Shown here: positions 1 through 59,958 of the stretch, in pieces
How positions within the stretch are numbered: position 1 is the stretch's first letter
How the letters are laid out: every line of letters starts with the position of its first letter
From: a virus
Taxonomy: Duplodnaviria; Caudoviricetes
IMG/VR virus record: IMGVR_UViG_3300005584_000003
Location: 1-59,958 of that record
Reading direction: 5' to 3' (one strand)
Length of the DNA: 59,958 nucleotides
Made by a program: the position numbers and the translations under genes
Notes under the pieces: model-generated
The model's input: only the letters and a program-made list of their open reading frames with translations
Told to the model about the DNA's origin: nothing
Database searches by the model: none

Positions 1-158
1 GATCATGCCTTAACTTGAATTAGGACTAAAACCGTAAGAGATAATGGACATTCCTGACCACACTGGACTCATAAAATGACTTACAATTTACTTACGGTAC
101 TGAGTAAATTTACTCCTTATAAGGGATAAAAGTAAAAACCCCGCTAAAGGTAGTAATC

Positions 159-230
159 ATGTGTAAAGAAAATGTCATATTTGATCTATAACGCACACAA
201 TGTGTAAACAAAATGTCATATTTGATCTAT
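159..230 (+). repeat. 31-bp direct repeat, 2 copies (159-189, 200-230), one mismatch
   Basis: ATGTGTAAA(G/C)AAAATGTCATATTTGATCTAT occurs twice with a 10-bp spacer. Confidence 0.9.
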
Positions 231-231
231 T

Positions 232-702
232 ATGAATCAATTAGATTGTAATACACCTAATGGCAGAGCGTACATACAACATTCTATTTACGCCATTAAT
301 AAACTAGCCTCGCTCTATTGCGCACGCGCCGCCCACACATTAGACACAGGAATCGCCGATATAGATGCCATCCTAACACGTGATAACCTCGTTGTAGGCC
401 TAGTAGAGGCCAAGAGCCGCAATATGACCAAGCAACAGCTAAACGCCTTTGGATCATACTTAATAACGCACGATAAGCTATTACGCGGTATAGCCCTATC
501 AGTAGCCTTACAGGCACGCTTTGACGTTGTAGTTAATTTAATCCCGGACCACATAATAGCCGTTTGGAACATAACCACGCCCCGTGGAGAACTTATGTTG
601 GATCTTAACCCTAAAGAAACAATAACTCAAGCCACTTGCAATGGAGGATCCGCCCAACGGATTAACGCCTACCTTGCGGTAAACAAAGCCATCTTCATAT
701 AA
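232..702 (+). CDS. PD-(D/E)XK nuclease-fold protein
   Basis: 156 aa; DIDAIL...LVEAKSR matches the D...ExK motif. Confidence 0.55.
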   Translation: MNQLDCNTPNGRAYIQHSIYAINKLASLYCARAAHTLDTGIADIDAILTRDNLVVGLVEAKSRNMTKQQLNAFGSYLITHDKLLRGIALSVALQARFDVVVNLIPDHIIAVWNITTPRGELMLDLNPKETITQATCNGGSAQRINAYLAVNKAIFI

Positions 703-711
703 CCGCCCACC

Positions 712-921
712 ATGCCCGACCCATATAATCATACCCCCTTCGACACCATCGTCGCCCTACAAGCCTCCATAGATAAGCATAAAGCCCTTATAGCCCACAT
801 ATCCAGTCAAACAGACACCCTACGCAAACTAGCCTTCCAACGTACCCCACCATCCACTACCAACAACGCGTACGCCATTACGTACCACTTCTCACCAACC
901 ACACCATCCTACCCACTATGA
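712..921 (+). CDS. hypothetical protein
   Basis: 69-aa ORF, ATGA-coupled to the next gene. Confidence 0.5.
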   Translation: MPDPYNHTPFDTIVALQASIDKHKALIAHISSQTDTLRKLAFQRTPPSTTNNAYAITYHFSPTTPSYPL

Positions 922-1178
922 GCATTCCCTCTCAGAACGATTTTGTACCCCTCCCATCTGCTCCTATGAAGGTTAATAAAGTACGCACAGAGAGGGACAG
1001 TTTAGTGCTAGCAGCGATGATCAGGTACGGTGGAAGCTTCGCAAGTGCCATAGCAGTAGCGGCGATGTGTGCTGATAGTGGTAATCTGCTTAGGTTGAAG
1101 GTGGCGTTTAAGGATTTGTGGGAGCAATACGATGAGATGGCGAAGATGTCTAGTAAACTGGAGGTCAAAGACTTATGA
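918..1178 (+). CDS. hypothetical phage protein
   Basis: 86 aa; YGGSFASAIA..A..AD..NL.RL..AF motif, recalled from small phage proteins. Confidence 0.65.
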   Translation: MSIPSQNDFVPLPSAPMKVNKVRTERDSLVLAAMIRYGGSFASAIAVAAMCADSGNLLRLKVAFKDLWEQYDEMAKMSSKLEVKDL

Positions 1179-1381
1179 AGATAATCCTAATCAAGATGTG
1201 GCATGATCTACTCCGGGTGCTTGGTATCGGTAAGAGGTGGAAGTAGGGCCGGGAATGGGCTAGGATAGGGTCCGGGGTGGACGATAAGCGGATATGGCGT
1301 AAACCCAATTATATAGTCAATCGTGTAAGATGCGCGTATAGCGATACTTGCAGATGTTGACCCGGGTTCTGTACGGTGGGA

Positions 1382-1411
1382 AAGGTACACCTGAATTGAA
1401 TCGTCTATCAA
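1382..1411 (-). promoter_or_regulatory. putative sigma70-type promoter, leftward
   Basis: TTGATA-N18-TACCTT at the left edge of repeat module 1. Confidence 0.35.
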
Positions 1412-1464
1412 CGACTTACGCAAGTTTGATAGGCAATTCCCACCTATTGTGGTGGAATAGCTGG

Positions 1465-1725
1465 GAATCCCAATCCCAATCCGGGTGAATCCCAATCCCC
1501 AATTCCAATCCAATTGGCCCAATCTCAATCCCGGGCGCCAATCTCAATCCCAATCGAATCCAATCCCAATCCAATCCCAATGCTCAATCCCTATCCCTAT
1601 CCCAATCGTTTGATCAATTACTTGAGGTCATGTAGTTGATCGTTGGTCAATCGGTTGTTCATTGTTGGTTCATTGGTCTGTTAGTCGGTCTGTCCGGGGT
1701 TGTTTGATTGTTTGGGAAACATTGG
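1465..1725. repeat. bipartite repeat module 1: (C)CCAAT/CAATC array followed by a GGTT/GTT-rich block
   Basis: about 20 degenerate CCAATC units at 1465-1607, then a G/T-rich block at 1608-1725. Confidence 0.9.
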
Positions 1726-1734
1726 GAAATAAGC

Positions 1735-1775
1735 AAAAAAAACCCCACTCAAGCCGTTGTCAGACCTGAGTGGGG
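1735..1775 (-). terminator. intrinsic terminator
   Basis: CCCCACTCA/TGAGTGGGG stem followed by T8 on the minus strand. Confidence 0.8.
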
Positions 1776-1816
1776 AAAAACCTCTGTCAGTCCAGACAGA
1801 GGAGATAACGCAACAG
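1735..1816 (-). ncRNA. candidate ~80-nt small RNA
   Basis: lies between TTGCAA-N17-CAACCT (1850-1822) and the terminator; internal hairpin CCTCTGTC/GACAGAGG; no ORF. Confidence 0.4.
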
Positions 1817-1869
1817 ACGCAAGGTTGCGAACGGTTGCGAACGGTTGCAAGCGTAATCTTGCATCATTG

Positions 1870-1902
1870 CATAAAAAAGCCCGTAGCGGTTAGGCCACGG
1901 GC
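1870..1902 (-). terminator. intrinsic terminator
   Basis: GCCCGT/ACGGGC stem + TTTTTTATG, just after the stop of 1920..2189. Confidence 0.8.
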
Positions 1903-1919
1903 TCGCGCGAGGGGCTCGC

Positions 1920-2189
1920 CTACTTGTTGAGCTTGTCTATTACCTTGGTAATCTTCTCGCAGAGGGTTGTGTCGGCCTTGTTATAGGAGCCGTCGCCAAG
2001 ATACCCGCCAGACCATTTCGGTGATCCGTCGTACTTATGAACGGTTCCGTCAGCCCATATTTCTTCGTCAATTTCTTGGGTGCATATCGTGCCGTCGGGG
2101 AAAAGCGCCTCCTCCTTGTCGTAGTCGTGCGACCATTGCTTGGTTGCTGAGTCATAGGAGAGGATGAAGTAATGTGTACTAGAGGGCAT
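1920..2189 (-). CDS. hypothetical protein
   Basis: 89-aa ORF in an operon with the GP88-like gene. Confidence 0.7.
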   Translation of the reverse strand: MPSSTHYFILSYDSATKQWSHDYDKEEALFPDGTICTQEIDEEIWADGTVHKYDGSPKWSGGYLGDGSYNKADTTLCEKITKVIDKLNK

Positions 2190-2193
2190 GGGA

Positions 2194-2919
2194 TTAGTTG
2201 GTTAAGATGAATGATGAAGACGTGTTGCGGGCTTTCCCCTTAGCGCGTAGGCCCACGACGCAACCTTTAGGGTCAAGGAAGCGCAGGTCGTGCTCGTCGC
2301 CGTTAATAACGGGAAGCTCGACGTTAAGAGCGGTCGTGAAGAGCGGAAGCTCCTGCTTCTTGGCGATAGCGAAGACAGCTGCGATATTTACACCATTAGC
2401 CGCCAGCTTAATAGCTTGGGCTTTGTTCTTCTCGCTGAGGGAGAATGTAAGAGTGTAGTTAGAGGGAAGCTTACCCGTTGCGGACGCGTAGGCGCGCGTA
2501 GGGTTCTTCGTGTAGTCATAGAAGGGAACGGAAGGGAAACGGTTCATTAAGTTGATCTTCTTCTCCCCGCCAAATGATTCCCAAGAGATGTCCGATGTCC
2601 CGTTAAGACGGACGGCAGGCTTTAAACCAAGCCGCTTGGCTTTACGTTGTAGGGCCTCGATATCGCAGGCCAGTACTTCGACGAAGTTAACCGGATCGCT
2701 GGCAAAAATCTGCGTCTTACGTTTGCGTGCGTCTTGCACGTTTTTGAAGATACCCATGCCAGCCGTGTAGAGGCAGAGGCGGGCGCATTCGGGAGAAGCG
2801 AACTTGCAGACGTTCATCACTCCCGACTGTGTATGTGGCGCAAGATAGAGAATGCCGGTTAGGTAACCTAGCTCTTCCCCCTTGGTGGTCTTAGCGTTTT
2901 CAATCGTTAACAGTTGCAT
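2194..2919 (-). CDS. GP88-family protein (Cys-cluster, radical-SAM-like)
   Basis: ILYLAP..SG..VC..AS..C...CL...G.G, RLNGTSDI, FYDYTK and GD.HDLRFLD motifs; start moved to ATG 2919 because the upstream extension is repeat DNA. Confidence 0.8.
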   Translation of the reverse strand: MQLLTIENAKTTKGEELGYLTGILYLAPHTQSGVMNVCKFASPECARLCLYTAGMGIFKNVQDARKRKTQIFASDPVNFVEVLACDIEALQRKAKRLGLKPAVRLNGTSDISWESFGGEKKINLMNRFPSVPFYDYTKNPTRAYASATGKLPSNYTLTFSLSEKNKAQAIKLAANGVNIAAVFAIAKKQELPLFTTALNVELPVINGDEHDLRFLDPKGCVVGLRAKGKARNTSSSFILTN

Positions 2920-2962
2920 TTTTTTATGGCTCGCTTCGCGGAATTGCTGGCGAGTTGCGCTT

Positions 2963-2994
2963 ATAATCGAATGCAGGGCACTATCGTCAAGCAC
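2963..2994 (-). promoter_or_regulatory. early promoter
   Basis: GTGC-TTGACG -35 with an AT-rich UP element at 2995-3020; -10 is GATTAT or TATAAG. Confidence 0.6.
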
Positions 2995-3021
2995 ATAATT
3001 AATTATTAATTGAATTCTTAA

Positions 3022-3230
3022 CTCAATCCGCCAATCCCAATCCCCAATCCCAATCCGCACGAATTCAATCCCAATGCCCAATCGCCAATCCCAATCCTCA
3101 ATCGCAATCCGTTAAATCAATCGCAATCGCTATCCTATGCGCTATCCTATCCGGTTGGTCAATCGCTTGGCGTTTCTTGTTTGTTTGTGGTTGACGGCTT
3201 TGTTTGGGTCGTTAGTCCGTTTGTATTACT
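3022..3230. repeat. bipartite repeat module 2
   Basis: CCAATC/CAATCG array at 3022-3151, then a GTT/TTG-rich block at 3152-3230. Confidence 0.9.
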
Positions 3231-3545
3231 AACCGCACGGGATAACCTGATCGCGACGTATTCCATCACTTTCGACCTGTGCAAGGCGGGACGGGTGGGC
3301 ATCGGTTACCCGGAGCGTCGAACGCCTTAACTCCAACCGGGTTTAATTATTAGGCGCAAGCCTGAGCCGACCACCGTTGACCGTGTAACCTTTGGACAAG
3401 CCGAGCGGGGTGGTCGATATCGCAACCCCAGCTTCCCAGTACGTTGTCCGTCACGCGAACAGCTCCCCGCTCTGCGGGTGAGCTATCGACCCGCTGATAC
3501 CCGAACCGTTATCCGTTACCCGAACACCGGAAGACGGAGCAGAAC
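3231..3545 (+). ncRNA. candidate structured non-coding RNA
   Basis: no ORF; several stems with G-U pairs and a GCAA tetraloop on the + strand. Confidence 0.5.
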
Positions 3546-3575
3546 ATAAAAAAGGCCCACCGTTTCCGGTGAGCC
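3545..3575 (-). terminator. intrinsic terminator
   Basis: GGCTCACCG-GAAA-CGGTGGGCC-TTTTTTATG. Confidence 0.9.
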
Positions 3576-3597
3576 AGTGTTGAGGTTATTATTTTAG

Positions 3598-4551
3598 TTA
3601 GGCCGTTAACAGTTCGAAGGCTTTGGACTTCATCGCGTCACCTGACCCGAGAAGGGAAGATTCAAACCGGACTTCAGTTTTATCCCGACCAGCAGCCACG
3701 CGAACCGTGCGCGAGTGGTCCACATATTCCGTCACGGCGTTAAACGCGTCCCAACGGGTGGCGCCTTTGTTACCCGTGCCACCACGGAACAGGTCAACGA
3801 TATCGTTATACTGGTTGCGGGCCCGTGTAGACGTTTGCAGGGCTTGCGTATCAAAGCCCGTCAGCTTGCCCACGAAGGCGGAAACCTCAGCGGTCGACAT
3901 CTCGATGGTGGCCATGCGCTGAACCTTGGCGCGCTCGATCTCCTCAGCTTTATTCACGCCCATCAGGAGGTTAACGGCTGCGGTAATGCCATCGCTGACG
4001 TTGACCGTGTGACGAACGCCAAACACTCTGTCCCGACTGTTACCGATGGCCGTCTTCCATGTGTTGGCGCAGACAACGCGCGTGTTGGTCCGGTGCAACT
4101 CAAAGCACCCCGACCCATCGTGGCGATTGATCCACAGATCATATGATTTAATTAAGTCACCACCGACCGCCCACCTTGTCCCGTTCGCAAGGACCCAGAT
4201 ACGCCGACCATTGTTCAACGTGCCCGCCGTCTCGATGCAGGCCTGCCCGTTGTAAACACCGTCCAACGTCTTGAACGTGTTCTCATCGCTCACCAGACCG
4301 TAGTCTTCACCCACGATGCTCAGAGGAGTGCGCGCACCGTTAACATAATTGCCGACGATTGTTTTATACCCGTCGATGCGCAGACCGTCTTCGGTGAATA
4401 CGGGAAGCTGCTCCATGGTGCGAGCACCAACGCCCTCAGCGAAGCAACGCAACGGTGAGAGAAGGCCTGCAAACACTTTGCCCAGCCCGTGCCAAGCGAC
4501 CGTGTTGCTGCCGAGAACTACCTGATCATTCGATTCAATTTCATGTGCCAT
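3598..4551 (-). CDS. DUF932-family phage/plasmid protein
   Basis: MAHEI..., AWHGLG, ETAG.L..GRRIW, N.HDGS, RVVCANT, RHT, W.AFNAVTEY.DH. Confidence 0.9.
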   Translation of the reverse strand: MAHEIESNDQVVLGSNTVAWHGLGKVFAGLLSPLRCFAEGVGARTMEQLPVFTEDGLRIDGYKTIVGNYVNGARTPLSIVGEDYGLVSDENTFKTLDGVYNGQACIETAGTLNNGRRIWVLANGTRWAVGGDLIKSYDLWINRHDGSGCFELHRTNTRVVCANTWKTAIGNSRDRVFGVRHTVNVSDGITAAVNLLMGVNKAEEIERAKVQRMATIEMSTAEVSAFVGKLTGFDTQALQTSTRARNQYNDIVDLFRGGTGNKGATRWDAFNAVTEYVDHSRTVRVAAGRDKTEVRFESSLLGSGDAMKSKAFELLTA

Positions 4552-4602
4552 CTGATTTATTTTTTGTTGAGTTATCGGAATCAAATTAACTCCGATTCAT
4601 TT

Positions 4603-4634
4603 AATCTAATCCAATCCGCTTATACGTCAAGCGC
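4603..4634 (-). promoter_or_regulatory. early promoter
   Basis: GCGC-TTGACG-N16-TAGATT. Confidence 0.65.
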
Positions 4635-4656
4635 ATTATTCCAATTGATTTGAGTG

Positions 4657-4905
4657 AATCCCAATCGCGCCAATCCCAATCAATCCCCGCCAATCCCAAT
4701 CAATTTCAATTCAATCCCAATCCACGCCAATCAATCGCAATCCCTATCAATCCCCATCACCATTCAATCGATGGCCAATCCGTTCGGTTATCGTTAGGTT
4801 ATTGTCAGGTTATTGTCAGGTTACGCTCCGGTTATGTGTAGGTTATGTGTAGGTTAGGCTTAGGTTATGCTTAGGTTATCGTTAGGTTATGCTCCGGTTA
4901 TGCAG
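4657..4905. repeat. bipartite repeat module 3
   Basis: CCAATC array at 4657-4781, then a ~10-bp periodic GGTTA array at 4782-4905. Confidence 0.9.
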
Positions 4906-4910
4906 GCGGA

Positions 4911-4946
4911 CATAAAAAAGCCCCACCCGCGCGAGCGGGCAGGGCC
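4911..4946 (-). terminator. intrinsic terminator
   Basis: GC-rich stem (CCCGC/GCGGG core) + TTTTTTATG. Confidence 0.85.
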
Positions 4947-4961
4947 TCGGGACCGTCTGGC

Positions 4962-5249
4962 CTAGGGCAGGGGAAGTGACGGGTAACCCATAAGCTGAGA
5001 GAGCTTGCCTATGTATTGGCTAGGGATGTACCAAGCCTCGGGCGCTGCGCTGCCCCCGTAGTTGATCCCGTTATATGAGTCAATGAAGGCTCCGGGATCA
5101 CCGAGGACAATCGTCAACCGGACTTGAGCCGATTTCTTGGCGCCCTCCTTGTGGAGCTTTATGGCGGCTTCCTTTATAGAATCCGCCTTAGCCCAGTTTC
5201 CATAAAATCCTCCCGTAGCTAGTATGAACGTAACCGATTGGTTTTTCAT
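4962..5249 (-). CDS. hypothetical protein
   Basis: 95-aa ORF in the early operon. Confidence 0.7.
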   Translation of the reverse strand: MKNQSVTFILATGGFYGNWAKADSIKEAAIKLHKEGAKKSAQVRLTIVLGDPGAFIDSYNGINYGGSAAPEAWYIPSQYIGKLSQLMGYPSLPLP

Positions 5250-5341
5250 TAGTCGCGGGAGTTAAGGGAACAGACGCCCACCACCGTAGCGGCGAACAGG
5301 GCGAGCAAGACGATGCAGAGTAAGACGGCGTCAAAGCTCAT
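5249..5341 (-). CDS. small membrane peptide (30 aa)
   Basis: MSFDAVLLCIVLLALFAATVVGVCSLNSRD, translated by hand; start and stop overlap both neighbours. Confidence 0.55.
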   Translation of the reverse strand: MSFDAVLLCIVLLALFAATVVGVCSLNSRD

Positions 5342-5538
5342 TTGGCTCCCTCCTTGAATTGGTTCGGATTGTTTTTGTGTACCAATAGAGCGGCGGTGCG
5401 ATCAACCATGGCAGCAAGGCGGAACAGTTCCGCTTCCGCAGCTTTGCGGGCGGGAACGTTCTTGTGCTGCTTAAGAGCGTTGATATATATCGGGAGGACG
5501 GCTGTCCACGTGGGCGGGTTGTTTAGTTCGTTATCCAT
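5338..5538 (-). CDS. hypothetical protein
   Basis: 66 aa; PTW..VLP....L.......A..EL.RLA..VD pattern, recalled from small phage proteins. Confidence 0.7.
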   Translation of the reverse strand: MDNELNNPPTWTAVLPIYINALKQHKNVPARKAAEAELFRLAAMVDRTAALLVHKNNPNQFKEGAK

Positions 5539-5611
5539 ATTATGAGGCGACTAGGTTGCGGGATTGCATCCGGAGTTGCATGGAGCCCCCTGTCACGGGG
5601 CTCGAGCAACC

Positions 5612-5971
5612 TCAGATGAGGCCACCCATTAACTGCTTTGCCACTGCTTTGACTGCGATCTCTTCGATCCACCCCTTGCAGGTGTTGCTCCGGATCTCGG
5701 CAACCACACTTCCGGTAATTGTCGTCCGGTTATCTTTGTAGGCGGCGTCCTTGATCGCGTCAGCAACTAAGCTTTCAATGTCCAGACCGCGCACGTGATC
5801 GTCAATGGCGTCAGCGACTAAGGTTTCAACGTCTACGCTGCGCACGGCAACGTCTACGGCGTTATCGACTAGGTCCTTGATATCCATCTGCGCAAACCTC
5901 CATTCAATGCGCTCTTGGATGTATGTGCTCAGGGCCTCTGCTAGCGGTTCAATATCTCTAGGGTTGTTCAT
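5612..5971 (-). CDS. hypothetical protein with acidic internal repeats
   Basis: D(I/V)..LV..A(V/I) repeated three times. Confidence 0.7.
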   Translation of the reverse strand: MNNPRDIEPLAEALSTYIQERIEWRFAQMDIKDLVDNAVDVAVRSVDVETLVADAIDDHVRGLDIESLVADAIKDAAYKDNRTTITGSVVAEIRSNTCKGWIEEIAVKAVAKQLMGGLI

Positions 5972-6057
5972 TTTTTTAGTGCTGCGTTGCGGCGGGATTG
6001 CCTTGGCGCTGCTTGGAGCCGCCCCACTTAAGGGGCAGCTCGGGGCAGAGTCAGAGG

Positions 6058-6351
6058 TTATTCGTTGTGCCAGTCGTAAGCTTCGCGGGGCTCGAACCGT
6101 TTAACCCACGCCCAAGCTAACTGGTGAGCGTGCTCGATATAAGCAGGATAGTTAACGCCCTCGTTGCGGCGTTCCTCTAGCTCGGTGTTGTCGATCCACT
6201 CGCCACCGATACACACTCTGAAGTAACCTATGTAGCCAGAGCGCTCGTGTTCGTTGCGGACATCATCGACCTCCATCAGCCGGAGGTTAACTTCACGCGC
6301 TTCTGCTAGATCAGCAGCGCTCACGTGTTGGATTTGCGTCATGATTTTCAT
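6058..6351 (-). CDS. hypothetical protein, first early gene
   Basis: 97 aa; A-rich leader downstream of a promoter. Confidence 0.7.
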   Translation of the reverse strand: MKIMTQIQHVSAADLAEAREVNLRLMEVDDVRNEHERSGYIGYFRVCIGGEWIDNTELEERRNEGVNYPAYIEHAHQLAWAWVKRFEPREAYDWHNE

Positions 6352-6394
6352 TCTATTTTTTGGGGTTTGTCAGAGGGGAAATCCGTCTGATGTG

Positions 6395-6430
6395 AATATA
6401 CTCTGAAATTATTATGAAACGATCAAGCAC
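6395..6430 (-). promoter_or_regulatory. early promoter
   Basis: GTGC-TTGATC, same context as the promoters at 2994 and 4634. Confidence 0.5.
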
Positions 6431-6458
6431 TAAATGAGGGCATGCATCAAATAGTTTC

Positions 6459-6740
6459 GCCCCCTGTTTACCCCTGATCCGGATCGATTCCCCTGCTACC
6501 TGAATCAATCCAATCGGCTGGCGCAGCGCAGCCAGCGTGCGCGCCTATAGCGCGCCCCTGCGCGCGCAGCTAGGCACCTGCCACCCCCTGCCCATAGGCT
6601 ACCCCCCGCCCTGACCTGACCCATCGGTCGGCTTCCTACTCGCACCAGTAACCCAGCTACACCCAATCATTATGTGCATGACAGTGCAAGAAGCATGACC
6701 CACCCCCTGCCCCCCCATGCATGCTACTGTCTGCCCCTAC
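6459..6740. repeat. C-rich non-coding region with dispersed CCCCTG repeats and GC palindromes
   Basis: at least six CCCCTG plus CCTG variants; GCTGGC...GCCAGC and GCGC-CTATA-GCGC inverted repeats. Confidence 0.7.
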
Positions 6741-6988
6741 TATACATTATGAGCACTACGCTGTGGTAAAGGGAAGCTGTTGGTGGGTGTATCGAGCTTA
6801 TCGGCTCTTTGAAAGAATTCCTTGGCGTAGGCCTGAAATATCATTCGGGCCGTTGTAGATGTAAGGAAGAGGGAACCGTTCCACAGGGCATAGGCAATAC
6901 GGCGGTAGTCATCGGCGTCTGGGCTCATGATTCTCGGAATGGGTTTTCTTCGGTTGGGGCGTTGGTTGGGGCAATAATGATCATGCAC
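6740..6988 (-). CDS. hypothetical protein
   Basis: ORF overlapping the GroEL 3' end; likely start is the ATG near 6928. Confidence 0.4.
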   Translation of the reverse strand: MHDHYCPNQRPNRRKPIPRIMSPDADDYRRIAYALWNGSLFLTSTTARMIFQAYAKEFFQRADKLDTPTNSFPLPQRSAHNV

Positions 6989-8529
6989 TCCGTTGTTAGC
7001 AGCAATCCAGCGATGCTAGCGGCGTTTTGCAGGGCATTTCTGGTGACTTTGGTAGGATCTACCACCCCGGCCTTCAATAGGTCCTCAATTTGACCCGTAG
7101 CCACGTTGTAGCCCATGTCCTGTGATGCAAGGGTTACGTCGCGGACAATGATCTGTTCGTCGACGCCAGCATTGCGGCACAGTTGGCGCAGCGGTGCTTC
7201 AATTGCGAGCATGACAATAGTGCGGCCAATGTCCTCATCGGGCGTCAGGTTGAGACAAAAAGCAGCATTGCTAGCGCGTATTAGGGCAATACCACCCCCC
7301 GCCACTATGCCCTCAGCCACAGCAGCCCGGGTTGCATGCAGCGCGTCCTCCACCCGGTCTTTCTTCTCACGCATTTCAGCTTCCGTAGGGGCGCCCACAC
7401 TGATAACAGCAATGCCACCCGACAGTTTGGCCAAACGACTAACAAAATGAGCCCGCTCAAAATCTGATTCCGAGCCCTTGACAAGTGAACGAATGTGAGC
7501 ACAGCGCGCTTCGACCTTTGCTTTATCGCCACTGCCCTTAACTATCGTAGTGCCATCCTCTTCTACCAAAATTCGAACAGCTGAACCAAGAGTTTTCTCA
7601 GTTACTGACTCAATTTTGTTAATTACATCATCAAAAACCAGCCCGCCCGTCATGACAGCAACGTCAGCAAGGATATCCGAGCGCAATTTGCCAAACGATG
7701 GGGATTTGATCACGGCAATATTGAGTTTGCCCCGTGATTTGTTCATGATAAGCGTATTAAGCGTCTCTGGATCAATGTCTTCGGCAATAATAAGCAGTGA
7801 TCGACCGTTAGATAGCTGGAGTGCAGGCAATATCTGAGAAATATTGGTGATCTTGCGCTCATAAATCAACACAAGCGCATCATCAAGAACGCATTGAGCT
7901 GTTTCTGCATTGGTTGCAAAGTGCGTACTAACATAACCACGATCTAATTGCATCCCTTCGACCACATCAAGCGTAGTTTCAATGGACTTGGCTTCTTCGA
8001 CCGTAATAGTACCGTCTTTGCCAACTCGCTCCATAGCATCAGCTATTAAATGACCAATCATTTCGTCCCAGTTGGCAGAAACGGTTGCTACTTGGCGGAT
8101 CTCTTCAGTGTTCTCAACGGGTTTGCTGATTTTTGCTAGATAGGCAACAGTTGCTTCAACCGTTTTATCAATTCCGCGTTTAATATGGACAGGACTGGCG
8201 CCACCATTGACCGCCTTTATGCCCTCCCGATAAATTGCTTCAGCCAAAACAGTAGCCGTGGTAGTGCCATCACCCGCAGCGTCTGAAGTTTTCATAGCAA
8301 CCTCTCGTACCAACTGGGCTCCTAAGTTTTCGTACTTGTCGGCCAGTTCAACTTCTTTGGCAACCGATACACCGTCCTTTGTTACGGTTGGCGGACCATA
8401 TGGCTTTTCAATAATAACATTACGGCCTTTAGGTCCAAGGGTTACAGCGACAGCGCGTGCAAGAGTTTGCACACCAGTCAGAATTTTAGCGCGAGCAGCG
8501 TCATTAAATAGCAATTGTTTAGCGGGCAT
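6925..8529 (-). CDS. groEL: phage-encoded chaperonin GroEL (Cpn60)
   Basis: [49 protein letters not shown]. Confidence 0.97.
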
Positions 8530-8553
8530 AGTATTAAAAGAAAATAGTTATAA

Positions 8554-8889
8554 TTATTCAGTAAAAGGCACAATCATCGGGCGACGATAGTCAACAATGA
8601 CACCAGCGGCCCGGGCAATATTCTTATGGTCTTCAACATAGCGATGACACTCATGGCAAGTCGCTATCCATGTCTCTACTTTGTTGAGGCAAGGACCCCG
8701 TTTCTGCATGTGATGAATCTGGGTTGCCCGTTTTGTGCAAAGATGGATTGTGGGCATTTTTTTTGATACCTCGCACCACGGATGCTGTTGCAAGTAGATC
8801 TTCCTCAGTAAGGAATATCGGGATAGAGCCGCCCTGTGTTTCGTGCTGATAGGAGAGAGTCTCCCGTTCTTTTTCTTTGAGTTTTCCAC
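8554..8889 (-). CDS. HNH endonuclease-like protein
   Basis: HPWCE...ATQIHH...RG..LN....W...CHECH; start uncertain (GTG 8889). Confidence 0.7.
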
Positions 8890-9181
8890 GGTATGTTGGT
8901 TTGGTATTAGCAGGCAATTGCGGATTATCCCAGTCTTTAATGATGGCGCCTTTGCGAATGGCGCGTTCCCGGAATACAGGAGTGCATAAATAATAAGGCA
9001 GGCTTTCACCATCTTGGCGCCATAGCCATGTTTTACCCCGAATATTGTTCCAGAACTCAGACATCTCTTCAAAGGAACGATCCGACCACAAACGACACCA
9101 TTGATAATCCCATCGACGAGCTATTTCAAGCAGTCCCTCTTGCTCGGGTTGCCAACGGAAAACATGTCCGACGTATATCAT
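8651..9181 (-). CDS. DUF4031-like protein
   Basis: IYV...W...WC.L.SD.S.EE...F...Y......R.RA...GA resembles DUF4031; the C-terminal part overlaps the HNH gene. Confidence 0.5.
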   Translation of the reverse strand: MIYVGHVFRWQPEQEGLLEIARRWDYQWCRLWSDRSFEEMSEFWNNIRGKTWLWRQDGESLPYYLCTPVFRERAIRKGAIIKDWDNPQLPANTKPTYRGKLKEKERETLSYQHETQGGSIPIFLTEEDLLATASVVRGIKKNAHNPSLHKTGNPDSSHAETGSLPQQSRDMDSDLP

Positions 9182-9534
9182 GATTTATAGGAGATGGCGT
9201 AGCGCACAAGATGGTAGGGAAGGTTCATATCGTTGCAAATGTCCTTGATCGGTGTTTTGCGAATGCGAGCTTCTTTAATAATTTTAATAATATTAAAAGT
9301 TAAAGTAGGATTATACGGTTTGTAAGGCTGATTCTTTATTAAACCATCAGTCCTAGCTTTAGCGACTAATTGCTGAATTTCTTCTTTATTAAAAAAAACC
9401 TTTTCAGTTTCTTTAACTGGTTCTATTTTTTCAAATTTAGATTCAAAATATCTAAGGCAGGAGTGTCTTTCAGTTTGAGAAGAGTTGTATAGCGTCATGC
9501 CAAACATATCCGGGTATTTTAATGCGCTTGACAA
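9178..9534 (-). CDS. hypothetical protein, possible C-terminal HTH
   Basis: PIKDICNDMNLPYHLVRY; start uncertain. Confidence 0.55.
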   Translation of the reverse strand: MSSALKYPDMFGMTLYNSSQTERHSCLRYFESKFEKIEPVKETEKVFFNKEEIQQLVAKARTDGLIKNQPYKPYNPTLTFNIIKIIKEARIRKTPIKDICNDMNLPYHLVRYAISYKS

Positions 9535-9581
9535 GATAAAAATGTAACTGGAGGTATATTAACGTGAAAGGAATCGATACA

Positions 9582-10385
9582 ATGCCAAAGGGCCCCGTAA
9601 ATTGGGACTACAAATTTGATATTGTTTATTACACCGCGCCACTTGGTGGAAGATATCGAGCAATCATTGAAGACAGGTTAAAATCCGGGATCCCCGCAAG
9701 TATGGCTGGTGATGGACTACCGATTGCGTTCAGTACCGTCAGAACTATTGCAATGTTAATAAGGATTAACAGATCTCACGCAAAATACGAAAATTTTAGG
9801 ATTGGAGATAACTCTATGAACGCATATGACGTTGTAGAGCACTACTTAATAAACAATTTAAGCATGATGGACATTGGGAAGAAGGCTGGGTGCAGCGAAG
9901 GAAAGATAAAAAAGATCTTAATGGCTATGGGCGTTGAAAATCTGCGAGCTTATCGAAAAGGAAAACGCACAAAACGTCAGCAACGGGCTGATAAACCTAC
10001 AAATATGGAGGTTAATAAAAAATGGAAACCTCAGCGTAACGTTTTTTTAGCAAAATGGAGACAAAAGTACTGGCACAAATACGGAAAAGCATACGAAGAA
10101 GTAGCAAAGGGTGCGACAATAAAGCAAACATGCAAAAAACACGGAGTTGATATTAATTTAGCCTATTATCATTTTAAACGGTTACAGATAAATCAATTGG
10201 CCTATCTTGATTGGGGGCAAAAGAGGGCAATGCCTATCTATATTTCAAAGGCTAGGCTTAAACAATGGGAATACGTGGCAAAATTAAGTCACAATAGTGT
10301 GCTTGACTGGGCTCTGCATACGTTAAATGCTATAGCCGATAGGGAAGACAACATGAACGACTCCGTTAGAACCAACAACGCTTAA
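9582..10385 (+). CDS. multi-HTH DNA-binding protein
   Basis: SMMDIGKKAGCSEGKIKKIL and TIKQTCKKHGVD HTH-like segments. Confidence 0.6.
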   Translation: MPKGPVNWDYKFDIVYYTAPLGGRYRAIIEDRLKSGIPASMAGDGLPIAFSTVRTIAMLIRINRSHAKYENFRIGDNSMNAYDVVEHYLINNLSMMDIGKKAGCSEGKIKKILMAMGVENLRAYRKGKRTKRQQRADKPTNMEVNKKWKPQRNVFLAKWRQKYWHKYGKAYEEVAKGATIKQTCKKHGVDINLAYYHFKRLQINQLAYLDWGQKRAMPIYISKARLKQWEYVAKLSHNSVLDWALHTLNAIADREDNMNDSVRTNNA

Positions 10386-10386
10386 C

Positions 10387-11085
10387 ATGCCAGAGATAAA
10401 CGACGATAACATACAGGATAATCCGCCAGACATGCCGGTTAGCCGCACGCAGCGCACGCCAGAACAGAAAGCCGTGCTTCATTCGCAGGCATTTGACATG
10501 TACATGAATGATCCCCGCCATCTTAATGCGGTACAGATCGCTAGGGAGCTTAAAATGGAGCCAGCGGCTCTGCTACGGTATGCCCAGAACAAGGGATGGG
10601 AGCAATTGCGCTTACAACAGCGGTCAATTATTAGCACGGTACAAAACGAACGTCGTCTTTCAACCGCAAAACGTGTAGATGAGCGTATTGTAGAGGCCGC
10701 TGATGAGGCAATTAAGGTCGCATCGGGCACATATTTGGACATTATTAACAAGATTGGCAACATGCCGTTAGATCCATTGTTAATTCCTGATGATGAACTT
10801 GATAAAGACGACCACGGTAACGTAAAAAGACGCCCAAAAAGAGCAAAATTACTAGAGGAAAAAGTGTTTTTATTAAATCAAGCTATGGATGGCTTTATGA
10901 AAATGTCATCTGGAGCCCAAGGCATAGGTCTTGTCTTAAACAACAAGGGCATTGACGGTAAAAGCACTAGCGATGACTTGCAAAAGCTAACGCAATTGAA
11001 TGTTTTGCTTCTAAATATTCAAAAGGGCAAAGGGGATTCGGCAATAAAAGCTGTAACCGAAATAACCGGTGAATTAATCGCATAA
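10387..11085 (+). CDS. putative terminase small subunit
   Basis: N-terminal HTH (QIARELKM..AALLRYA...GW), helical, upstream of TerL. Confidence 0.6.
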   Translation: MPEINDDNIQDNPPDMPVSRTQRTPEQKAVLHSQAFDMYMNDPRHLNAVQIARELKMEPAALLRYAQNKGWEQLRLQQRSIISTVQNERRLSTAKRVDERIVEAADEAIKVASGTYLDIINKIGNMPLDPLLIPDDELDKDDHGNVKRRPKRAKLLEEKVFLLNQAMDGFMKMSSGAQGIGLVLNNKGIDGKSTSDDLQKLTQLNVLLLNIQKGKGDSAIKAVTEITGELIA

Positions 11086-11087
11086 CA

Positions 11088-11327
11088 ATGAGCAAACAAA
11101 ACATGAAAGTTATAATTAAAAAGCTATCTCGGCAACGGCGTTGGCAAAATAAACGACTTGCAGACGGTAAATGCGTCCGTTGCGGAGCATCAAGAACCCT
11201 CTATGCTCAACGTTGTGATGAATGTCAGGCAGAAGAAACCAAACGATCCCGAGAAAAGAATGGATGCGGTGAATGGAAGGCCGGTGGCCGTGGCAGAAAG
11301 CCAAAGTGCAACCAAATTGCCGCATGA
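11088..11327 (+). CDS. small zinc-finger protein
   Basis: CVRCG...CDEC; basic. Confidence 0.65.
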   Translation: MSKQNMKVIIKKLSRQRRWQNKRLADGKCVRCGASRTLYAQRCDECQAEETKRSREKNGCGEWKAGGRGRKPKCNQIAA

Positions 11328-13309
11328 CGGGACCGGAAAAACATAGTTTGGTTCAGATAAACAGGAATTTAGAGTACGCTAAAGACCCGCATAGCCCTGA
11401 TCGGTTCAAATATCTTACCGATGCAATCTATGGCATTCTTGGGGATCCGGTTTTTGCCGATATTCTAAAGAAAAATGATAAACAAATACAATTAACGTCT
11501 GAATTGGATTTATACGGTATTGCTTTTACGTACTTGCGAATGTTTTTGATGCGTAGAGACTATGAATCAGCAGCAACTTTGCTTTGGGGAGAGGAGACAT
11601 TCACGTATGAGCCAAGATCGGTAAAAATGGTGTGGAATGGCATCATGAATAACCATTTACTCAATATTCTTGGGGCCGCATCAATGGGTAAAACCTATTC
11701 AGCGTCTGCATGGATGCTTTTAGATTGGGTTCTTGATCCCGATTGGACTTTGGTGCGGGTAATGTCTACAAAAGAAGAGCATGTTAAAAAGAATCTTTTT
11801 GGTGATATGCAACGTTTGTATCAAAACGCTGTTATTCCCCTTCCCGGTAAAGCCGATAGTGAATCTATTGCTACCGAACAAGGAAAACGCGGTGGTATGG
11901 GTATATTTATTTTAACTATTTCACGTGGTACAGAAGCAAGAGGCGCCATCAAGGGCGCTAAAATAAAACCAAGACCGGCGCATCCATTATTTGGAACGTC
12001 GTCAAGATCAAGATTGTTAATTGATGAAGCTCAGGAGGTTCCAGCGAATGCTTTTGAAGAAATACCCAATTTGTATTCGTCTATGGAAGAAGGTGATATA
12101 GAACACACCAAAATCGTAATGGCGGCTAATCCAAAAGACCCTTATTCAGAGTATGGAAAGAATTGTACTCCTGAAAAAGGATGGGAAGACATACAAACAA
12201 TTGATTCTGTCACCGATTTATGGACCAGTACGACTGGTTGGTCATGCGTAAGATTAAACGCAATGAAATCGGAGAATGTTATTAACAAACAAGACGTGTA
12301 TAAACGGTTTTTTACTTGGAATGGATTCAAGATGAAACTTCGTCAATACAACGGAGATCCCGATCACCCAATGATGTGGTCAGAAGTCTATGGCATGTTC
12401 CCGCCAAAGGGTAATAAATCGGCCATTATTCAAAAACACTGGGTTGATCGTAATTATGGTGAATGGATATTTGATGGACCAACTCAAACGATAGCAGCCC
12501 TTGATCCAGCGTACACGGGAGATATGCCAGCAATGGCTACGGGCAGGGCTGGACATGCTGTTGCATGGAGAACGTCCGATGGCGTAAGACATGACCTTAA
12601 ACTGTCGGGAATGAGGATACAAATAGACGCTGTTGGCATATTACCGCACGGCGACACTCAAGATCTTGCAGATGAAACAATGAGCCGGTTAAAAGAACTT
12701 GGGGTTGCCCCCGAAAACTTTGCTATTGATAGAACGGGTATTGGCCAAGGAACACACGACAATATACGTCGACAATGGCATCAAAAAGTCATGGGTGCGT
12801 CCCAGACAAGATCAACAGATTCGGTGTCTATTATGGGCATCAACTATGCTGAATCAGCTACGGAATTTACTATCTGCCAAGAAGATACAAAAACGCCCAA
12901 ACAATTATATGACGGTGTAAGGTCAGAAGTATGGTATGCAACCGGACGGTTTTTTGAGTACGATTACGTCAAAATAGGCGCCGGGGTTGATCTTGATAGC
13001 ATACAAGAGCTAGTAGATCGCAGGGGTGGCTCACCAGTAGGTAAAGGCAAATTGCTACAGGTCGAAAGCAAAGACAGTTATAAGTCGCGGGGTAACCACA
13101 GTCCCGACAGAGCAGATGCCGTAACCATGCTGGTGCAGTGCGCGCGTATAAGTGTTAGTATAAAGCCAATATCACCTGATTCTCCACCTGTGGAAGAGGC
13201 ACCAACCCTGTCAGAAATGTCAGGATCTTTTAGCATGAAAATGGGGGAACCAGTAAACCTTGGATTTAATTACAAGTTACCCGCAGAGCTTAATATTAAC
13301 AAAGACTAA
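11324..13309 (+). CDS. terL: terminase large subunit
   Basis: Walker A GAASMGKT, Walker B LLIDEAQE, coupling motif AANP, nuclease motifs ALDPA and SPDRADA. Confidence 0.9.
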   Translation: MTGPEKHSLVQINRNLEYAKDPHSPDRFKYLTDAIYGILGDPVFADILKKNDKQIQLTSELDLYGIAFTYLRMFLMRRDYESAATLLWGEETFTYEPRSVKMVWNGIMNNHLLNILGAASMGKTYSASAWMLLDWVLDPDWTLVRVMSTKEEHVKKNLFGDMQRLYQNAVIPLPGKADSESIATEQGKRGGMGIFILTISRGTEARGAIKGAKIKPRPAHPLFGTSSRSRLLIDEAQEVPANAFEEIPNLYSSMEEGDIEHTKIVMAANPKDPYSEYGKNCTPEKGWEDIQTIDSVTDLWTSTTGWSCVRLNAMKSENVINKQDVYKRFFTWNGFKMKLRQYNGDPDHPMMWSEVYGMFPPKGNKSAIIQKHWVDRNYGEWIFDGPTQTIAALDPAYTGDMPAMATGRAGHAVAWRTSDGVRHDLKLSGMRIQIDAVGILPHGDTQDLADETMSRLKELGVAPENFAIDRTGIGQGTHDNIRRQWHQKVMGASQTRSTDSVSIMGINYAESATEFTICQEDTKTPKQLYDGVRSEVWYATGRFFEYDYVKIGAGVDLDSIQELVDRRGGSPVGKGKLLQVESKDSYKSRGNHSPDRADAVTMLVQCARISVSIKPISPDSPPVEEAPTLSEMSGSFSMKMGEPVNLGFNYKLPAELNINKD

Positions 13310-13311
13310 TT

Positions 13312-13905
13312 ATGAAGATTAACAAAGGCATGATTCCTCCAAACGGCTATCATTTTCCAATAGCTGAAGGAGTTAGATTAAATGCGGCAACATATGATCT
13401 TTTAATTGAATTAATACAAACTTGGAGAACACAAAGCGGCATTCCAATTGGAGACGCTCACAAAGATGTTGATGATTACGTGTGCGCAAAATGGCCGAAT
13501 GCCTGCCAACCTGAGTCGCATGAATACCCTAGCCAACCACCTCAAAACACAATGTTACGCCGGGTTAATGGTTGGGCCGCTATAATGATGCGAAATCTAC
13601 CAAGGGGTGGGTATGAACTCGTTGATCAGGGTACGGCTACCGAGAGGGCCGCAACGTGCAGCGACTGTCCCTTTAAAAAAGCATGGAGAAGTGAATGTAA
13701 TGCGTGCATGGTTTCCACAGATGCGGTATTGTCTAGGGTCAGGCAGTTGCGTAAAATTACGCTTGACGATTCATGCTTGGGATGTTCCATAAATGGATTC
13801 GACAACAAAACTGCTATTCACATGCCTATTTCTTCTTTAAATATACCTGAAGAACAAAAAAATAAACTACCACAAAACTGCTGGATTAAAAAATCAACCT
13901 CATAA
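13312..13905 (+). CDS. Cys-rich hypothetical protein
   Basis: PP.G N-terminus, RA..C..CP, C..C, P..CW. Confidence 0.75.
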   Translation: MKINKGMIPPNGYHFPIAEGVRLNAATYDLLIELIQTWRTQSGIPIGDAHKDVDDYVCAKWPNACQPESHEYPSQPPQNTMLRRVNGWAAIMMRNLPRGGYELVDQGTATERAATCSDCPFKKAWRSECNACMVSTDAVLSRVRQLRKITLDDSCLGCSINGFDNKTAIHMPISSLNIPEEQKNKLPQNCWIKKSTS

Positions 13906-13909
13906 TAAT

Positions 13910-14137
13910 ATGCCTATTCGCTCTAAAGCCCAACAACGTTATATTTTTTCGCAAGCTCAAGGTGGTTCCGCAGGCGGCGGTTCTTCAAACCCCCTTACAA
14001 ATCCAGCGTCTAAAATGACCCCGGAGCGCGCTCAACCAAAGGGCACGTATAAAAACAAACCAGTCAAAGGTTTTAAACGTAAAGTTAAACCAATGTCTGT
14101 TTTATCTAGTTATGACGATACATATCCAACCATGTGA
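13910..14137 (+). CDS. small basic protein
   Basis: MP..SKAQ.R N-terminus, recalled from small phage proteins. Confidence 0.65.
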   Translation: MPIRSKAQQRYIFSQAQGGSAGGGSSNPLTNPASKMTPERAQPKGTYKNKPVKGFKRKVKPMSVLSSYDDTYPTM

Positions 14138-14406
14138 AAACCGTTTCTCCAAAACCATTTGGTAGAACTAAAGATTCTTGGTCGCAAGAAGGGGAAAAGA
14201 TTAAAAACACTGAGTCTTATTTTAACGGATACGACAAAGCGTTTAAAGATCGTCAACCCGCTCACGGACACACTAAAATTATTTACACTAACGGTAAAAG
14301 ATATGTTGTTCCAAATTCTTCAACAAACGGAGAAGAAAACACAGCGGCAATGGACAAGTTTATATTTGAAACGGGCGGTTTAACAATTAAAGCACAAACA
14401 CTATGA
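14134..14406 (+). CDS. hypothetical protein
   Basis: translationally coupled ORF. Confidence 0.6.
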   Translation: MKTVSPKPFGRTKDSWSQEGEKIKNTESYFNGYDKAFKDRQPAHGHTKIIYTNGKRYVVPNSSTNGEENTAAMDKFIFETGGLTIKAQTL

Positions 14407-14732
14407 GCGAAAATGATGCAGGCGCACAAGATATCCCGGAAAAGAAAATATCTGTTTTATGCGCACCGGTTTTAACATTTACGCAAGCCGACGCAGATCA
14501 TGTTTCTGGATTATGCCCTGTTGAATATGTCGATGGTAAGAGCAATATTGTTATTGTTGTTCCCGCCCTTAGCAAAGAAATGATCAATGATAGAAAAGGT
14601 CAGCTCCATATTGTTCATTTAGTTAAAGATTTAGTGACTGATGAAGAGAAAGTTGTTGGAGAATGGCAGGTATTTGTTCCTATTGATCAAACGATAAACA
14701 AAAATATTTTCTACGTTAAACTAGCGTTATGA
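14403..14732 (+). CDS. hypothetical protein
   Basis: translationally coupled ORF. Confidence 0.65.
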   Translation: MSENDAGAQDIPEKKISVLCAPVLTFTQADADHVSGLCPVEYVDGKSNIVIVVPALSKEMINDRKGQLHIVHLVKDLVTDEEKVVGEWQVFVPIDQTINKNIFYVKLAL

Positions 14733-15076
14733 TCCCACGCAGAGCTAACGGAATTGATGCATCTATCCCTGTAGGTACGGGTCAGTTACCAACAATCCCC
14801 GATAAGGCATTGGCAGCTGCTGTCACATTAGATGATGTTACGATTCCAGCAGGTTCTAATATTTTACTTAGTGCTTCGCTTTCAGAAAACAAAACGTCTC
14901 TTTATCCATTAATTATGGAAGGTTTACAGGTATTTCAAAAAGCTTGTAAAAAAACATCTGTTTCTGAGAACGTTATTCGTATATTAATTGAACGAAAGTT
15001 GATTGTTCAATCTGGCGATTATTGCGTAACCAGCGAAAAAGGCTTAACTTACTTAATCGACTTTGGAATCCTGTGA
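14729..15076 (+). CDS. hypothetical protein, possible winged helix
   Basis: LIERKLI......Y.VT.KG..YL. Confidence 0.6.
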   Translation: MIPRRANGIDASIPVGTGQLPTIPDKALAAAVTLDDVTIPAGSNILLSASLSENKTSLYPLIMEGLQVFQKACKKTSVSENVIRILIERKLIVQSGDYCVTSEKGLTYLIDFGIL

Positions 15077-15312
15077 TTATTAAGTGGAAAAGTCCTATAA
15101 TTTTTTTGACCGCTTTATGGCGTGTTATTAAACAAAAATTCCACGGCAACATCGTTATTTTACCGCCCCATATGATCGATATTCGCCTTGAAGCCTGTTC
15201 AATGTGTTACCGCAATTACGACGGTCAATGCCTTGAGTGTGCGTGCTTCATTTCGATTAAAAGCTTGTTGAAAACAGAAAAGTGCCCTATCGGACGCTGG
15301 CCTGAGACATAA
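15073..15312 (+). CDS. small Cys-rich protein
   Basis: RL..C..C......C..C.CF...K......CP..RW. Confidence 0.65.
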   Translation: MIIKWKSPIIFLTALWRVIKQKFHGNIVILPPHMIDIRLEACSMCYRNYDGQCLECACFISIKSLLKTEKCPIGRWPET

Positions 15313-15333
15313 ATCTTTGGTATAGTAAGCAAT
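15298..15333 (+). promoter_or_regulatory. leaderless promoter for portal
   Basis: TGG-TATAGT-N7-ATG; weak -35 TGGCCT at N17. Confidence 0.55.
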
Positions 15334-17805
15334 ATGGCATCCTACGCTCCCCAAGACTCCACAATCCCGCCGACAAAAAGTCCGCAGACCTCGGGGACCG
15401 TCACTATTGAGGCCCCGCCGCTTACGGGCGGCAATAACCCTAAGCTAGACTTAGAGGCACGTTCAATTAGGACTACCGATCAAGCGTGGAACCTATGTAA
15501 ATCGACAGAATCCGCCAATAAGACGCGTTCTCAACGGGCAACCGTAATGGAGTTGGAATACACGGGTCAGGCGCCATATTCACAGGCAGATCAAGTTGAA
15601 AAAGCCAATAGTTGGCAGTCTAACACTAATACTGGCATTTTATCGGGAATTGTTGATAGAAAGACACTTAGGTTTATTAATGCAATTACAACTCAAGTGT
15701 ATTTAAGCCGGTCATCTCTTCCAACTACATGGCCAGATTGGAAGAAAAAAAGCGATCAATTTTGTATTCATACTACCCGAATGATTCAAGGGTGGAAGAA
15801 GTACTCTACCTTTGTTCCTGCTTTGGCGCGTGAAAACGTGTTACATGGTTATGCGTATGGCATTTTTATGGATCCATATACGTGGACACCCCGCATGTTT
15901 AAACAGGATGTTGCGTATGTACCCGATGAAGCCTCTCAGTACGCAAACGAACTTCAGTTTTTTGTCATTAAACAAGACTTTCTTCTCCATGAATTCATCG
16001 ATATGTTTAAAGATGAAACTGCGGCAGAAGACATGGGGTATAACCTAAAGAATTGTATTGAGGCTGCCAATAAATCGGAGGTTAAGAACCCCCGTGAGGA
16101 CATGTTAACTACGGAATTCCGCAAATTTGCTGAATTTATTAGCGATGGTGTACTTGGTTTGACGTATTCTGTTAGCGGCCCACGCGTAGTTAAGACGTAT
16201 TTGTTGTGGAACCGGGAATATGACGGCAAGGTATCGTTTTGGATCCTACTTCGCGACAATGGTAAACTATTACGCTTTGCAGAGAAGATCTACAATAGTT
16301 TTGATGACGTTGTAACGCTATTTAGCTTCCAACCCGGCAATGGTCATTTGCATTCCTCTAAGGGCATTGGTCGCATGATCATTGGTAATGTTAAAATTGC
16401 CGAAAAGATCCGTAACAAGATGGTGGACAACATTAATATGTCCTCGCTTGTTATTTTAAAGGCCGACACTGCTAATAGAAACAAGCTACAACCTGTTGTA
16501 CATGCGCCATTTGTAGTTATTGATAAATCTATTGAGGTTGATCAACAGCGGTTTAGTGCAGACGGTGACATGTACGCCAATTTGGATCAACGGTTGGTAA
16601 ATTACATGGAGCAAACTGCTGGCGCGTATATTAGCGCCAATCCTAATGGCTTGGGTCAGCCGGTTACGGCTACGGAGGCCTCGCAGGACGCAAAACGCGA
16701 ACAAGAGAACTCCGATATTACCGAAACGCGTTGGCGCGATCAAATATCGCAGCTTGTTCAATCAATGCAAATGCGTGCATTCTCTGATGATAACGTCAGT
16801 GAGGCTAAACGTGTATTTACCGCTCTTACTAAAGAATTTGTAGGTCAAATTGATCAAACGGGCGCAGAAAACCCAGAAGATAAGCCAACGGTTAATAAAA
16901 CGCTCACCAAGTTGTTAGGTAACAACGACGAAGACAATCAGCCTATCCGGGTTCTTGTTAATATGTTTATTGACGGGTTAACGGAGCAAGAAATCAAACT
17001 CCTGCGTGATGCCCCCACTTCCGGTTATGCTCATACAGATGATGCCATTGTGGCGCAGGGCATTCTGGCGGTCGGTAAGATGTACGCCGGAAACCCCAAT
17101 CTGGACCAATCTGAGCTTACCCGTCGTGGTGTTGAGGCCTTGGCTGGCCCTGATGCCGCAAAGGCCCTTATTATCCCTAACGTTGACCAGACGATTACTG
17201 CTGAAGCTGGTCGTATGCAGCAGCAAGAGATTGTTACTATGATGAGTTTAATGCAGCCAGTTGCTGTATCTCCTCGCGATAATCATCTTATTCATGCTCA
17301 AGTTACTCAGGGCATGCTAGTTATTAATGGTCAGAAACTTAGCGACCTTAAAGAAGGCGAACGTTTTCTTAAGCCCACCGAGTTGTTGATCAATCATATG
17401 GCGGAACATTTGGCTCAATATTTGGCCCAAGGTAATCCTAGCCAAAACCCTGATTTCAAGAAACTTAACGATTTCTATAAACAATTTAAGGTGGATTTTG
17501 CCAAAGCAGTACAAATCCACGAAAAGAACAAGGCCATGAATCAAATGGCACAACAGGGTTATTCACCAGAAGCTATTGAGGCAATGTCTAACATGCAGGA
17601 AGATCTTCCCGGCGATATTGGTGGTGGCATTGGCGCCCCACCTAATTCTCCTGATCAAGGCATGAAACAAGGTGGACCTGACGTTGAAGCGGTACAAACT
17701 GCACTTGCTCGCGAAGCAGGGGAACTATCTCCCGATAAAATAGAAGAACGTCAAAAGCGTACATATACCCGTCAAATCACCCCGACTGAGCCAGCCGCAC
17801 AATGA
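15334..17805 (+). CDS. portal protein
   Basis: 823 aa after TerL; TATE motif and Gln-rich C-terminal region (PRDNH..H) typical of P22-like portals. Confidence 0.75.
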   Translation: MASYAPQDSTIPPTKSPQTSGTVTIEAPPLTGGNNPKLDLEARSIRTTDQAWNLCKSTESANKTRSQRATVMELEYTGQAPYSQADQVEKANSWQSNTNTGILSGIVDRKTLRFINAITTQVYLSRSSLPTTWPDWKKKSDQFCIHTTRMIQGWKKYSTFVPALARENVLHGYAYGIFMDPYTWTPRMFKQDVAYVPDEASQYANELQFFVIKQDFLLHEFIDMFKDETAAEDMGYNLKNCIEAANKSEVKNPREDMLTTEFRKFAEFISDGVLGLTYSVSGPRVVKTYLLWNREYDGKVSFWILLRDNGKLLRFAEKIYNSFDDVVTLFSFQPGNGHLHSSKGIGRMIIGNVKIAEKIRNKMVDNINMSSLVILKADTANRNKLQPVVHAPFVVIDKSIEVDQQRFSADGDMYANLDQRLVNYMEQTAGAYISANPNGLGQPVTATEASQDAKREQENSDITETRWRDQISQLVQSMQMRAFSDDNVSEAKRVFTALTKEFVGQIDQTGAENPEDKPTVNKTLTKLLGNNDEDNQPIRVLVNMFIDGLTEQEIKLLRDAPTSGYAHTDDAIVAQGILAVGKMYAGNPNLDQSELTRRGVEALAGPDAAKALIIPNVDQTITAEAGRMQQQEIVTMMSLMQPVAVSPRDNHLIHAQVTQGMLVINGQKLSDLKEGERFLKPTELLINHMAEHLAQYLAQGNPSQNPDFKKLNDFYKQFKVDFAKAVQIHEKNKAMNQMAQQGYSPEAIEAMSNMQEDLPGDIGGGIGAPPNSPDQGMKQGGPDVEAVQTALAREAGELSPDKIEERQKRTYTRQITPTEPAAQ

Positions 17806-18071
17806 GTAACCCGTATTTCTTAGATGATAGCCTAAAGGTCGAAGTTGCAAAGATGCAGCAGACAACAGCATTCAAAGAGATGCTATCAGTCGCCAAGTAT
17901 CGCACCCCTGATTACGCTGAAAGTTCAGATAGCATTAATCAAATAGCTGCACAGGCTAAATTAAGGCAGGGGTATGAAATGGCATTGGCAACACTAAGTG
18001 CTATGATTTTTGAAGCTCCACCTAGAGAAAATGATAATGCTGACGCTATTTTGTTAGATCCTAGGGACTAA
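17802..18071 (+). CDS. small head-associated protein
   Basis: 89 aa between portal and scaffold. Confidence 0.6.
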   Translation: MSNPYFLDDSLKVEVAKMQQTTAFKEMLSVAKYRTPDYAESSDSINQIAAQAKLRQGYEMALATLSAMIFEAPPRENDNADAILLDPRD

Positions 18072-18120
18072 AATACGCTTGACGTAATGCGTTGATCATT
18101 AGATGGTGGGGATATTCTTT

Positions 18121-19527
18121 ATGGATACTAATCCCGACCAAGACATTGTTGAACAGGAACCTACGGAGCAAAATGCTTCTATTGTTGATGAAGGCAGTCA
18201 GGCATCTCCCGAAGAGCTTGGCGTGGGAAAACGGCAATCCAATGAACCGTTTAGTCCAATTAATTTTGAACAAATCATTGACAAGGCGATGGACGAAAAG
18301 AAAGCGGCTGATGAAAATCCTCCAGAAAAAGCAGTTGATGAAAACAAAGAGCCCTCTGAGAAGAAGGAAGAGATTGCTGACCTTGCTAAAATTGCAAAAG
18401 GTGAATCTTCCGAGGAAACCCCCAAAGAAGAAAAAACAGAAGAGCCCAAGGCCGAAGATAAGAAAGAAGAAATAGTAGAGAAGTCTAAGATCGACGAGAT
18501 TGAGGCTAAATTAGGTCAGAATGCTTCTCCTAAAACTAAAAAACTTTTTAACGAAGTAAAAGAGCAAGTTGCTCGCGAGAAAACCGAACGTGAAAAGGTC
18601 GCCAAGGAATTGGCAGATGTCCGTACTCAATTTGAAGAACTAAAAAAGAATTCTTTACCAAAAGAAGTTTCTGAAGAGATGGCAGAGCTGCGTGATCGCT
18701 TGCGCAAATTTGATGCTAACGCCGATCCAGAGATTATCAATAAGTACGACAAGAAGATGTCGGCTAACAGCGATAATATTATTGAGACGTTAACGAAGAA
18801 TGGTCTGCCCAAAGAACACGCCGATAGGTTAAAAGCCAATGGCGTAACAATGGCAACATTGAAGCCCTATCTTGAGACTTTAGAAACGGGTAAGGGCGCC
18901 GACGGTAATCAATATGATGCCGACCCGGACACGGCTGAATTGGTTCGTGAATCCCTGAGAGAGAATCTTCGTCTTGCTAAAGATAAAGATCGCGAGATAA
19001 CGGATTGGCGGGCTGGTTATGAAACTCGCACAAAGCAAACTGAAGAGAAACAAAAGGCTGATCTTGAACAGGCCTCACAGCGGTTAAGCAAAGAATTTGA
19101 AGGTCATCTTGGTAAATGGGATTTTTTGAAGAAACCAACCGATATTTCGGATAGCGACATTCCTGCCGTGCGTAAACAAAAAGAACAGGCCATCCGGGAA
19201 TACAACGAAAGTGGTCTTAAATTTGCCGATACTATCAAGAAGGAAACGGGATCACCGCTTGATACGCAGATTACTGCCCGGGTAGGCATCCTTTATCGCG
19301 ATCATATTGCGCCAAAGCTTGCTAATCAATTGCAAGCCTCTCAGAAAGAGATTGAAACGCTTCGTTCACAACTTGCTAACATGAGAAAAGCTGGATCCGC
19401 ATCAAAGACTATTGGTACAAGCAATGTTGCTCGCACCAAGGTTTCTGAACCCCAATCGGGTGCAGGATTTGATGATATCCTTGATAGCATGACTGCTGAC
19501 GCAATGGCTTCAAAATCATCTGAATAA
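18121..19527 (+). CDS. putative scaffolding protein
   Basis: acidic disordered N-terminus, long coiled coil, position after portal. Confidence 0.6.
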   Translation: MDTNPDQDIVEQEPTEQNASIVDEGSQASPEELGVGKRQSNEPFSPINFEQIIDKAMDEKKAADENPPEKAVDENKEPSEKKEEIADLAKIAKGESSEETPKEEKTEEPKAEDKKEEIVEKSKIDEIEAKLGQNASPKTKKLFNEVKEQVAREKTEREKVAKELADVRTQFEELKKNSLPKEVSEEMAELRDRLRKFDANADPEIINKYDKKMSANSDNIIETLTKNGLPKEHADRLKANGVTMATLKPYLETLETGKGADGNQYDADPDTAELVRESLRENLRLAKDKDREITDWRAGYETRTKQTEEKQKADLEQASQRLSKEFEGHLGKWDFLKKPTDISDSDIPAVRKQKEQAIREYNESGLKFADTIKKETGSPLDTQITARVGILYRDHIAPKLANQLQASQKEIETLRSQLANMRKAGSASKTIGTSNVARTKVSEPQSGAGFDDILDSMTADAMASKSSE

Positions 19528-20495
19528 TGTCTATTGATATCAAGAAGTTCGTTATCGATTATGTTGCTCGTAACGGTATAGATCATACATCCAAATTAAC
19601 CGGTAAAGGCGTTTCTGCCGTATCGTCTTGGGGAATTACTAAAAATCCCTCGTTAGACGATATTCAGTTAATGCTTAACAAAGATGATGTAAAAGCTGTC
19701 GAAAAGCAGGAGGCTTTAGCACCGGCAATTTCTCCCTATACCTTCCTTGAGGGTAAACGAGTGATGATATTAATGCCATCGGTTAGACCGATTCATATTG
19801 GGGTATTAAAATCATTTGCCGCCCTTTACGAAAAGGACAAGATGCAGTTTTACACCAATCCGCCAGATAACTCTTACGTGCGGGCTAGGAATAATTGTGC
19901 GGCTAAGTTCTTGGAAAGTGGATGTGAATATGCGTTTTGGTTAGACGACGATACCATTGTTCCCCATGGAGATGTTGAATATTTTCGCCGTATATCAAAT
20001 AACCCGCAATTTCCTGTTAATTACATCATGATCAACCCAATAGCTCGTTTAATGCAAACGGGCAAAACATTGATTGGTGGATGTTACTTTGGCCGCAATC
20101 CACGTGGTGTTGCACAGTTCCAAGAGGCTTATCAGTCAGTAAACACTAATTTTACGGCGCATACGGGTCCGCGTGATGTTGTTACGCAGGCTGGATGGAT
20201 TGGATTTGGCTGTACTCTTGTACACCGTAAAGTGTTTGAAGACATTATCAAAACTCAGCCAGAAATTGCCGTAAAGAATGCCGCGTTTGCTAAATCATTT
20301 AATTATAACTGGGGGTTCTTTAATTTTATTGACGAGGAGCATTCTGAAGATGCTTCTTTCTGTCATAGAGCAATGATTGCAGGCCATAGCACGTTTGTTG
20401 ATTTTGCCGTAATGCCAGTACATATGGGCGAAATGGGATATTCGTATCTCAACACCGCCTCAGCCATGAAACCGTTATTTCAACCAAAATATTAA
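19527..20495 (+). CDS. glycosyltransferase (GT-A fold) with an N-terminal HTH-like segment
   Basis: RARN, FWLDDD, GFGCTLVHR.VF, SED..FC, H.G. Confidence 0.85.
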   Translation: MSIDIKKFVIDYVARNGIDHTSKLTGKGVSAVSSWGITKNPSLDDIQLMLNKDDVKAVEKQEALAPAISPYTFLEGKRVMILMPSVRPIHIGVLKSFAALYEKDKMQFYTNPPDNSYVRARNNCAAKFLESGCEYAFWLDDDTIVPHGDVEYFRRISNNPQFPVNYIMINPIARLMQTGKTLIGGCYFGRNPRGVAQFQEAYQSVNTNFTAHTGPRDVVTQAGWIGFGCTLVHRKVFEDIIKTQPEIAVKNAAFAKSFNYNWGFFNFIDEEHSEDASFCHRAMIAGHSTFVDFAVMPVHMGEMGYSYLNTASAMKPLFQPKY

Positions 20496-20496
20496 T

Positions 20497-21909
20497 ATGA
20501 TCCACGGAGAAGAAAGAAAGAAACGTAAATTTCTAGTAGTTTTAAATTACTACGTTAATGACCGAGATATGGCTAAGGCCGTTGCCGAGCTTATTTCCGA
20601 CCTAGAAACAAAGAAGAATGATGACGTTGATTTTCTGTTTTTCCGCCGCTGGGACTCAGAAAAGATGCCGGTTGTTCTAATTAACCGTCTACAAGAAAAG
20701 TTTGATAAGGTCCATGAGCTTAAATGTCGTCGAATGAATGCCGTTGGATACCCATATGGCCCCAACGAGATGTTCTATGATTTGCTGGAGCGTATGAGTA
20801 ATAACGACTGGCGCGGCGATTATTATGCGTTTCTTAACATGGAGGCCGATTGCTGTCCATTAAACCCTGATTGGTTGGAAAAACTCATTGGTGAATATGA
20901 TTCCGCCTACCAAGAAGGGAAAAGCGCCGTTGGGCATATTGTTAACGATCCTCGCTTAACTCATTTAAATGGAGCCGCGATTTATTCTACGGACTTTTGG
21001 TTTAAAGCTGGATCAATGAATATTATCGGTGGACCAGCTAACGTTGCATACGACATACATCATGCGCAACGCGTGGTTCCTATCTCTAAGGATAGCCCAT
21101 ACATGCTATTGGATTTCAATCGCAAAACCATTACGGAAGACGATTTATTTTCTCTTACAAAAGGAAATAACAACGTTCGCTATTTTCACGGCGTGAAAGA
21201 TATGTCGGCAATTTATCACGTGCGTAATCGTTTCATTACCCCAACCAATTTGGTTTCCGGTACTGCGTTAAAGCTTAAAACGATTTGTACGTATCAAGAT
21301 CAAATTGCTGATAGCGGCCAGCGTGAGCAAAACGCCATTCTTGAATTGTGGAAAGAGACGTGGAAACGCTACGGATATAACCCCGTGGTATTTACAGAAT
21401 GGGATGCTAGCAAAAACCCACTATACACGGAGATCAGGAATAAACTAAAAGCGATTAGCGGAGCATCAAATCGCAAGCTTTCCAACGCACTTATTTATCG
21501 GTGGCTTGCGCTTGAGCATGCTGGTGGTGGATTTTTTACTGAGTATGATGTATTCCCGGGCAATAATTTTACAAGTGATAGTCTACCTAGAAATGAAGCC
21601 GTAAACTTACTGAATGGTGGACAATACAACTCAATGATTGCCGACCGCCGTGGACTTAAATTCCTGACAGGTTGGATCAAAGACGCTAAGATGGATAATC
21701 TTAACGAGATTCCAACTGACAAAGAAATTATGAAGGATGCGGAAGAAGAATTCTGGATCCACAAACACGCTGTTACGGCGTCATGGAATACCCCAAAGTG
21801 GCCCGAAGCAAAATTAGTTCACTTCTCGCATGAGGCCTGTCGTACCGTATCCGGTAATCCTAATAAATACGCGATTATCGAACAGTACGTTAAGACGCTT
21901 AATCCTTAA
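20497..21909 (+). CDS. two-domain glycosyltransferase-like protein
   Basis: N-domain MEADC/HLNG.AIY/HGVK; C-domain W...W...G, RWLA..GGG.F.EYDV, LVHF. Confidence 0.65.
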   Translation: MIHGEERKKRKFLVVLNYYVNDRDMAKAVAELISDLETKKNDDVDFLFFRRWDSEKMPVVLINRLQEKFDKVHELKCRRMNAVGYPYGPNEMFYDLLERMSNNDWRGDYYAFLNMEADCCPLNPDWLEKLIGEYDSAYQEGKSAVGHIVNDPRLTHLNGAAIYSTDFWFKAGSMNIIGGPANVAYDIHHAQRVVPISKDSPYMLLDFNRKTITEDDLFSLTKGNNNVRYFHGVKDMSAIYHVRNRFITPTNLVSGTALKLKTICTYQDQIADSGQREQNAILELWKETWKRYGYNPVVFTEWDASKNPLYTEIRNKLKAISGASNRKLSNALIYRWLALEHAGGGFFTEYDVFPGNNFTSDSLPRNEAVNLLNGGQYNSMIADRRGLKFLTGWIKDAKMDNLNEIPTDKEIMKDAEEEFWIHKHAVTASWNTPKWPEAKLVHFSHEACRTVSGNPNKYAIIEQYVKTLNP

Positions 21910-22781
21910 GCGAGCATTTGCTCGATTTGCTGTTTGTATTCCGGGGTTACGCCTTTGCGTGACCAGAAATAGCGAATTGGGCAACATAGCTCATGTTTCT
22001 CTACGGATCCATCGTCCATGTGCCATAACCAATGCCATGGACCTTTTTCAACGGGGACGTAATTGTGATCGCGCTGAAATGGTTTAATGCCATGTTGCCG
22101 CCACTTCTCATCGTTCCAATAGGGCCCCGGAGTGGTAACAGCAGTTATGATGCGATAACGTTCTGGTTCATATTCTAAACAAAACCCACCAAGCGCCGGG
22201 AACTCACAAAAAGACATTGGGAATGATTCTTTTTGCAGGATTACATATTGATGGAATGACATTCTATTCTTTTGTTCCACCTTATCTCTGAACCGACGAT
22301 AAAGATTAAAATGATAAACGTTAGGGTGGCGCACCATTGTTTCCCATTCAGGATTAACACCAATAGCATTAATGACATTTGTCTTCCATGAATAACGCGC
22401 TGGGTAATGTCTAAAATCCTCAAAGTGTTCGCGCACCAATATTGGTTTACCTCCGTGCATAAATGTTTCTGGTGTAAATGATTCGCCAAAAACACAATCA
22501 GCGTCGATGTGAACAATAAGGTCGGTATCTGGTGGGCACCATAAATCGGCTTCACACTTAGCAATCATGTGATGAAGGAATCCTTTGCTGGGATGCACTA
22601 AGTACTTACAAAGCTTCCAACCATATTGATCAGTTAATGGTTTAAACTTTTCGTAATCTTCATATGGCACTAACATTGTCATCCCGGAAAATCCGCTACT
22701 AAAACGTTTAATGGATCGTAACGTGTAAGTACACCATTCATAATCGACGGCATACGTAACCAGAAAAATCTCTGTTTTCAT
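21906..22781 (-). CDS. glycosyltransferase-like protein (DUF6492-like)
   Basis: L.SI..F, K..AD, HIDADCVF (DxD motif), F.EF..LG. Confidence 0.7.
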   Translation of the reverse strand: MKTEIFLVTYAVDYEWCTYTLRSIKRFSSGFSGMTMLVPYEDYEKFKPLTDQYGWKLCKYLVHPSKGFLHHMIAKCEADLWCPPDTDLIVHIDADCVFGESFTPETFMHGGKPILVREHFEDFRHYPARYSWKTNVINAIGVNPEWETMVRHPNVYHFNLYRRFRDKVEQKNRMSFHQYVILQKESFPMSFCEFPALGGFCLEYEPERYRIITAVTTPGPYWNDEKWRQHGIKPFQRDHNYVPVEKGPWHWLWHMDDGSVEKHELCCPIRYFWSRKGVTPEYKQQIEQMLA

Positions 22782-22810
22782 AATGTAATGCCTACACGAC
22801 TCTTATAGGG

Positions 22811-22846
22811 TTGCGCCAGCCTTAATTAATACGTATTATATCGGCT
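22811..22846 (+). promoter_or_regulatory. leaderless promoter
   Basis: TTGCGC-N17-TATTAT-N7-ATG. Confidence 0.7.
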
Positions 22847-23704
22847 ATGGCTGACTCTTGCATCATCCCACCCACAGTTGCGTACCTTTTTAGGGGTGTT
22901 GTCGGACCAACAGGCATTGCTGGTCCAGCGGGCGCCACAGGCCCTGCTGGAGGCCCTAGCGGCCCTTCTGGGCCTTCTGGAGCCACTGGTCCACTCGGAC
23001 CTACCGGTCCCCTTGGTACAACAGGTGCAACAGGGGCCGTTGGTCCCACGGGTCCTTCAGGGGCACAGGGCATTCAAGGACCAAGTGGTAGTATCGGTGC
23101 TTCGGGAGCTACTGGTTCTATTGGGGCGACTGGAGGAGCTGGAGCCAGTGGTTCAGTTGGTCCACAAGGCCCCGCTGGACCTACTGGAGCTACTGGAGTT
23201 GGGTTTACTGGTTCAACGGGACCATCAGGCGGTCCATCCGGTCCTACCGGCCCACTAGGCCCAACAGGTCAAACCGGCCCCGCCCCACTAATGACAGGAG
23301 TAGCAGGACAAATTAACATAACGGCAAGTGGCGCTACTTATACGTTTGGATTCCCGACAAATGTTGGCGTAAGCGGTTCAATTACCTCACAAAGAATGAT
23401 TAGTAGCGTTGTATCAGCTGCTTATGGGCCAACAAGTGTTATTAATTTTGCGGCTGGTGACGCTCAACTATTATCCCTTTCTGGGAATACAATTATCGCC
23501 ACCTCCAACCTTACTCAAGGTCAATGCACGCTTATCAGGATTAATTGCGATGCAACCCCACGTGGACTGACGTTCCCGGCTGGTTGGGTATGGGTTCCAT
23601 CAACGGGTATGCCTACCGGAATTACGGCCAATAGCACTGCAATGCTGGCATTAATGTCATGGACTAACGTTGATTCAGGGGTTGTCGCGTCATGGGCGCA
23701 ATAA
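22847..23704 (+). CDS. collagen-like fibre protein
   Basis: about 40 Gly-X-Y triplets (GPT/GAT/GPS); C-terminal LTFP..W.W beta domain. Confidence 0.9.
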
Positions 23705-23705
23705 G

Positions 23706-24068
23706 ATGCGCGCAATGAATCCAGCTTTTTTTGGGAGCCTGCAAAACCCGCTTGCTGTATCACTTAGCGATACAGTGGCATACGGTTTTATTTTGATCGA
23801 GCATCCGCCATCACCATCAACGGCTTTTACTAATAATATCGTTGTTTCCGTCTATGGAGGTTATCCGCCCTATACTCTCAATTGGACACGCGTATCTGGT
23901 AGTAACGAACCCGTCGTATCACTTATTTCAGGATACGATGTCGTATGGGCGTTAGCTAAAGGAACAAATACCTTAATAAATTCTGTATGGCATTGCACAG
24001 TAACCGATTCTGTTGCTAATATGGTTGCATCCGACAACGTTAGCGTAGAGTTAGAATTTGAAGCATAA
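23706..24068 (+). CDS. Ig-like fibre-associated protein
   Basis: GG.PPYT..W......C.VTDS pattern. Confidence 0.65.
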
Positions 24069-24070
24069 TC

Positions 24071-27000
24071 ATGGCACAAAACACACTAAACTACATCCAG
24101 CAACCGATTACGGCTACTGCTGAAAGCACATTAGGGGCTACCGGTGCAACTGGTCCTATTGGGCAGACGGGTGCGCGTGGACCGGCTGGTGATAGCACGG
24201 CTGGCAGTGGTAATGGTTCGACGGGTGCAACTGGCGTGATGGGTCCTAGTGGCCCTACGGGTCCAAATGGCGCTACTGGTGCTGGTGTAACAGGTGCTAC
24301 GGGCATTATGGGTCCAACGGGCTCAAATGGGGCTACAGGCCCTGCTGGTGCTACTGGTACTCCGGGTCCTGCGGCAACACAGGGTGCCACCGGAGCAACG
24401 GGCATTCAAGGCCCCAGTGGTTCTACGGGAGTAGCGGGTCCATCGGGCCCAACAGGTCCTAGCGGTGCATTAGGTACAACTGGTCCCACTGGTGTTGCTG
24501 GTGCCACTGGTATTGCTGGAGCAACCGGCCCATCCGGTCTTCAGGGACCCACCGGCACACAAGGCCCAACCGGATCCTATGGTAATGCGGGTGTAACAGG
24601 AGCAACCGGTTCATCAGGCGCCACCGGAGCACAGGGTATTCAAGGACTTCAGGGAGGAACTGGATCTACTGGCGTGCAAGGTGTTCAAGGTATAACAGGG
24701 GCAACTGGTGTTCAAGGAGTACAGGGCGTTACCGGTATAACCGGAGCAACAGGCGCTGGTATTACTGGAGTAACAGGTCCGGTTGGTGTAACTGGCGCTA
24801 CCGGTCCACAAGGACCAACAGGTACGGGTTTAGCAGATGTTACAACAATTGATTACCTTCTTTCTGATGGTACAGATAATTACGCCTATACATCAAATCC
24901 TTCTTTATACTCAATTAATTCATACAGGCTTTCAGAAACTCTTTGTGGTGATGCCGCGCAAACCGGATATGGAATTGAAGAGGTATTATTAACAGAAGGT
25001 GGAGACGGATACACTAACAGTGCTCCAGTCGTTTCGTTTACTGGTGGTGGCGGCTCAGGCGCTGTTGCAGTAGCAACCGTTGCCGGTGGTTTTGTAACCG
25101 GAATAGGAATTAGAAACGGTGGCAGCGGTTACGGTTCTGCTCCGGGAGTTGTGTTTACTGGTGGTGGAGGCAGTGGTGCAACAGCAACAGCAACCATTTC
25201 GGGCGGTTCCGTAAACTCAATAACAATCACAAGTGGAGGAAGTGGTTATGATTCATATATCGGTACTTTTATTGGTGGAACCGGAACTGGAGCAAGTTGC
25301 AATATTTCTGTAGCGAATAATAAAGTTGTTTTGGTTCAAGTAACGGCTACCGGTTCAGGTTATCGCCATATTCCGGGACAAATTCAATACACTGGAAGCA
25401 TTTTTATATTAAACGTAGGAGATCGAGGAATAACTGACAATACGGCAATGAACGCATTGCTTCCAAATGGTGTTAACGTATTGGCATTATCATTATTTCC
25501 AGAAGGGACCACTTTAACAGGAAAAACTTGGAATGGCACTAAGTGGGTTCTTACATTTTCACAATCACCTATTGGTGGTGCTACTTATTATGAGTGCGTT
25601 TTTGGTATTCCAACTATTTCCCCAAATAGATCAATGGGAAGCGGTGGAGGGTGGGATTATCGAGTTGTTCAAGGTCCACGAAGAAAATATCGAATCCCAC
25701 CCGGTAATTATAGATTTGAAGCTGGAATCCCATTGCAGGGCATAACAAATGCCGTTTTAGACTGTACGGGAGTTGTTATTTATGCTTACAATAGTACGGC
25801 TAATCCCAGCCCGCCGCCATCTTCATTTGCCGGAAATGGACCTTGGACCGAAATTTCAGACACTAGCACTAAATTTGAATTAATTAATTTAACTTCATCC
25901 GGTAGATCTACATTAGGCACTTTAAATCCATATACAAGGGGAGACAGTATGCCCCTATCAATTAGGGGTTCATATAATATTATACGTGGTTGCACGCTGA
26001 CATCGGGAGGGGATTTCGGGCTACGCGTTGGCGGGAGTTCTATGCGTTCATATGGGTTAAGGGTATACGAATATAATTCAGATTGTTCGTGGGGTGATTT
26101 CTGTCATTTTGGAAACGTAGACGGATGTCTTTTTACTGATTTTAATGGTAATCAAGCGGGCGATGATGGTTTAGCTTTGTACAGTGACGTATATTCTGTT
26201 GTAGCCCAACCAACGCTTATTGGTTTTGTAACTTATGCTAATAGGAATAGTGCTGGCTCTGGATACAATAACGGTACTTTTTTATGTACCGCAGTTTCTG
26301 GTGGAGCACAAGCCAACATAACCGTTTCTGGTGGATCTATCACTAATAGTAATCCTGTCACTAATGGTGGAAGCGGATATACCAGTGGGCCAATGTTCGA
26401 TTTAAGTCCACTTGGTGGCGGGAGCGGCGGAGCAGTTCAGGGTCATTTAACATGGAATGGTATCTCTGGATCATGGGGGGTTCAAAATAGTAATTTGTAT
26501 AAAAAATACGGGTATCAGACCGAAATGAAATTTATTGATGGTTCTACTAGAAAAGAAATTTCTTTTGCTCTTTCAAATACTAATGGTGGCTCTCTTGGGT
26601 CTACAATTATAACGGGTAGTTTTGGGTGGACCGGTCAGCCATCATTAGAATATTCTACTGGCGGAAGAAATTTAGTAATTTCTAACGGAATATTTAAAAA
26701 GTGCGGCTGGCGGGGTATGTTAATTGGCCCATATAATTGGGAAAATATTGCAATTTCTAATGTTTCTTTTGATGGAGTCGGTGGACACGGCATTGCAATA
26801 GGAGACGGTGCCGATTCCGACTTTGGATCTCTGCCAGTTCAAAAAAACATATCAATAACCGGTATTGTTTTTAAAGGAATTGGAGTTCCTCAATACCGGA
26901 GTGATGAAGACAGAAATATTGCTCAAATTTTTAACCTTAATAGCGGTAATTTTGAATTATTTTGCATAAAAAATCCATCGGATTCTAGCACCATAGCGAT

Positions 27001-27112
27001 CTACAATTCCAGCAACCTTGTCTTTAATTGCATGATGGATACGGGCGTCGTTACCTATTCTAAATCTAATTCAACAAATGTTAACAAGGTGGCCCTAACC
27101 GCCATTACATAG
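24071..27112 (+). CDS. collagen-like tail fibre/spike with GGSGY repeats and a beta-helix (possible depolymerase)
   Basis: long GXT collagen, GGSGY..AP.V.F.GGGGSGA repeats, GDDGLA and NIAISNV.F beta-helix rungs. Confidence 0.85.
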
Positions 27113-27116
27113 TTAA

Positions 27117-27152
27117 TTGCCCTAAAACCCTTCTAACTGATACCATCCCCCC
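27117..27152 (+). promoter_or_regulatory. leaderless promoter
   Basis: TTGCCC-N18 (ending TGA)-TACCAT-N6-ATG. Confidence 0.6.
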
Positions 27153-27860
27153 ATGCCCACATGTTGTACCCCCACTGGCTGCTGTAGCTCCGTCGATTCG
27201 ATGTGCGCTCCTCCCGTACCCGTAGCGACTGTCGTTGCTGGCCCAATGGGTCCGTCGGGTCCAGCAGGGCCAACCGGCCCACAGGGGTTGCGTGGCTTTA
27301 GCGGTGCAACAGGCGCTGGACAAACCGGCCCACAAGGTCCTATTGGCTTGCAGGGTGTTACCGGGATTACGGGAGCCACTGGCGTGGCTGGTACTAGTCC
27401 AATATTGGCACTATTTACCGGTTATCGCTGGAATCCCAATACGCCATATACTAACGCGCTTTTAGAATTAGCCGATCAAAGACTCATAAATATGGGAGCA
27501 ATCCCATTTGCAAGCGGAACTTATTTGTTCCATGTTGAAATGCAACTTGGGTGGACCGGTAACGGTACTGAAAGTCAAAATGGAGATGTTTGGCTGCAAA
27601 ATGGTCTTTATAATACTGTAGCTACATTCAAATGGGCTCGGCTTCGCCCGACAAGCGCGCTAACAAACGATAATTATGGAACGGTATCTAGTTATGGGCA
27701 TTGGGTTCAAGCCGGGGTAACACAATTTAATAATTTGATCCTAAACTCAGGGGATGATGTCTTTTTGCTAGGCGCTCAAATCACCGCTTACGCTGCTCCT
27801 GCCAATGTAATAATTTCGCCCGGATTTACCAATGGAAACAATGATGGAACTACGGTATAA
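27153..27860 (+). CDS. short collagen-like protein
   Basis: Cys-rich N-terminus, about 17 GXY triplets, beta-rich head. Confidence 0.85.
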
Positions 27861-27880
27861 TTTTAACCAATTAACAACCC

Positions 27881-28291
27881 ATGAATGAATCAGAAAGAGA
27901 AGCAGCGTTCCCCATCCATATTGAGCTTGGTTCTAAACGACCAGATATGTTTGGCGTTTCTAATATGAAGTCTAATAAAGAAGATAAGCCAAAGAAGGTT
28001 TATCCCCGTCTGTTTTTGAGCAACGTTGAAGGTCTTGAGAAACTACCGGAAGAAGGCTGCATGCTCGTTGATTTCAAAATTAAAAATATGAGCGTTAGCA
28101 AGAATGATGAAGATGAGCCCAACACCACCGTTGAGCTGGAAATCCATACCATTTGTTTACAAGACGATGAATCGGATGATCCTGATGACATCATTGATGA
28201 AATGACCGCCAAGGTCATGAAGAAGAAAAACCGCAATGAAGACTACGACTCATCTGAAGACGAAGGTGAGGACGACGAAACCGAAGAATAA
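27881..28291 (+). CDS. acidic hypothetical protein
   Basis: 136 aa with a D/E-rich C-terminus. Confidence 0.7.
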   Translation: MNESEREAAFPIHIELGSKRPDMFGVSNMKSNKEDKPKKVYPRLFLSNVEGLEKLPEEGCMLVDFKIKNMSVSKNDEDEPNTTVELEIHTICLQDDESDDPDDIIDEMTAKVMKKKNRNEDYDSSEDEGEDDETEE

Positions 28292-28293
28292 CC

Positions 28294-29277
28294 ATGCTGA
28301 CTCACGGGCAAGCCTCACTCGGTCCTCCGACGCTCGGTGAAATCATTACGGCTTCAAAGAGCCGCGATGTACTCGGCATTGATAATCGCGATGCCATCAT
28401 TGATTATATACAGCGAGCAATTGAACTGGCGACGTATCGCGCCCAATGGGATCCGTTATTGGGTACGATGGACATATGCAGCGATGAATGCGGTCTGGTT
28501 ACCCTTCCATCAGAAGTTGGTACTATTTTAGCATGTAACGTTGGTGGATTCCCGGCCCTATTTAGGAATTCATGGTTTCAATACCACATCAATGGTCCGG
28601 GCTCTGAACGTGGTCCCGGGGTTGGCGCCATGTGCGATTATACGTGGGACGATCAGGGTTTTAGTCCCGTCTTCCAGAACCTTAACGGATGGTCGTATGT
28701 TGCCGCATTTGTTGAAGATACCGACGACGGGCAAGGCAACTTGTCCCTTCAAGTGTACGGAGACACGATGGACAGCAACTATAACGAGAAGTTTGTTATG
28801 GTAAACGTCCCGTTATTAAATGGTTATGCGGCTACGGACCCTAACGCGACCCAATTTAAACGTATTACACGTGTAGTTAAGCCAGTAACAGCTGGGTACA
28901 TAAAGCTCATCGCATTCCCCGGTGTACAGCAGGCAAATGGCCGCACGCTTGGTTATTACGCCCCTAACGAGACACAACCACAGTATCGTCGCATTCGTGT
29001 TAACGCGGCCTGCAAATGGGTCAGGGTTAAGTATAGACGCAGTGAAATCAAACTCGTTTATGACACGGACCTTGTTCCATTCCCATCAAAGCAAGCTATG
29101 TTGTTCTTATTGAAGTCAATACGACTATTTGAAACGAATAACTTAGAAATTGCACAGGCTTACGAAAACAAAGCAATTCAGATTCTATTGGATATGGATT
29201 TTATTCAGAACGGCCCCGCAACCTTCAAATTACAGGTAGAACCCGGCTATGGACTTGGATGCATCGACTACCGCTAA
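28294..29277 (+). CDS. putative head-tail adaptor / tail tubular protein
   Basis: position before the nozzle-like gene; helix-beta-helix organisation. Confidence 0.5.
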   Translation: MLTHGQASLGPPTLGEIITASKSRDVLGIDNRDAIIDYIQRAIELATYRAQWDPLLGTMDICSDECGLVTLPSEVGTILACNVGGFPALFRNSWFQYHINGPGSERGPGVGAMCDYTWDDQGFSPVFQNLNGWSYVAAFVEDTDDGQGNLSLQVYGDTMDSNYNEKFVMVNVPLLNGYAATDPNATQFKRITRVVKPVTAGYIKLIAFPGVQQANGRTLGYYAPNETQPQYRRIRVNAACKWVRVKYRRSEIKLVYDTDLVPFPSKQAMLFLLKSIRLFETNNLEIAQAYENKAIQILLDMDFIQNGPATFKLQVEPGYGLGCIDYR

Positions 29278-29289
29278 TATAATCAACCC

Positions 29290-31329
29290 ATGCAATCAGT
29301 CCCGCAAACACGCACGTTTAAGGACTTCATCGGGTTCACTGATGGGGTTGACAGCTATTTAGATCAGCAATACATCAAGGACACACAGGTTCGATGGGCT
29401 GAAAACGCCGTTAATAAGGGTGGTATTTGGCAAACTCGTCCGGGTTATGATTCTGTACTTAGTCTTGATTATGAAGCTGGGACTGAATTCTACACGTGGT
29501 GGCATGATCCAGCTGGCAATAACGAACAAGTTGTTTATCCGCAGTTCTTTACGATATTTGAGACAACGTCTGGCGATAATCAATTTATCTTTGGGGTGTC
29601 TGGTGCCGTATTCTATTGTTCGATTGATTCCAATGGAGGGATCCAGCCACCCCGATTAATTACTGCATTAAGATTTAGTCGTAATGCCGATCAAATAAAC
29701 ACGGCTGCTACGGTAAAGACATCTGACATACAATCTGGAATTATTGTAGTAACTCCGCCCCGTAATATTCTTATTATTCAAGACGGTGTATCTCGCGCTG
29801 GTTATTGGGACGGAACATCGGGCGGTCACTTAAATCCAACAAAACGTTGGGAAACGGACAGTCTTGGCAGCACGATTTATATCGATGGATATAATCAAAC
29901 ACGTATTGGCCAATACATGGCTTGGAGTAATAATCGGCTTTGGATATTTAGCGGTAAAGAAGGCTATGCTTCAGATCTTAATGATCCACTGCACTTTACA
30001 GAAGAAACTGTATTGGTTAACGTTCCAAGCTTTACTTTTCCTGATGACGTAACCGGCGCCATTGATCGTGGAACTTCAGGTGTTTTAGAAAACATGCTGT
30101 TTGTGGGAACTAAAGGCGGTATTTTTACTTTGTGGTCAGGCGTAACAGACCGAACACAATGGAGATACACAGTTGATTTTAAAAGAAAAGTATTCTCCGG
30201 TTTATCATGCGTATCTCATAAATCAATGATCGCCCATATGGGCCTATTGTACTGGTATTCCGATAGCGGCATTGTATCTCTTGATTCTCTTGGCACGCAG
30301 ACCATAACGCAGGCGTTGCCGCCTATTGATAGCGAAATGGTCTATTCCAAGAACAAGATGTCGGGTGATCGTTCTAGGATTTGTGCCGGTAAATTTGACT
30401 CCTATATATGGTGGTCGGTTCCCGTTGCCGTAAACGGTCCAGAATCTAATTACCCTTCTATGTATCACGGGAGGGTCTATAATGGTCATACTCAAGTGTT
30501 AGATCGCATTGTTACCCCAGTGCCATTTACGTATGCTCAGCCAAGTGCTTACAGCGTAACGGCGTGGCAAGGGGTATGGACGGGTCTTCGTCCTGTTGAA
30601 TGGGCTACAAATGAGATTAATGGCGTAATACGAACATACTGCTTATCTCTTGATTATGATGGTGTTATGCGCATTTGGGAAGGTTTCAACGGTAATCGTG
30701 CTGATAACGGCAACCCAATTACGTGGGCTATTGAAACAAAAGCTCATGCTGTTACCGATTCGCCATTTTCTAAATCTATATTTAGGCATTTTCGTATACT
30801 AATTACACAACTTTACGGCAATTTGAGCGTTGAAGGTTATTGGAAGGGTTTACGCGGTCAATATCATCAATTGATGGATACATCGGTATCAGCGACTCCG
30901 GGATCTATTCTTCTCAATAATCCAGATTATTTCCCACTTAAAAATAATACAGTATCGACGAGTTTTACCAAACAAGTTCGCGATCTTCTATCCAAGGATA
31001 ATAGAGATCCAGAGGCATGCACGTCCGCTAACGTAGAAAGTAAATATCAAGACGACATTGATACCGCCTTTAGCTTATACTTCACTTTTACTGGTGTAGG
31101 CGCCTTAAAGGCCTACCGTCTTGCAACGGACATTAACCCCGACAATACGGAGGGCGAAGTTCTTGCGGCGGAAACCGGTCAGCGCATTCTACCAGAAGAA
31201 GGATGTCCTGAATTTGTTGCTGGTAATCTCCCCGCATATACCCTAGTAAAACGCCCAGCAAAGGATGCCCTCTCGCCCACCGTAAATACCTTCACAGAGA
31301 CAGGATACCAACTTCCCTTGTCACAATAA
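29290..31329 (+). CDS. putative tail nozzle / stabilisation protein (P22 gp10 / T7 gp12-like)
   Basis: F.G..., N...GG...TRPG, NRLW, SD..DP beta-propeller features. Confidence 0.65.
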   Translation: MQSVPQTRTFKDFIGFTDGVDSYLDQQYIKDTQVRWAENAVNKGGIWQTRPGYDSVLSLDYEAGTEFYTWWHDPAGNNEQVVYPQFFTIFETTSGDNQFIFGVSGAVFYCSIDSNGGIQPPRLITALRFSRNADQINTAATVKTSDIQSGIIVVTPPRNILIIQDGVSRAGYWDGTSGGHLNPTKRWETDSLGSTIYIDGYNQTRIGQYMAWSNNRLWIFSGKEGYASDLNDPLHFTEETVLVNVPSFTFPDDVTGAIDRGTSGVLENMLFVGTKGGIFTLWSGVTDRTQWRYTVDFKRKVFSGLSCVSHKSMIAHMGLLYWYSDSGIVSLDSLGTQTITQALPPIDSEMVYSKNKMSGDRSRICAGKFDSYIWWSVPVAVNGPESNYPSMYHGRVYNGHTQVLDRIVTPVPFTYAQPSAYSVTAWQGVWTGLRPVEWATNEINGVIRTYCLSLDYDGVMRIWEGFNGNRADNGNPITWAIETKAHAVTDSPFSKSIFRHFRILITQLYGNLSVEGYWKGLRGQYHQLMDTSVSATPGSILLNNPDYFPLKNNTVSTSFTKQVRDLLSKDNRDPEACTSANVESKYQDDIDTAFSLYFTFTGVGALKAYRLATDINPDNTEGEVLAAETGQRILPEEGCPEFVAGNLPAYTLVKRPAKDALSPTVNTFTETGYQLPLSQ

Positions 31330-31353
31330 CCCTTTACTGATAAACTAGAATCC
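31318..31353 (+). promoter_or_regulatory. leaderless promoter
   Basis: TTGTCA-N17 (ending TGA)-TAAACT-N7-ATG. Confidence 0.7.
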
Positions 31354-32064
31354 ATGGCACAGAATATCCCTATTACTCTTACGGCAACGCCTGTCCCGGT
31401 TGGAGTACAGGCCGTGAACATGGATGACTTAATGGAAATCATTGCCGATAGCATCGGCGGTTCAATTTCGGCTGACGTAAGTTTCTTTATTCAGGGATCC
31501 TCCGCCCCAGAAAGCGATCAAGGCATTTTCTACAATACCATTTCTCGTCGTTTTGAGGACTGGAATGGTACGCTTGGGTCGTATACCCCTGTCAGTGAAT
31601 TGCAAGTTGGCGACTTAAAGGCCGCAATTCGCAATTCTGATGATCTTGCCAATGGTTGGGTCTTACTTAACGGGCGCGCAATTACCAATAGTGTCATGCC
31701 CAGCCTTACACAGGTACAAAGATCCAACCTATTGACATTATTTACAACTGGTGCATTGCCCACCTATTCATTCCTGAGCGGTCTTTCAGGGCTTCCCGCT
31801 AATACGGCAATTACCAGTATATCGAATCCTCCTGCGCTACCGACCGCTGGAACGATTAGTTCGCTTCCTATCAGCGAAACGTACTCGCAATTGCAGGTAC
31901 AGGCTTTGCGCGATCAAACGGAAATCCTGTCGGGTTCCAATACTTCTGTTCAGGCCGCGACCACTTCACTTATCTCCGCCTCCGCCACCATATTGGCAGT
32001 TTTAAATAATACCAATGCCGTTGTAGGTCCTCGGTGGTTTGTATTCTGTGGTTACCCAACCTAA
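31354..32064 (+). CDS. tail protein with a collar-like motif
   Basis: VGD.K......GWVLLNG collar-domain signature. Confidence 0.55.
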   Translation: MAQNIPITLTATPVPVGVQAVNMDDLMEIIADSIGGSISADVSFFIQGSSAPESDQGIFYNTISRRFEDWNGTLGSYTPVSELQVGDLKAAIRNSDDLANGWVLLNGRAITNSVMPSLTQVQRSNLLTLFTTGALPTYSFLSGLSGLPANTAITSISNPPALPTAGTISSLPISETYSQLQVQALRDQTEILSGSNTSVQAATTSLISASATILAVLNNTNAVVGPRWFVFCGYPT

Positions 32065-32065
32065 T

Positions 32066-32548
32066 ATGTCAGCCCAATTAGAATCATTGATGGAAGTCGC
32101 CCCCTGCGTTAACGTTGAGCAGGAGGAAGCAGCGCGTCATGACAAAATCAATCGATTAGAGGCAGAGATTTATAAGCTACCGAAGGCTGATATTAAGATT
32201 ACGCATCACTTCTCAAATGGTGTTTATGCACGTGAGATGTTCTGCCCAGCGGGTTCTGTTATTACCGGGAAGATCCACAAGACCCGCCACCTTAATATCG
32301 TATCATCGGGCCGTCTTACCGTTTATAACGAAATAGGTGACTTGCGTGAAATAAAGGCTCCCTATACCTTCGTATCAGAAGCAGGCACACGTCGTGCGGC
32401 TCTCGTACACGAAGACACCACATGGACGACGATACACCCCAATCTGGATGAAGAAACTAACATTGTTAAGCTTGAGGAATCACTGGTAGAGAACTATCAG
32501 AATCCACTTATCCAAAACACAACTCAACCATGTCATTCATTGTCGTAG
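32066..32548 (+). CDS. cupin-fold protein
   Basis: HHFS.GVYARE...PAG....GKIHK..H, APYTF.S..GT.R, W.TIH. Confidence 0.8.
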   Translation: MSAQLESLMEVAPCVNVEQEEAARHDKINRLEAEIYKLPKADIKITHHFSNGVYAREMFCPAGSVITGKIHKTRHLNIVSSGRLTVYNEIGDLREIKAPYTFVSEAGTRRAALVHEDTTWTTIHPNLDEETNIVKLEESLVENYQNPLIQNTTQPCHSLS

Positions 32549-33348
32549 GCGGAACTATTATAGCAGGAGGCACGGCGGCTGTAACTGGAGGCATAGTTGC
32601 TGCTGGCGCACTAGCAGCATCGGCTGTTGGTGGTGGCCTTATGGCCAAAAATGCGGCCAGTGCTAACGCCAAGAATATTGCTAATTTACAGTACAAGCCC
32701 ATCGATTTGCAGGCTTTGCAAGAACAGGCTCAGGTTAATGCTAAAGAGAATTTAGTAAAATCAATCGAGCTTGAGAAGCAGTACATGCCCGACTTGTCGG
32801 CGGCACGTTTTGGCGTACAGAAACAAGTAGCTGAAGATCTTTCCCGTGGTGGCCAACTTCCTGTTGATGTTCAGAATGCCGTTACTCGTTCTGCGATGAC
32901 AAGTGCTGGTGCGGGTGGGTTTGGTGCCGGTCCATTGACCGCCGCCCAACTTGGTCTTACCTCTTACGATATCCGTAATCAGAATCAAGCAAAGGCCGCA
33001 GCATTATCCGCCGCTAATCCCTTGCCAACCTCGGGTCTTGATCCGGGCTCACTTGCTAGTGCCGCTATTGGCCAGAATACGGCTCAGAATCAATTTAATG
33101 TTGATAAGACAACGGCATCCAATCAAGCACGCTCGGCTAGTGCAGCGGCAAATGCTCAAATCCTTGGTGGTATCACTGGGGCATTTAGCAGCGGGTTTAG
33201 TAATGGTTTTGGTAAAATTCCCGTAGCTCAAAATACGCCTTGGAATACACCTACCACAATGGTAACGAATTTTAGTACAAATGCGCCCAAATATACAAAT
33301 TCGTTCACCCCTCCATCAGGAGCCGTTTCGTCATATTTCAAAAGATAA
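32530..33348 (+). CDS. putative internal virion / ejection protein
   Basis: Gly/Ala hydrophobic N-terminus, Gln/Ala-rich. Confidence 0.6.
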   Translation: MSFIVVGGTIIAGGTAAVTGGIVAAGALAASAVGGGLMAKNAASANAKNIANLQYKPIDLQALQEQAQVNAKENLVKSIELEKQYMPDLSAARFGVQKQVAEDLSRGGQLPVDVQNAVTRSAMTSAGAGGFGAGPLTAAQLGLTSYDIRNQNQAKAAALSAANPLPTSGLDPGSLASAAIGQNTAQNQFNVDKTTASNQARSASAAANAQILGGITGAFSSGFSNGFGKIPVAQNTPWNTPTTMVTNFSTNAPKYTNSFTPPSGAVSSYFKR

Positions 33349-33360
33349 ACTTTAATAATT

Positions 33361-35343
33361 ATGGCCACTAGCCCAACAGCCGGTTTTTCACTTAGCGCGC
33401 TCCCCACATCGATAAATGTGAAGGATCAGCTTGGTATGGACTATTCGCCCAATATTCGGGCTGGGTTTACTGGTGGATTGAAGTCCTATCAGGATGCTAT
33501 GTCGGTCGGTCCACAAACAAAGGCTATTGTTGCTAAAGCACAATATGAAAAGGCTGCTGATGAGCAAAAGGGACGATTGCTTGCCCCAGAAGAAGAAGTA
33601 TTGATTCAGGACTATCGTAATAAGAAAGCTCAAGGTGTATTAGCTGCCCGTTCAATCGGAGCAATTTCTGCTTTAGATCCGAATGCAATAGGGAGCGTAG
33701 AACAAATTGCGGCGGATCAAAATCGTGGTGTAGGGGCTACAGCGCAAGGTACTTCCGGTTCTGGATTTCGCAATATTGCCGGACCCGGAATGCCTCCATT
33801 AATTCAAACGGCAAATGGAGTAATTACCCAAGGATATCCAGCCGCATTTATGAACAAGGGCATGCCGGGATCTATTACTACTATGGAAGCAGGATCCGCA
33901 GCAGATAATGCTCAAGGAGAGCAAATGGTTTATGTTCAACAATATAGTGCCAATGCGCTTGGACAACCAATTCCCATTGGCGGCAAAACGTTAATAACTA
34001 GATCCAGTCTTGCTGCATTACAGGCATCAAATCAATTTTTAGCCCCGCAACCCGCACCGGTAGCTACAGCAGCTCCAGCTCCAGCAGCAGCTCCAGCACC
34101 GGGGGCATCGTTATTAGGGTCATTTGCGACGCCTCCAGCCGCTGCGGCAACTCCTGTTAATGTTGCAGCGGTTCCTCTTGTCACTTCTTCTGTTGACGGC
34201 ACCGCTGGCACTCCCATTGCCACTCCTGCTGCCACTCCTGCTGTCACTTCTGCTGTCACTCCACCACCACCCGCTCTTGTTTTACCGACACCGGCAAATT
34301 CTGCCGTTAATCCAACAACGCCAAATAACCCTCCATTTGTTCAAGGGTTTGGATATTTAAATAGTAAACAAGATACTGTTTGGGGACCGGGTAAAAACCC
34401 TGAAGATGCAACCAAGCGAGCTATTGTTGGTGGGTATCCAGCAACAGTCAAAAACATCAATTGGCAATCAACGCCCGGATCCGCAAACTCTCGTTTACTT
34501 TCCGAACAAAATGAAGCAAGTAAAGAACTGAAGGGTGCTGGTGAAACAATTGCTACTCTTCAAAAAGTTAATTCAATGATAGGTCGGTCATTAAATATTG
34601 GAGATAAAGTATCTACTTATGCAAAATTGCCATTTATTGGTGGATTTATTAATGATATTCGCAGAGTAATTAATCCTGACATACAAGCCCTTGAGGGATT
34701 GCAGGCACAGGCTGGTCAAAGTCAAGCTAAGGGCATTGTTGGTGGTCGTGTTGCCGTAACAGAAATGCAACAAATTACACAAGCCCTTGGCGGCTTAAAC
34801 GTAACAAATGACGTCAGAAAAGAATTAGGATTGGCTTTTATTGTTGGAAATCAAGATGCAATAGATTATTTTAGGGCTAAAGAAAAATACGCCAATGCTT
34901 ATGGTGTAATTACGGGATTTGACGATAAATACGATGAGTATTCAACTCTTAATCCATTGGGAAGCAGTGATTTACTTCCGGGTGATAAAGATTGGAAACT
35001 TAACGAAAACAGAATTACTTGGAATTTGTATAATGCTTTAAAAAACAAGGGTTATTCAAATCCGAATGAAATTGCCCTTCAGCATGATGAACTTATAAAC
35101 AGAAAAACGGGTCAGTTTAATTATAATGCTCTTCCCGATGGACCGGATGCTCCATGGACACCGGCAGATGTATTACCTCTTGCCAACAAACCGTCTGCGG
35201 AAGGTCCTATTAGCAACGCAACTTCTAAGCAGCCACAAGACCTAAAGAGTTTTATTGACCTTAATCTTAGAGGCCTTGATGGAAAAATTAGATCTAAAGA
35301 AGATATTCTTAAATTATTTAATGAAGCAACGGGTGGGAAATAA
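33361..35343 (+). CDS. putative internal virion / ejection protein
   Basis: 660 aa with a Pro/Ala/Thr linker; follows the pilot-like gene. Confidence 0.55.
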   Translation: MATSPTAGFSLSALPTSINVKDQLGMDYSPNIRAGFTGGLKSYQDAMSVGPQTKAIVAKAQYEKAADEQKGRLLAPEEEVLIQDYRNKKAQGVLAARSIGAISALDPNAIGSVEQIAADQNRGVGATAQGTSGSGFRNIAGPGMPPLIQTANGVITQGYPAAFMNKGMPGSITTMEAGSAADNAQGEQMVYVQQYSANALGQPIPIGGKTLITRSSLAALQASNQFLAPQPAPVATAAPAPAAAPAPGASLLGSFATPPAAAATPVNVAAVPLVTSSVDGTAGTPIATPAATPAVTSAVTPPPPALVLPTPANSAVNPTTPNNPPFVQGFGYLNSKQDTVWGPGKNPEDATKRAIVGGYPATVKNINWQSTPGSANSRLLSEQNEASKELKGAGETIATLQKVNSMIGRSLNIGDKVSTYAKLPFIGGFINDIRRVINPDIQALEGLQAQAGQSQAKGIVGGRVAVTEMQQITQALGGLNVTNDVRKELGLAFIVGNQDAIDYFRAKEKYANAYGVITGFDDKYDEYSTLNPLGSSDLLPGDKDWKLNENRITWNLYNALKNKGYSNPNEIALQHDELINRKTGQFNYNALPDGPDAPWTPADVLPLANKPSAEGPISNATSKQPQDLKSFIDLNLRGLDGKIRSKEDILKLFNEATGGK

Positions 35344-35350
35344 TATTTCC

Positions 35351-38300
35351 ATGAGTACTACAGCAACAAATACTGCTGGAGCAGCAGATTTTGATAAATT
35401 TTACAATGAGGCGGTTGCTAAAGCTAACGGTGGTGCAGCAACACTTGTTGATAAAAACAAAAAAGAAAATGATTTTGATTTGGAATATGGCCAAAAGCTT
35501 AATCGTGAACTACAGGCCGACCCAGATAATAAGGAAATTGGGGATGCATATGAAAAACATATGGCCGATTACTATAAACGTAATCCCGGGGCGTTAAAAA
35601 GATTTTCAAATGAGTACATACCGGATAGTTTGGATTCTGCTAAGGAATCCCTAAAGAAAACCGGATCAGTCATTAGTGGAATGGCTTTGTCGGCAAGTAA
35701 GCGAATTGGTGAAGCCTCTGAGCAAGTTATTAAAAACCCCGTTGATGCACTCACTGGTGCGGCCAGTGGTTCTTTGGCTGGGGTGGCATCATTGGTCCCA
35801 ATGGGACTTAATGCGCTTGGCGGAGTAAAACAGCAAATTGCGGCTTCTCGCGGTAATTATGAGGAGGCGGCAATAGTTGCAAGAGAGAGAGCCCAAGATG
35901 AAGCTAAATACGCTCGTTGGATAAATAATAATATAAAGAGCCTGAATACGGGTGGGCCTGATAATCCTATGGCCGACGTAGCCGAAGTAATTGCCCCAAT
36001 GTTTATTCCTGCTTCGGTAGCAGGAAAGGCCACCGCTAGGGTTCTGACAGAAGAACAATCAACTGCCGCCGCCGCCAAAGCTCTTTCAGGAAGAACTGGC
36101 TTATCTAAAGTAACAATGTCTGCTGCTGATTTAGCAACGGGCGGAAAAGCCAGTCGTGTGGCTGATCTACTTGGCGATAAACCATCGGGTTATGCTTTTA
36201 GGAGCGCAGCAGAGGTTAATCGAGAGATTACACTTCGTACCGGTGAAGTTGCTGAAGCTATACAGGACATAAAATTAGCCAACTCGGCACAGGATTTAAA
36301 GGCTCTTAATATTGCAAACGCAAAATATGTAAGGGCTCAAAATGCCCTTGATGAAGCCACTAGAGCCAATCTTTCGGTTGAAAAAGAATTAGCAAAACAA
36401 ACAAGCAAGCTACAACCTACGACATCAGGCACAGCGATTAAACAGGGAACTGCTGGCGGTGTTCTTGGCGCTGGTTACGGTGGTTTAACCGGGGCTCCCG
36501 GATCAGATAAAACTCAACCGGCGGTTGCTGGTGCGGCCTTTGGTACGGGTGCTGCGCTTGCCCCTCGCGCTACGGCGCTTGCTGCAAAAACAAAAAATTA
36601 TGTCACCGAAAAAGCGCGTGGTCTTAGTGATGAATGGCGCAAGGATTGGTCCGCTGGTCCATTTAATTTTAAAGCGAGAGATGTAGTTGAAGGAGTTCCT
36701 GCGGAAGCTCGTAATGTAACGCCATTAAATGAGCGTGATGTTACTCCGCCACAACCTCCGCCACCGTCGACGCCAGCCCCAGAGGTCGTGGTGGAACAAC
36801 CCAAGCCAGCAGCCCCTGCTGCGGCTGCTGCTGCGGCTCCTGCTGCGGCTGCTAAATCGACAGAAGCTGCGCCTGTTGCTACTGAGGCGCCTGCGGCAAA
36901 GCCTGCTCCTGTTGCTCCTGTTGCTCCTGTTGCTGAAACCCCTAATCCAGCTGCACCTCCCGTTGAAAGACCACAGAACTATGTGGCCGGTTCGTTTAAA
37001 GATTTTGTTGCGAACAAAGTTGCTGTTATGAGCGGAGATGCTGTTGGAACACCAAGAAATTCTGCAAATGGTCAATTTGCTGCTTATGATGCTAAGACAA
37101 ATGTTATGGCTGTTCAATTTCAGGGCAGAACGTATTACTTCCAAAATGTGCCCAAGGATATTTATGAGGGGTACATAAATTCGCATAAAAACGTCGCCGA
37201 AGTTGATGGGCAAGCCCTTCTTGATCAAGCAAAGTCACTTGGCATTGATGTAGATAAAAAATCAATGGTAAGTGAAGATATTTTAGCGGGCGATAAAAAA
37301 GCTATTGAAAAATTAAGGGGTAAAATTACAAGCGCAGGAACTTATTTTAATAATAACATTAGGGGAAAGTTTAAGTCCGAAAGCTATTCGGATACGCTTG
37401 AGGGGGTGGCTAATATGCCAGAAGTCGAAAAACCAAGCGCATTAGCAACTATGCCAGCACCCGTTGCAGCCGTTGCCAAGCCCCTTGCGGCTGTTGAGAC
37501 ACCAGCGGCTCCTGTTGTGGCTGAAAAGCCCGCTATTGCGCCCGTAGAGGCATCCGCGCCACTAACTGGTAAGGCTCTGGCCGATAGAGCGGTTGAACTG
37601 GGTCTTAATATTGATGCGGGTAATCGTTATTTGATAGAGAAAGGCAACTCAATGGTTACAAAAATAATGCAGGATAAGGTTGCAAAGCTTGAGCAGGGAT
37701 TACCCCCCAAGGAACCCCCAGCAGCAGCTCCAGCGGTTAAAGAAACCCCACCAGAGCCACCAAAGGCACCAGCGGCTAAAGTAGCGCCAAAAGTAGAGCC
37801 CAAGGTAGAGGAAGCACTAGCTCCTGTTGCGGAAAAACCGGTTGTTAAGTCTAAGGGCAAGGCGCTTGCTTCGTTGCCACCGGTTGAAGCACAGATCGTT
37901 AAAACGAAGGCTGGTACTACTGCTGCGCCATCAGCTGAACTTAATAAAAAGGTTTCGTCATTATCCACGAAGAAACAATTAGACGCTCAAAAGGATTATT
38001 TAATTGATGCTGTTGCAAAGTTGAAAGAACAGGCCCCTGAAGTTCCTGATATTAAGGACGCAAAGTTGAAGGCTGAATATGAAAATCATTTAATGGATAT
38101 TAGGGTGTACGAAGGCAAGGGTGGAGCCGAAGGTAAAAGAAAGGTTGAGCGCGCTATTGCCGGTATTAATTTAATTCTTAGAGACAGCGGATTACCTAAA
38201 TTAACAATTGAGGTTCCGGGCGACGGTCAATTTACGGTCAATAATACTAAGAGAAGTCTTGCGTCATTTGAAGGCGCAATAGCTAAGAAATTTGGCAAAG

Positions 38301-38467
38301 GGATCGCTCCCAATAAACCTAAATCCAATGTTGCAGTTGAGAAATTTTCTGAGCTTACCCAAGCACAACTTGACGAGTACAAAATAAAGCGCATGACGGA
38401 AGAAGAAGCCGCTGCCCTCGACATAGAAATGGCTGCTAAAGAAACGCCCAATAAAAAAAGTAAATGA
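35351..38467 (+). CDS. large putative ejection protein with an embedded KTSC-like domain
   Basis: Gly/Ala membrane-like segments, Pro/Ala linkers, YD......V.F....Y.F.NVP..Y and SAG.YFN.NIRGKF. Confidence 0.6.
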   Translation: MSTTATNTAGAADFDKFYNEAVAKANGGAATLVDKNKKENDFDLEYGQKLNRELQADPDNKEIGDAYEKHMADYYKRNPGALKRFSNEYIPDSLDSAKESLKKTGSVISGMALSASKRIGEASEQVIKNPVDALTGAASGSLAGVASLVPMGLNALGGVKQQIAASRGNYEEAAIVARERAQDEAKYARWINNNIKSLNTGGPDNPMADVAEVIAPMFIPASVAGKATARVLTEEQSTAAAAKALSGRTGLSKVTMSAADLATGGKASRVADLLGDKPSGYAFRSAAEVNREITLRTGEVAEAIQDIKLANSAQDLKALNIANAKYVRAQNALDEATRANLSVEKELAKQTSKLQPTTSGTAIKQGTAGGVLGAGYGGLTGAPGSDKTQPAVAGAAFGTGAALAPRATALAAKTKNYVTEKARGLSDEWRKDWSAGPFNFKARDVVEGVPAEARNVTPLNERDVTPPQPPPPSTPAPEVVVEQPKPAAPAAAAAAAPAAAAKSTEAAPVATEAPAAKPAPVAPVAPVAETPNPAAPPVERPQNYVAGSFKDFVANKVAVMSGDAVGTPRNSANGQFAAYDAKTNVMAVQFQGRTYYFQNVPKDIYEGYINSHKNVAEVDGQALLDQAKSLGIDVDKKSMVSEDILAGDKKAIEKLRGKITSAGTYFNNNIRGKFKSESYSDTLEGVANMPEVEKPSALATMPAPVAAVAKPLAAVETPAAPVVAEKPAIAPVEASAPLTGKALADRAVELGLNIDAGNRYLIEKGNSMVTKIMQDKVAKLEQGLPPKEPPAAAPAVKETPPEPPKAPAAKVAPKVEPKVEEALAPVAEKPVVKSKGKALASLPPVEAQIVKTKAGTTAAPSAELNKKVSSLSTKKQLDAQKDYLIDAVAKLKEQAPEVPDIKDAKLKAEYENHLMDIRVYEGKGGAEGKRKVERAIAGINLILRDSGLPKLTIEVPGDGQFTVNNTKRSLASFEGAIAKKFGKGIAPNKPKSNVAVEKFSELTQAQLDEYKIKRMTEEEAAALDIEMAAKETPNKKSK

Positions 38468-39126
38468 AGATTACCAAGGAAGGAGTAGCCGTCGTCGAAA
38501 GAGATAGTCATCTTGGTAAGTGGGTACAGGAATGGGGCAGGCTCGATTTTGATCAGCACGCACTGAAGACCTACCTCAATTACTTCAAGGATGGCGGCGT
38601 CATGTTAAACGTGGGCGCCAACATTGGTTGTTACGCCAAAGCATTTGTTGATAAGGCAAAGAAGGTCATATGCTTTGAGCCAAACAAGGAGGCCTATGAA
38701 TGCCTCGTCTACAATCTAGGTAAGTACGATAACGTGGACATCCATAATCTCGCGGTGTCCATGTTTCCACATAAGTACAAAGTGAAATGCGATAACGACA
38801 ATATCGGTATGGCTTACATCGAGAAGTCGGACGATGGTGAGTTTGAAACCACGACCATTGATAGCCTGTCACTAACTGAGCTTGATTTCATCCTAATGGA
38901 TTGCGAAGGCTTTGAGCTTGATGTGTTGAAGGGTGGCGAAAAAACCATTAATGCTTTAAGGCCAATAATGGTTATTGAAATCAACACTCATACCCTCAAA
39001 CGAGTTGGCGTGGATAAGTCAGCAATCTTTGACTGGTTAACAAATCACAAATACTCTTACCGGAACATATATATGAACGTCAATATGGACGGGGACCAGT
39101 TTGACATCATTTGCTTAAATGCCTAG
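38464..39126 (+). CDS. FkbM-family methyltransferase
   Basis: VGANIG, FEPN, TIDSL, MDCEGFE..VL.G, P...IE. Confidence 0.9.
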   Translation: MKITKEGVAVVERDSHLGKWVQEWGRLDFDQHALKTYLNYFKDGGVMLNVGANIGCYAKAFVDKAKKVICFEPNKEAYECLVYNLGKYDNVDIHNLAVSMFPHKYKVKCDNDNIGMAYIEKSDDGEFETTTIDSLSLTELDFILMDCEGFELDVLKGGEKTINALRPIMVIEINTHTLKRVGVDKSAIFDWLTNHKYSYRNIYMNVNMDGDQFDIICLNA

Positions 39127-39345
39127 TTACTGGATCTTGCTTGAGCTGAATCGACCCTTGATATAAGTGGCTAGGAATCGCCCCTTACTACCGGAAGCCA
39201 TGAAGTCATCGTAAACGTTAGCCGGGACACCGAAATATTGATAGGCGCTGGTGTTATTAAACACGACCACCATGGTAAAGGTCTTTTCGTCGTAGTTGAC
39301 TTCTGAAATATTTGATGAGTTAACTTTCATGCTTGTATTAGGCAT
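39127..39345 (-). CDS. KTSC domain protein
   Basis: V.SSNI..V.YD......V.F.....Y.Y..VP..Y..FM...SKG.F....IKG.F. Confidence 0.9.
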   Translation of the reverse strand: MPNTSMKVNSSNISEVNYDEKTFTMVVVFNNTSAYQYFGVPANVYDDFMASGSKGRFLATYIKGRFSSSKIQ

Positions 39346-39372
39346 GACAACGACTTATACAGCAAGTCATAA

Positions 39373-39915
39373 ATGGAACTCACCGAAAAGTGTAACTATG
39401 AGAAGATCCTTGATGAAGAGACACCACAGGCTGAACGTATTGCTGAATATCTCATGGGGTATGGCGTTACTGACGTCCTCGATGTCGGTTGCGGGCCCGG
39501 GAATTACGTTAAAGAAATGCGTAAGCGTGGAATCAACGCATTTGGCGTGGATATCGATGACCGCGCCATTAATGAAGAGCATTGCATCATTTCCGATATT
39601 ACCAACGAGGATCCACTCCACAAATACGCCGTTGTATTGTCGTTAGAGGTGGGTGAGCATATCCCGGAGGATAAATCATGGGACTATATCCGATATATCG
39701 CTCGATGTGAGCCGACCATGATTATGTTTTCCGCCGCTCTACATGGACAGGGTGGCGACGGGCATATTAACTGCCAGAACAAGTCATATTGGGCTGCTCG
39801 CTTCCGTTGGTATGGCTACAAGTACGATCCAATTGCCACAGAAGATTTCGTCAACTATATGCGCAACGGCTACCACATGGGTTGGCTACTGCAAAATGTA
39901 ATGATATTCAATTAA
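39373..39915 (+). CDS. class I SAM-dependent methyltransferase
   Basis: VLDVGCGPG, SLEV.EHI, FSAA..GQGG.GHIN.Q...YW. Confidence 0.9.
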   Translation: MELTEKCNYEKILDEETPQAERIAEYLMGYGVTDVLDVGCGPGNYVKEMRKRGINAFGVDIDDRAINEEHCIISDITNEDPLHKYAVVLSLEVGEHIPEDKSWDYIRYIARCEPTMIMFSAALHGQGGDGHINCQNKSYWAARFRWYGYKYDPIATEDFVNYMRNGYHMGWLLQNVMIFN

Positions 39916-41090
39916 TGAAGCCCACACTACATATCCTTGTTCCGTTCCACACCATTCCCGATACGGAGCATCATCATTGTGCCTTCACGCAGAAGGCTTT
40001 GCGCATACCTAAGATGATGCAACCGCTTGGGTATGAGTGCTTTGAGTACGCCAATGGCGAATCAGAATCAGACGCTAATAACAAGGTTATGATTCTTTCT
40101 AAGGATGAATTACACTTATTGGCTGGAAAGCGGGAACATGCTGGCTTCCATGGTAATACAGCAGTTGTTGGCTCGCCCCACTGGATAGAATTTGATAAGC
40201 GATTAAAGGTAGAGTTAAACAAAAGGGTTAAAAAGCACGATATCATCTGCCATCCCTTTGGTCGGGCTCACGCAGATCTCGTTAAACTCTACTCGGAGCA
40301 ATATCACGTTGAAACTGGCATTGGATATCCTGACGTAGACTTTGGCGCCTTTCGTATCTTTGAATCATCGGCATGGATGCACTATCACTTGGGTAAGAAG
40401 CTTCATTTTGATGGGTCGGGCAGGATCATCCATAATTCGGACAATTTACCGGTAGTTGGTGAAGGTGGAAAAGACTACATGTGGATAGTACCTAACTACT
40501 TCGACCTTAATGACTGGCCGTTTAATCCCAATAAGGGAGAATACCTCCTCTATTATGGCCGCATATGCCCAGAGAAGGGCCTCGATGTCGTAAAGGCTAT
40601 TGCCGACAACATCAACGAAAAGATCATCCTAGCGGGCCAAGGAGACGCCTCTACGTGGAAGCACAAGAACCTTGAGTACATTGGACCGGTTGTGGGCGCA
40701 GAACGCGGCAAATTGCTTGGAAAGGCCAAAGCACTGCTAATGCCGACCCGTTATATTGAGCCATTTGGTGGAGCAGGCGTTGAGGGTCAATTATGCGGTG
40801 CCGCTCTATTAGCGTCTAGCTTTGGTTGTTTCTCGGAAACCCTTGCACACGGCCTTACTGGTTATAACTGCCATACGTTGGGCGATTGGCTGGATGCCAT
40901 TAATAACGTCAATGCGGGTAAAATCGACCGCCAATATACTTCTGATCGAGCAACGAGACTATATTCTCTGCAAACATGCGCTAAACGATTTGATGCTATT
41001 TTTATGCAAATAAACGATTTATCGTTACCGGCTAATGCTCCTGAAGGCAGTGGTTGGTATCATTTGAATGGCCATATGGTTCACGTATAG
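39915..41090 (+). CDS. glycosyltransferase family 4 (GT-B)
   Basis: GRI.PEKG, AKALL.P....EPFG....E...G. Confidence 0.9.
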   Translation: MKPTLHILVPFHTIPDTEHHHCAFTQKALRIPKMMQPLGYECFEYANGESESDANNKVMILSKDELHLLAGKREHAGFHGNTAVVGSPHWIEFDKRLKVELNKRVKKHDIICHPFGRAHADLVKLYSEQYHVETGIGYPDVDFGAFRIFESSAWMHYHLGKKLHFDGSGRIIHNSDNLPVVGEGGKDYMWIVPNYFDLNDWPFNPNKGEYLLYYGRICPEKGLDVVKAIADNINEKIILAGQGDASTWKHKNLEYIGPVVGAERGKLLGKAKALLMPTRYIEPFGGAGVEGQLCGAALLASSFGCFSETLAHGLTGYNCHTLGDWLDAINNVNAGKIDRQYTSDRATRLYSLQTCAKRFDAIFMQINDLSLPANAPEGSGWYHLNGHMVHV

Positions 41091-41092
41091 GC

Positions 41093-41128
41093 ATAAAAAA
41101 GGGGAGGGACTTTTGATCCCCCCCCTTT
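41093..41128 (-). terminator. terminator between the convergent GT4 and capsid genes
   Basis: GGGGGGGGA/TCCCTCCCC stem + TTTTTTATG on the minus strand. Confidence 0.8.
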
Positions 41129-41145
41129 GAATTATTACCTAGCTA

Positions 41146-42408
41146 TTAGGCATTAAGGCCAGATACGCCCGAGCAAGAAGCAAGGGTGTCATCAGCCAAG
41201 CAACGCTTGTAGACGATAGGCAGAACGAACCAAGGATAGATCGGGCGGAACGCACGACCAATTTGGAACGCCAGAACTCCGTAGTTACGGAAGAAGTTCT
41301 GCACCATGTCAGGATAGGCACCGAAGATAACTTCGCCACCGAACATCTGTTGAGCCCATTTAACGCGACCTTCGCCAACGTACTTGGCAGGAACCTGACG
41401 CTCGAAAGACTGACGAGCGAACAAGAAGCCAACTTCGTGAGAAGCGACCAGCCAACCGGGATTAACGACTTCAATGGTGCCAGTGGTGCCAGCGACGGAC
41501 GCATAAGGCTCCACAGCAACATAGGTCGAACCATTCCAGTTGTAACGGAGGGGACGTTGATCCTCACCGAAGTCAATACCACGGAACATCGGTTTGAAGA
41601 TGTAACCCGTCATGCCTTTCTTGGCTTCTGAGTCGCCAGAAATTGCATTAACTGCAAGAGGACCAACTGGGTAGGTAACATAAGCACCCGGGCCAGCCGC
41701 CCCACCTAAGTCCTGACGCATTGACTCAAGGATGTCAGCGGAACCGATAAAGCGCACGTGTGCGCCTTCGCCTTCGCCGAACTTCCAAGCAAGAAGATCT
41801 TGCGTGAGAAAACGAGCATAATGATGCAACAGTTCAAACGACAGACGCGTATCCGAATGGGTATTCGGCAGCGCGACATCGATCTGCTGTTGACCACCGG
41901 AGATGGTGGAGTAGAAGTTAACACCGCTCTGCACGATGGCCTTCACACCAGAACGGGTGAAGATTTCAGCGCGCGTATCAGCGTTAATCAGCTCGGTCGA
42001 GTACTGTTGCACCGAATTCAACTGAGTCGTAAGGGACTCCTTGAACGCGTTATAAGCAACATTCAGCGCGATCACATCAGAGAAATCCTGATAGATCTTA
42101 GCAGAATACTGATAGCTTGAGGTGCCTGATTTGCTGTTACCAGCATTAGGCCCAATATTGGTAACGTTACCCATCGTGGTGAACGTTGGGAACGTCATCG
42201 ACGTACCGGGGACCGTGCGGCCCTGAATAGTCGAAACGTGAACTGGGGAAACCTGAGCTTCAAAGGTCTTTTGAGAAAGAACAGAGAGATAAGGTACATT
42301 GGCAGCAAGTGCGGCACCAATCGGCGCAATGATGCGCGAAGGGTCGCTTGCGAAGATCTGAACCGCTGTGGGTAGATCGATGAATGCAGCTGTGGGAGTA
42401 ATAGGCAT
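41146..42408 (-). CDS. putative major capsid protein
   Basis: 420 aa; high-expression codon bias; own promoter and terminator; resembles recalled freshwater phage capsids (LAAN.PY, INAD.RA, RA.RP..P); no other capsid candidate in the window. Confidence 0.7.
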   Translation of the reverse strand: MPITPTAAFIDLPTAVQIFASDPSRIIAPIGAALAANVPYLSVLSQKTFEAQVSPVHVSTIQGRTVPGTSMTFPTFTTMGNVTNIGPNAGNSKSGTSSYQYSAKIYQDFSDVIALNVAYNAFKESLTTQLNSVQQYSTELINADTRAEIFTRSGVKAIVQSGVNFYSTISGGQQQIDVALPNTHSDTRLSFELLHHYARFLTQDLLAWKFGEGEGAHVRFIGSADILESMRQDLGGAAGPGAYVTYPVGPLAVNAISGDSEAKKGMTGYIFKPMFRGIDFGEDQRPLRYNWNGSTYVAVEPYASVAGTTGTIEVVNPGWLVASHEVGFLFARQSFERQVPAKYVGEGRVKWAQQMFGGEVIFGAYPDMVQNFFRNYGVLAFQIGRAFRPIYPWFVLPIVYKRCLADDTLASCSGVSGLNA

Positions 42409-42555
42409 GGGAATCTAGTTTAGTTGTTGTACGCGTGGATAAGCAGCCACTACTTCTGCCGCTCGGTGGGTAGTTCCAAGCGCGCTAGACCCGTTTGCTC
42501 ACAGCGGGTATGCCTTGCGGCGAGCCGACCTAACGGTTAGACCCCTGATGATCAG

Positions 42556-42585
42556 ACAGTAACATTAATATTATGTACTTGTCAA
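42556..42585 (-). promoter_or_regulatory. promoter of the capsid gene
   Basis: TTGACA-N18-TACTGT. Confidence 0.65.
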
Positions 42586-42619
42586 TAGGGTGTTAATGCT
42601 ATCATAAGTCCTTGATGAC

Positions 42620-42946
42620 ATGAATAATGAGTTTTATACCTCCCCGGAAAGAAAATGTAGATTTTCTATTGATTATGTTACCCCCGGGGCACAAGGGCTG
42701 GCGTGGGCGATCCTATTAAAAGCCGTTGAGGATGGGTGTTCTAAGGAGTGGTTAGTCGCTATTGTTCAATATTATGGAATTGATTTTGATGAAAAATTAT
42801 TTGAACGCCTCCCTATGAATAAAATTAAAATGATGAATAAAAATCACGAAATGATTGGCATTCAATTTTCCGCCCCCAAGGAAAAGGAATGTTTGTTAAG
42901 TATGCACGACGGTCTTCATATCAGAGGCTTACTGGACCTTGCCTGA
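42620..42946 (+). CDS. hypothetical protein
   Basis: 108-aa ORF divergent from the capsid gene. Confidence 0.55.
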
Positions 42947-42974
42947 TGATGGGGCTTTTGTTAATCTAACCAGC
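42939..42974 (+). promoter_or_regulatory. leaderless promoter
   Basis: TTGCCT-N17 (ending TGT)-TAATCT-N7-ATG. Confidence 0.7.
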
Positions 42975-45900
42975 ATGTCTTGTACATCTTGCGCAACTCC
43001 TGTTTGGTGTACCCCGCCTAATTTTGATATTATATTTCCTGATCTGATTGGGCCGACCGGCGCATCTGGTTGTACTGGATCAACTGGGCCTATCGGTCCT
43101 ACAGGTCCACAAGGGACAACTGGTCCCACAGGTATCATGGGGCCTAGTGGTCCGACTGGTACGACAGGTCCAACAGGTCCGCAAGGAACGACAGGTCCTA
43201 CGGGCTTACAGGGCACTACAGGTCCTACCGGAACTACCGGCCCGACTGGAACGACGGGTCCGACCGGACCCATGGGTACAACAGGTCCGACGGGCACCAC
43301 AGGCCCAACCGGGCCACAAGGTACGACGGGTCCAATGGGTACTACCGGTCCTACGGGGCTTATGGGGCCAACAGGACCACAGGGTACTACTGGGCCTACT
43401 GGTTTGATTGGACCGACAGGATTGCAGGGTACAACCGGCCCTACGGGTGGAACAGGTCCAATTGGTTCAACCGGCCCAACAGGTGCTAGCGGTATTCAGG
43501 GCGTACAAGGCACCACTGGACCAACGGGTATTCAAGGTGAGCAAGGTACTACGGGTGCTACTGGTGTACAGGGCACGACGGGACCAACAGGCTTACAAGG
43601 TACGACTGGACCCACCGGCCCGCAGGGTGATCGTTATTCGACCATTAGTACAACCAGTTTAGCCATTCCATCAATTGGTAATACAGTTACATTAACCGTT
43701 GAAGTTGGATTGGCTTATACGGCGGCTCAAGAAGTTGTCGTTCAATATGACGAAACAAATCATTTTAATTTAGACCTAACGAGCTATAATTATGCTACAG
43801 GTGTTATGGTTGGCGTGGTTACGCACACTGCTGGTAGCGGTACGTATGCATCATGGACGGTTAATCTATCTGGTATTGTCGGCGCACCCGGTGCAACCGG
43901 CGTAACAGGTCCAACGGGTATCGCTGGTCCAACAGGACCAGAAGGAAGCACTGGCCCAACTGGATTACAAGGATCTACGGGACCACAGGGTATTACCGGC
44001 CCACAAGGAACTACTGGGGCTACTGGGTCTACTGGTGCTGGTGTGACGGGCGCTACTGGTCCTACAGGTGTTAACGGAGCAGTCGGTGCAACCGGTGTTA
44101 TGGGACCAACTGGCACGCAAGGTGTTACAGGACCTGTTGGTGTTACTGGAGCTACCGGTGTCATTGGTCTTACCGGTGGTACGGGCGCAACCGGCGTACA
44201 GGGCATACAGGGCGCCACGGGCATACAAGGCCCATCAGGTGCTACTGGTGCGACGGGTGTCGTTGGCATTAGCGGTGCTACGGGTATTGCGGGTCCTACT
44301 GGTCCATCGGGGGCTACGGGTGCTGCTGGTCCGGGGACTACCATTACAACCACGGATGATTTGGCCTCAACGGCACTCTATCCGGTGATGGTAACGGCGG
44401 TTGGATCCGCCACCACTCCAAAGACAACGGCTAGCAAATTATCATTTAATGCTAGTACGGGCGCACTCGCAATCACTGGCACCGTCAGCGCGGTCGGCGG
44501 CTTTGGCACGATACAGATGCTAAAGTCCTCTAATTTTGGTTATAGCACCTCTTATGGTGCCGCCGTTATTGGTGCTACTTCGGGTAGCGTGACAGTATGT
44601 TTAGGTGTGGACCCTATCGCAAATGCATCAGGATCATTTAATGGAAATGGCAGCGAGATAATGGTCAGGAATGTTGGATCGTTTATATCACCAACGGCAG
44701 CCAATACCTCTTATTATGGTATTATGTCATGGGGTGCGGGGACTGTTACTTTCCCGAATACGGTAACAGCAAATATCACGGGATCGTCAGGTTCCTGCAC
44801 GGGTAATGCGGCAACGGCTACTCTAGCAGCAAACTCAACGTTGGCCGGTGGATTTACTCCGACAACCGCTGGTACAGCATCAACTATTTGTGTAAGGGAT
44901 GGTGGTAATCACTTAACCATTGGCGGGTATTATTTTGGGCAGTATATCAATACTACGGATAACGTAGAGACAGGGACCATAACTCACATTATGGCTAAGT
45001 TTGGGGATAATTATCATCGTTCTGCAACAGCCGCAAAGGTTGCTACTTTTATAAGTGGGCAAAGCATGAACATCAGCGGAAGCTCAACTTCCTGCTCGGG
45101 TAATGCTGCAACGGCTACCACGGCTACCACCTCATCTGGACTTAACGGGACCGCCACCGCGACTAGGTTCTCATGGACTGCGGCACAAGTATACCAAATA
45201 GACAACTCCGGTGGTGGCCTCGGTGGATTCGAGGTAACCGGTGGGGGTGCGTCGTACCCCGCATTCATTTCGTTCCATCGTCCCGGTGCCTTCGCAGGCT
45301 ACTTCGGATTGGATACCGATAATCAATGGACCTACGGCGGCTGGTCGTGGGGCGCGGCAAAATACAAGTTCCTGACCTCGGCTAACTATACTACATACGC
45401 GCTTCCGTTGAGTGGCGGCACGCTAACTGGTGCATTAACGATCAACGGAACCACGCTTACTGTTGGCAATACTTCGTCCAGCAATATTAACATGGTGGAC
45501 ACGGATGAGGGCACACGAACCATCCACTGTAATTCTAATCGCATTGGTTTTCTGAATCAAGCTGGTGGATGGGGCGCGTACTGCGACGATTCTGGCAACT
45601 GGGCAGCAAACAACTTATCAGGAACGAACACTGGGGATCAGACCAATATTAGCGGCAGTGCGGCTTCGGCTACTTTCTTAAATAGCAGCAATTATATTAA
45701 TCGATGTGGTTCGAGCGGAAACGCAAATACCGATTTCAATAACTCACCAGCAGGGGCAGTTCGTCATAATGGCGACGACGCGAATTTAACAAATAGCCCC
45801 GGTGGCACTTGGTGGTTTTACGACAACTATCGCCACTCTAACAGCAGTAATTATTGGGGAACTCAAGTAGCTTGGGGTTGGGAAGATAATTCTGCCAGAT

Positions 45901-46295
45901 TATGTCAAAGAAATGTTAGTGGAGGAAGCTGGGGCGCATGGGTTGAGTATTTAAACACTGGGGGAAGAACATTTAGCGGAAGCCTTACAATGTCGGCCAA
46001 CATAACCGCTTATTCTGATTTATCATTGAAGGAGAATATAGAGTTAATCCCCAATGCGTTAAACAAATTAAAAACTTTACGCGGCGTTACATTTACGAGG
46101 AACGATCTCGAAGATAAAACCAAACGCCACACTGGTATTATTGCTCAAGAGGTTGAAGCAATTCTGCCCGAAGCAGTGCTCACTGACGAAAAAGGGATCA
46201 AGAGTGTTGCTTATGGCAACATGGTTGGGCTGCTGATCGAAGCCATCAAGGAACTCCACGCAGAAGTTGCCGCGCTAAAGAAGGGCGACTGCTGA
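42975..46295 (+). CDS. long collagen-like tail fibre with a C-terminal intramolecular chaperone (peptidase S74)
   Basis: two GXT collagen tracts, GNAATAT repeats, SD..LKENI...GIIAQEV...LPEAV...[13 protein letters not shown]. Confidence 0.92.
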
Positions 46296-46345
46296 AATGA
46301 CGATGCCAATGAATCGTCTTAATAAACTAGAGAACAACTAATTTA

Positions 46346-47242
46346 ATGACGTTACCATTAGGCACAATTTCGATGTCTCTGGTGAATATTGAACTGGGAT
46401 TAAGTGCAACCGCAACCATTTCACTCAATCAGGCTGCGGTTCGCACACTTGCTGGTGTTCCAAGTGGAGCAATATCAATGTCTAATCTACAGGGTAAATC
46501 CAACACTTATGTTGTTAATTACGTGATAGTTGCTGGGGGCGGAGGGGGCGGGATGCAACATGCAGGAGGCGGAGGTGGTGGTGGTCTTATAAGTGGTTCT
46601 GCAAACGTAAGCCCCGGAACAGCTTACGCTTTGAATGTTGGCGGAGCGGGAACGGGATGCACCGGATATAATGCTCAAGGTGGAGCATGGCTGGGATTCA
46701 ACGGCGGTAACTCATCTGGATTTGGAGTTACCTGCTATGGCGGTGGCACCGGCAATGGTGGCCCCGGGGCGGCTGGCGGATGCGGTGGTGGTGGTGGTTA
46801 TCCGAATGAAACTAGCGGCGGAGCTGGAGTTGCTGGTCAGGGGTTTGCGGGAAATACAGCTAGCACTGGTAGTATATACAACGGTGGTGGTGGAGGTGGC
46901 GGAGAACAAGCCGGTCAAGGTCAGAATGGAGGAACGGGCGCCGTTGGGTGGTGGACACGATATACCGGAGGTGGCGGTGGCGGATACGGCGGAGGAACGG
47001 GCGGATCATACGGCGGCGGCAATGGCGGAGGCGGGTCAGCTTCTGGTCAGGCCGCATTTAATTGGGGTTGCGGTGGTGGCGGTGGCGGCAATTTAGGTGT
47101 TGGCCAAGGCGGCAATGGCTATCAAGGTGTTTGCCGACTTTACTACGCTGGCAACCAAAGGGGAACCGGTGGTCAATCAATATATACAACCGGAGGTAAC
47201 ACTTATCATGATTTTGGTGCTTCGGGAAACTACACAGCTTAA
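46346..47242 (+). CDS. glycine-rich fibre tip / adhesin-like protein
   Basis: ISMS.VN.ELG...ISLN...VR.LAG..SG.ISM..L.GKS N-terminus and poly-Gly rungs. Confidence 0.8.
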   Translation: MTLPLGTISMSLVNIELGLSATATISLNQAAVRTLAGVPSGAISMSNLQGKSNTYVVNYVIVAGGGGGGMQHAGGGGGGGLISGSANVSPGTAYALNVGGAGTGCTGYNAQGGAWLGFNGGNSSGFGVTCYGGGTGNGGPGAAGGCGGGGGYPNETSGGAGVAGQGFAGNTASTGSIYNGGGGGGGEQAGQGQNGGTGAVGWWTRYTGGGGGGYGGGTGGSYGGGNGGGGSASGQAAFNWGCGGGGGGNLGVGQGGNGYQGVCRLYYAGNQRGTGGQSIYTTGGNTYHDFGASGNYTA

Positions 47243-47253
47243 TATTTATCATT

Positions 47254-47640
47254 ATGAATGCTCCTCCTATATCTCAAACAGTTAACTTTGCTTACGTTGG
47301 TGAGGACAGCATTGTTAAAAATGTTGCATGTCTTCCTAACTATACGCCGACCAAAGAAGGCATTGAATATTTAATTTCCGCCCATGCTCATGAGGAAGAA
47401 TACAATGTTCCGAATGGCGCTTGGTATCGTCAGGATTTAACAGATCCTAAAAGAAAGGCTGCTGGAATTGGGGCGACGTATGATTCAGAATTAGATGCAT
47501 TTATTCCCGTATCTTTTTTTCCTTCATGGACGCTTAACAAAGAAACATACGAATGGACTCCTCCTACGCCACAGCCATCACCATTTCATGCTTGGGATGA
47601 GAAAACTCAAAGTTGGGTGAAGGTATACCCGGACGTTTAA
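47254..47640 (+). CDS. fibre-associated protein
   Basis: AGIG.TYD...DAFI.....SW.L....W.PP.P.P...WDE...W. Confidence 0.75.
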   Translation: MNAPPISQTVNFAYVGEDSIVKNVACLPNYTPTKEGIEYLISAHAHEEEYNVPNGAWYRQDLTDPKRKAAGIGATYDSELDAFIPVSFFPSWTLNKETYEWTPPTPQPSPFHAWDEKTQSWVKVYPDV

Positions 47641-47650
47641 CTTCGTCGTT

Positions 47651-47830
47651 ATGCTTGAGACGTATACACGTACGTTATTGCGTACTCTATCTTACCGAAT
47701 CTTAGCTTTATTGATTACTGCTGCTTGGACTGGTCTTGGAAGTGCGTTAATGATTCACTTTGTTCTTTTTCTGATGCAATATGTTGTTGAAAGAATTTGG
47801 CTTAAAATTCATTGGGGTCTAAACAAATAG
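47651..47830 (+). CDS. DUF2061-like small membrane protein (59 aa)
   Basis: translated by hand: ET..RT..RT.SYR......Y..ERIW.KI.WG. Confidence 0.75.
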   Translation: MLETYTRTLLRTLSYRILALLITAAWTGLGSALMIHFVLFLMQYVVERIWLKIHWGLNK

Positions 47831-47835
47831 GCGCG

Positions 47836-49395
47836 ATGAAAACTCTAAACGATAAAGATTTTAATTTTGTTGTTGTTGGTGGTGGCGTGGCTGGATGGTT
47901 TGCAGCCCTTACCCTGCAAAAATCATATCCCGGAACAACAATTACCGTTGTTGAGAGTTCTAAGATTGGTTCAGTTGGTGTCGGGGAAAGCACAACCCCG
48001 CAGATCATTCAACTTTTTGATGAGCTTGGTATTTCTGTTTCCGACCTATTGAAACATACGAATGCTACCATCAAGAATGGCATTAAGTTTACTAACTGGC
48101 ATGGGGACGGTAAACACTTCTTTCATGGATTTGGCTCGATCCCAGAGTTAAGCTACGAGCATTCAACTCTATTGAATCATTGTGATGTGCCACTCCTTGC
48201 CCTGCAAGCAATTGCTTCTGGCAATTCTTTAGATGAGGTTGAGCTTTCCGCAATTGCATCAGAAAAGAATCAATTAAAATTCATCAAAAATGGAAGCATT
48301 GATTCAAACTCGAATAAGATATTTCACTTCAAAAACCTTGGAAACTTTGCTGTTCATTTTGATGCGGATCAAATGATCAAATACCTGAGAAGCATTGGGG
48401 TTGATAGGGGAATCAACACTGTTGATGCCATTGTTTTGGGGGCCGAAGAAAACAGCGAAGGTTATATAAAGAAAATACTTTTGAAAGGTGGATCAATGAA
48501 ATGCGATTTTGTAATAGACGCATCTGGCTTTAGTCGTCTTTTGATCGGCAAGCACTTTAATGGTTTTTGGAAGAGCTACCGCGCCCATCTTCCAATTAAA
48601 CGAGCTATTCCTTTCCATCTTCCCATCGATGCTGAAAAGATCCCGCCTTATACGGAAGCGGTTGCAATGAAGTATGGGTGGATGTGGAAGATTCCGGTTC
48701 AGGATCGATTTGGGTGTGGTTACACATTTGATTCGGACTATATCTCCGATGAAGAAGCCCATAGTGAAATCGAGGAAGCAGTAGGGCAGAAAGTAGACGT
48801 TCGTAAGATCCTTGATTTTGATGGCGGCGCCTACACTCGCCCTTGGGTAAAAAACTGTATGGCCATTGGTCTTGCATCGGCCTTTATTGAGCCACTTGAA
48901 TCAACGGCTATTTGGATCGGCATACAAACGATGAAGAGCTTCCTAGCGAACATAAAAGGACTTACGCATTGTTCTCAGGCTCATATAGATCAACATAACA
49001 GCCGAGTTAATGTTATGGCCGATGAAGTTCTTACATTCGTACATCTTCACTATTTAACTGAAAGAAGTGACACTAAGTTTTGGCGTGATTTTAAGGTAAA
49101 TAACAGCCCACCCGAAATGATCTGTCGATTAAATGATGCCAATCGTGATATAACTCTTTTTTCGGATATTATGACTGGGTTCACTAATTCATTTACATTT
49201 GGCAGTTGGCAACACGTTGGCGCCGGGGTTCGTTTCTTCAATAAAGAACACGCAACTGCATCTTTGGAATCTTTTGTACTCGGAAATAGAATAAATCAGT
49301 ATCGCTATAAGTATGATTCACTTACAATGAACCTCAACTTTGTGAGAAATTCAATGGTTCATCACAGCGACTTCATTAAATACCTTAAATCTTAA
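47836..49395 (+). CDS. flavin-dependent (tryptophan) halogenase
   Basis: GGGVAG, GVGEST.P, catalytic Lys in ATIKNGI.F, IDASG, GWMWKIP, F.EPLEST. Confidence 0.93.
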   Translation: MKTLNDKDFNFVVVGGGVAGWFAALTLQKSYPGTTITVVESSKIGSVGVGESTTPQIIQLFDELGISVSDLLKHTNATIKNGIKFTNWHGDGKHFFHGFGSIPELSYEHSTLLNHCDVPLLALQAIASGNSLDEVELSAIASEKNQLKFIKNGSIDSNSNKIFHFKNLGNFAVHFDADQMIKYLRSIGVDRGINTVDAIVLGAEENSEGYIKKILLKGGSMKCDFVIDASGFSRLLIGKHFNGFWKSYRAHLPIKRAIPFHLPIDAEKIPPYTEAVAMKYGWMWKIPVQDRFGCGYTFDSDYISDEEAHSEIEEAVGQKVDVRKILDFDGGAYTRPWVKNCMAIGLASAFIEPLESTAIWIGIQTMKSFLANIKGLTHCSQAHIDQHNSRVNVMADEVLTFVHLHYLTERSDTKFWRDFKVNNSPPEMICRLNDANRDITLFSDIMTGFTNSFTFGSWQHVGAGVRFFNKEHATASLESFVLGNRINQYRYKYDSLTMNLNFVRNSMVHHSDFIKYLKS

Positions 49396-49401
49396 AAAAT
49401 C

Positions 49402-49554
49402 ATGAACGCACTAGATTTGATAATGAAAGCATGGCCTATCTTGTTGGGTATCATAACTTTAATCATAGTATTGTCTAAACTTGATCTGCGAGTTGCTGTG
49501 TTAGAAGAAAAGGCTAAGGCGTTATTTGATTTAATTAACAAGAAAAAACCATGA
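49402..49554 (+). CDS. small membrane protein, holin-like (50 aa)
   Basis: translated by hand; one TM helix plus a coiled coil. Confidence 0.6.
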   Translation: MNALDLIMKAWPILLGIITLIIVLSKLDLRVAVLEEKAKALFDLINKKKP

Positions 49555-49584
49555 ATCATAACTCAATACAAAAATTGTAATTAC

Positions 49585-49827
49585 ATGAATATACGTGATT
49601 TAGCATGCAATAGCCCTAGACGAGAGATTAAGGGAGGGAAGAAATCCGTTGTTAAGGCCTGCCAGAACGGACAGGAGCGCATCGTGCGTTTTGGAGATGC
49701 TAACATGACAATTAAGAAATCTTCTCCCGCTAATAAAAAGAGTTATTGTGCTCGTTCGGGGGGCATTAAGGGCACGTTAAACAAGCTATCTGCAAACTTC
49801 TGGTCACGCAGGGCTTGGGATTGCTAA
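49585..49827 (+). CDS. small basic conserved phage protein
   Basis: RFGD..M.IKK..P...KSYCAR..........SA.FWS...W.C. Confidence 0.75.
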   Translation: MNIRDLACNSPRREIKGGKKSVVKACQNGQERIVRFGDANMTIKKSSPANKKSYCARSGGIKGTLNKLSANFWSRRAWDC

Positions 49828-49847
49828 TCATAATACATCTTCCTTCT

Positions 49848-50078
49848 ATGAATTACGACCCAAATTCCACTGACTCGATGCTTTCGCGAATCCTTGAACG
49901 TATGGACGCACAAGACGCAAAATTGGAGAGCATTCATGTACAGGTTGTCTTGACAAATGGCAGGGTTAAAATGCTTGAAGTATGGAGGGATGAGTTAAAA
50001 GGGAAAGTAACTATATTGGCCGGTATTCTATCTGTTGGTATTTCAACATTGACACACTGGTTCTTAAAACGTAGTTAA
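49848..50078 (+). CDS. holin-like protein
   Basis: coiled coil, TNGRV..LE, C-terminal TM helix. Confidence 0.65.
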   Translation: MNYDPNSTDSMLSRILERMDAQDAKLESIHVQVVLTNGRVKMLEVWRDELKGKVTILAGILSVGISTLTHWFLKRS

Positions 50079-50083
50079 ATTTT

Positions 50084-50224
50084 ATGAATAACGAACAAGC
50101 ATTGCAAAACCTGTTTGCAGCCGCCCGTCAAGCCCCCCTAAATGCGGAAACGCATGATCTTATTCGCAAGTGCGCAGAGCAGCTTGTTGAAGCCTTAAAA
50201 TCTATTCCAGAGAAAAAGGAATAG
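50084..50224 (+). CDS. hypothetical protein (46 aa)
   Basis: translated by hand: MNNEQALQNLFAAARQAPL...; fills the gap between neighbours. Confidence 0.6.
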   Translation: MNNEQALQNLFAAARQAPLNAETHDLIRKCAEQLVEALKSIPEKKE

Positions 50225-50226
50225 AT

Positions 50227-50856
50227 ATGAATCCAGATGGCACACAAGATTCTTTTGGTGTGGCGTTTCGCGGTGACGATGCTGGCAACATTTGGCAGGA
50301 CGGTGTGCAGATATTCTTTGCGGGCGATAAAGTTATTAGGCAGGTTGTTCTGGGCGATATTTCATCTACGACATCCACCGATCTTTTAAAGATTAGCGGA
50401 TGTGTTCGCCTAAGAGTAATCGTTGATTGCCTGTACGCTTCTAGCTGTCTTGAAGATGCTATTGATATCAATCATAGCCATGACATCGAAGTACTAGTTA
50501 ACGATCTCTTTGCTGCTAAGAACTATTGTGCGACGATAAAAGGTGGCTCAACTAACATCCGTATTGTGGTGGCTCGCCAACATGGTCATGGCGGAGAAAC
50601 TGATTACGACCTTGGTAACTTTTCTGATCAGTCTAATGCCCGCACCAAAAACGTTAGCCTGCACATCAATACTGAAGACCATAGCTCGGTACGCGTCCGG
50701 GTATTGAGCGCCGACAAACCAAAGTTAGAGAACGACGATAAAATCACTTATTTTAAGCCACAGCTTTATAGTGTTAGGCTTTTTAATCAAGGTTGGTTTT
50801 ATCATGTCTACAATTTTTTTAAGGATTTCTTGAAGAACTTTCACATCTACATTTAA
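50227..50856 (+). CDS. beta-helix-like hypothetical protein
   Basis: EDAIDINHS, TIKGGS.NI rungs. Confidence 0.6.
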   Translation: MNPDGTQDSFGVAFRGDDAGNIWQDGVQIFFAGDKVIRQVVLGDISSTTSTDLLKISGCVRLRVIVDCLYASSCLEDAIDINHSHDIEVLVNDLFAAKNYCATIKGGSTNIRIVVARQHGHGGETDYDLGNFSDQSNARTKNVSLHINTEDHSSVRVRVLSADKPKLENDDKITYFKPQLYSVRLFNQGWFYHVYNFFKDFLKNFHIYI

Positions 50857-50860
50857 TCTT

Positions 50861-51307
50861 ATGTTTAGTTTTATCAGCTCTGCTCTTGGTGGATCGCTTC
50901 TTGGTGGTGTCCTAAGTCTATTTCAAAAATGGGCTGATGTTAAGGCCAAGGGTATGGAAGCTGACATTGAGATACGCAAAATGGAAAGCATAGCGCGGCT
51001 TAAGGTGACAGAGGGTGAGTTAGCGGCCTTTACAACGTCTCAGCAGGCCAATGAAGACATTGCCATCCCTGAAAACACTCCTGTTTGGGTGTCAGCTATT
51101 CGTGTGTTAGTAGACGCTTTTAGGGCATTTACCCGTCCCGGCCTTACTTGGGCCATGATTATTACGCTCAGTTGTGTTATATTTGGCGATAAACTAAGTA
51201 TAACTGCTACGGAGGCGGTTATCTCAGACTTCGTATTTACTACGAGTACAGCAATAATGTGGTGGTTTGGTAGTCGCCCATTGGCGAGAACGGCCAACAG
51301 CAAATAA
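50861..51307 (+). CDS. holin (3TM-type)
   Basis: R...RP.LT, two C-terminal TM helices, WWFGSR. Confidence 0.75.
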   Translation: MFSFISSALGGSLLGGVLSLFQKWADVKAKGMEADIEIRKMESIARLKVTEGELAAFTTSQQANEDIAIPENTPVWVSAIRVLVDAFRAFTRPGLTWAMIITLSCVIFGDKLSITATEAVISDFVFTTSTAIMWWFGSRPLARTANSK

Positions 51308-51311
51308 CTGG

Positions 51312-52049
51312 TTGAAAGCGAAAAAATTCATCGTTTGTTCCGACATACACGGTGACATGCGCGATGAGCATGCGGTAGACGCATTGCTTCGTTTTACCGC
51401 CGACTTCCAGCCAGAGATAAGGGTTATCAATGGCGACTTATGGGACTTCCGTAATTTACGTAAGGGCGCAAGCGACGACGAGAAAGCGGCATCAATGGCC
51501 GACGATTGGGAGGCTGGCATAGACTTCGCTAGTAGGTTCTTTAAGGGCGGATCAGAGAATCACTTCTTGCGGGGCAATCATGATGAGCGCATCTGGGACT
51601 TCTCCGGGTCAGCTACCGGCCTACTTCGCGATTACGCTAACGATGGCATCCGCGCCATTAATGGCTACGTTAAGAACTGGAAGGCCAAGATGCTTCCTTA
51701 TGACGCTGCCCTAGGGGTCTTAGAGCTTGGTAAGTTGCGCGTTGTGCATGGGTACTTTGCTGGTCAGAATGCGGCACAGGCTCACGCCAGAGTCTATCGC
51801 AACTGCCTTTTTGGGCATACGCACGCTATTGAAGTAGGCGCCATTGCATCCCTTGAGCCAGAAGAAGCCCGTGGTATTGGGTGCTTATGTAAGAGGGATA
51901 TGGACTACGTTAACAAGAAGACCGGCAAGCTTAGGTGGAGCCAAGGATGGGCTTATGGCTTTCTGTTTGACAACGGATCCTATCAATTATTTCAAGCCAG
52001 ACGAATTAACGGAATATTCCATGTCGCTACCCAAATCAAAGATTACTGA
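51312..52049 (+). CDS. calcineurin-like metallophosphoesterase
   Basis: SDIH, GDL.D, GNHD, HG, GHTH. Confidence 0.92.
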   Translation: MKAKKFIVCSDIHGDMRDEHAVDALLRFTADFQPEIRVINGDLWDFRNLRKGASDDEKAASMADDWEAGIDFASRFFKGGSENHFLRGNHDERIWDFSGSATGLLRDYANDGIRAINGYVKNWKAKMLPYDAALGVLELGKLRVVHGYFAGQNAAQAHARVYRNCLFGHTHAIEVGAIASLEPEEARGIGCLCKRDMDYVNKKTGKLRWSQGWAYGFLFDNGSYQLFQARRINGIFHVATQIKDY

Positions 52050-52278
52050 CTGGGTTCACTTGCTCACGGAGAGCATGTCTAACAGTGAGGTTAGGCCGGT
52101 TGGAAAAGGCTGGTATACCTCAAAAGAGATTGCCAAGCTTTGGGGCACCGGCAAAGTAAAGACGCATACGACATTATCTGCTTTGCTTAAAAAGGGCAAA
52201 GTTGATAGATTCAATGGTCGGTGTTTGAACGAACGTGGTCGTAACGTTCAGAACTGTTGGTATCGGATCAAAAAGTAA
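52021..52278 (+). CDS. small winged-helix protein
   Basis: T..EIA..WG........L..L.K.G.V. Confidence 0.6.
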   Translation: MSLPKSKITDWVHLLTESMSNSEVRPVGKGWYTSKEIAKLWGTGKVKTHTTLSALLKKGKVDRFNGRCLNERGRNVQNCWYRIKK

Positions 52279-52308
52279 CCCCCGCCAGTGGTCAAACTGG
52301 TCGGGGGG
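52278..52308. terminator. hairpin between convergent operons
   Basis: CCCCCG-CCAG/CTGG-T-CGGGGG; T-tract on the minus strand. Confidence 0.55.
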
Positions 52309-52406
52309 TGTTAAGGCATTCGTGGTACGAGTGACGCCGCTGTTAGACGGGCCTGCCCCAATCTGTTTGCATTATGCATCAGGTTGGGGTCCCGCGTCAA
52401 GCACAA

Positions 52407-52892
52407 TTATCCTTGCTTATCGCAGAAGTATCTGGCCATCAACAGTCCATCGGCATCCCCGTGCTTCTTTATCTGGGCTGCGAACTGTGGGTACATCTGC
52501 ATCCCCCGGAGCATGCTAGCCTCCTTGAGATTAGCAGATCCCTTGATCTTACCAAGCATTTCAAGCTGCCACTCTTTGGAATCAACGATTGTAAAGCCGA
52601 TTCCAAGCAATTCTAGGCCTATTAGGGTGGCTTCCAGCGTCCTTTGAGCCGGTAGTACCGCATTAAGGAATTTGCCCGTAAAAGGCCGTTCTACGTAGGC
52701 ATAGGCGTTATTGGTGTAGGTATACGGTTTTAATAGTTCCGTAAGGGCTGATAAATCAACCCGGGTGACTTTTTTGCCAGCTCGCCCCATTAATGATTGT
52801 TTTGTAGGCATTACTTCAAACAGGGATCCTTCCTCATGAATAATCCCGATGGTGCCCGTGCAACCGTTGTCTATTCCAATAATAGTTTTCAT
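52407..52892 (-). CDS. RuvC-like Holliday junction resolvase
   Basis: IIGIDNG.TG, YVE, W, DADGLL.A. Confidence 0.8.
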   Translation of the reverse strand: MKTIIGIDNGCTGTIGIIHEEGSLFEVMPTKQSLMGRAGKKVTRVDLSALTELLKPYTYTNNAYAYVERPFTGKFLNAVLPAQRTLEATLIGLELLGIGFTIVDSKEWQLEMLGKIKGSANLKEASMLRGMQMYPQFAAQIKKHGDADGLLMARYFCDKQG

Positions 52893-53116
52893 TTATTCTT
52901 CCTAGCGGTTTTAAAGACCTCCCCGCAATCGGGGCATTCGTAGCCGGTCTTCTGATTGGTTTTCCAGTCGTAGCATTCGACTAGGCGTGTGTAGTGAGAT
53001 CTATTACCAAACTCCTTGCGGAGTGCTTCCGGTATTTCATTACCGATTAATGATGCCCCGCAAACAGGGCAATTTTGTTTGTTTAGTATGTTTTCGTGGC
53101 TCATTTGTAGTAACAA
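52889..53116 (-). CDS. zinc-ribbon protein
   Basis: CPVCG...CPDCG. Confidence 0.7.
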   Translation of the reverse strand: MLLQMSHENILNKQNCPVCGASLIGNEIPEALRKEFGNRSHYTRLVECYDWKTNQKTGYECPDCGEVFKTARKNK

Positions 53117-53517
53117 TTATGTACTCTATCGGCGTAATCTAAAGTGCTCATCTTAAACTGCGTGGCATTTGGTCCAGCATTCCACATGAGTGCTAACTCA
53201 CGCGGCATAGGATTAATGCCCCTCAGATCTAATATCCATGAATAGTGTCTTAGTATTCTTAGGGCTACGTTCTTCTGAGTTTGCAGTGAGGCGCCCCGGA
53301 ATGACATAGAGGTGTGTTCGTGCCATGTTGACGGCATGATCTGCCATGGCGATCTTTCACCATAACGACCGATACGGCCAACGCTGTTTTCCACGTCACT
53401 AATAGCCTGTAGCATTAACTCTTCGTTAACCCGACTACATGGCGGATATGCTGACGCCTTTAAACTAGCAAATACACTACACATGATTAATAGAACTGTT
53501 TTACTGATACGGATCAT
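53101..53517 (-). CDS. lytic transglycosylase (SLT / lysozyme-like) with a signal peptide
   Basis: AI..VE, G..GE...WQI...TW, WNAGP, Y..RV; hydrophobic N-terminus ending ASA. Confidence 0.8.
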   Translation of the reverse strand: MIRISKTVLLIMCSVFASLKASAYPPCSRVNEELMLQAISDVENSVGRIGRYGERSPWQIMPSTWHEHTSMSFRGASLQTQKNVALRILRHYSWILDLRGINPMPRELALMWNAGPNATQFKMSTLDYADRVHNCYYK

Positions 53518-53788
53518 TTTTAATTTTGTGTTGGATAACTTGATCGGCTAAATATAGCAGAGCCGAATTAATATGTTTGCAGCGAGTAGCGTTGGGGTAT
53601 CCGTGGTTTATGATGTTCCCATCATTTAAACGTAACTGCTTTAGCTTTACGCATGTAAAATCACCACAGGTACATTCACCGTTACCATGAAGTTCAACAA
53701 CATCGACAAGATATGGTTCTCCATCGACGCTCGATTCTACCCAGTAACGGTACGCTTCGCCAACAACTGGTTCAACGCTCTTGGGCAT
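53501..53788 (-). CDS. SWIM zinc-finger protein
   Basis: V.S.....Y.V......CTC.DF......CKH. Confidence 0.8.
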   Translation of the reverse strand: MPKSVEPVVGEAYRYWVESSVDGEPYLVDVVELHGNGECTCGDFTCVKLKQLRLNDGNIINHGYPNATRCKHINSALLYLADQVIQHKIKNDPYQ

Positions 53789-55598
53789 GCTTAAAATAGT
53801 GATAACGTTCGTGCTGTTTAGGCCAGAACTGCCAGCTTGTTTTGTCGAAGAACAATGGCATGTCCTTGTCCTCGCCTTCACCAAACCTTTGTTTGTCTAG
53901 GCGGATCCGACCATCAAACCATCCTTCTATTTCAACGGCTTTGATTGGTTCGCCAGCTTGTATAGCCTCGTCATACCTCCGGGTCTTTAGCTTATTACGC
54001 CATACGATAACCACGTTAAAAGCGGCGTTGTTAATATCCTGTGAACCAGCAATGTCCGTCTTGGTTGGGACGCGGTCCTCGTTTTCGCTCTTACGAGAGT
54101 GCGATACAAGAATCACGTGCGCGCCAGTATCGTTAACAAACGATGTAAGCTCGTCCATAAAGGTACGTTGACCGTTAAGATCGTCGCCAGATATACCGCA
54201 CTTGAATAAGGAATCGATAACGAACACATCAATACCAAAACGCTTACGGGCATACGCCATGGCCTCAGTTATCTTAGTCTTCTGAGCAACACCAACGTGA
54301 TCATAAAACCACAGTGAACCGTTGAGCCAGTCAAGACACGCATCCATCTCTGCACGATTATCAGGAACTTTCTTGGCAAGAGCAGACCTTACCATCATCT
54401 GGATTGTCTTGTGTGGCTTAACCTCAAGCGAAGCGTCAAATACTTTGGCGCCATTGCTAATGAGATGAACCATCAAATGATTAAGAAGCTGAGTCTTGCC
54501 GTGACCAGAATACCCAGAGAACACCGTGAACTCACCCGGACGTATGCGCAATGGCAGGTCGGGCCATGGCACCGCGAAGCCAGCCTGCCCGTGCCTGCCA
54601 TCATAAAGATCCCATACGGCATCGGAATATGATCCAGCGGATTTAATCTCCTCTAAATCGATCTGTGCGGATGATTCTAAGGCTTTCATGAAGCCAGCGC
54701 GGTCCAGACCCTGCTGCAAGCATTCGTTGGCGTCCTTGTGGGGTAGCGTGACGATATACGTGCGATGTAGCCCAAGGCGGCGTGCTAGCCTATCAGCGGC
54801 ATCACGACCAGCCCCGTCCATGTCGGTCGAGATATAAACCTTCTCAAACCGTTCCAACCATTCCCAGTCAAGTTCGATCCACTCTTGATCGCTGACCCCG
54901 TTAGGCATGCTGACGGCTGATATACCAACTGTCTGGTATGACATAGCATCAATTTCACCCTCGGTAATAACAAGCATACGCTCATCATCAGAAACGGTCA
55001 TCTTGCCGAACAAACACCTCTTGGTGCCGTCAGAAGACCACATCTTCTTCTTTCCCTTTACATCGCGCGCGATAGCTAAATACTTTATATGCACGGCCTT
55101 TTCGCCGTCATCGAAGTAAGGAAATACAATAACGTTACCACCATCAGTATCGGCGATCTTGTTATTAACGATGACCTCGTTACTTAGTCTTCTTGTGTCC
55201 TCCAAGTAATCCATAACGAGCGTGTTAATTTCTACACGCTTAACGCCTTTGCCCCTTATATCAGGCATCTGATAGACCTTTGGCTTATAACGGCTCACGT
55301 TATGGTCATCCTTCACACCCAACCATTCTTTAGCGGCTTTAACGGCCTCTTTGAACGTTATGTCCTTGGCCTTAGACCATAGAAACAATGGGGTGCCCCC
55401 ACGGTCCTCAGAACTAGCCCTGTCAACAAAGCAACCGATTCTAGAACCGGCTACGAATATATTAAAACTGTCACCAACTTCACCTTTGATAGATCCTAAA
55501 TGGGCTATGTCGCCCTTTATCGTCGCATTGGGGTAAAGCATAGCAACCATCTCTGGCATGCGCTGCTTGAGCGCATTATTCAACTCTGACGTGTCCAT
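53772..55598 (-). CDS. bifunctional primase-helicase (T7 gp4 / Twinkle-like)
   Basis: TOPRIM ITEGEIDAMS, DMD.AG, KDANE; SF4 helicase GYSGHGKT, VIDS, LVSH.RK, GS. Confidence 0.93.
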   Translation of the reverse strand: MDTSELNNALKQRMPEMVAMLYPNATIKGDIAHLGSIKGEVGDSFNIFVAGSRIGCFVDRASSEDRGGTPLFLWSKAKDITFKEAVKAAKEWLGVKDDHNVSRYKPKVYQMPDIRGKGVKRVEINTLVMDYLEDTRRLSNEVIVNNKIADTDGGNVIVFPYFDDGEKAVHIKYLAIARDVKGKKKMWSSDGTKRCLFGKMTVSDDERMLVITEGEIDAMSYQTVGISAVSMPNGVSDQEWIELDWEWLERFEKVYISTDMDGAGRDAADRLARRLGLHRTYIVTLPHKDANECLQQGLDRAGFMKALESSAQIDLEEIKSAGSYSDAVWDLYDGRHGQAGFAVPWPDLPLRIRPGEFTVFSGYSGHGKTQLLNHLMVHLISNGAKVFDASLEVKPHKTIQMMVRSALAKKVPDNRAEMDACLDWLNGSLWFYDHVGVAQKTKITEAMAYARKRFGIDVFVIDSLFKCGISGDDLNGQRTFMDELTSFVNDTGAHVILVSHSRKSENEDRVPTKTDIAGSQDINNAAFNVVIVWRNKLKTRRYDEAIQAGEPIKAVEIEGWFDGRIRLDKQRFGEGEDKDMPLFFDKTSWQFWPKQHERYHYFKHAQER

Positions 55599-55621
55599 GT
55601 TAATCCTTTTTTTGTTAATTA

Positions 55622-56440
55622 TCAGGCGGAATGCACTTTACCGTTAATCTGTGCATGCATCACCCACGGTTTCCAATTCGATACAGGCCAATAGTTCTTC
55701 GCGGCGAACCACAAGAATGCGGTAGCGAGAAACTCTGCATAGCCTTGCTCTTGCTCGGCGCGGGTATAAAACTTCCATATAGGAGCTTCCGGGGTTTCAC
55801 TGTTGATACCTAGGTTGGCGATCATTGGCGGTTCACTCAAGTTATTCATCTTCTGATAAGCCTTAGCATAGAAAGCTAACTGGCATATGTACGACGAATA
55901 AAAATTGGGTTTACCCTTCTTGAACTTAGATGTTTTGTAATCAATAATAACAGGACCGTATTCAAACGTGTCCGCTACTAAGTCGGTACGTCCCGCCACC
56001 CCGATGTCCATATCAACCAGCATAATTTCGCTAGCGATGCGCGACTTCACTACCTTGTCGTACTCAGGGCCAAACTTTAGGACATAATCCTGCAAATCGG
56101 ACTCTAGCGGTAGTTGTGGGTAATTATCTAACGCATCATGAAGGCGGGTGCCAAACTCTGCCGCCGCTTTACCTTTAGACGATGCGATAATATCGATGCG
56201 GTCTTTGTATGCATCAGGATCTTCACCGATAGCAGCAGGGTTTTTTACAACTGCCTCAAAGATCTGATTCTGCTTCCAAGTCTCAAGGAATGGGTTAGCC
56301 CGGGCTTTAAGAACCGTAGTTACAGAAGGGAATGCTTTAGCTTTTCTAGCCTCACGCAGACCAAAGTCGTGCGCGGGCGTAATAGTACCGTCAGCCGCTG
56401 GGATGTACCAGTGGCTGCTCTGCGAGAAAAATGAACTCAT
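55622..56440 (-). CDS. PD-(D/E)XK exonuclease
   Basis: HWY, PSVTTVL, GT.LH, AG..DL, IIDYKT, QLA.Y. Confidence 0.85.
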   Translation of the reverse strand: MSSFFSQSSHWYIPAADGTITPAHDFGLREARKAKAFPSVTTVLKARANPFLETWKQNQIFEAVVKNPAAIGEDPDAYKDRIDIIASSKGKAAAEFGTRLHDALDNYPQLPLESDLQDYVLKFGPEYDKVVKSRIASEIMLVDMDIGVAGRTDLVADTFEYGPVIIDYKTSKFKKGKPNFYSSYICQLAFYAKAYQKMNNLSEPPMIANLGINSETPEAPIWKFYTRAEQEQGYAEFLATAFLWFAAKNYWPVSNWKPWVMHAQINGKVHSA

Positions 56441-56444
56441 TGGA

Positions 56445-57029
56445 TTATCCCAACACTGGTGGATTAACCGACAAGCCCTTACGATTAGCCTCAATGAAAA
56501 TGCAGGACACACACGACTGGAACTGATCGTCCGTCATCTTATGGTCATGCAACGTAATCAAGATCTCGCGAATATTGATCGCATGCCGTGTGGCGTGCAG
56601 ATACATTAACTGGATCTTACCCATACCATCATTGAAGCTTTCAGGCGCAGGCGCCTTATATGGCGAAGGAGAGTGCGGCATATGCTTACCGGCCTCTGGC
56701 TCGGCAGCGTCACCGAACGTGGTCAGGTTGGTCTTCTCACCAGCCGTCATCTGAGCTTTGCCCTTATAGTCAGTGCGCTTCATGCCAGCACCACTAAAAT
56801 TGACGACCTTGCCATCATACGGGCAGGGGTTCTTACCAAAGAATGAACACTCAATGCTGAGTGATGCATCATCCGGGTCTACAAGGACTCCTTTGCCGGG
56901 TTTACGGCCCTCTGGTGGGCGAGTTTGCGTTACGATAGCCTTGAAGGATCCATCGATCCAAACTGGCGTTTCTTCGGTACTAGCTGAGAGTGCTAGCACT
57001 CCTGCGATATTGGTTGTTTTATTGCTCAT
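56445..57029 (-). CDS. putative ssDNA-binding (OB-fold) protein
   Basis: beta-rich N-terminal domain, adjacent to exonuclease and helicase. Confidence 0.45.
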   Translation of the reverse strand: MSNKTTNIAGVLALSASTEETPVWIDGSFKAIVTQTRPPEGRKPGKGVLVDPDDASLSIECSFFGKNPCPYDGKVVNFSGAGMKRTDYKGKAQMTAGEKTNLTTFGDAAEPEAGKHMPHSPSPYKAPAPESFNDGMGKIQLMYLHATRHAINIREILITLHDHKMTDDQFQSCVSCIFIEANRKGLSVNPPVLG

Positions 57030-57037
57030 GGTTAAAA

Positions 57038-57205
57038 TTAACAAGACTGATTGACGAGTTGATCGATAACATTCCCGAGGCGTTTTTTACCAACGGGAAG
57101 AAGCGAGGCCTTTTTGTTTAAATATAAAAAAGACCCTGCCGAAATTGATACGCTAATTGCTACGCGTAGTTTTTTGCCCTGACGGGGGCGACCTAATTTA
57201 ATCAT
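57038..57205 (-). CDS. small ribbon-helix-helix-like DNA-binding protein (55 aa)
   Basis: translated by hand: MIKLGRPRQGKKLRVAISVSIS...LGNVIDQLV; upstream TTGACA-N17-TTACCT-N7-ATG. Confidence 0.6.
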   Translation of the reverse strand: MIKLGRPRQGKKLRVAISVSISAGSFLYLNKKASLLPVGKKRLGNVIDQLVNQSC

Positions 57206-57248
57206 TTCTTAGAGGTAATTATTTTTCTGTAGTTATGTCAACGGAATA

Positions 57249-57506
57249 TTATGTCTGCAACAAATCGATGAAGCAGGGTGTGCCTTCACCGACGTATGCA
57301 CCCTTCTGATTAAACTCAAAATATTCCTCGGCCTCTTCCTCGGTCATATCGCGCATGAGTTGTTTGATAACTAACGCACGGTCATAGCACACAACGGGCT
57401 CCTCTAAGCCGCATCCTTCGACAACGCCTAGAATGCAGTCATTAAATCCGTCCATTGTTATGAGATCATCTCCATAACGCTCTAGCAGATCATCTATTTT
57501 AGCCAT
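57249..57506 (-). CDS. conserved phage protein
   Basis: DGF...I.G........YD........M..EEA.EYF.FN..GAY.G..TP. Confidence 0.8.
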   Translation of the reverse strand: MAKIDDLLERYGDDLITMDGFNDCILGVVEGCGLEEPVVCYDRALVIKQLMRDMTEEEAEEYFEFNQKGAYVGEGTPCFIDLLQT

Positions 57507-57507
57507 G

Positions 57508-57729
57508 TTAGTTGTTTCCCGATGGCTTTGGCTCACTGCCCTCTTCGGCCCACTCAGAAATAGCTTTAATAGCAGCCATGGCAGCTACAGCAGCGTGCCC
57601 CGGGTATGATTTACCCGTAGGCTGCATAGGAAAGAAATCGGTGTTAACCTTGAGGGAGCTACCGTTTTCGCAAATAATGGTTATAACCGCTTTAGTTACT
57701 TCACCGTCTTGTGGATGTTCGTTTTTCAT
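57508..57729 (-). CDS. hypothetical protein
   Basis: TTGACT-N17-TTATCT-N7-ATG upstream. Confidence 0.65.
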   Translation of the reverse strand: MKNEHPQDGEVTKAVITIICENGSSLKVNTDFFPMQPTGKSYPGHAAVAAMAAIKAISEWAEEGSEPKPSGNN

Positions 57730-57848
57730 CAAGCGCAGATAATTAATGTTTAATAATTGAGTCAAACTAATTTCCTAAAAATAATGTTGCATTCCTACAG
57801 GAAATGATGTTTGCTTTGTTCATAGGCACATTCCGTGTCTCACAAAAA

Positions 57849-58166
57849 ATGCACATAACACAAAATGTTAGCTCACCGAAAGCCGCAGAGTTTTCGTTCT
57901 TAGATATCATAGCCCACAAGGGACCCACTGGAACAATCACGGTTGAAGACTACCAGCTCTTCTTTCGCGGCGACTGTTATTCACGTCTCGCTCTCCGCAA
58001 TTATGATCGTTACGTATCGGATCAAGCCGACCTCCATGCTTTAGGGGAAGCACTGGTAGTAGATCGCCGTGGGTTGGACCTACGCACGCTATCTGAACCC
58101 GTTACCTACAACCTGTCGGAAGCGGACGTTGATGAGATGTACCTGAAGCAGGAGGCCGCATCATGA
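57849..58166 (+). CDS. hypothetical protein
   Basis: first gene of the rightward operon; A-rich leader. Confidence 0.6.
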   Translation: MHITQNVSSPKAAEFSFLDIIAHKGPTGTITVEDYQLFFRGDCYSRLALRNYDRYVSDQADLHALGEALVVDRRGLDLRTLSEPVTYNLSEADVDEMYLKQEAAS

Positions 58167-58366
58167 TTAAGCATTTAGTAACAACCGTAAATTTTGCGCA
58201 GTCTACTGACTCGCAGATTATCGAAGCTGCCCGTGAGCTTCTGGCCCTCAAACTCAACCTTTCTGCAACGCACCGTCGCCTGCTTAAATCAAAACGGCCC
58301 GATGTTATGATTGCTGGAAAATTCCTGTGGTCTTACCTTTGCAAAACCAAAACCATAAACAACTAA
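58163..58366 (+). CDS. hypothetical protein
   Basis: ATGA-coupled ORF. Confidence 0.55.
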   Translation: MIKHLVTTVNFAQSTDSQIIEAARELLALKLNLSATHRRLLKSKRPDVMIAGKFLWSYLCKTKTINN

Positions 58367-58370
58367 CACC

Positions 58371-58616
58371 ATGATCGCCACCATCGAACAACAAGAACTC
58401 GACGTATACCTCGCTGCTAGGAATGCAGCGTTTGAGGCTGGGTGCATTGCTCGGGGCGCCACCTTCTATGCGGTTTGTGCTTTAACGGCAGATGATATGG
58501 CCAAGTATGGCGTGTACACCGTGGAGCAATTTAAGACATGGACCGCCGAGAATGAAGCCTTAGAGGATTTAAAAGAAGCTAGAAAGAATGGCTATTATCA
58601 GGAGGCACAACAATGA
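58371..58616 (+). CDS. hypothetical protein
   Basis: 81-aa coupled ORF. Confidence 0.6.
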   Translation: MIATIEQQELDVYLAARNAAFEAGCIARGATFYAVCALTADDMAKYGVYTVEQFKTWTAENEALEDLKEARKNGYYQEAQQ

Positions 58617-59074
58617 GCGACAAACCCAACGCAATTAAAACAATGGCAGAATATGAGACTATCTTGGATCGCATTCACACTATTTTTTATGCCAAGCCAA
58701 ATACTCCAAAAGGCGACGAACTAAAGTCGCTTCTTAAATTGACCTACGATTACGAGGAAGGCATTTCTAACGATGACGAGTGCCAACAAATGAGCGACAC
58801 ACCACGGACAGATGCAGCAACCTATACTGCCGATTGTTTAGGCAAAACTTTGGTGGTTAACAGGGCTTGTGCTGCGGCACTTGAAACCGAACTCGCCGTT
58901 AGTAATGAGGAGATTGCGCGGTTGCGGGATCTGTTGCGTTTCGCATGGGCCGATGACGATACACTTGTCGTTCTCAACCAAGGCGTCCGCCGCGCCTACA
59001 TAGATGCAATTCGCGAAGAACTTGGCATGGACGCTAAAATATGGCCAGCATATGAACCTTTTCATACAGCCTGA
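58613..59074 (+). CDS. protein with a HigA-antitoxin-like N-terminus
   Basis: IKT..EY...L.RI.....A.P.TP.GDEL..L..L...YE, then a MSDTPRTDA segment. Confidence 0.6.
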   Translation: MSDKPNAIKTMAEYETILDRIHTIFYAKPNTPKGDELKSLLKLTYDYEEGISNDDECQQMSDTPRTDAATYTADCLGKTLVVNRACAAALETELAVSNEEIARLRDLLRFAWADDDTLVVLNQGVRRAYIDAIREELGMDAKIWPAYEPFHTA

Positions 59075-59405
59075 GTTAGACTTTACGGCTAGTGCCTCCG
59101 TTGAGGCCTATTTGTCAGAGAAGCGGTCTGGACGCATTAGCAAGCGGGCCCAGATGGTGTTGGACATCCTACAGGGCGCCCCGTTCCCCTTAACGGCAAC
59201 GGAAGTCTGGAGGATCGCCCAACATAACGACCCAGACATGCGTAGGGACTCCATAGCGCCCCGTTTCGCACAATTAGCCGCCGCCCACCTCATCCATAAG
59301 GCAGGACGCGCCCCATGCTCAGAAACAGGCAAGAAGATCACCTGCTGGTCTATGGGTCCCGAAGAGGAGGAAGACGAAGAAGAACAGGATCCCATTGAAA
59401 CATGA
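59052..59405 (+). CDS. winged-helix protein
   Basis: VL..L......T..E.........SI.PRF..L....LI...G...C..TG....W. Confidence 0.7.
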   Translation: MNLFIQPELDFTASASVEAYLSEKRSGRISKRAQMVLDILQGAPFPLTATEVWRIAQHNDPDMRRDSIAPRFAQLAAAHLIHKAGRAPCSETGKKITCWSMGPEEEEDEEEQDPIET

Positions 59406-59958
59406 ACAAATCTATACCACAGCACATTTACGGGTTAGTTGACCAAGGTATTTTGAGCGGTAGTACTATTGATACTAGACAGTACGAGCGTTGCGTTATC
59501 TTTGGCGTCACATCGATTCCTTCACGCGCTTTGCACTTCTCTATTTTGTGCGAGTCAGGTGCGCAGTGGGCACGCATACCTTTACACAAATTAAGGCATG
59601 AGAAGCCAACCTCCGAACGCATTCACGAACTACCCCAGTTACAAAGCTGGGACTGTCACGGCTGGGATTTCTGCGCAGTGCAGTATGAGTATCTACGTGA
59701 AATGGGATGTAAATTTAAGACCCGGGATGGTGAGATGGTTTCCGGATCGTATTGGTTTACGCTCGACCACACGGATAATGGGTACTCTCAATATCCTCCC
59801 GAACATAAATGTTACCATGTGTTGTTGTTAGATGATGGCAGCGGTCAAATTGCCGCCCAACCCAACAATAGAATCGTATGGCGTGACGATAGCTTTGTAC
59901 GTGAAAACCAAGAGCAACTGAGTACTTACCGTGTGATGCCAGAGAAAACGTGGCACGC
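59402..59958 (+). CDS. conserved phage protein, runs off the window end
   Basis: open frame read by hand: MNKSIPQH...GAQWARIPLH...QSWDC...EHKCYH...GQIAAQPNNRI.W.D.SF. Confidence 0.8.
   Translation, partial: MNKSIPQHIYGLVDQGILSGSTIDTRQYERCVIFGVTSIPSRALHFSILCESGAQWARIPLHKLRHEKPTSERIHELPQLQSWDCHGWDFCAVQYEYLREMGCKFKTRDGEMVSGSYWFTLDHTDNGYSQYPPEHKCYHVLLLDDGSGQIAAQPNNRIVWRDDSFVRENQEQLSTYRVMPEKTWH

Follow-up and report, generated by a model that had tools for sequence, protein, structure and literature searches.

Positions 1 to 59,958 of IMG/VR record IMGVR_UViG_3300005584_000003, the 59,958-nucleotide stretch of DNA analysed here (the window), derive from a novel freshwater phage whose + strand carries, between early genes, degenerate (C)CAATC(C) units in three arrays: W1 (1466..1607), with 17 AATC-cored units, mostly (C)CAATC(C); W2 (3024..3150), with 14 AATC-cored units and CTATCC units at its end; and W3 (4657..4785), with 15 AATC-cored units and local periods of 10 and 20. 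The strand-polarised CCAATC arrays reported in a preliminary description are real: CCAATC occurs 65 times in the window compared with 36.0 +/- 6.3 times in shuffled sequences (65 was reached in 0 of 100 shuffles), and 27 of the 65 fall into three clusters, all on the + strand (11 at 1470-1607, 7 at 3031-3096 and 9 at 4611-4780). The dimer CCAATCCCAATC is found seven times forward and never in reverse. Tandem Repeats Finder reports W1 at 1466-1607 (period 6, 23.7 copies, 68% matches), W2 at 3024-3110 (periods 6 and 13) and W3 at 4671-4752 (periods 10 and 20), the degenerate arrays having 68-76% matches. Units follow one another at irregular distances, 4-8 nt with longer gaps (9-44 nt) across the arrays (5-6 nt, broken by gaps of 10-18 nt, in W1). 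AATC is preceded by C in 71 of 79 units, which gives CAATC(C) as the core; outside these cores G makes up 19% of the letters, a mild depletion. No consistent ORF crossing the arrays was found in the window, where they are intergenic.

Each array forms a module with a G+T-rich second half on the + strand, and the three modules take up about 750 bp of a compact phage genome. The transition is as abrupt as first described, GC skew in 100-bp windows rising from -0.66, -0.72 and -0.65 to +0.24, +0.21 and +0.43 in modules 1, 2 and 3, respectively. The G+T-rich halves of modules 1 (1608..1725, G+T 0.75), 2 (3151..3230, G+T 0.69) and 3 (4786..4903, G+T 0.73) are within the top 2, 24 and 8, respectively, of 11,972 windows. 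Extreme composition is common to the three blocks; sequence and period differ between them. In part, the block of module 1 looks like the array inverted and decayed (CATTGG, GATTGTTTGG), and in that of module 3 Tandem Repeats Finder reports the 11-bp unit GGTTATGCTTA (period 11, 10.7 copies, 80% matches).

A leftward promoter had been assigned to every module. A consensus scan finds sigma-70-like promoters on the - strand in two of them: at 2990-2963 in module 2, serving the GP88 gene (TTGACG, 16 nt, GATTAT) and preceded by an AT-rich stretch (2991-3021), and at 4630-4603 in module 3, serving the DUF932 gene (TTGACG, 16 nt, TAGATT), with TGYGCTTGACG common to both; the scan returned none in module 1. 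By eye, a weak TTGCGT-17-TTCAAT is the sole promoter candidate there. A leftward terminator was likewise said to follow each G+T block, and this holds for modules 1 and 3: the terminator scan places two intrinsic terminators beside module 1 (1775-1743 and 1802-1781), one at 1904-1877 for the GP88 and 89-aa unit, and one at 4948-4917 for the upstream small-gene unit. For module 2 it is not borne out as stated: the terminator of the DUF932 gene (3575-3554) lies ~325 bp beyond the block, and the GC-rich spacer in between has no significant fold. Three of the leftward terminators end in ...CTTTTTTATG, as noted before, those of the GP88 and small-gene units with the tail TTTTTTATG. W1 is the first element downstream of a rightward operon (232-1178), with no + strand terminator between the two in the scan; nor does the scan predict any rightward promoter feeding W2 or W3. 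Shine-Dalgarno sequences are absent from the phage genes.

Contigs of four runs from four other studies cover the arrays; one record extends over 1000-1916 (7 differences) and another over 2842-3594. The presence of the arrays, with polymorphisms of unit number, in independent assemblies disposes of the concern that they might be an assembly artefact. An AATCCC insertion follows position 1487 in three of the four runs, and other assemblies have deletions of 11-bp units at 4801-4841 and 4856/4868-4904 in the G+T half of module 3. Contigs have loose ends at 4551 in all four runs, and two of the four join 2928 to 4181; the strain breakpoints are thus at 2928 and 4551, and recombination products joining two modules were not observed. 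In one strain variant, among the 40 of 226 differences listed, the 127 bp of W2 contain 1 and the 19-bp promoter spacer at 2966-2984 contains 9.

The one diverged relative is colinear with the window at 55-80% amino-acid identity, and its record runs the opposite way. It has three CAATC arrays (G1, G2 and G3) on the same strand as in the window, so that all six arrays in two genomes share one polarity; the dimer CAATCCNAATC is found 0 times forward and 7 times in reverse in this oppositely oriented record. The CAATC core is kept although the flanking non-coding DNA is too diverged to align. Thus the module architecture, for which a search of related phages had been suggested, recurs as three same-strand arrays, but the G+T half is missing from two of the three modules of the relative and hairpins stand in its place: the arrays are followed on the same strand by terminator-like hairpins of 7, 13 and 11 pairs, the number of terminator-like sites in the region (6, compared with 5.2 in shuffles) not being above that in shuffled sequence. 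The genes around G2 and G3 run opposite to the array-side hairpins, and 2 bp separate G1 from the stop codon of the rightward gene before it. The relative has neither array W3 nor the GroEL block, and other genes occupy 2 kb between its G1 and G2.

Although the preliminary description did not recognize the arrays as a described element, the phage unit, judged by its sequence, belongs to a class of simple repeats (GGGGATT/GGGAATC) already known from Xanthomonas and Nostoc (Rehm et al. 2015, PMC4692102). The portions of that account used here present the heptameric repeats (GGGNATC and GGGGA(C/T)T) as intergenic, mostly between genes of the same direction, variable in copy number and unexplained in function. 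Several bacterial phyla and some other viral contigs also have CAATC-type arrays; a pattern scan detected 7 or more CAATC per 120 bp in 27 of 120 bacterial loci, and 14 of 24 bacterial arrays lie within 35 bp of a gene boundary. A possible but rather doubtful explanation is that the phage arrays are repeats of this class with no dedicated function, maintained through slippage and promoter-cassette duplication; their chief effect would be to supply homology for modular shuffling of early genes, like the PeSL cassettes of T4-type phages. The match to the bacterial unit family, the AATCCC insertion and 11-bp-unit deletions, the loose ends at 4551, the joint of 2928 to 4181, the promoter motif common to modules 2 and 3, and the mosaic nature of a region whose gene content differs between the window and its relative are all consistent with such an origin. 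Slippage is expected to be weak, however, because the arrays are degenerate; and inert repeats account poorly for a core that survives where its non-coding flanks cannot be aligned, for the uniform polarity, for three unrelated G+T blocks of extreme composition after the arrays of the window, and for distances of 177-448 bp between phage arrays and the gene boundary, compared with 35 bp or less in 14 of 24 bacterial arrays.

Transcribed rightward from the + strand, each array would give 125-150 nt of C-rich, G-poor, largely unstructured RNA in which UC and CC dimers are dense, as they are in a Rho-utilisation (rut) site. According to the portion of PMC6144790 used here, the C>G bubbles of known Rho terminators measure at least ~80 bp and include a [(YC)N9-13]4 motif, and all tested templates with a bubble >78 bp or an area >700 terminated. 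As rightward RNA, the window arrays exceed these values, with C>G bubbles of 172-251 bp, areas of 3750-4501 and YC chains of 14 (W1), 11 (W2) and 12 (W3), on descriptors that derive from E. coli and Salmonella. Few C>G bubbles in either genome are stronger: the arrays rank 8 (W1), 6 (W2) and 5 (W3) of 722 in the window and 2, 6 and 13 of 704 in the relative. RNA of the + strand is less structured than its shuffles in modules 2 (z +0.92) and 3 (z +2.12), and more structured in module 1 (z -2.47).

We tentatively propose, allowing that the proposal may well be wrong, that the modules are polar Rho-type insulators of the leftward early cassettes, acting on rightward, antisense or read-through RNA. 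Such RNA might arise by read-through from the operon ending at 1178 or from divergent or spurious starts in the AT-rich promoter regions; polymerase would be released in the stretch behind the array, which in the window would be the G+T-rich block (giving a U/G-rich transcript and a weak hybrid) and in the relative an intrinsic terminator hairpin; and antisense rightward transcription would be kept from the 3' end of the next leftward gene and its polymerases. In its favour are the uniform polarity of the six arrays, their bubbles and YC chains, the poor folding of modules 2 and 3, the position of G1 and W1 directly behind rightward genes, the same-strand hairpins of the relative, and the extreme composition common to three otherwise different G+T blocks. 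The proposal presupposes rightward transcripts, a loader acting on them (Rho or one like it), and the presence of Rho in the host. Cyanobacteria are not known to possess Rho, which would thus be missing if the host were one of them. Of the bidirectional Rho insulator suggested earlier, the rightward direction is retained, the CCAATC halves being strong C>G bubbles; the leftward direction is not, because the G+T halves of modules 1 and 2 have YC chains of only 3 and 2 as leftward RNA (module 3 alone resembles a rut site) and because the second half has no counterpart in two of the three modules of the relative. Against any action of Rho, a fixed motif is conserved and not composition alone, whereas Rho needs no fixed motif; no predicted rightward promoter feeds W2 and W3; an intrinsic terminator behind a rut site would be in part superfluous; and the CAATC-type unit stands directly before start codons in bacteria, a misfit for a terminator. 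A bolder and quite improbable possibility is that the (CAAUCC)n tract of 11-17 units serves as a counted loading platform for a ring-shaped RNA-binder (Rho or a TRAP-like multimer), walling off early cassettes in phages of hosts without Shine-Dalgarno sequences.

Formation of non-B DNA or RNA, either as a long fold-back of the two halves or as a G-quadruplex or i-motif that tunes the promoters, is very improbable. Quadruplex formation in vitro is reported for oligonucleotides of the related bacterial repeats (PMC4692102), but the canonical motif (G3+N1-7, four times) is present in none of the six arrays on either strand. The + strand of module 1 does fold well, only 1 of 200 shuffles folding equally well, but those of modules 2 and 3 do not, the minus strands of all three modules fold non-significantly, and the second half that would pair is missing from most modules of the relative. 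The long fold-back thus fails as a property common to the modules, as which it had been offered.

It is also unlikely that the arrays are clustered duplex-DNA sites for a phage or host protein that activates, silences or bridges the early promoters, in the manner of omega-heptad arrays, ParR/ParG-type centromeres or iterons, or, in a variant, that they form a replication origin served by the phage primase-helicase (Toprim/DnaB-like by Pfam, encoded at 53772-55598). Four of the six arrays begin 30-70 bp upstream of the -35 box of a leftward promoter, beside an AT-rich stretch; the CAATC(C) core is conserved and its flanks variable between the two genomes; and W2 has fewer of the listed strain differences than the much shorter promoter spacer. 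G1, however, abuts a stop codon, leaving no room for a promoter, and W1 has no promoter at the level of the scan. Contiguous heptads and 11-bp iterons are regularly spaced, unlike the phage arrays. Among 72 ORFs scanned against Pfam, none belongs to the RHH family and one has a sub-threshold match to HTH_28 (E 3e-4, 21.2 bits, cut-off 25); neither regular contiguous units nor a cognate binder encoded nearby was found, and the operator arrays of the preliminary description are supported by their position only. That CAATC-type units form arrays across at least six bacterial phyla speaks against a binder confined to one lineage, and binding to duplex DNA has no need of a single strand polarity.

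Bacterial repeats of the CAATC-type unit are abundant in several phyla and have been without a function since their description. The one polarity across a diverged relative, with a coupled second element, makes an orientation-dependent hypothesis directly testable by a simple reporter. If the modules are polar terminators, they would be usable as a portable insulator and might help to explain the bacterial repeats; if the arrays are counted platforms, this would be the first mechanistic role for the widespread GGGGATT/GGGAATC-type repeats; and if they are inert, they still mark junctions of early-cassette exchange in a widespread freshwater phage.

Arrays bound by RHH proteins include the omega heptads of pSM19035 and the centromeres of type Ib/II plasmids. 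The phage arrays resemble them in having many 6-7-bp units beside several promoters of one element, and differ in irregular spacing, in the lack of an RHH protein among the ORFs scanned and in that two arrays are not at promoters. The resemblance to the repeats of Rehm et al. (2015), to the extent that PMC4692102 is drawn on here, lies in the unit, since CAATC(C) reads GATTGG(G) on the G-rich strand, that is, GGGATT or GGGGATT (71 of 79 phage units have the G-tract plus A(A/T)T(C)), and in unit number, which varies between strains through the AATCCC insertion. The phage units differ in being mostly hexamers (period 6 rather than 7), degenerate and gathered in arrays of 125-150 bp that are confined to one strand, every one joined to a G+T block or terminator; they lie off gene boundaries (313, 448 and 177 bp from the ORF lying 5' on the G-rich strand, rather than within ~50 bp) and none of the six arrays has the four or more consecutive G3+ tracts of a canonical quadruplex motif. 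With Rho-dependent terminators the arrays share a C-rich, G-poor stretch of >78 nt with spaced YC dimers and a distinct downstream zone, and lack of structure in modules 2 and 3 but not in module 1, differing in their construction from a fixed repeated motif and in that four of the six are antisense to all neighbouring genes. The PeSLs of T4-type phages (Arbiol et al. 2010, PMC2839356), mobile regulatory cassettes of promoter and stem-loop, are compact and, in the part of that study used here, without 250-bp repeat arrays; they are, as the phage modules may be, repeated cassettes of promoter and terminator on either side of small, non-conserved early genes, where relatives differ, and the window has promoters in two of its three modules, terminators for all three, and gene content that differs at the modules.

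The hexamer CCAATC matches the window 65 times, against 36.0 ± 6.3 times in shuffled sequences, and 27 of these 65 matches fall in three + strand clusters that Tandem Repeats Finder reports as well; together with the GC skew, these counts bear out the preliminary description of three + strand arrays with an abrupt switch to G+T-rich sequence. When units are counted by cutting at every AATC, the arrays of modules 1, 2 and 3 on the + strand (W1, 1466-1610; W2, 3022-3132; W3, 4657-4785) hold 17, 14 and 15 units, mostly spaced by 5-8 nt and interrupted by gaps of 9-44 nt. The change from array to G+T-rich block is abrupt in all three modules; no sequence is common to the three blocks, of which the third is a regular 11-bp repeat according to Tandem Repeats Finder. 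An Rfam search yielded sub-threshold matches only.

The possibility that the modules are an assembly artefact is contradicted by contigs from four runs in as many other freshwater studies, which cover the arrays and carry unit-sized variants. Read only where contigs cover the stretch, the strain variants comprise an AATCCC insertion behind position 1487 (three of four runs), loss of 11-bp units from the third G+T block in other assemblies, and breakpoints at gene starts, with loose ends at 4551 in all four runs and a joint of 2928 to 4181 in two. Of the 22 runs listed, 21, drawn from 17 studies, contain part of the stretch; all are recorded as DNA.

Leftward genes occupy 1920 to ~9181, and a short rightward operon at 232-1178 faces them. 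Consensus scanning predicts leftward promoters at 2990-2963 and 4630-4603, both carrying TGYGCTTGACG, and leftward terminators at 4948-4917, 3575-3554, 1904-1877, 1802-1781 and 1775-1743. The proposed order of promoter, array and terminator therefore holds in part: modules 2 and 3 have promoters, whereas module 1 has no leftward promoter at the level of the consensus scan, and the terminator of module 2 is ~325 bp distant, across a spacer (3236-3550) that gives no fold signal (z -0.67 and -0.90). The extended -35 motif of the two promoters, TGYGCTTGAC, has exact copies at 9523-9532, 10298-10307 and 52396-52405 and, judged by its sequence, may mark the early or middle promoter class of the phage. 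Two ~30-bp direct repeats (GTGTAAAsAAAATGTCATATTTGATCTAT; 160-232) that immediately precede the first rightward gene could be operators. A ~100-nt stretch at 1776-1877, bounded by two sets of leftward terminators, contains 2.6 copies of GGTTGCGAAC, lies near a sub-threshold Rfam match to anti-hemB (26 bits against 49.5) and is a candidate small RNA unit; a similar unit of terminator, promoter-like site and terminator stands behind the first array of the relative described below. A further extreme switch in strand composition lies outside the three modules, at 650-1400: the richest 80-nt window of ORF 712-921, at 6% G, is first in C>G genome-wide, and the ORF is followed at 985-1404 by a G-rich stretch that forms the second largest minus-strand bubble.

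Terminase alignment against IMG/VR recovered a single relative, a record of 58,244 bp (L254-L256) that, in reversed orientation, is colinear with the window over its entire length, with a terminase 79% and a GP88 62% identical. Its first and last 174 nt are 98.3% identical (3 mismatches), so the record, although classed as linear, is closed or terminally redundant, and its arrays do not lie at a physical end; a Chi-like decoy or genome-end function was dropped for this reason. In the window itself the ends do not overlap, and an ORF continues past the right edge. In the orientation of the window, the relative carries three CAATC arrays (G1, G2 and G3) on the same strand as W1-W3. G1 starts 2 bp past the stop codon of a gene read rightward. 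G2 and G3 are each upstream of a gene, G2 of a leftward one absent from the window and G3, like W2, of GP88; the DUF932 gene of the relative has no array upstream. A clear G+T block, ~40 bp long, follows G2 only (maximal G+T behind G1, G2 and G3 is 0.64, 0.69 and 0.50), and a terminator-like hairpin on the same strand stands behind each array in place of the block. The expectation that related phages would share the modules is thus borne out in this one relative for the arrays and their strand, but mostly not for the G+T blocks.

Neither the non-coding DNA flanking the arrays nor the 3236-3550 spacer aligns between the two genomes. Across the six arrays, 79 AATC units are preceded by C in 71 cases and followed by C in 60, and outside the CAATC cores C makes up 38% of the letters and G 19%. 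The unit-sized strain variants favour, and the single polarity of all six arrays speaks against, reading the arrays as simple repeats that are functionless or recombinogenic; this reading has a rather low probability.

The long fold-back between module halves that had been suggested fails as a common property: the RNA fold signal is confined to module 1 (z -2.47 on the + strand, -0.37 on the - strand) and is lacking in module 2 (+0.92 and +0.25) and module 3 (+2.12 and +1.28). The canonical quadruplex motif occurs in none of the six arrays, and the arrays and module halves contain no A or T tract of 4 or more apart from a single TTTT in G3, which makes classical A-tract curvature unlikely. Structure-based models are very improbable.

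Rut descriptors taken from the available part of PMC6144790 (a 78-nt C>G bubble and spaced YC dimers) place the + strand arrays W3, W2 and W1 at bubble ranks 5, 6 and 8 of 722, with runs of 11-14 spaced YC dimers, and the arrays of the relative at ranks 2, 6 and 13 of 704. By the same partial description the G+T blocks read leftward are weak, with YC chains of 3 and 2, module 3 excepted. A bidirectional Rho insulator, as initially proposed, is therefore favoured in the rightward direction and disfavoured, module 3 apart, in the leftward one. Operator or spreading arrays, the other initial proposal, would agree with the promoter-adjacent position, but a Pfam search of 72 ORFs returned no RHH protein and one sub-threshold HTH_28; arrays bound as duplex DNA are unlikely.

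We tentatively interpret the arrays, with a confidence well short of even, as polar insulators that act on RNA running rightward, the reading that best covers four joint features: the one polarity shared by six arrays in two genomes, the extreme C>G composition combined with little structure, the second element (G+T block or terminator) behind every array, and the location at a convergent junction as well as between tandem units. A Rho-type mechanism would be the most economical form of polar insulation. Our confidence goes no further because the CAATC core is conserved beyond what composition alone requires, W2 and W3 have no predicted source of rightward RNA, the presence of Rho in the host is presumed, and the unit is placed differently in bacteria. 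What probability remains falls to something not considered.

Apart from a terminase-like gene (11273-13309), a GroEL homologue (6925-8529), a primase-helicase (53772-55598) and a tryptophan halogenase (47812-49395; PF04820, E 5e-105), whose metagenomic relatives are 93, 85, 83 and 73% identical and the next ones at most 59%, the 59,958-bp IMG/VR virus record has few family matches. None of 33 long ORFs is preceded by a Shine-Dalgarno sequence, and their leaders are rich in A/C/T (e.g. ...CAACCCATG). Searches of the window found no HIP1 palindrome and no tRNA gene; the Bacteroidota promoter motif TAnnTTTG is not enriched, and none lies at an intergenic place. The early block at 2000-8000 with GP88, DUF932 and GroEL has 52-53% G+C against 40-51% elsewhere, which suggests acquired cassettes. 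Long 9-bp periodic repeats (GGTCCTACA-like; compare collagen-type Gly-X-Y) at 23015-24519 and 43095-44259 sit within the large ORFs 24071-27112 and 42939-46295.

In the phage GenBank collection, a DNA search gave short GroEL matches only, the terminase protein matched once (21%, a Streptomyces phage) and GP88 matched 269 records of mixed hosts at no more than 49% identity. The DUF932 protein matched five IMG/VR loci, at 33% identity at most, and the array screen described next found an array in none of them. An exact 18-mer scan of IMG/VR, pooled with the DUF932 loci, screened at least 125 loci, of which at least six passed, the window's own aside; among the four of six inspected (L032 and L125 left out), L103 corresponds to the relative and L087 to a separate non-coding array, whereas the arrays of L092 and L115 have the look of coding sequence. 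A 14-mer scan of IMG/VR gave no locus with at least 6 CAATC per 120 bp among the matches listed. In metagenomes scanned with the GP88 alignment, none of the 80 loci kept out of 441 has a window-type array upstream of GP88; in three of the 80, a short leader that directly follows GP88 contains a weak cluster of 5-6 CAATC. Other strand-asymmetric arrays, (TGCGT)n over ~270 bp and (CGCAC)n, alternating purine-pyrimidine tracts, lie upstream of early promoters in GP88-bearing phages (L259:120-400; L284:5100-5290; L285:1290-1400), with textbook Bacteroidota promoters (TTG, 19-20 nt, TAnnTTTG) in L284 and L285; at many loci, leaders of (CA)n or CAACA stand immediately 5' of start codons.

Short versions of the arrays lie between structural genes in other viral contigs. 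Six very AT-rich IMG/VR contigs of 2-3 kb that end in inverted (CCCCAAT)n (L463, L464, L470, L473, L466 and L477) look, from their sequence, like telomere-capped gene-sized eukaryote chromosomes and not viruses. In bacteria (one genome per species), a pattern scan found at least 27 loci (29 arrays) with at least 7 CAATC per 120 bp; those listed include Cyanobacteria, Chloroflexota, Bacteroidota, Planctomycetota, Acidobacteriota and Xanthomonadales, many pair with a second repeat type or inverted copy, and in 14 of 24 cases among the matches listed the 3' side of the array is at most 35 bp from a gene boundary. Intergenic CCCCAAT-type arrays accompany a second heptamer array such as (ACTGGGG)n, (TCAGTCY)n or (GTCAGTT)n (L357:400-600; L390:4380-4690; L432:3160-3375; L399, minus strand, 3450-3670), and in Xanthomonadales the partner is an inverted G-rich copy, directly between a stop codon and the next start codon.

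The available part of Rehm et al. 2015 (PMC4692102) reports GGGAATC and GGGGA(C/T)T repeats of 2-26 units in Xanthomonas and Nostoc, mainly intergenic, at most 50 bp from a gene boundary and in xanthomonads often in convergent pairs, which are transcribed and form quadruplexes in vitro and whose role is not known. The window arrays have their unit in common with these repeats as described there, but differ in period, quadruplex potential and placement. In layout, the cassettes of the window are similar to the PeSL promoter and terminator cassettes of T4-type phages, as these appear in the available part of PMC2839356.

What the first reader, a model, noticed from the sequence alone, without database searches (positions are those of the whole stretch)
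19527..46295. Candidate virion glycocalyx system: four Gly-X-Thr collagen fibres, four glycosyltransferases and two methyltransferases
Seen: collagen genes at 22847, 24071, 27153 and 42975 have Thr (or Ser) at the Y position in most triplets (GPT, GAT, GTT). Three GT-A-type genes (19527-22781) abut the first collagen cluster. An FkbM MTase, a second SAM MTase and a GT4 (38464-41090) abut the capsid gene. Known: the GXT repeats of Bacillus anthracis BclA carry O-linked, partly methylated glycans, and some mycobacteriophages glycosylate virion proteins with their own GTs. Inference: this phage builds methylated O-glycans on its collagen stalks and/or capsid, which could stabilise hydroxyproline-free triple helices or shield the particle. 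No nucleotide-sugar synthesis genes are visible, so donors would come from the host.
Basis: partly seen in the sequence, partly recalled or inferred. Interest (0 to 1): 0.8.

Follow-up and report, generated by a model that had tools for sequence, protein, structure and literature searches.

The report
Two phage sugar-coating gene modules
This uncultured phage carries two separate sets of sugar-adding enzymes, one built into its head-assembly genes and one that travels with threonine-rich collagen-like fibre genes in many unrelated phages, so it probably sugar-coats its own particle, which has so far been shown experimentally only for a few mycobacteriophages.

Summary
The genes are real. All four fibre genes are collagen-like (Pfam), with Thr at Y in 35, 48, 29 and 59% of triplets. 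GT1 is a GT-A enzyme and GT2 a tandem GT-A enzyme (AF2 plus Foldseek). GT3 is a DUF6492 protein whose fold I did not test. The FkbM and SAM methyltransferases and the GT-B "GT4" are confirmed.

The single "glycocalyx system" splits into two modules.

A. GT1+GT2 are core head-module genes of a large uncultured clade: 253 relatives, and GT1 lies after portal in 75 of 80 loci. They occur in 5 of 17 complete genomes that have no collagen gene. In relatives the GT1-to-capsid gap holds GDP-mannose dehydratase, epimerases, GTs and MTases (23 of 37 loci). This resembles the Corndog cassette.

B. GT4 sits within 3 kb of a collagen gene in 22 of 25 dereplicated, fully flanked loci, against 25% of control windows. 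Those collagens have median Y=Thr 0.59, against 0.19 elsewhere. The MT2 methyltransferase is adjacent in 18 of 35 clusters. The cultured cyanophage S-CBWM1 has the same collagen-GT pair.

No chemistry has been done. The scan has noted similar modules on other DNA.

The parts
15334..17805 (+). probable portal gene; upstream anchor of the head module
   Evidence: Conserved upstream of GT1 in 75 of 80 related loci. No Pfam or PHROG family, so the name rests on size and position.
18103..19527 (+). probable scaffold protein (acidic, coiled-coil-like); its stop overlaps the GT1 start
   Evidence: ORF table and translation. Homologues found in 21 of 80 loci. No family hit.
19527..20495 (+). GT1: single-domain GT-A glycosyltransferase with a DDD metal/donor motif; core head-module gene
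   Evidence: AF2 pLDDT 90.6. Foldseek GT-A hits at E 9e-9 to 1e-5. D142 invariant. 253 relatives in viral contigs.
20497..21909 (+). GT2: two GT-A domains in tandem (about residues 7-250 and 260-470); core head-module gene
   Evidence: AF2 pLDDT 93.7, pTM 0.89. Foldseek hits to COLGALT1, LARGE1 and chondroitin synthases. VIA Z 14-15 for residues 7-250. Present in 72 of 80 loci, often as a single domain.
21906..22781 (-). GT3: DUF6492-family protein with an invariant D93-x-D95 motif; putative GT-A, accessory gene; transcribed divergently from col1
   Evidence: 17 of 26 homologues hit PF20102. 31 of 149 family representatives carry an N-terminal domain homologous to the GT2 N-domain. Fusions to FkbM, Methyltransf_24 or GT2 in 7 of 45 fused forms. 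Present in 11 of 40 relatives. Fold not predicted.
22847..23704 (+). col1: collagen-like fibre protein (40 GXY triplets, 35% Thr at Y)
   Evidence: Pfam Collagen 4.9e-12; triplet counts.
24071..27112 (+). col2: collagen-like fibre or spike (73 GXY triplets, 48% Thr at Y) with a large C-terminal part
   Evidence: Pfam Collagen 2.8e-25. Its counterpart in relative G007 has a pectate-lyase-like domain.
27153..27860 (+). col3: short collagen-like fibre protein (17 GXY triplets, 29% Thr at Y)
   Evidence: Pfam Collagen 5.2e-7.
38464..39126 (+). FkbM-family SAM methyltransferase; lineage-specific addition to the GT4 cassette
   Evidence: PF05050 4e-20, TIGR01444 1.6e-23. Found in 2 of 40 relatives, at other places in those genomes. 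Present in the near-identical contig L098.
39373..39915 (+). MT2: class I SAM methyltransferase, the usual partner of GT4
   Evidence: Methyltransf_23 5.8e-10. Adjacent to GT4 in 43 of 80 loci and in 18 of 35 clusters at 90% identity.
39915..41090 (+). GT4: GT-B glycosyltransferase (Glycos_transf_1) with an invariant E282-x7-E290 motif; the enzyme linked to collagen fibres
   Evidence: Pfam 1.9e-9, phrog_3408 1.5e-48. Invariant columns. Collagen gene within 3 kb in 22 of 25 fully flanked clusters.
41102..41125 (-). terminator-like hairpin (8 pairs, 6 GC, followed by a T run) after the probable capsid gene
41146..42408 (-). probable major capsid protein with a short Cys- and Ser/Thr-containing C-terminal tail; candidate target of GT1/GT2
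   Evidence: Follows the GTs in 57 of 80 loci. Atlas features include Phage_capsid_3. Tails richer in S/T than the body in 22 of 26. No Pfam, PHROG or PDB family.
42939..46295 (+). col4: long collagen-like tail fibre (116 GXY triplets, 59% Thr at Y) with a C-terminal S74 intramolecular chaperone; candidate target of GT4/MT2.
   Evidence: Pfam Collagen 3e-47, Peptidase_S74 4e-15.

Best explanation
The region holds two separable protein-glycosylation modules. Both most likely act on the phage's own particle during late assembly.

Module A. GT1 and GT2 (three GT-A domains in all) are translationally coupled to the scaffold gene. The accessory DUF6492 enzyme GT3 adds to them. Together they build a short glycan on a conserved virion protein. 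My best guess for the target is the Ser/Thr-containing C-terminal tail of the capsid protein, as in mycobacteriophage Corndog. The window encodes no sugar-nucleotide genes, so it would use host sugar nucleotides; relatives encode their own.

Module B. The GT-B enzyme GT4 puts a sugar on threonines of Gly-X-Thr repeats in the collagen-like fibres, col4 first and possibly col1-3. MT2, and in this phage also FkbM, methylate that sugar.

Shown: folds, families, gene order and co-occurrence. Inferred: every acceptor, donor, linkage and methylation site.
For: Module A
- GT-A folds at high confidence.
- The scaffold stop overlaps the GT1 start, and GT2 starts 2 nt after the GT1 stop.
- 253 relatives of GT1 in viral contigs. 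In the 80 kept loci, portal is found in 75, GT2 in 72, terL in 69 and the probable capsid gene in 57, always in the order portal, GT1, capsid.
- The GT1-to-capsid interval is 0.6-7.6 kb in 57 loci. I scanned 104 ORFs from 37 non-redundant loci. 23 of 37 loci have a carbohydrate family: GDP-mannose 4,6-dehydratase in 8, any SDR sugar-nucleotide enzyme in 18, plus GT2, GT34, a pyruvyl transferase and GH130. SAM methyltransferases occur in 5.
- The same position holds an O-MTase, two GTs and a GlcNAc-transferase in Corndog, between its portal and protease genes (PMC4351075, passages).
- Capsid tails are richer in S/T than the body in 22 of 26 sequences (median 0.23 against 0.12).
- The GT3 domain is naturally fused to a GT2-N-like domain in 31 of 149 family representatives.

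Module B
- 212 GT4 relatives in viral contigs.
- A collagen ORF is present in 69 of 80 kept loci and lies within 3 kb in 63 of 80. It is mostly directly upstream on the same strand, with gaps of 20-620 nt.
- After clustering at 90% identity there are 35 clusters. 22 of the 25 with full flanks have a collagen within 3 kb; the other three have one at 5.4-7.3 kb.
- Control: 302 of 1,209 windows (25%) in 62 loci of the collagen-rich GT1 clade.
- GT4-adjacent collagens have median Y=Thr 0.59 (24 clusters). 33 collagen ORFs in GT4-negative loci have median 0.19. Mann-Whitney p = 1e-8, not corrected for relatedness.
- MT2 is adjacent in 18 of 35 clusters.
- In cultured S-CBWM1, gp121 (67 triplets, 29 with Thr) is followed by gp122, which is 43% identical to GT4.
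- Precedent: SgtA adds beta-O-GlcNAc to Thr of GPT repeats of BclA3, and its gene lies next to bclA3 (PMC7157674, passages).
Against: - No glycan has been observed on any of these proteins.
- GT4's nearest solved relatives by sequence are an unnamed glycosyl transferase and cyanobacterial UDP-glucose:tetrahydrobiopterin glucosyltransferases, which are small-molecule enzymes. Only the C-terminal donor half matches (E 2.5e-21 to 1.5e-13).
- In relative G011, GT4 lies beside SNF2 helicase and DNA polymerase genes, far from any collagen.
- Thr-rich collagens exist in near-complete GT4-negative relatives. 6 of 33 collagen ORFs in GT4-negative loci have Y=Thr of 0.42 or more.
- The only cultured-phage hit for GT1 (Pelagibacter phage HTVC027P gp05, 22% identity) lies between primase and helicase genes.
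- The capsid gene has no family match.
- Capsid tail length does not track island size (Spearman 0.31, p = 0.13, n = 25).
- The counts are not corrected for shared ancestry.
- Published readings of GTs inside tail-fibre regions of marine myophages favour host O-chain modification (PMC7029224, passages).
Confidence: 0.5

Rival explanations
1. The enzymes remodel the host cell envelope (LPS O-chain, capsule or S-layer glycan) during infection. This could block superinfection or stop progeny from sticking to debris. They would sit among structural genes only because these are variable regions.
For: - This is the published reading for glycosyltransferases in the tail-fibre hypervariable region of pelagimyophages (PMC7029224, passages) and for cyanophage cell-wall genes (PMC12801897, passages).
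- The sugar genes in relatives (GDP-mannose dehydratase, epimerases, pyruvyl transferase) are typical of O-antigen and capsule loci.
- The col2 counterpart in G007 has a pectate-lyase-like domain, so the host probably has a surface polysaccharide.
Against: - GT1/GT2 are as conserved as portal and capsid, and are translationally coupled to the scaffold gene in a late operon. That is unlike a moron.
- GT4 tracks Thr-rich collagen genes specifically.
- No flippase, polymerase or other membrane-step family turned up among the 76 ORFs of complete relative G007 or the window ORFs scanned.
- The GT4 family was found in only 3 contigs of the bacterial genome collection, two of them about 3 kb long and carrying the same GT4-MT2 pair.
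Confidence: 0.22
2. One or more of the transferases glycosylate phage DNA (hypermodified bases) to escape restriction.
For: - DNA glucosylation is the classical role of phage GTs (passage in PMC12619734).
- The distant GT1 homologue in Pelagibacter phage HTVC027P lies between primase and helicase.
- GT4 in G011 lies beside SNF2 helicase and DNA polymerase A.
Against: - No thymidylate-synthase-like hydroxymethylase or Tet/JBP family was found among the 76 ORFs of complete relative G007 or the window ORFs scanned.
- GT1/GT2 sit in the head module across the whole clade.
- GT4 is linked to collagen genes.
Confidence: 0.06
3. GT4 is a small-molecule glucosyltransferase (for example of a pteridine), and its neighbourhood with fibre genes is a hitch-hiking effect. 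In that case the collagens are stabilised by Thr and Gln hydration alone.
For: - The best solved relatives by sequence include UDP-glucose:tetrahydrobiopterin glucosyltransferases (E 1e-17 to 1.5e-13).
- All cultured-phage homologues are in Synechococcus phages (51 records).
- Recombinant E. coli prophage collagens are stable without Thr glycosylation (PMC3368898, passage).
Against: - Only residues 188-366 (the donor-binding half) match those enzymes.
- Adjacency to collagen genes holds in 22 of 25 clusters, on contigs of 4-205 kb.
- The adjacent collagens are specifically Thr-rich.
Confidence: 0.08

Closest known systems
Mycobacteriophage virion glycosylation cassettes (cluster O Corndog gp35-38; shown for Che8, Corndog and Myrna by Freeman et al. 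2023, which I could not read)
   Same: [quoted passage not shown] The glycans are reported on the C-termini of capsid and tail-tube subunits (secondary citation in PMC12619734).
   Different: The phage clade is different (no cultured relative). The enzymes differ: GT1/GT2 hit no Pfam GT family. There is no recognisable prohead protease. Relatives add GDP-mannose dehydratase and epimerases. Nothing is shown biochemically here.
Clostridioides difficile SgtA with BclA3, and Bacillus BclA (glycosylated Gly-X-Thr exosporium collagens)
   Same: A glycosyltransferase gene lies directly beside a Thr-rich collagen-like gene. SgtA adds O-GlcNAc to Thr of GPT repeats in vitro (PMC7157674, passages). That BclA glycans are partly methylated is recalled knowledge, not from a call.
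   Different: SgtA is a 358-aa GT-A enzyme with four TPR repeats. GT4 is a GT-B (Glycos_transf_1) enzyme without TPR. The partner here is a SAM methyltransferase. The setting is a phage tail fibre, not a spore coat.
Giant-virus capsid and fibril glycosylation (PBCV-1 and Mimivirus; Mimivirus R699 structure)
   Same: Virus-encoded GT-A enzymes, methyltransferases and GDP-sugar enzymes make glycans for the particle. R699 is among the Foldseek hits of both GT1 and GT2. The details of PBCV-1 are recalled knowledge; the review PMC9614988 was seen only in a search listing.
   Different: Those are eukaryotic viruses with different capsid proteins. The similarity is at fold level only, at 10-13% identity.
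Synechococcus phage S-CBWM1 gp121-gp122
   Same: A collagen-like 'tail fiber protein' (67 GXY triplets, 29 with Thr) is followed directly by a GT1-family glycosyltransferase that is 43% identical to GT4.
   Different: It is a 139-kb myovirus. No MT2 homologue was noted beside gp122 in the annotation. No paper found in my searches links the two genes (listing only).

Membership tests
GT-A fold glycosyltransferases (nucleotide-diphospho-sugar transferases) | Rossmann-like alpha/beta/alpha GT-A fold | tested here: met
   GT1: Foldseek gives 145 PDB matches at E<=0.001, led by GT-A enzymes. GT2: two GT-A domains, with Z 14-15 over residues 7-250. GT3: not folded.
GT-A fold glycosyltransferases (nucleotide-diphospho-sugar transferases) | DxD-type acidic motif for metal and donor binding, conserved in the family | tested here: met
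   GT1: D140-D141-D142, with D142 invariant. GT2: N114, E116 and D118 invariant. GT3: D93 and D95 invariant. The assignment of these residues to the active site is inferred from their position, not from a superposition.
Pfam DUF6492 (PF20102), for GT3 | Score over the family's gathering cut-off | tested here: inconclusive
   The window protein scores 19.6 bits against a cut-off of 22.9. 17 of 26 homologues match at E<=0.01. 23 of 30 Atlas hits fall in DUF6492 sets.
GT-B, Pfam Glycos_transf_1 (CAZy GT4-like), for GT4 | Glycos_transf_1 domain over the cut-off, and the E-x7-E motif | tested here: met
   37.7 bits against a cut-off of 26.4. E282 and E290 are invariant in 5 sequences of 43-74% identity. 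That E-x7-E marks retaining GT4 enzymes is recalled knowledge.
SgtA-type collagen O-GlcNAc transferase | GT-A (GT2/WcaA-like) catalytic domain followed by TPR repeats (PMC7157674) | tested here: not met
   No TPR and no Glycos_transf_2 hit in GT1, GT2, GT3 or GT4. GT4 is GT-B.
SgtA-type collagen O-GlcNAc transferase | Gene adjacent to a Gly-X-Thr collagen-like gene | tested here: met
   For the GT4 family, in 22 of 25 fully flanked clusters. In the window GT4 is 1.85 kb from col4, and GT3 is 65 nt from col1.
Mycobacteriophage-type virion glycosylation cassette | [quoted passage not shown] | tested here: met
   In the related loci the order is portal, (scaffold), GT1, GT2, variable sugar genes, capsid. 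In the window the capsid gene has been moved about 19 kb away and inverted.
Mycobacteriophage-type virion glycosylation cassette | Glycan demonstrably attached to capsid or tail subunits | not testable with these tools
   Needs mass spectrometry or glycan staining of virions.
FkbM methyltransferase family | PF05050 / TIGR01444 over the cut-off | tested here: met
   73.1 bits against 22.7, and 83.7 bits against 37.7.
HK97-fold major capsid protein, for 41146-42408(-) | Match to a capsid family or fold | tested here: inconclusive
   No Pfam, PHROG or PDB sequence match, including 26 homologues scanned one by one. The Atlas features lean towards Phage_capsid_3. No structure was predicted.

The most novel reading that the evidence does not exclude
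Thr-rich collagen-like fibres of many environmental phages, including a cultured cyanophage, are O-glycosylated on the Gly-X-Thr threonines by a phage-specific GT-B enzyme, and the sugar is methylated by a partner SAM methyltransferase. The same phage separately glycosylates its capsid with a head-module GT-A set. One particle would then carry two independent, self-encoded glycan coats, and virion glycosylation would be widespread in aquatic phages rather than a peculiarity of mycobacteriophages.
Probability: 0.35. Interest if true: 0.75.

Novelty: new variant of a known kind. Interest (0 to 1): 0.6.

Why it matters
Self-encoded virion glycosylation has been shown only for a few mycobacteriophages and for giant viruses. 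If it is real here, it would do three things.

- It would extend the trait to a large uncultured phage clade (253 related fragments).
- It would name a specific, widespread enzyme pair (212 fragments) for the long-suspected glycosylation of viral collagen-like fibres.
- It would offer a cultured test system, Synechococcus phage S-CBWM1 gp121/gp122.

Glycans on fibres and capsids could affect host recognition, particle stability, stickiness to marine polymers and antibody recognition. They could also explain missing peptides in virion proteomics.

Tried and rejected
- **Sequence-only searches of GT1, GT2 and GT3 against solved structures gave nothing useful.** Single sequences. Profiles; the best was Mnn9 at E 0.35.
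- **Profile-profile comparison of GT3 with GT1 and GT2 was not significant** (probability 0.4% and 1.4%), although both alignments put GT3's HIDADC on the partner's acidic motif.
- **Capsid identity could not be settled** with Pfam, PHROGs or PDB, even with 26 homologues.
- **No cultured relative was found for the capsid gene**. terL matches only a Streptomyces phage terminase at 21% identity.
- **Prolyl-hydroxylase idea dropped.** Three tandem 2OG-Fe(II) oxygenases lie beside the fibre genes in relative G007, but in only 1 of 40 relatives, and none in the window.
- **Capsid tail length against size of the sugar island:** Spearman 0.31, p = 0.13, so not used.
- **Sigma-70 promoter scan:** fewer sites than in shuffles, so uninformative.
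- **My first control for the GT4-collagen link** (windows elsewhere in the same loci) yielded only one usable window. I replaced it with windows in the GT1-clade loci.
- **Bacterial genome scan for GT4:** only 3 loci. The method depends on short patterns, so it may miss distant relatives.
- **Literature.** 'DUF6492' gave 0 papers. Freeman et al. 2023 is not held. Searches for a phage collagen-glycosyltransferase link and for S-CBWM1 found no paper describing it. These searches cover only the held open-access library.
- **Complex prediction was not used.** An enzyme-substrate pair is a poor use of it.


Full report
**What the window is.** The window is a complete IMG/VR record of 59,958 bases (CheckV estimate 57%). 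Its genes run in this order:
- terminase (11273-13309; only a 21% match to a Streptomyces phage terminase) and the probable portal (15334-17805);
- an acidic scaffold-like protein (18103-19527);
- GT1, GT2 and GT3, then three collagen-like genes;
- adaptor, nozzle and internal-protein-like genes;
- FkbM, MT2 and GT4, then an inverted probable capsid gene;
- a fourth, long collagen fibre with an S74 chaperone.

No cultured phage is close.

**Check of the observation.** All four collagen genes pass Pfam's cut-off. Thr occupies Y in 35, 48, 29 and 59% of triplets, and Thr+Ser in 53, 58, 47 and 64%.

This composition is not the default for viral collagens. Ghosh et al. 2012 (Table 4, passage read) give Y=Thr as 8.9% for viruses, 20.2% for E. 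coli prophage collagens and 48.3% for Gram-positive bacteria. A review gives 31.6% for all bacteria (PMC8968730, passage). The window's fibres therefore belong to the Thr-rich, BclA-like class.

The enzymes check out as follows.
- GT1 and GT2 have no Pfam family, but both fold confidently. GT1 has pLDDT 90.6 and is a GT-A fold. GT2 has pLDDT 93.7 and is two GT-A domains in tandem.
- GT3 is a DUF6492 member only by weak score. I could not fold it.
- FkbM, MT2 and GT4 are confirmed.
- GT4 most likely starts at the ATG at 39915, which overlaps the MT2 stop.
- The 'capsid' call rests on position and Atlas features only.

**Module A: a head-module glycosylation core.** A profile of GT1 found 253 relatives in viral contigs, of which 80 loci were kept. 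In those 80 loci, tblastn with the window's proteins found portal in 75, GT2 in 72, terminase in 69 and the probable capsid gene in 57. GT3 was found in only 10, GT4 in 2 and MT2 in 1. The order is always portal, (scaffold), GT1, GT2 or a single-domain version of it, and then the capsid gene.

The GT1-to-capsid gap is 0.6-7.6 kb in the 57 loci that hold both genes. I dropped 11 near-duplicate loci and the GT2 homologues, then scanned the remaining 104 ORFs from 37 loci against Pfam.
- 23 of 37 loci have at least one carbohydrate family.
- GDP-mannose 4,6-dehydratase scores over 400 bits in 8 loci.
- An SDR sugar-nucleotide epimerase or dehydratase occurs in 18 loci in all.
- The other carbohydrate families found are Polysacc_synt_2, GT2, GT34, a polysaccharide pyruvyl transferase and GH130.
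- SAM methyltransferases occur in 5 loci.

So the clade keeps a variable glycan-building island exactly where mycobacteriophage Corndog keeps its O-methyltransferase, two glycosyltransferases and a GlcNAc-transferase, between portal and protease (PMC4351075, passages). I could not read the paper that demonstrated virion glycosylation (Freeman et al. 2023). I know its result only through citing papers.

**Module A is not tied to collagens.** I searched the 40 related records of at least 30 kb, 17 of which are at least 90% complete.
- Collagen repeats were found in 30 of 40 records and in 12 of the 17 complete ones.
- The five complete records without any collagen gene (G023, G029, G030, G032, G034) all have GT1, and three of them also have GT2.
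- GT3 occurs in 11 of 40 records and 3 of 17 complete ones. It lies next to collagen genes only in the window's subclade.
- The GT3 family is large: 1,258 representatives at E<=0.001. In 31 of the best 149, its domain follows an N-terminal domain homologous to the first GT-A domain of GT2.
- 7 of 45 fused forms carry FkbM (3), Methyltransf_24 (2) or GT2-family domains (2).

GT3 therefore looks like a free-standing counterpart of GT2's second domain and a partner of the head-module enzymes, not a collagen-specific enzyme.

As for a possible target, the capsid homologues end in a variable tail of 13-58 residues after an invariant Cys. The tail is richer in Ser/Thr than the body in 22 of 26 sequences (median 0.23 against 0.12). 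This is suggestive only. Tail length does not follow island size (rho 0.31, p = 0.13).

**Module B: a glycosyltransferase-methyltransferase pair linked to collagens.** GT4 is found in 12 of the 40 relatives. These include the two collagen-richest subclades and G026, where it lies 1.8 kb downstream of a collagen gene with Thr at Y in 47 of 56 triplets, far from the head module.

A five-sequence GT4 profile found 212 relatives in viral contigs of 4 to 205 kb. Eighty were kept, and only 8 of them are from the window's subclade.
- A collagen-like ORF (at least 6 GXY) is present in 69 of 80 loci and within 3 kb of GT4 in 63 of 80. It is mostly directly upstream on the same strand, with 50-250 triplets.
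- Of the 11 loci without a collagen ORF, 9 are contigs with less than 3.3 kb upstream of GT4.
- After clustering GT4 at 90% identity there are 35 clusters. 25 of the 35 have a collagen within 3 kb. Among the 25 clusters with full 3-kb flanks, 22 do, and the other three have one at 5.4-7.3 kb.
- As a deliberately hard control I used the collagen-rich GT1 clade: 302 of 1,209 GT4-sized windows (25%) in 62 loci have a collagen within 3 kb.
- The adjacent collagens are Thr-rich, with median Y=Thr 0.59 (range 0.44-0.67, 24 clusters). The 33 collagen ORFs of at least 13 triplets in GT4-negative loci of the GT1 clade have median 0.19 (Mann-Whitney p = 1e-8).
- An MT2 homologue directly follows GT4 in 43 of 80 loci and is adjacent in 18 of 35 clusters.

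None of these tests is corrected for shared ancestry.

FkbM is present beside MT2-GT4 only in the window and a near-identical 10.8-kb contig. It occurs in 2 of 40 relatives, at other places in those genomes. The closest relatives have MT2-GT4 (G006), or GT4 plus a second GT-B enzyme (G007), at the same spot.

Among cultured phages, GT4 homologues occur only in Synechococcus phages (51 records). In S-CBWM1 the annotated 'tail fiber protein' gp121 is a collagen with 67 triplets, 29 of them with Thr at Y. It is followed directly by gp122, which is 43% identical to GT4.

In one genome per bacterial species, only 3 contigs matched. Two are about 3 kb long and carry the same GT4-MT2 pair, one of them with a Thr-rich collagen ORF.

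**Evidence against, and rival readings.**
- GT4's best solved relatives by sequence are an unnamed glycosyl transferase and cyanobacterial tetrahydrobiopterin glucosyltransferases, but only over the donor-binding half.
- In G011, GT4 lies beside helicase and polymerase genes.
- The only cultured-phage hit for GT1 lies between primase and helicase in a pelagiphage.
- Some Thr-rich collagens occur without GT4 (6 of 33).
- Host O-chain modification is the published reading for GTs in the fibre regions of marine myophages (PMC7029224). I rate it the main rival.
- DNA glycosylation is unlikely. No hydroxymethylase-type family appears among the 76 ORFs of complete relative G007 or the window ORFs scanned.

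**Comparison with the known.**
- Module A works like the Corndog-type head-module cassette, but with unrelated GT-A enzymes and, in relatives, its own GDP-sugar genes.
- Module B works like SgtA with BclA3: a gene next to a GPT-collagen gene, with sugar added to Thr (PMC7157674). It fails that family's defining architecture, because it is GT-B without TPR rather than GT-A with TPR.
- My searches of the held literature found no description of a phage collagen-glycosyltransferase module.
- Earlier notes of this scan describe both kinds of module on other DNA. I treated them as leads and tested the co-occurrence myself.

**Verdict.** The collagen link is supported for GT4 and MT2, with FkbM as a private add-on, and not for GT1-GT3, which belong to a clade-wide head-module glycosylation core. 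All acceptors, donors and methylation sites are inferred.

Noticed in passing
window 47812-49395: A flavin-dependent tryptophan halogenase gene (Pfam E 5e-105; phrog_2928) lies just downstream of the fibre and Gly-rich genes. This is an unusual gene for a phage structural region.
   Followed up: no
L085:16134-17886 (record G007, complete relative): Three tandem 2OG-Fe(II) oxygenase genes (two of the prolyl-hydroxylase-like Oxy_3 type) lie next to the col4-like fibre, at the place where the window has the halogenase. They occur in only 1 of 40 relatives and not in the window.
   Followed up: yes
window 6925-8529 (-): A phage-encoded GroEL-type chaperonin (Cpn60_TCP1, E 3e-66).
   Followed up: no
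L013, L020, L044, L054, L064, L073 and others, just upstream of the capsid gene: Endonuclease VII-domain genes sit directly before the capsid gene in 6 of the 37 related loci scanned. They may be homing-type insertions.
   Followed up: no
window 19527-19700 (GT1 residues 1-55): GT1 starts with a small, confidently predicted helical domain that more distant relatives lack (most matches begin near residue 75). Its role is unknown.
   Followed up: no
window 41102-41125 (-): A strong terminator-like hairpin lies in the 55-nt gap between the convergent GT4 and capsid genes.
   Followed up: no
L086:1686-4139 (G007 counterpart of col2): This collagen fibre has a pectate-lyase-like beta-helix (Pect-lyase_RHGA_epim, E 1e-10). 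It is probably a polysaccharide-degrading tail spike, so the host probably has a surface polysaccharide.
   Followed up: no
L072:6895-7872 and L043:10867-11898: In the head-module island, one relative has a formylglycine-generating-enzyme-like gene (FGE-sulfatase, E 2e-26) and another has a GH130 mannoside phosphorylase-like gene.
   Followed up: no
L088 (Pelagibacter phage HTVC027P gp05): The only cultured-phage hit for GT1 (22% identity) is an unannotated gene between the primase and helicase genes.
   Followed up: partly
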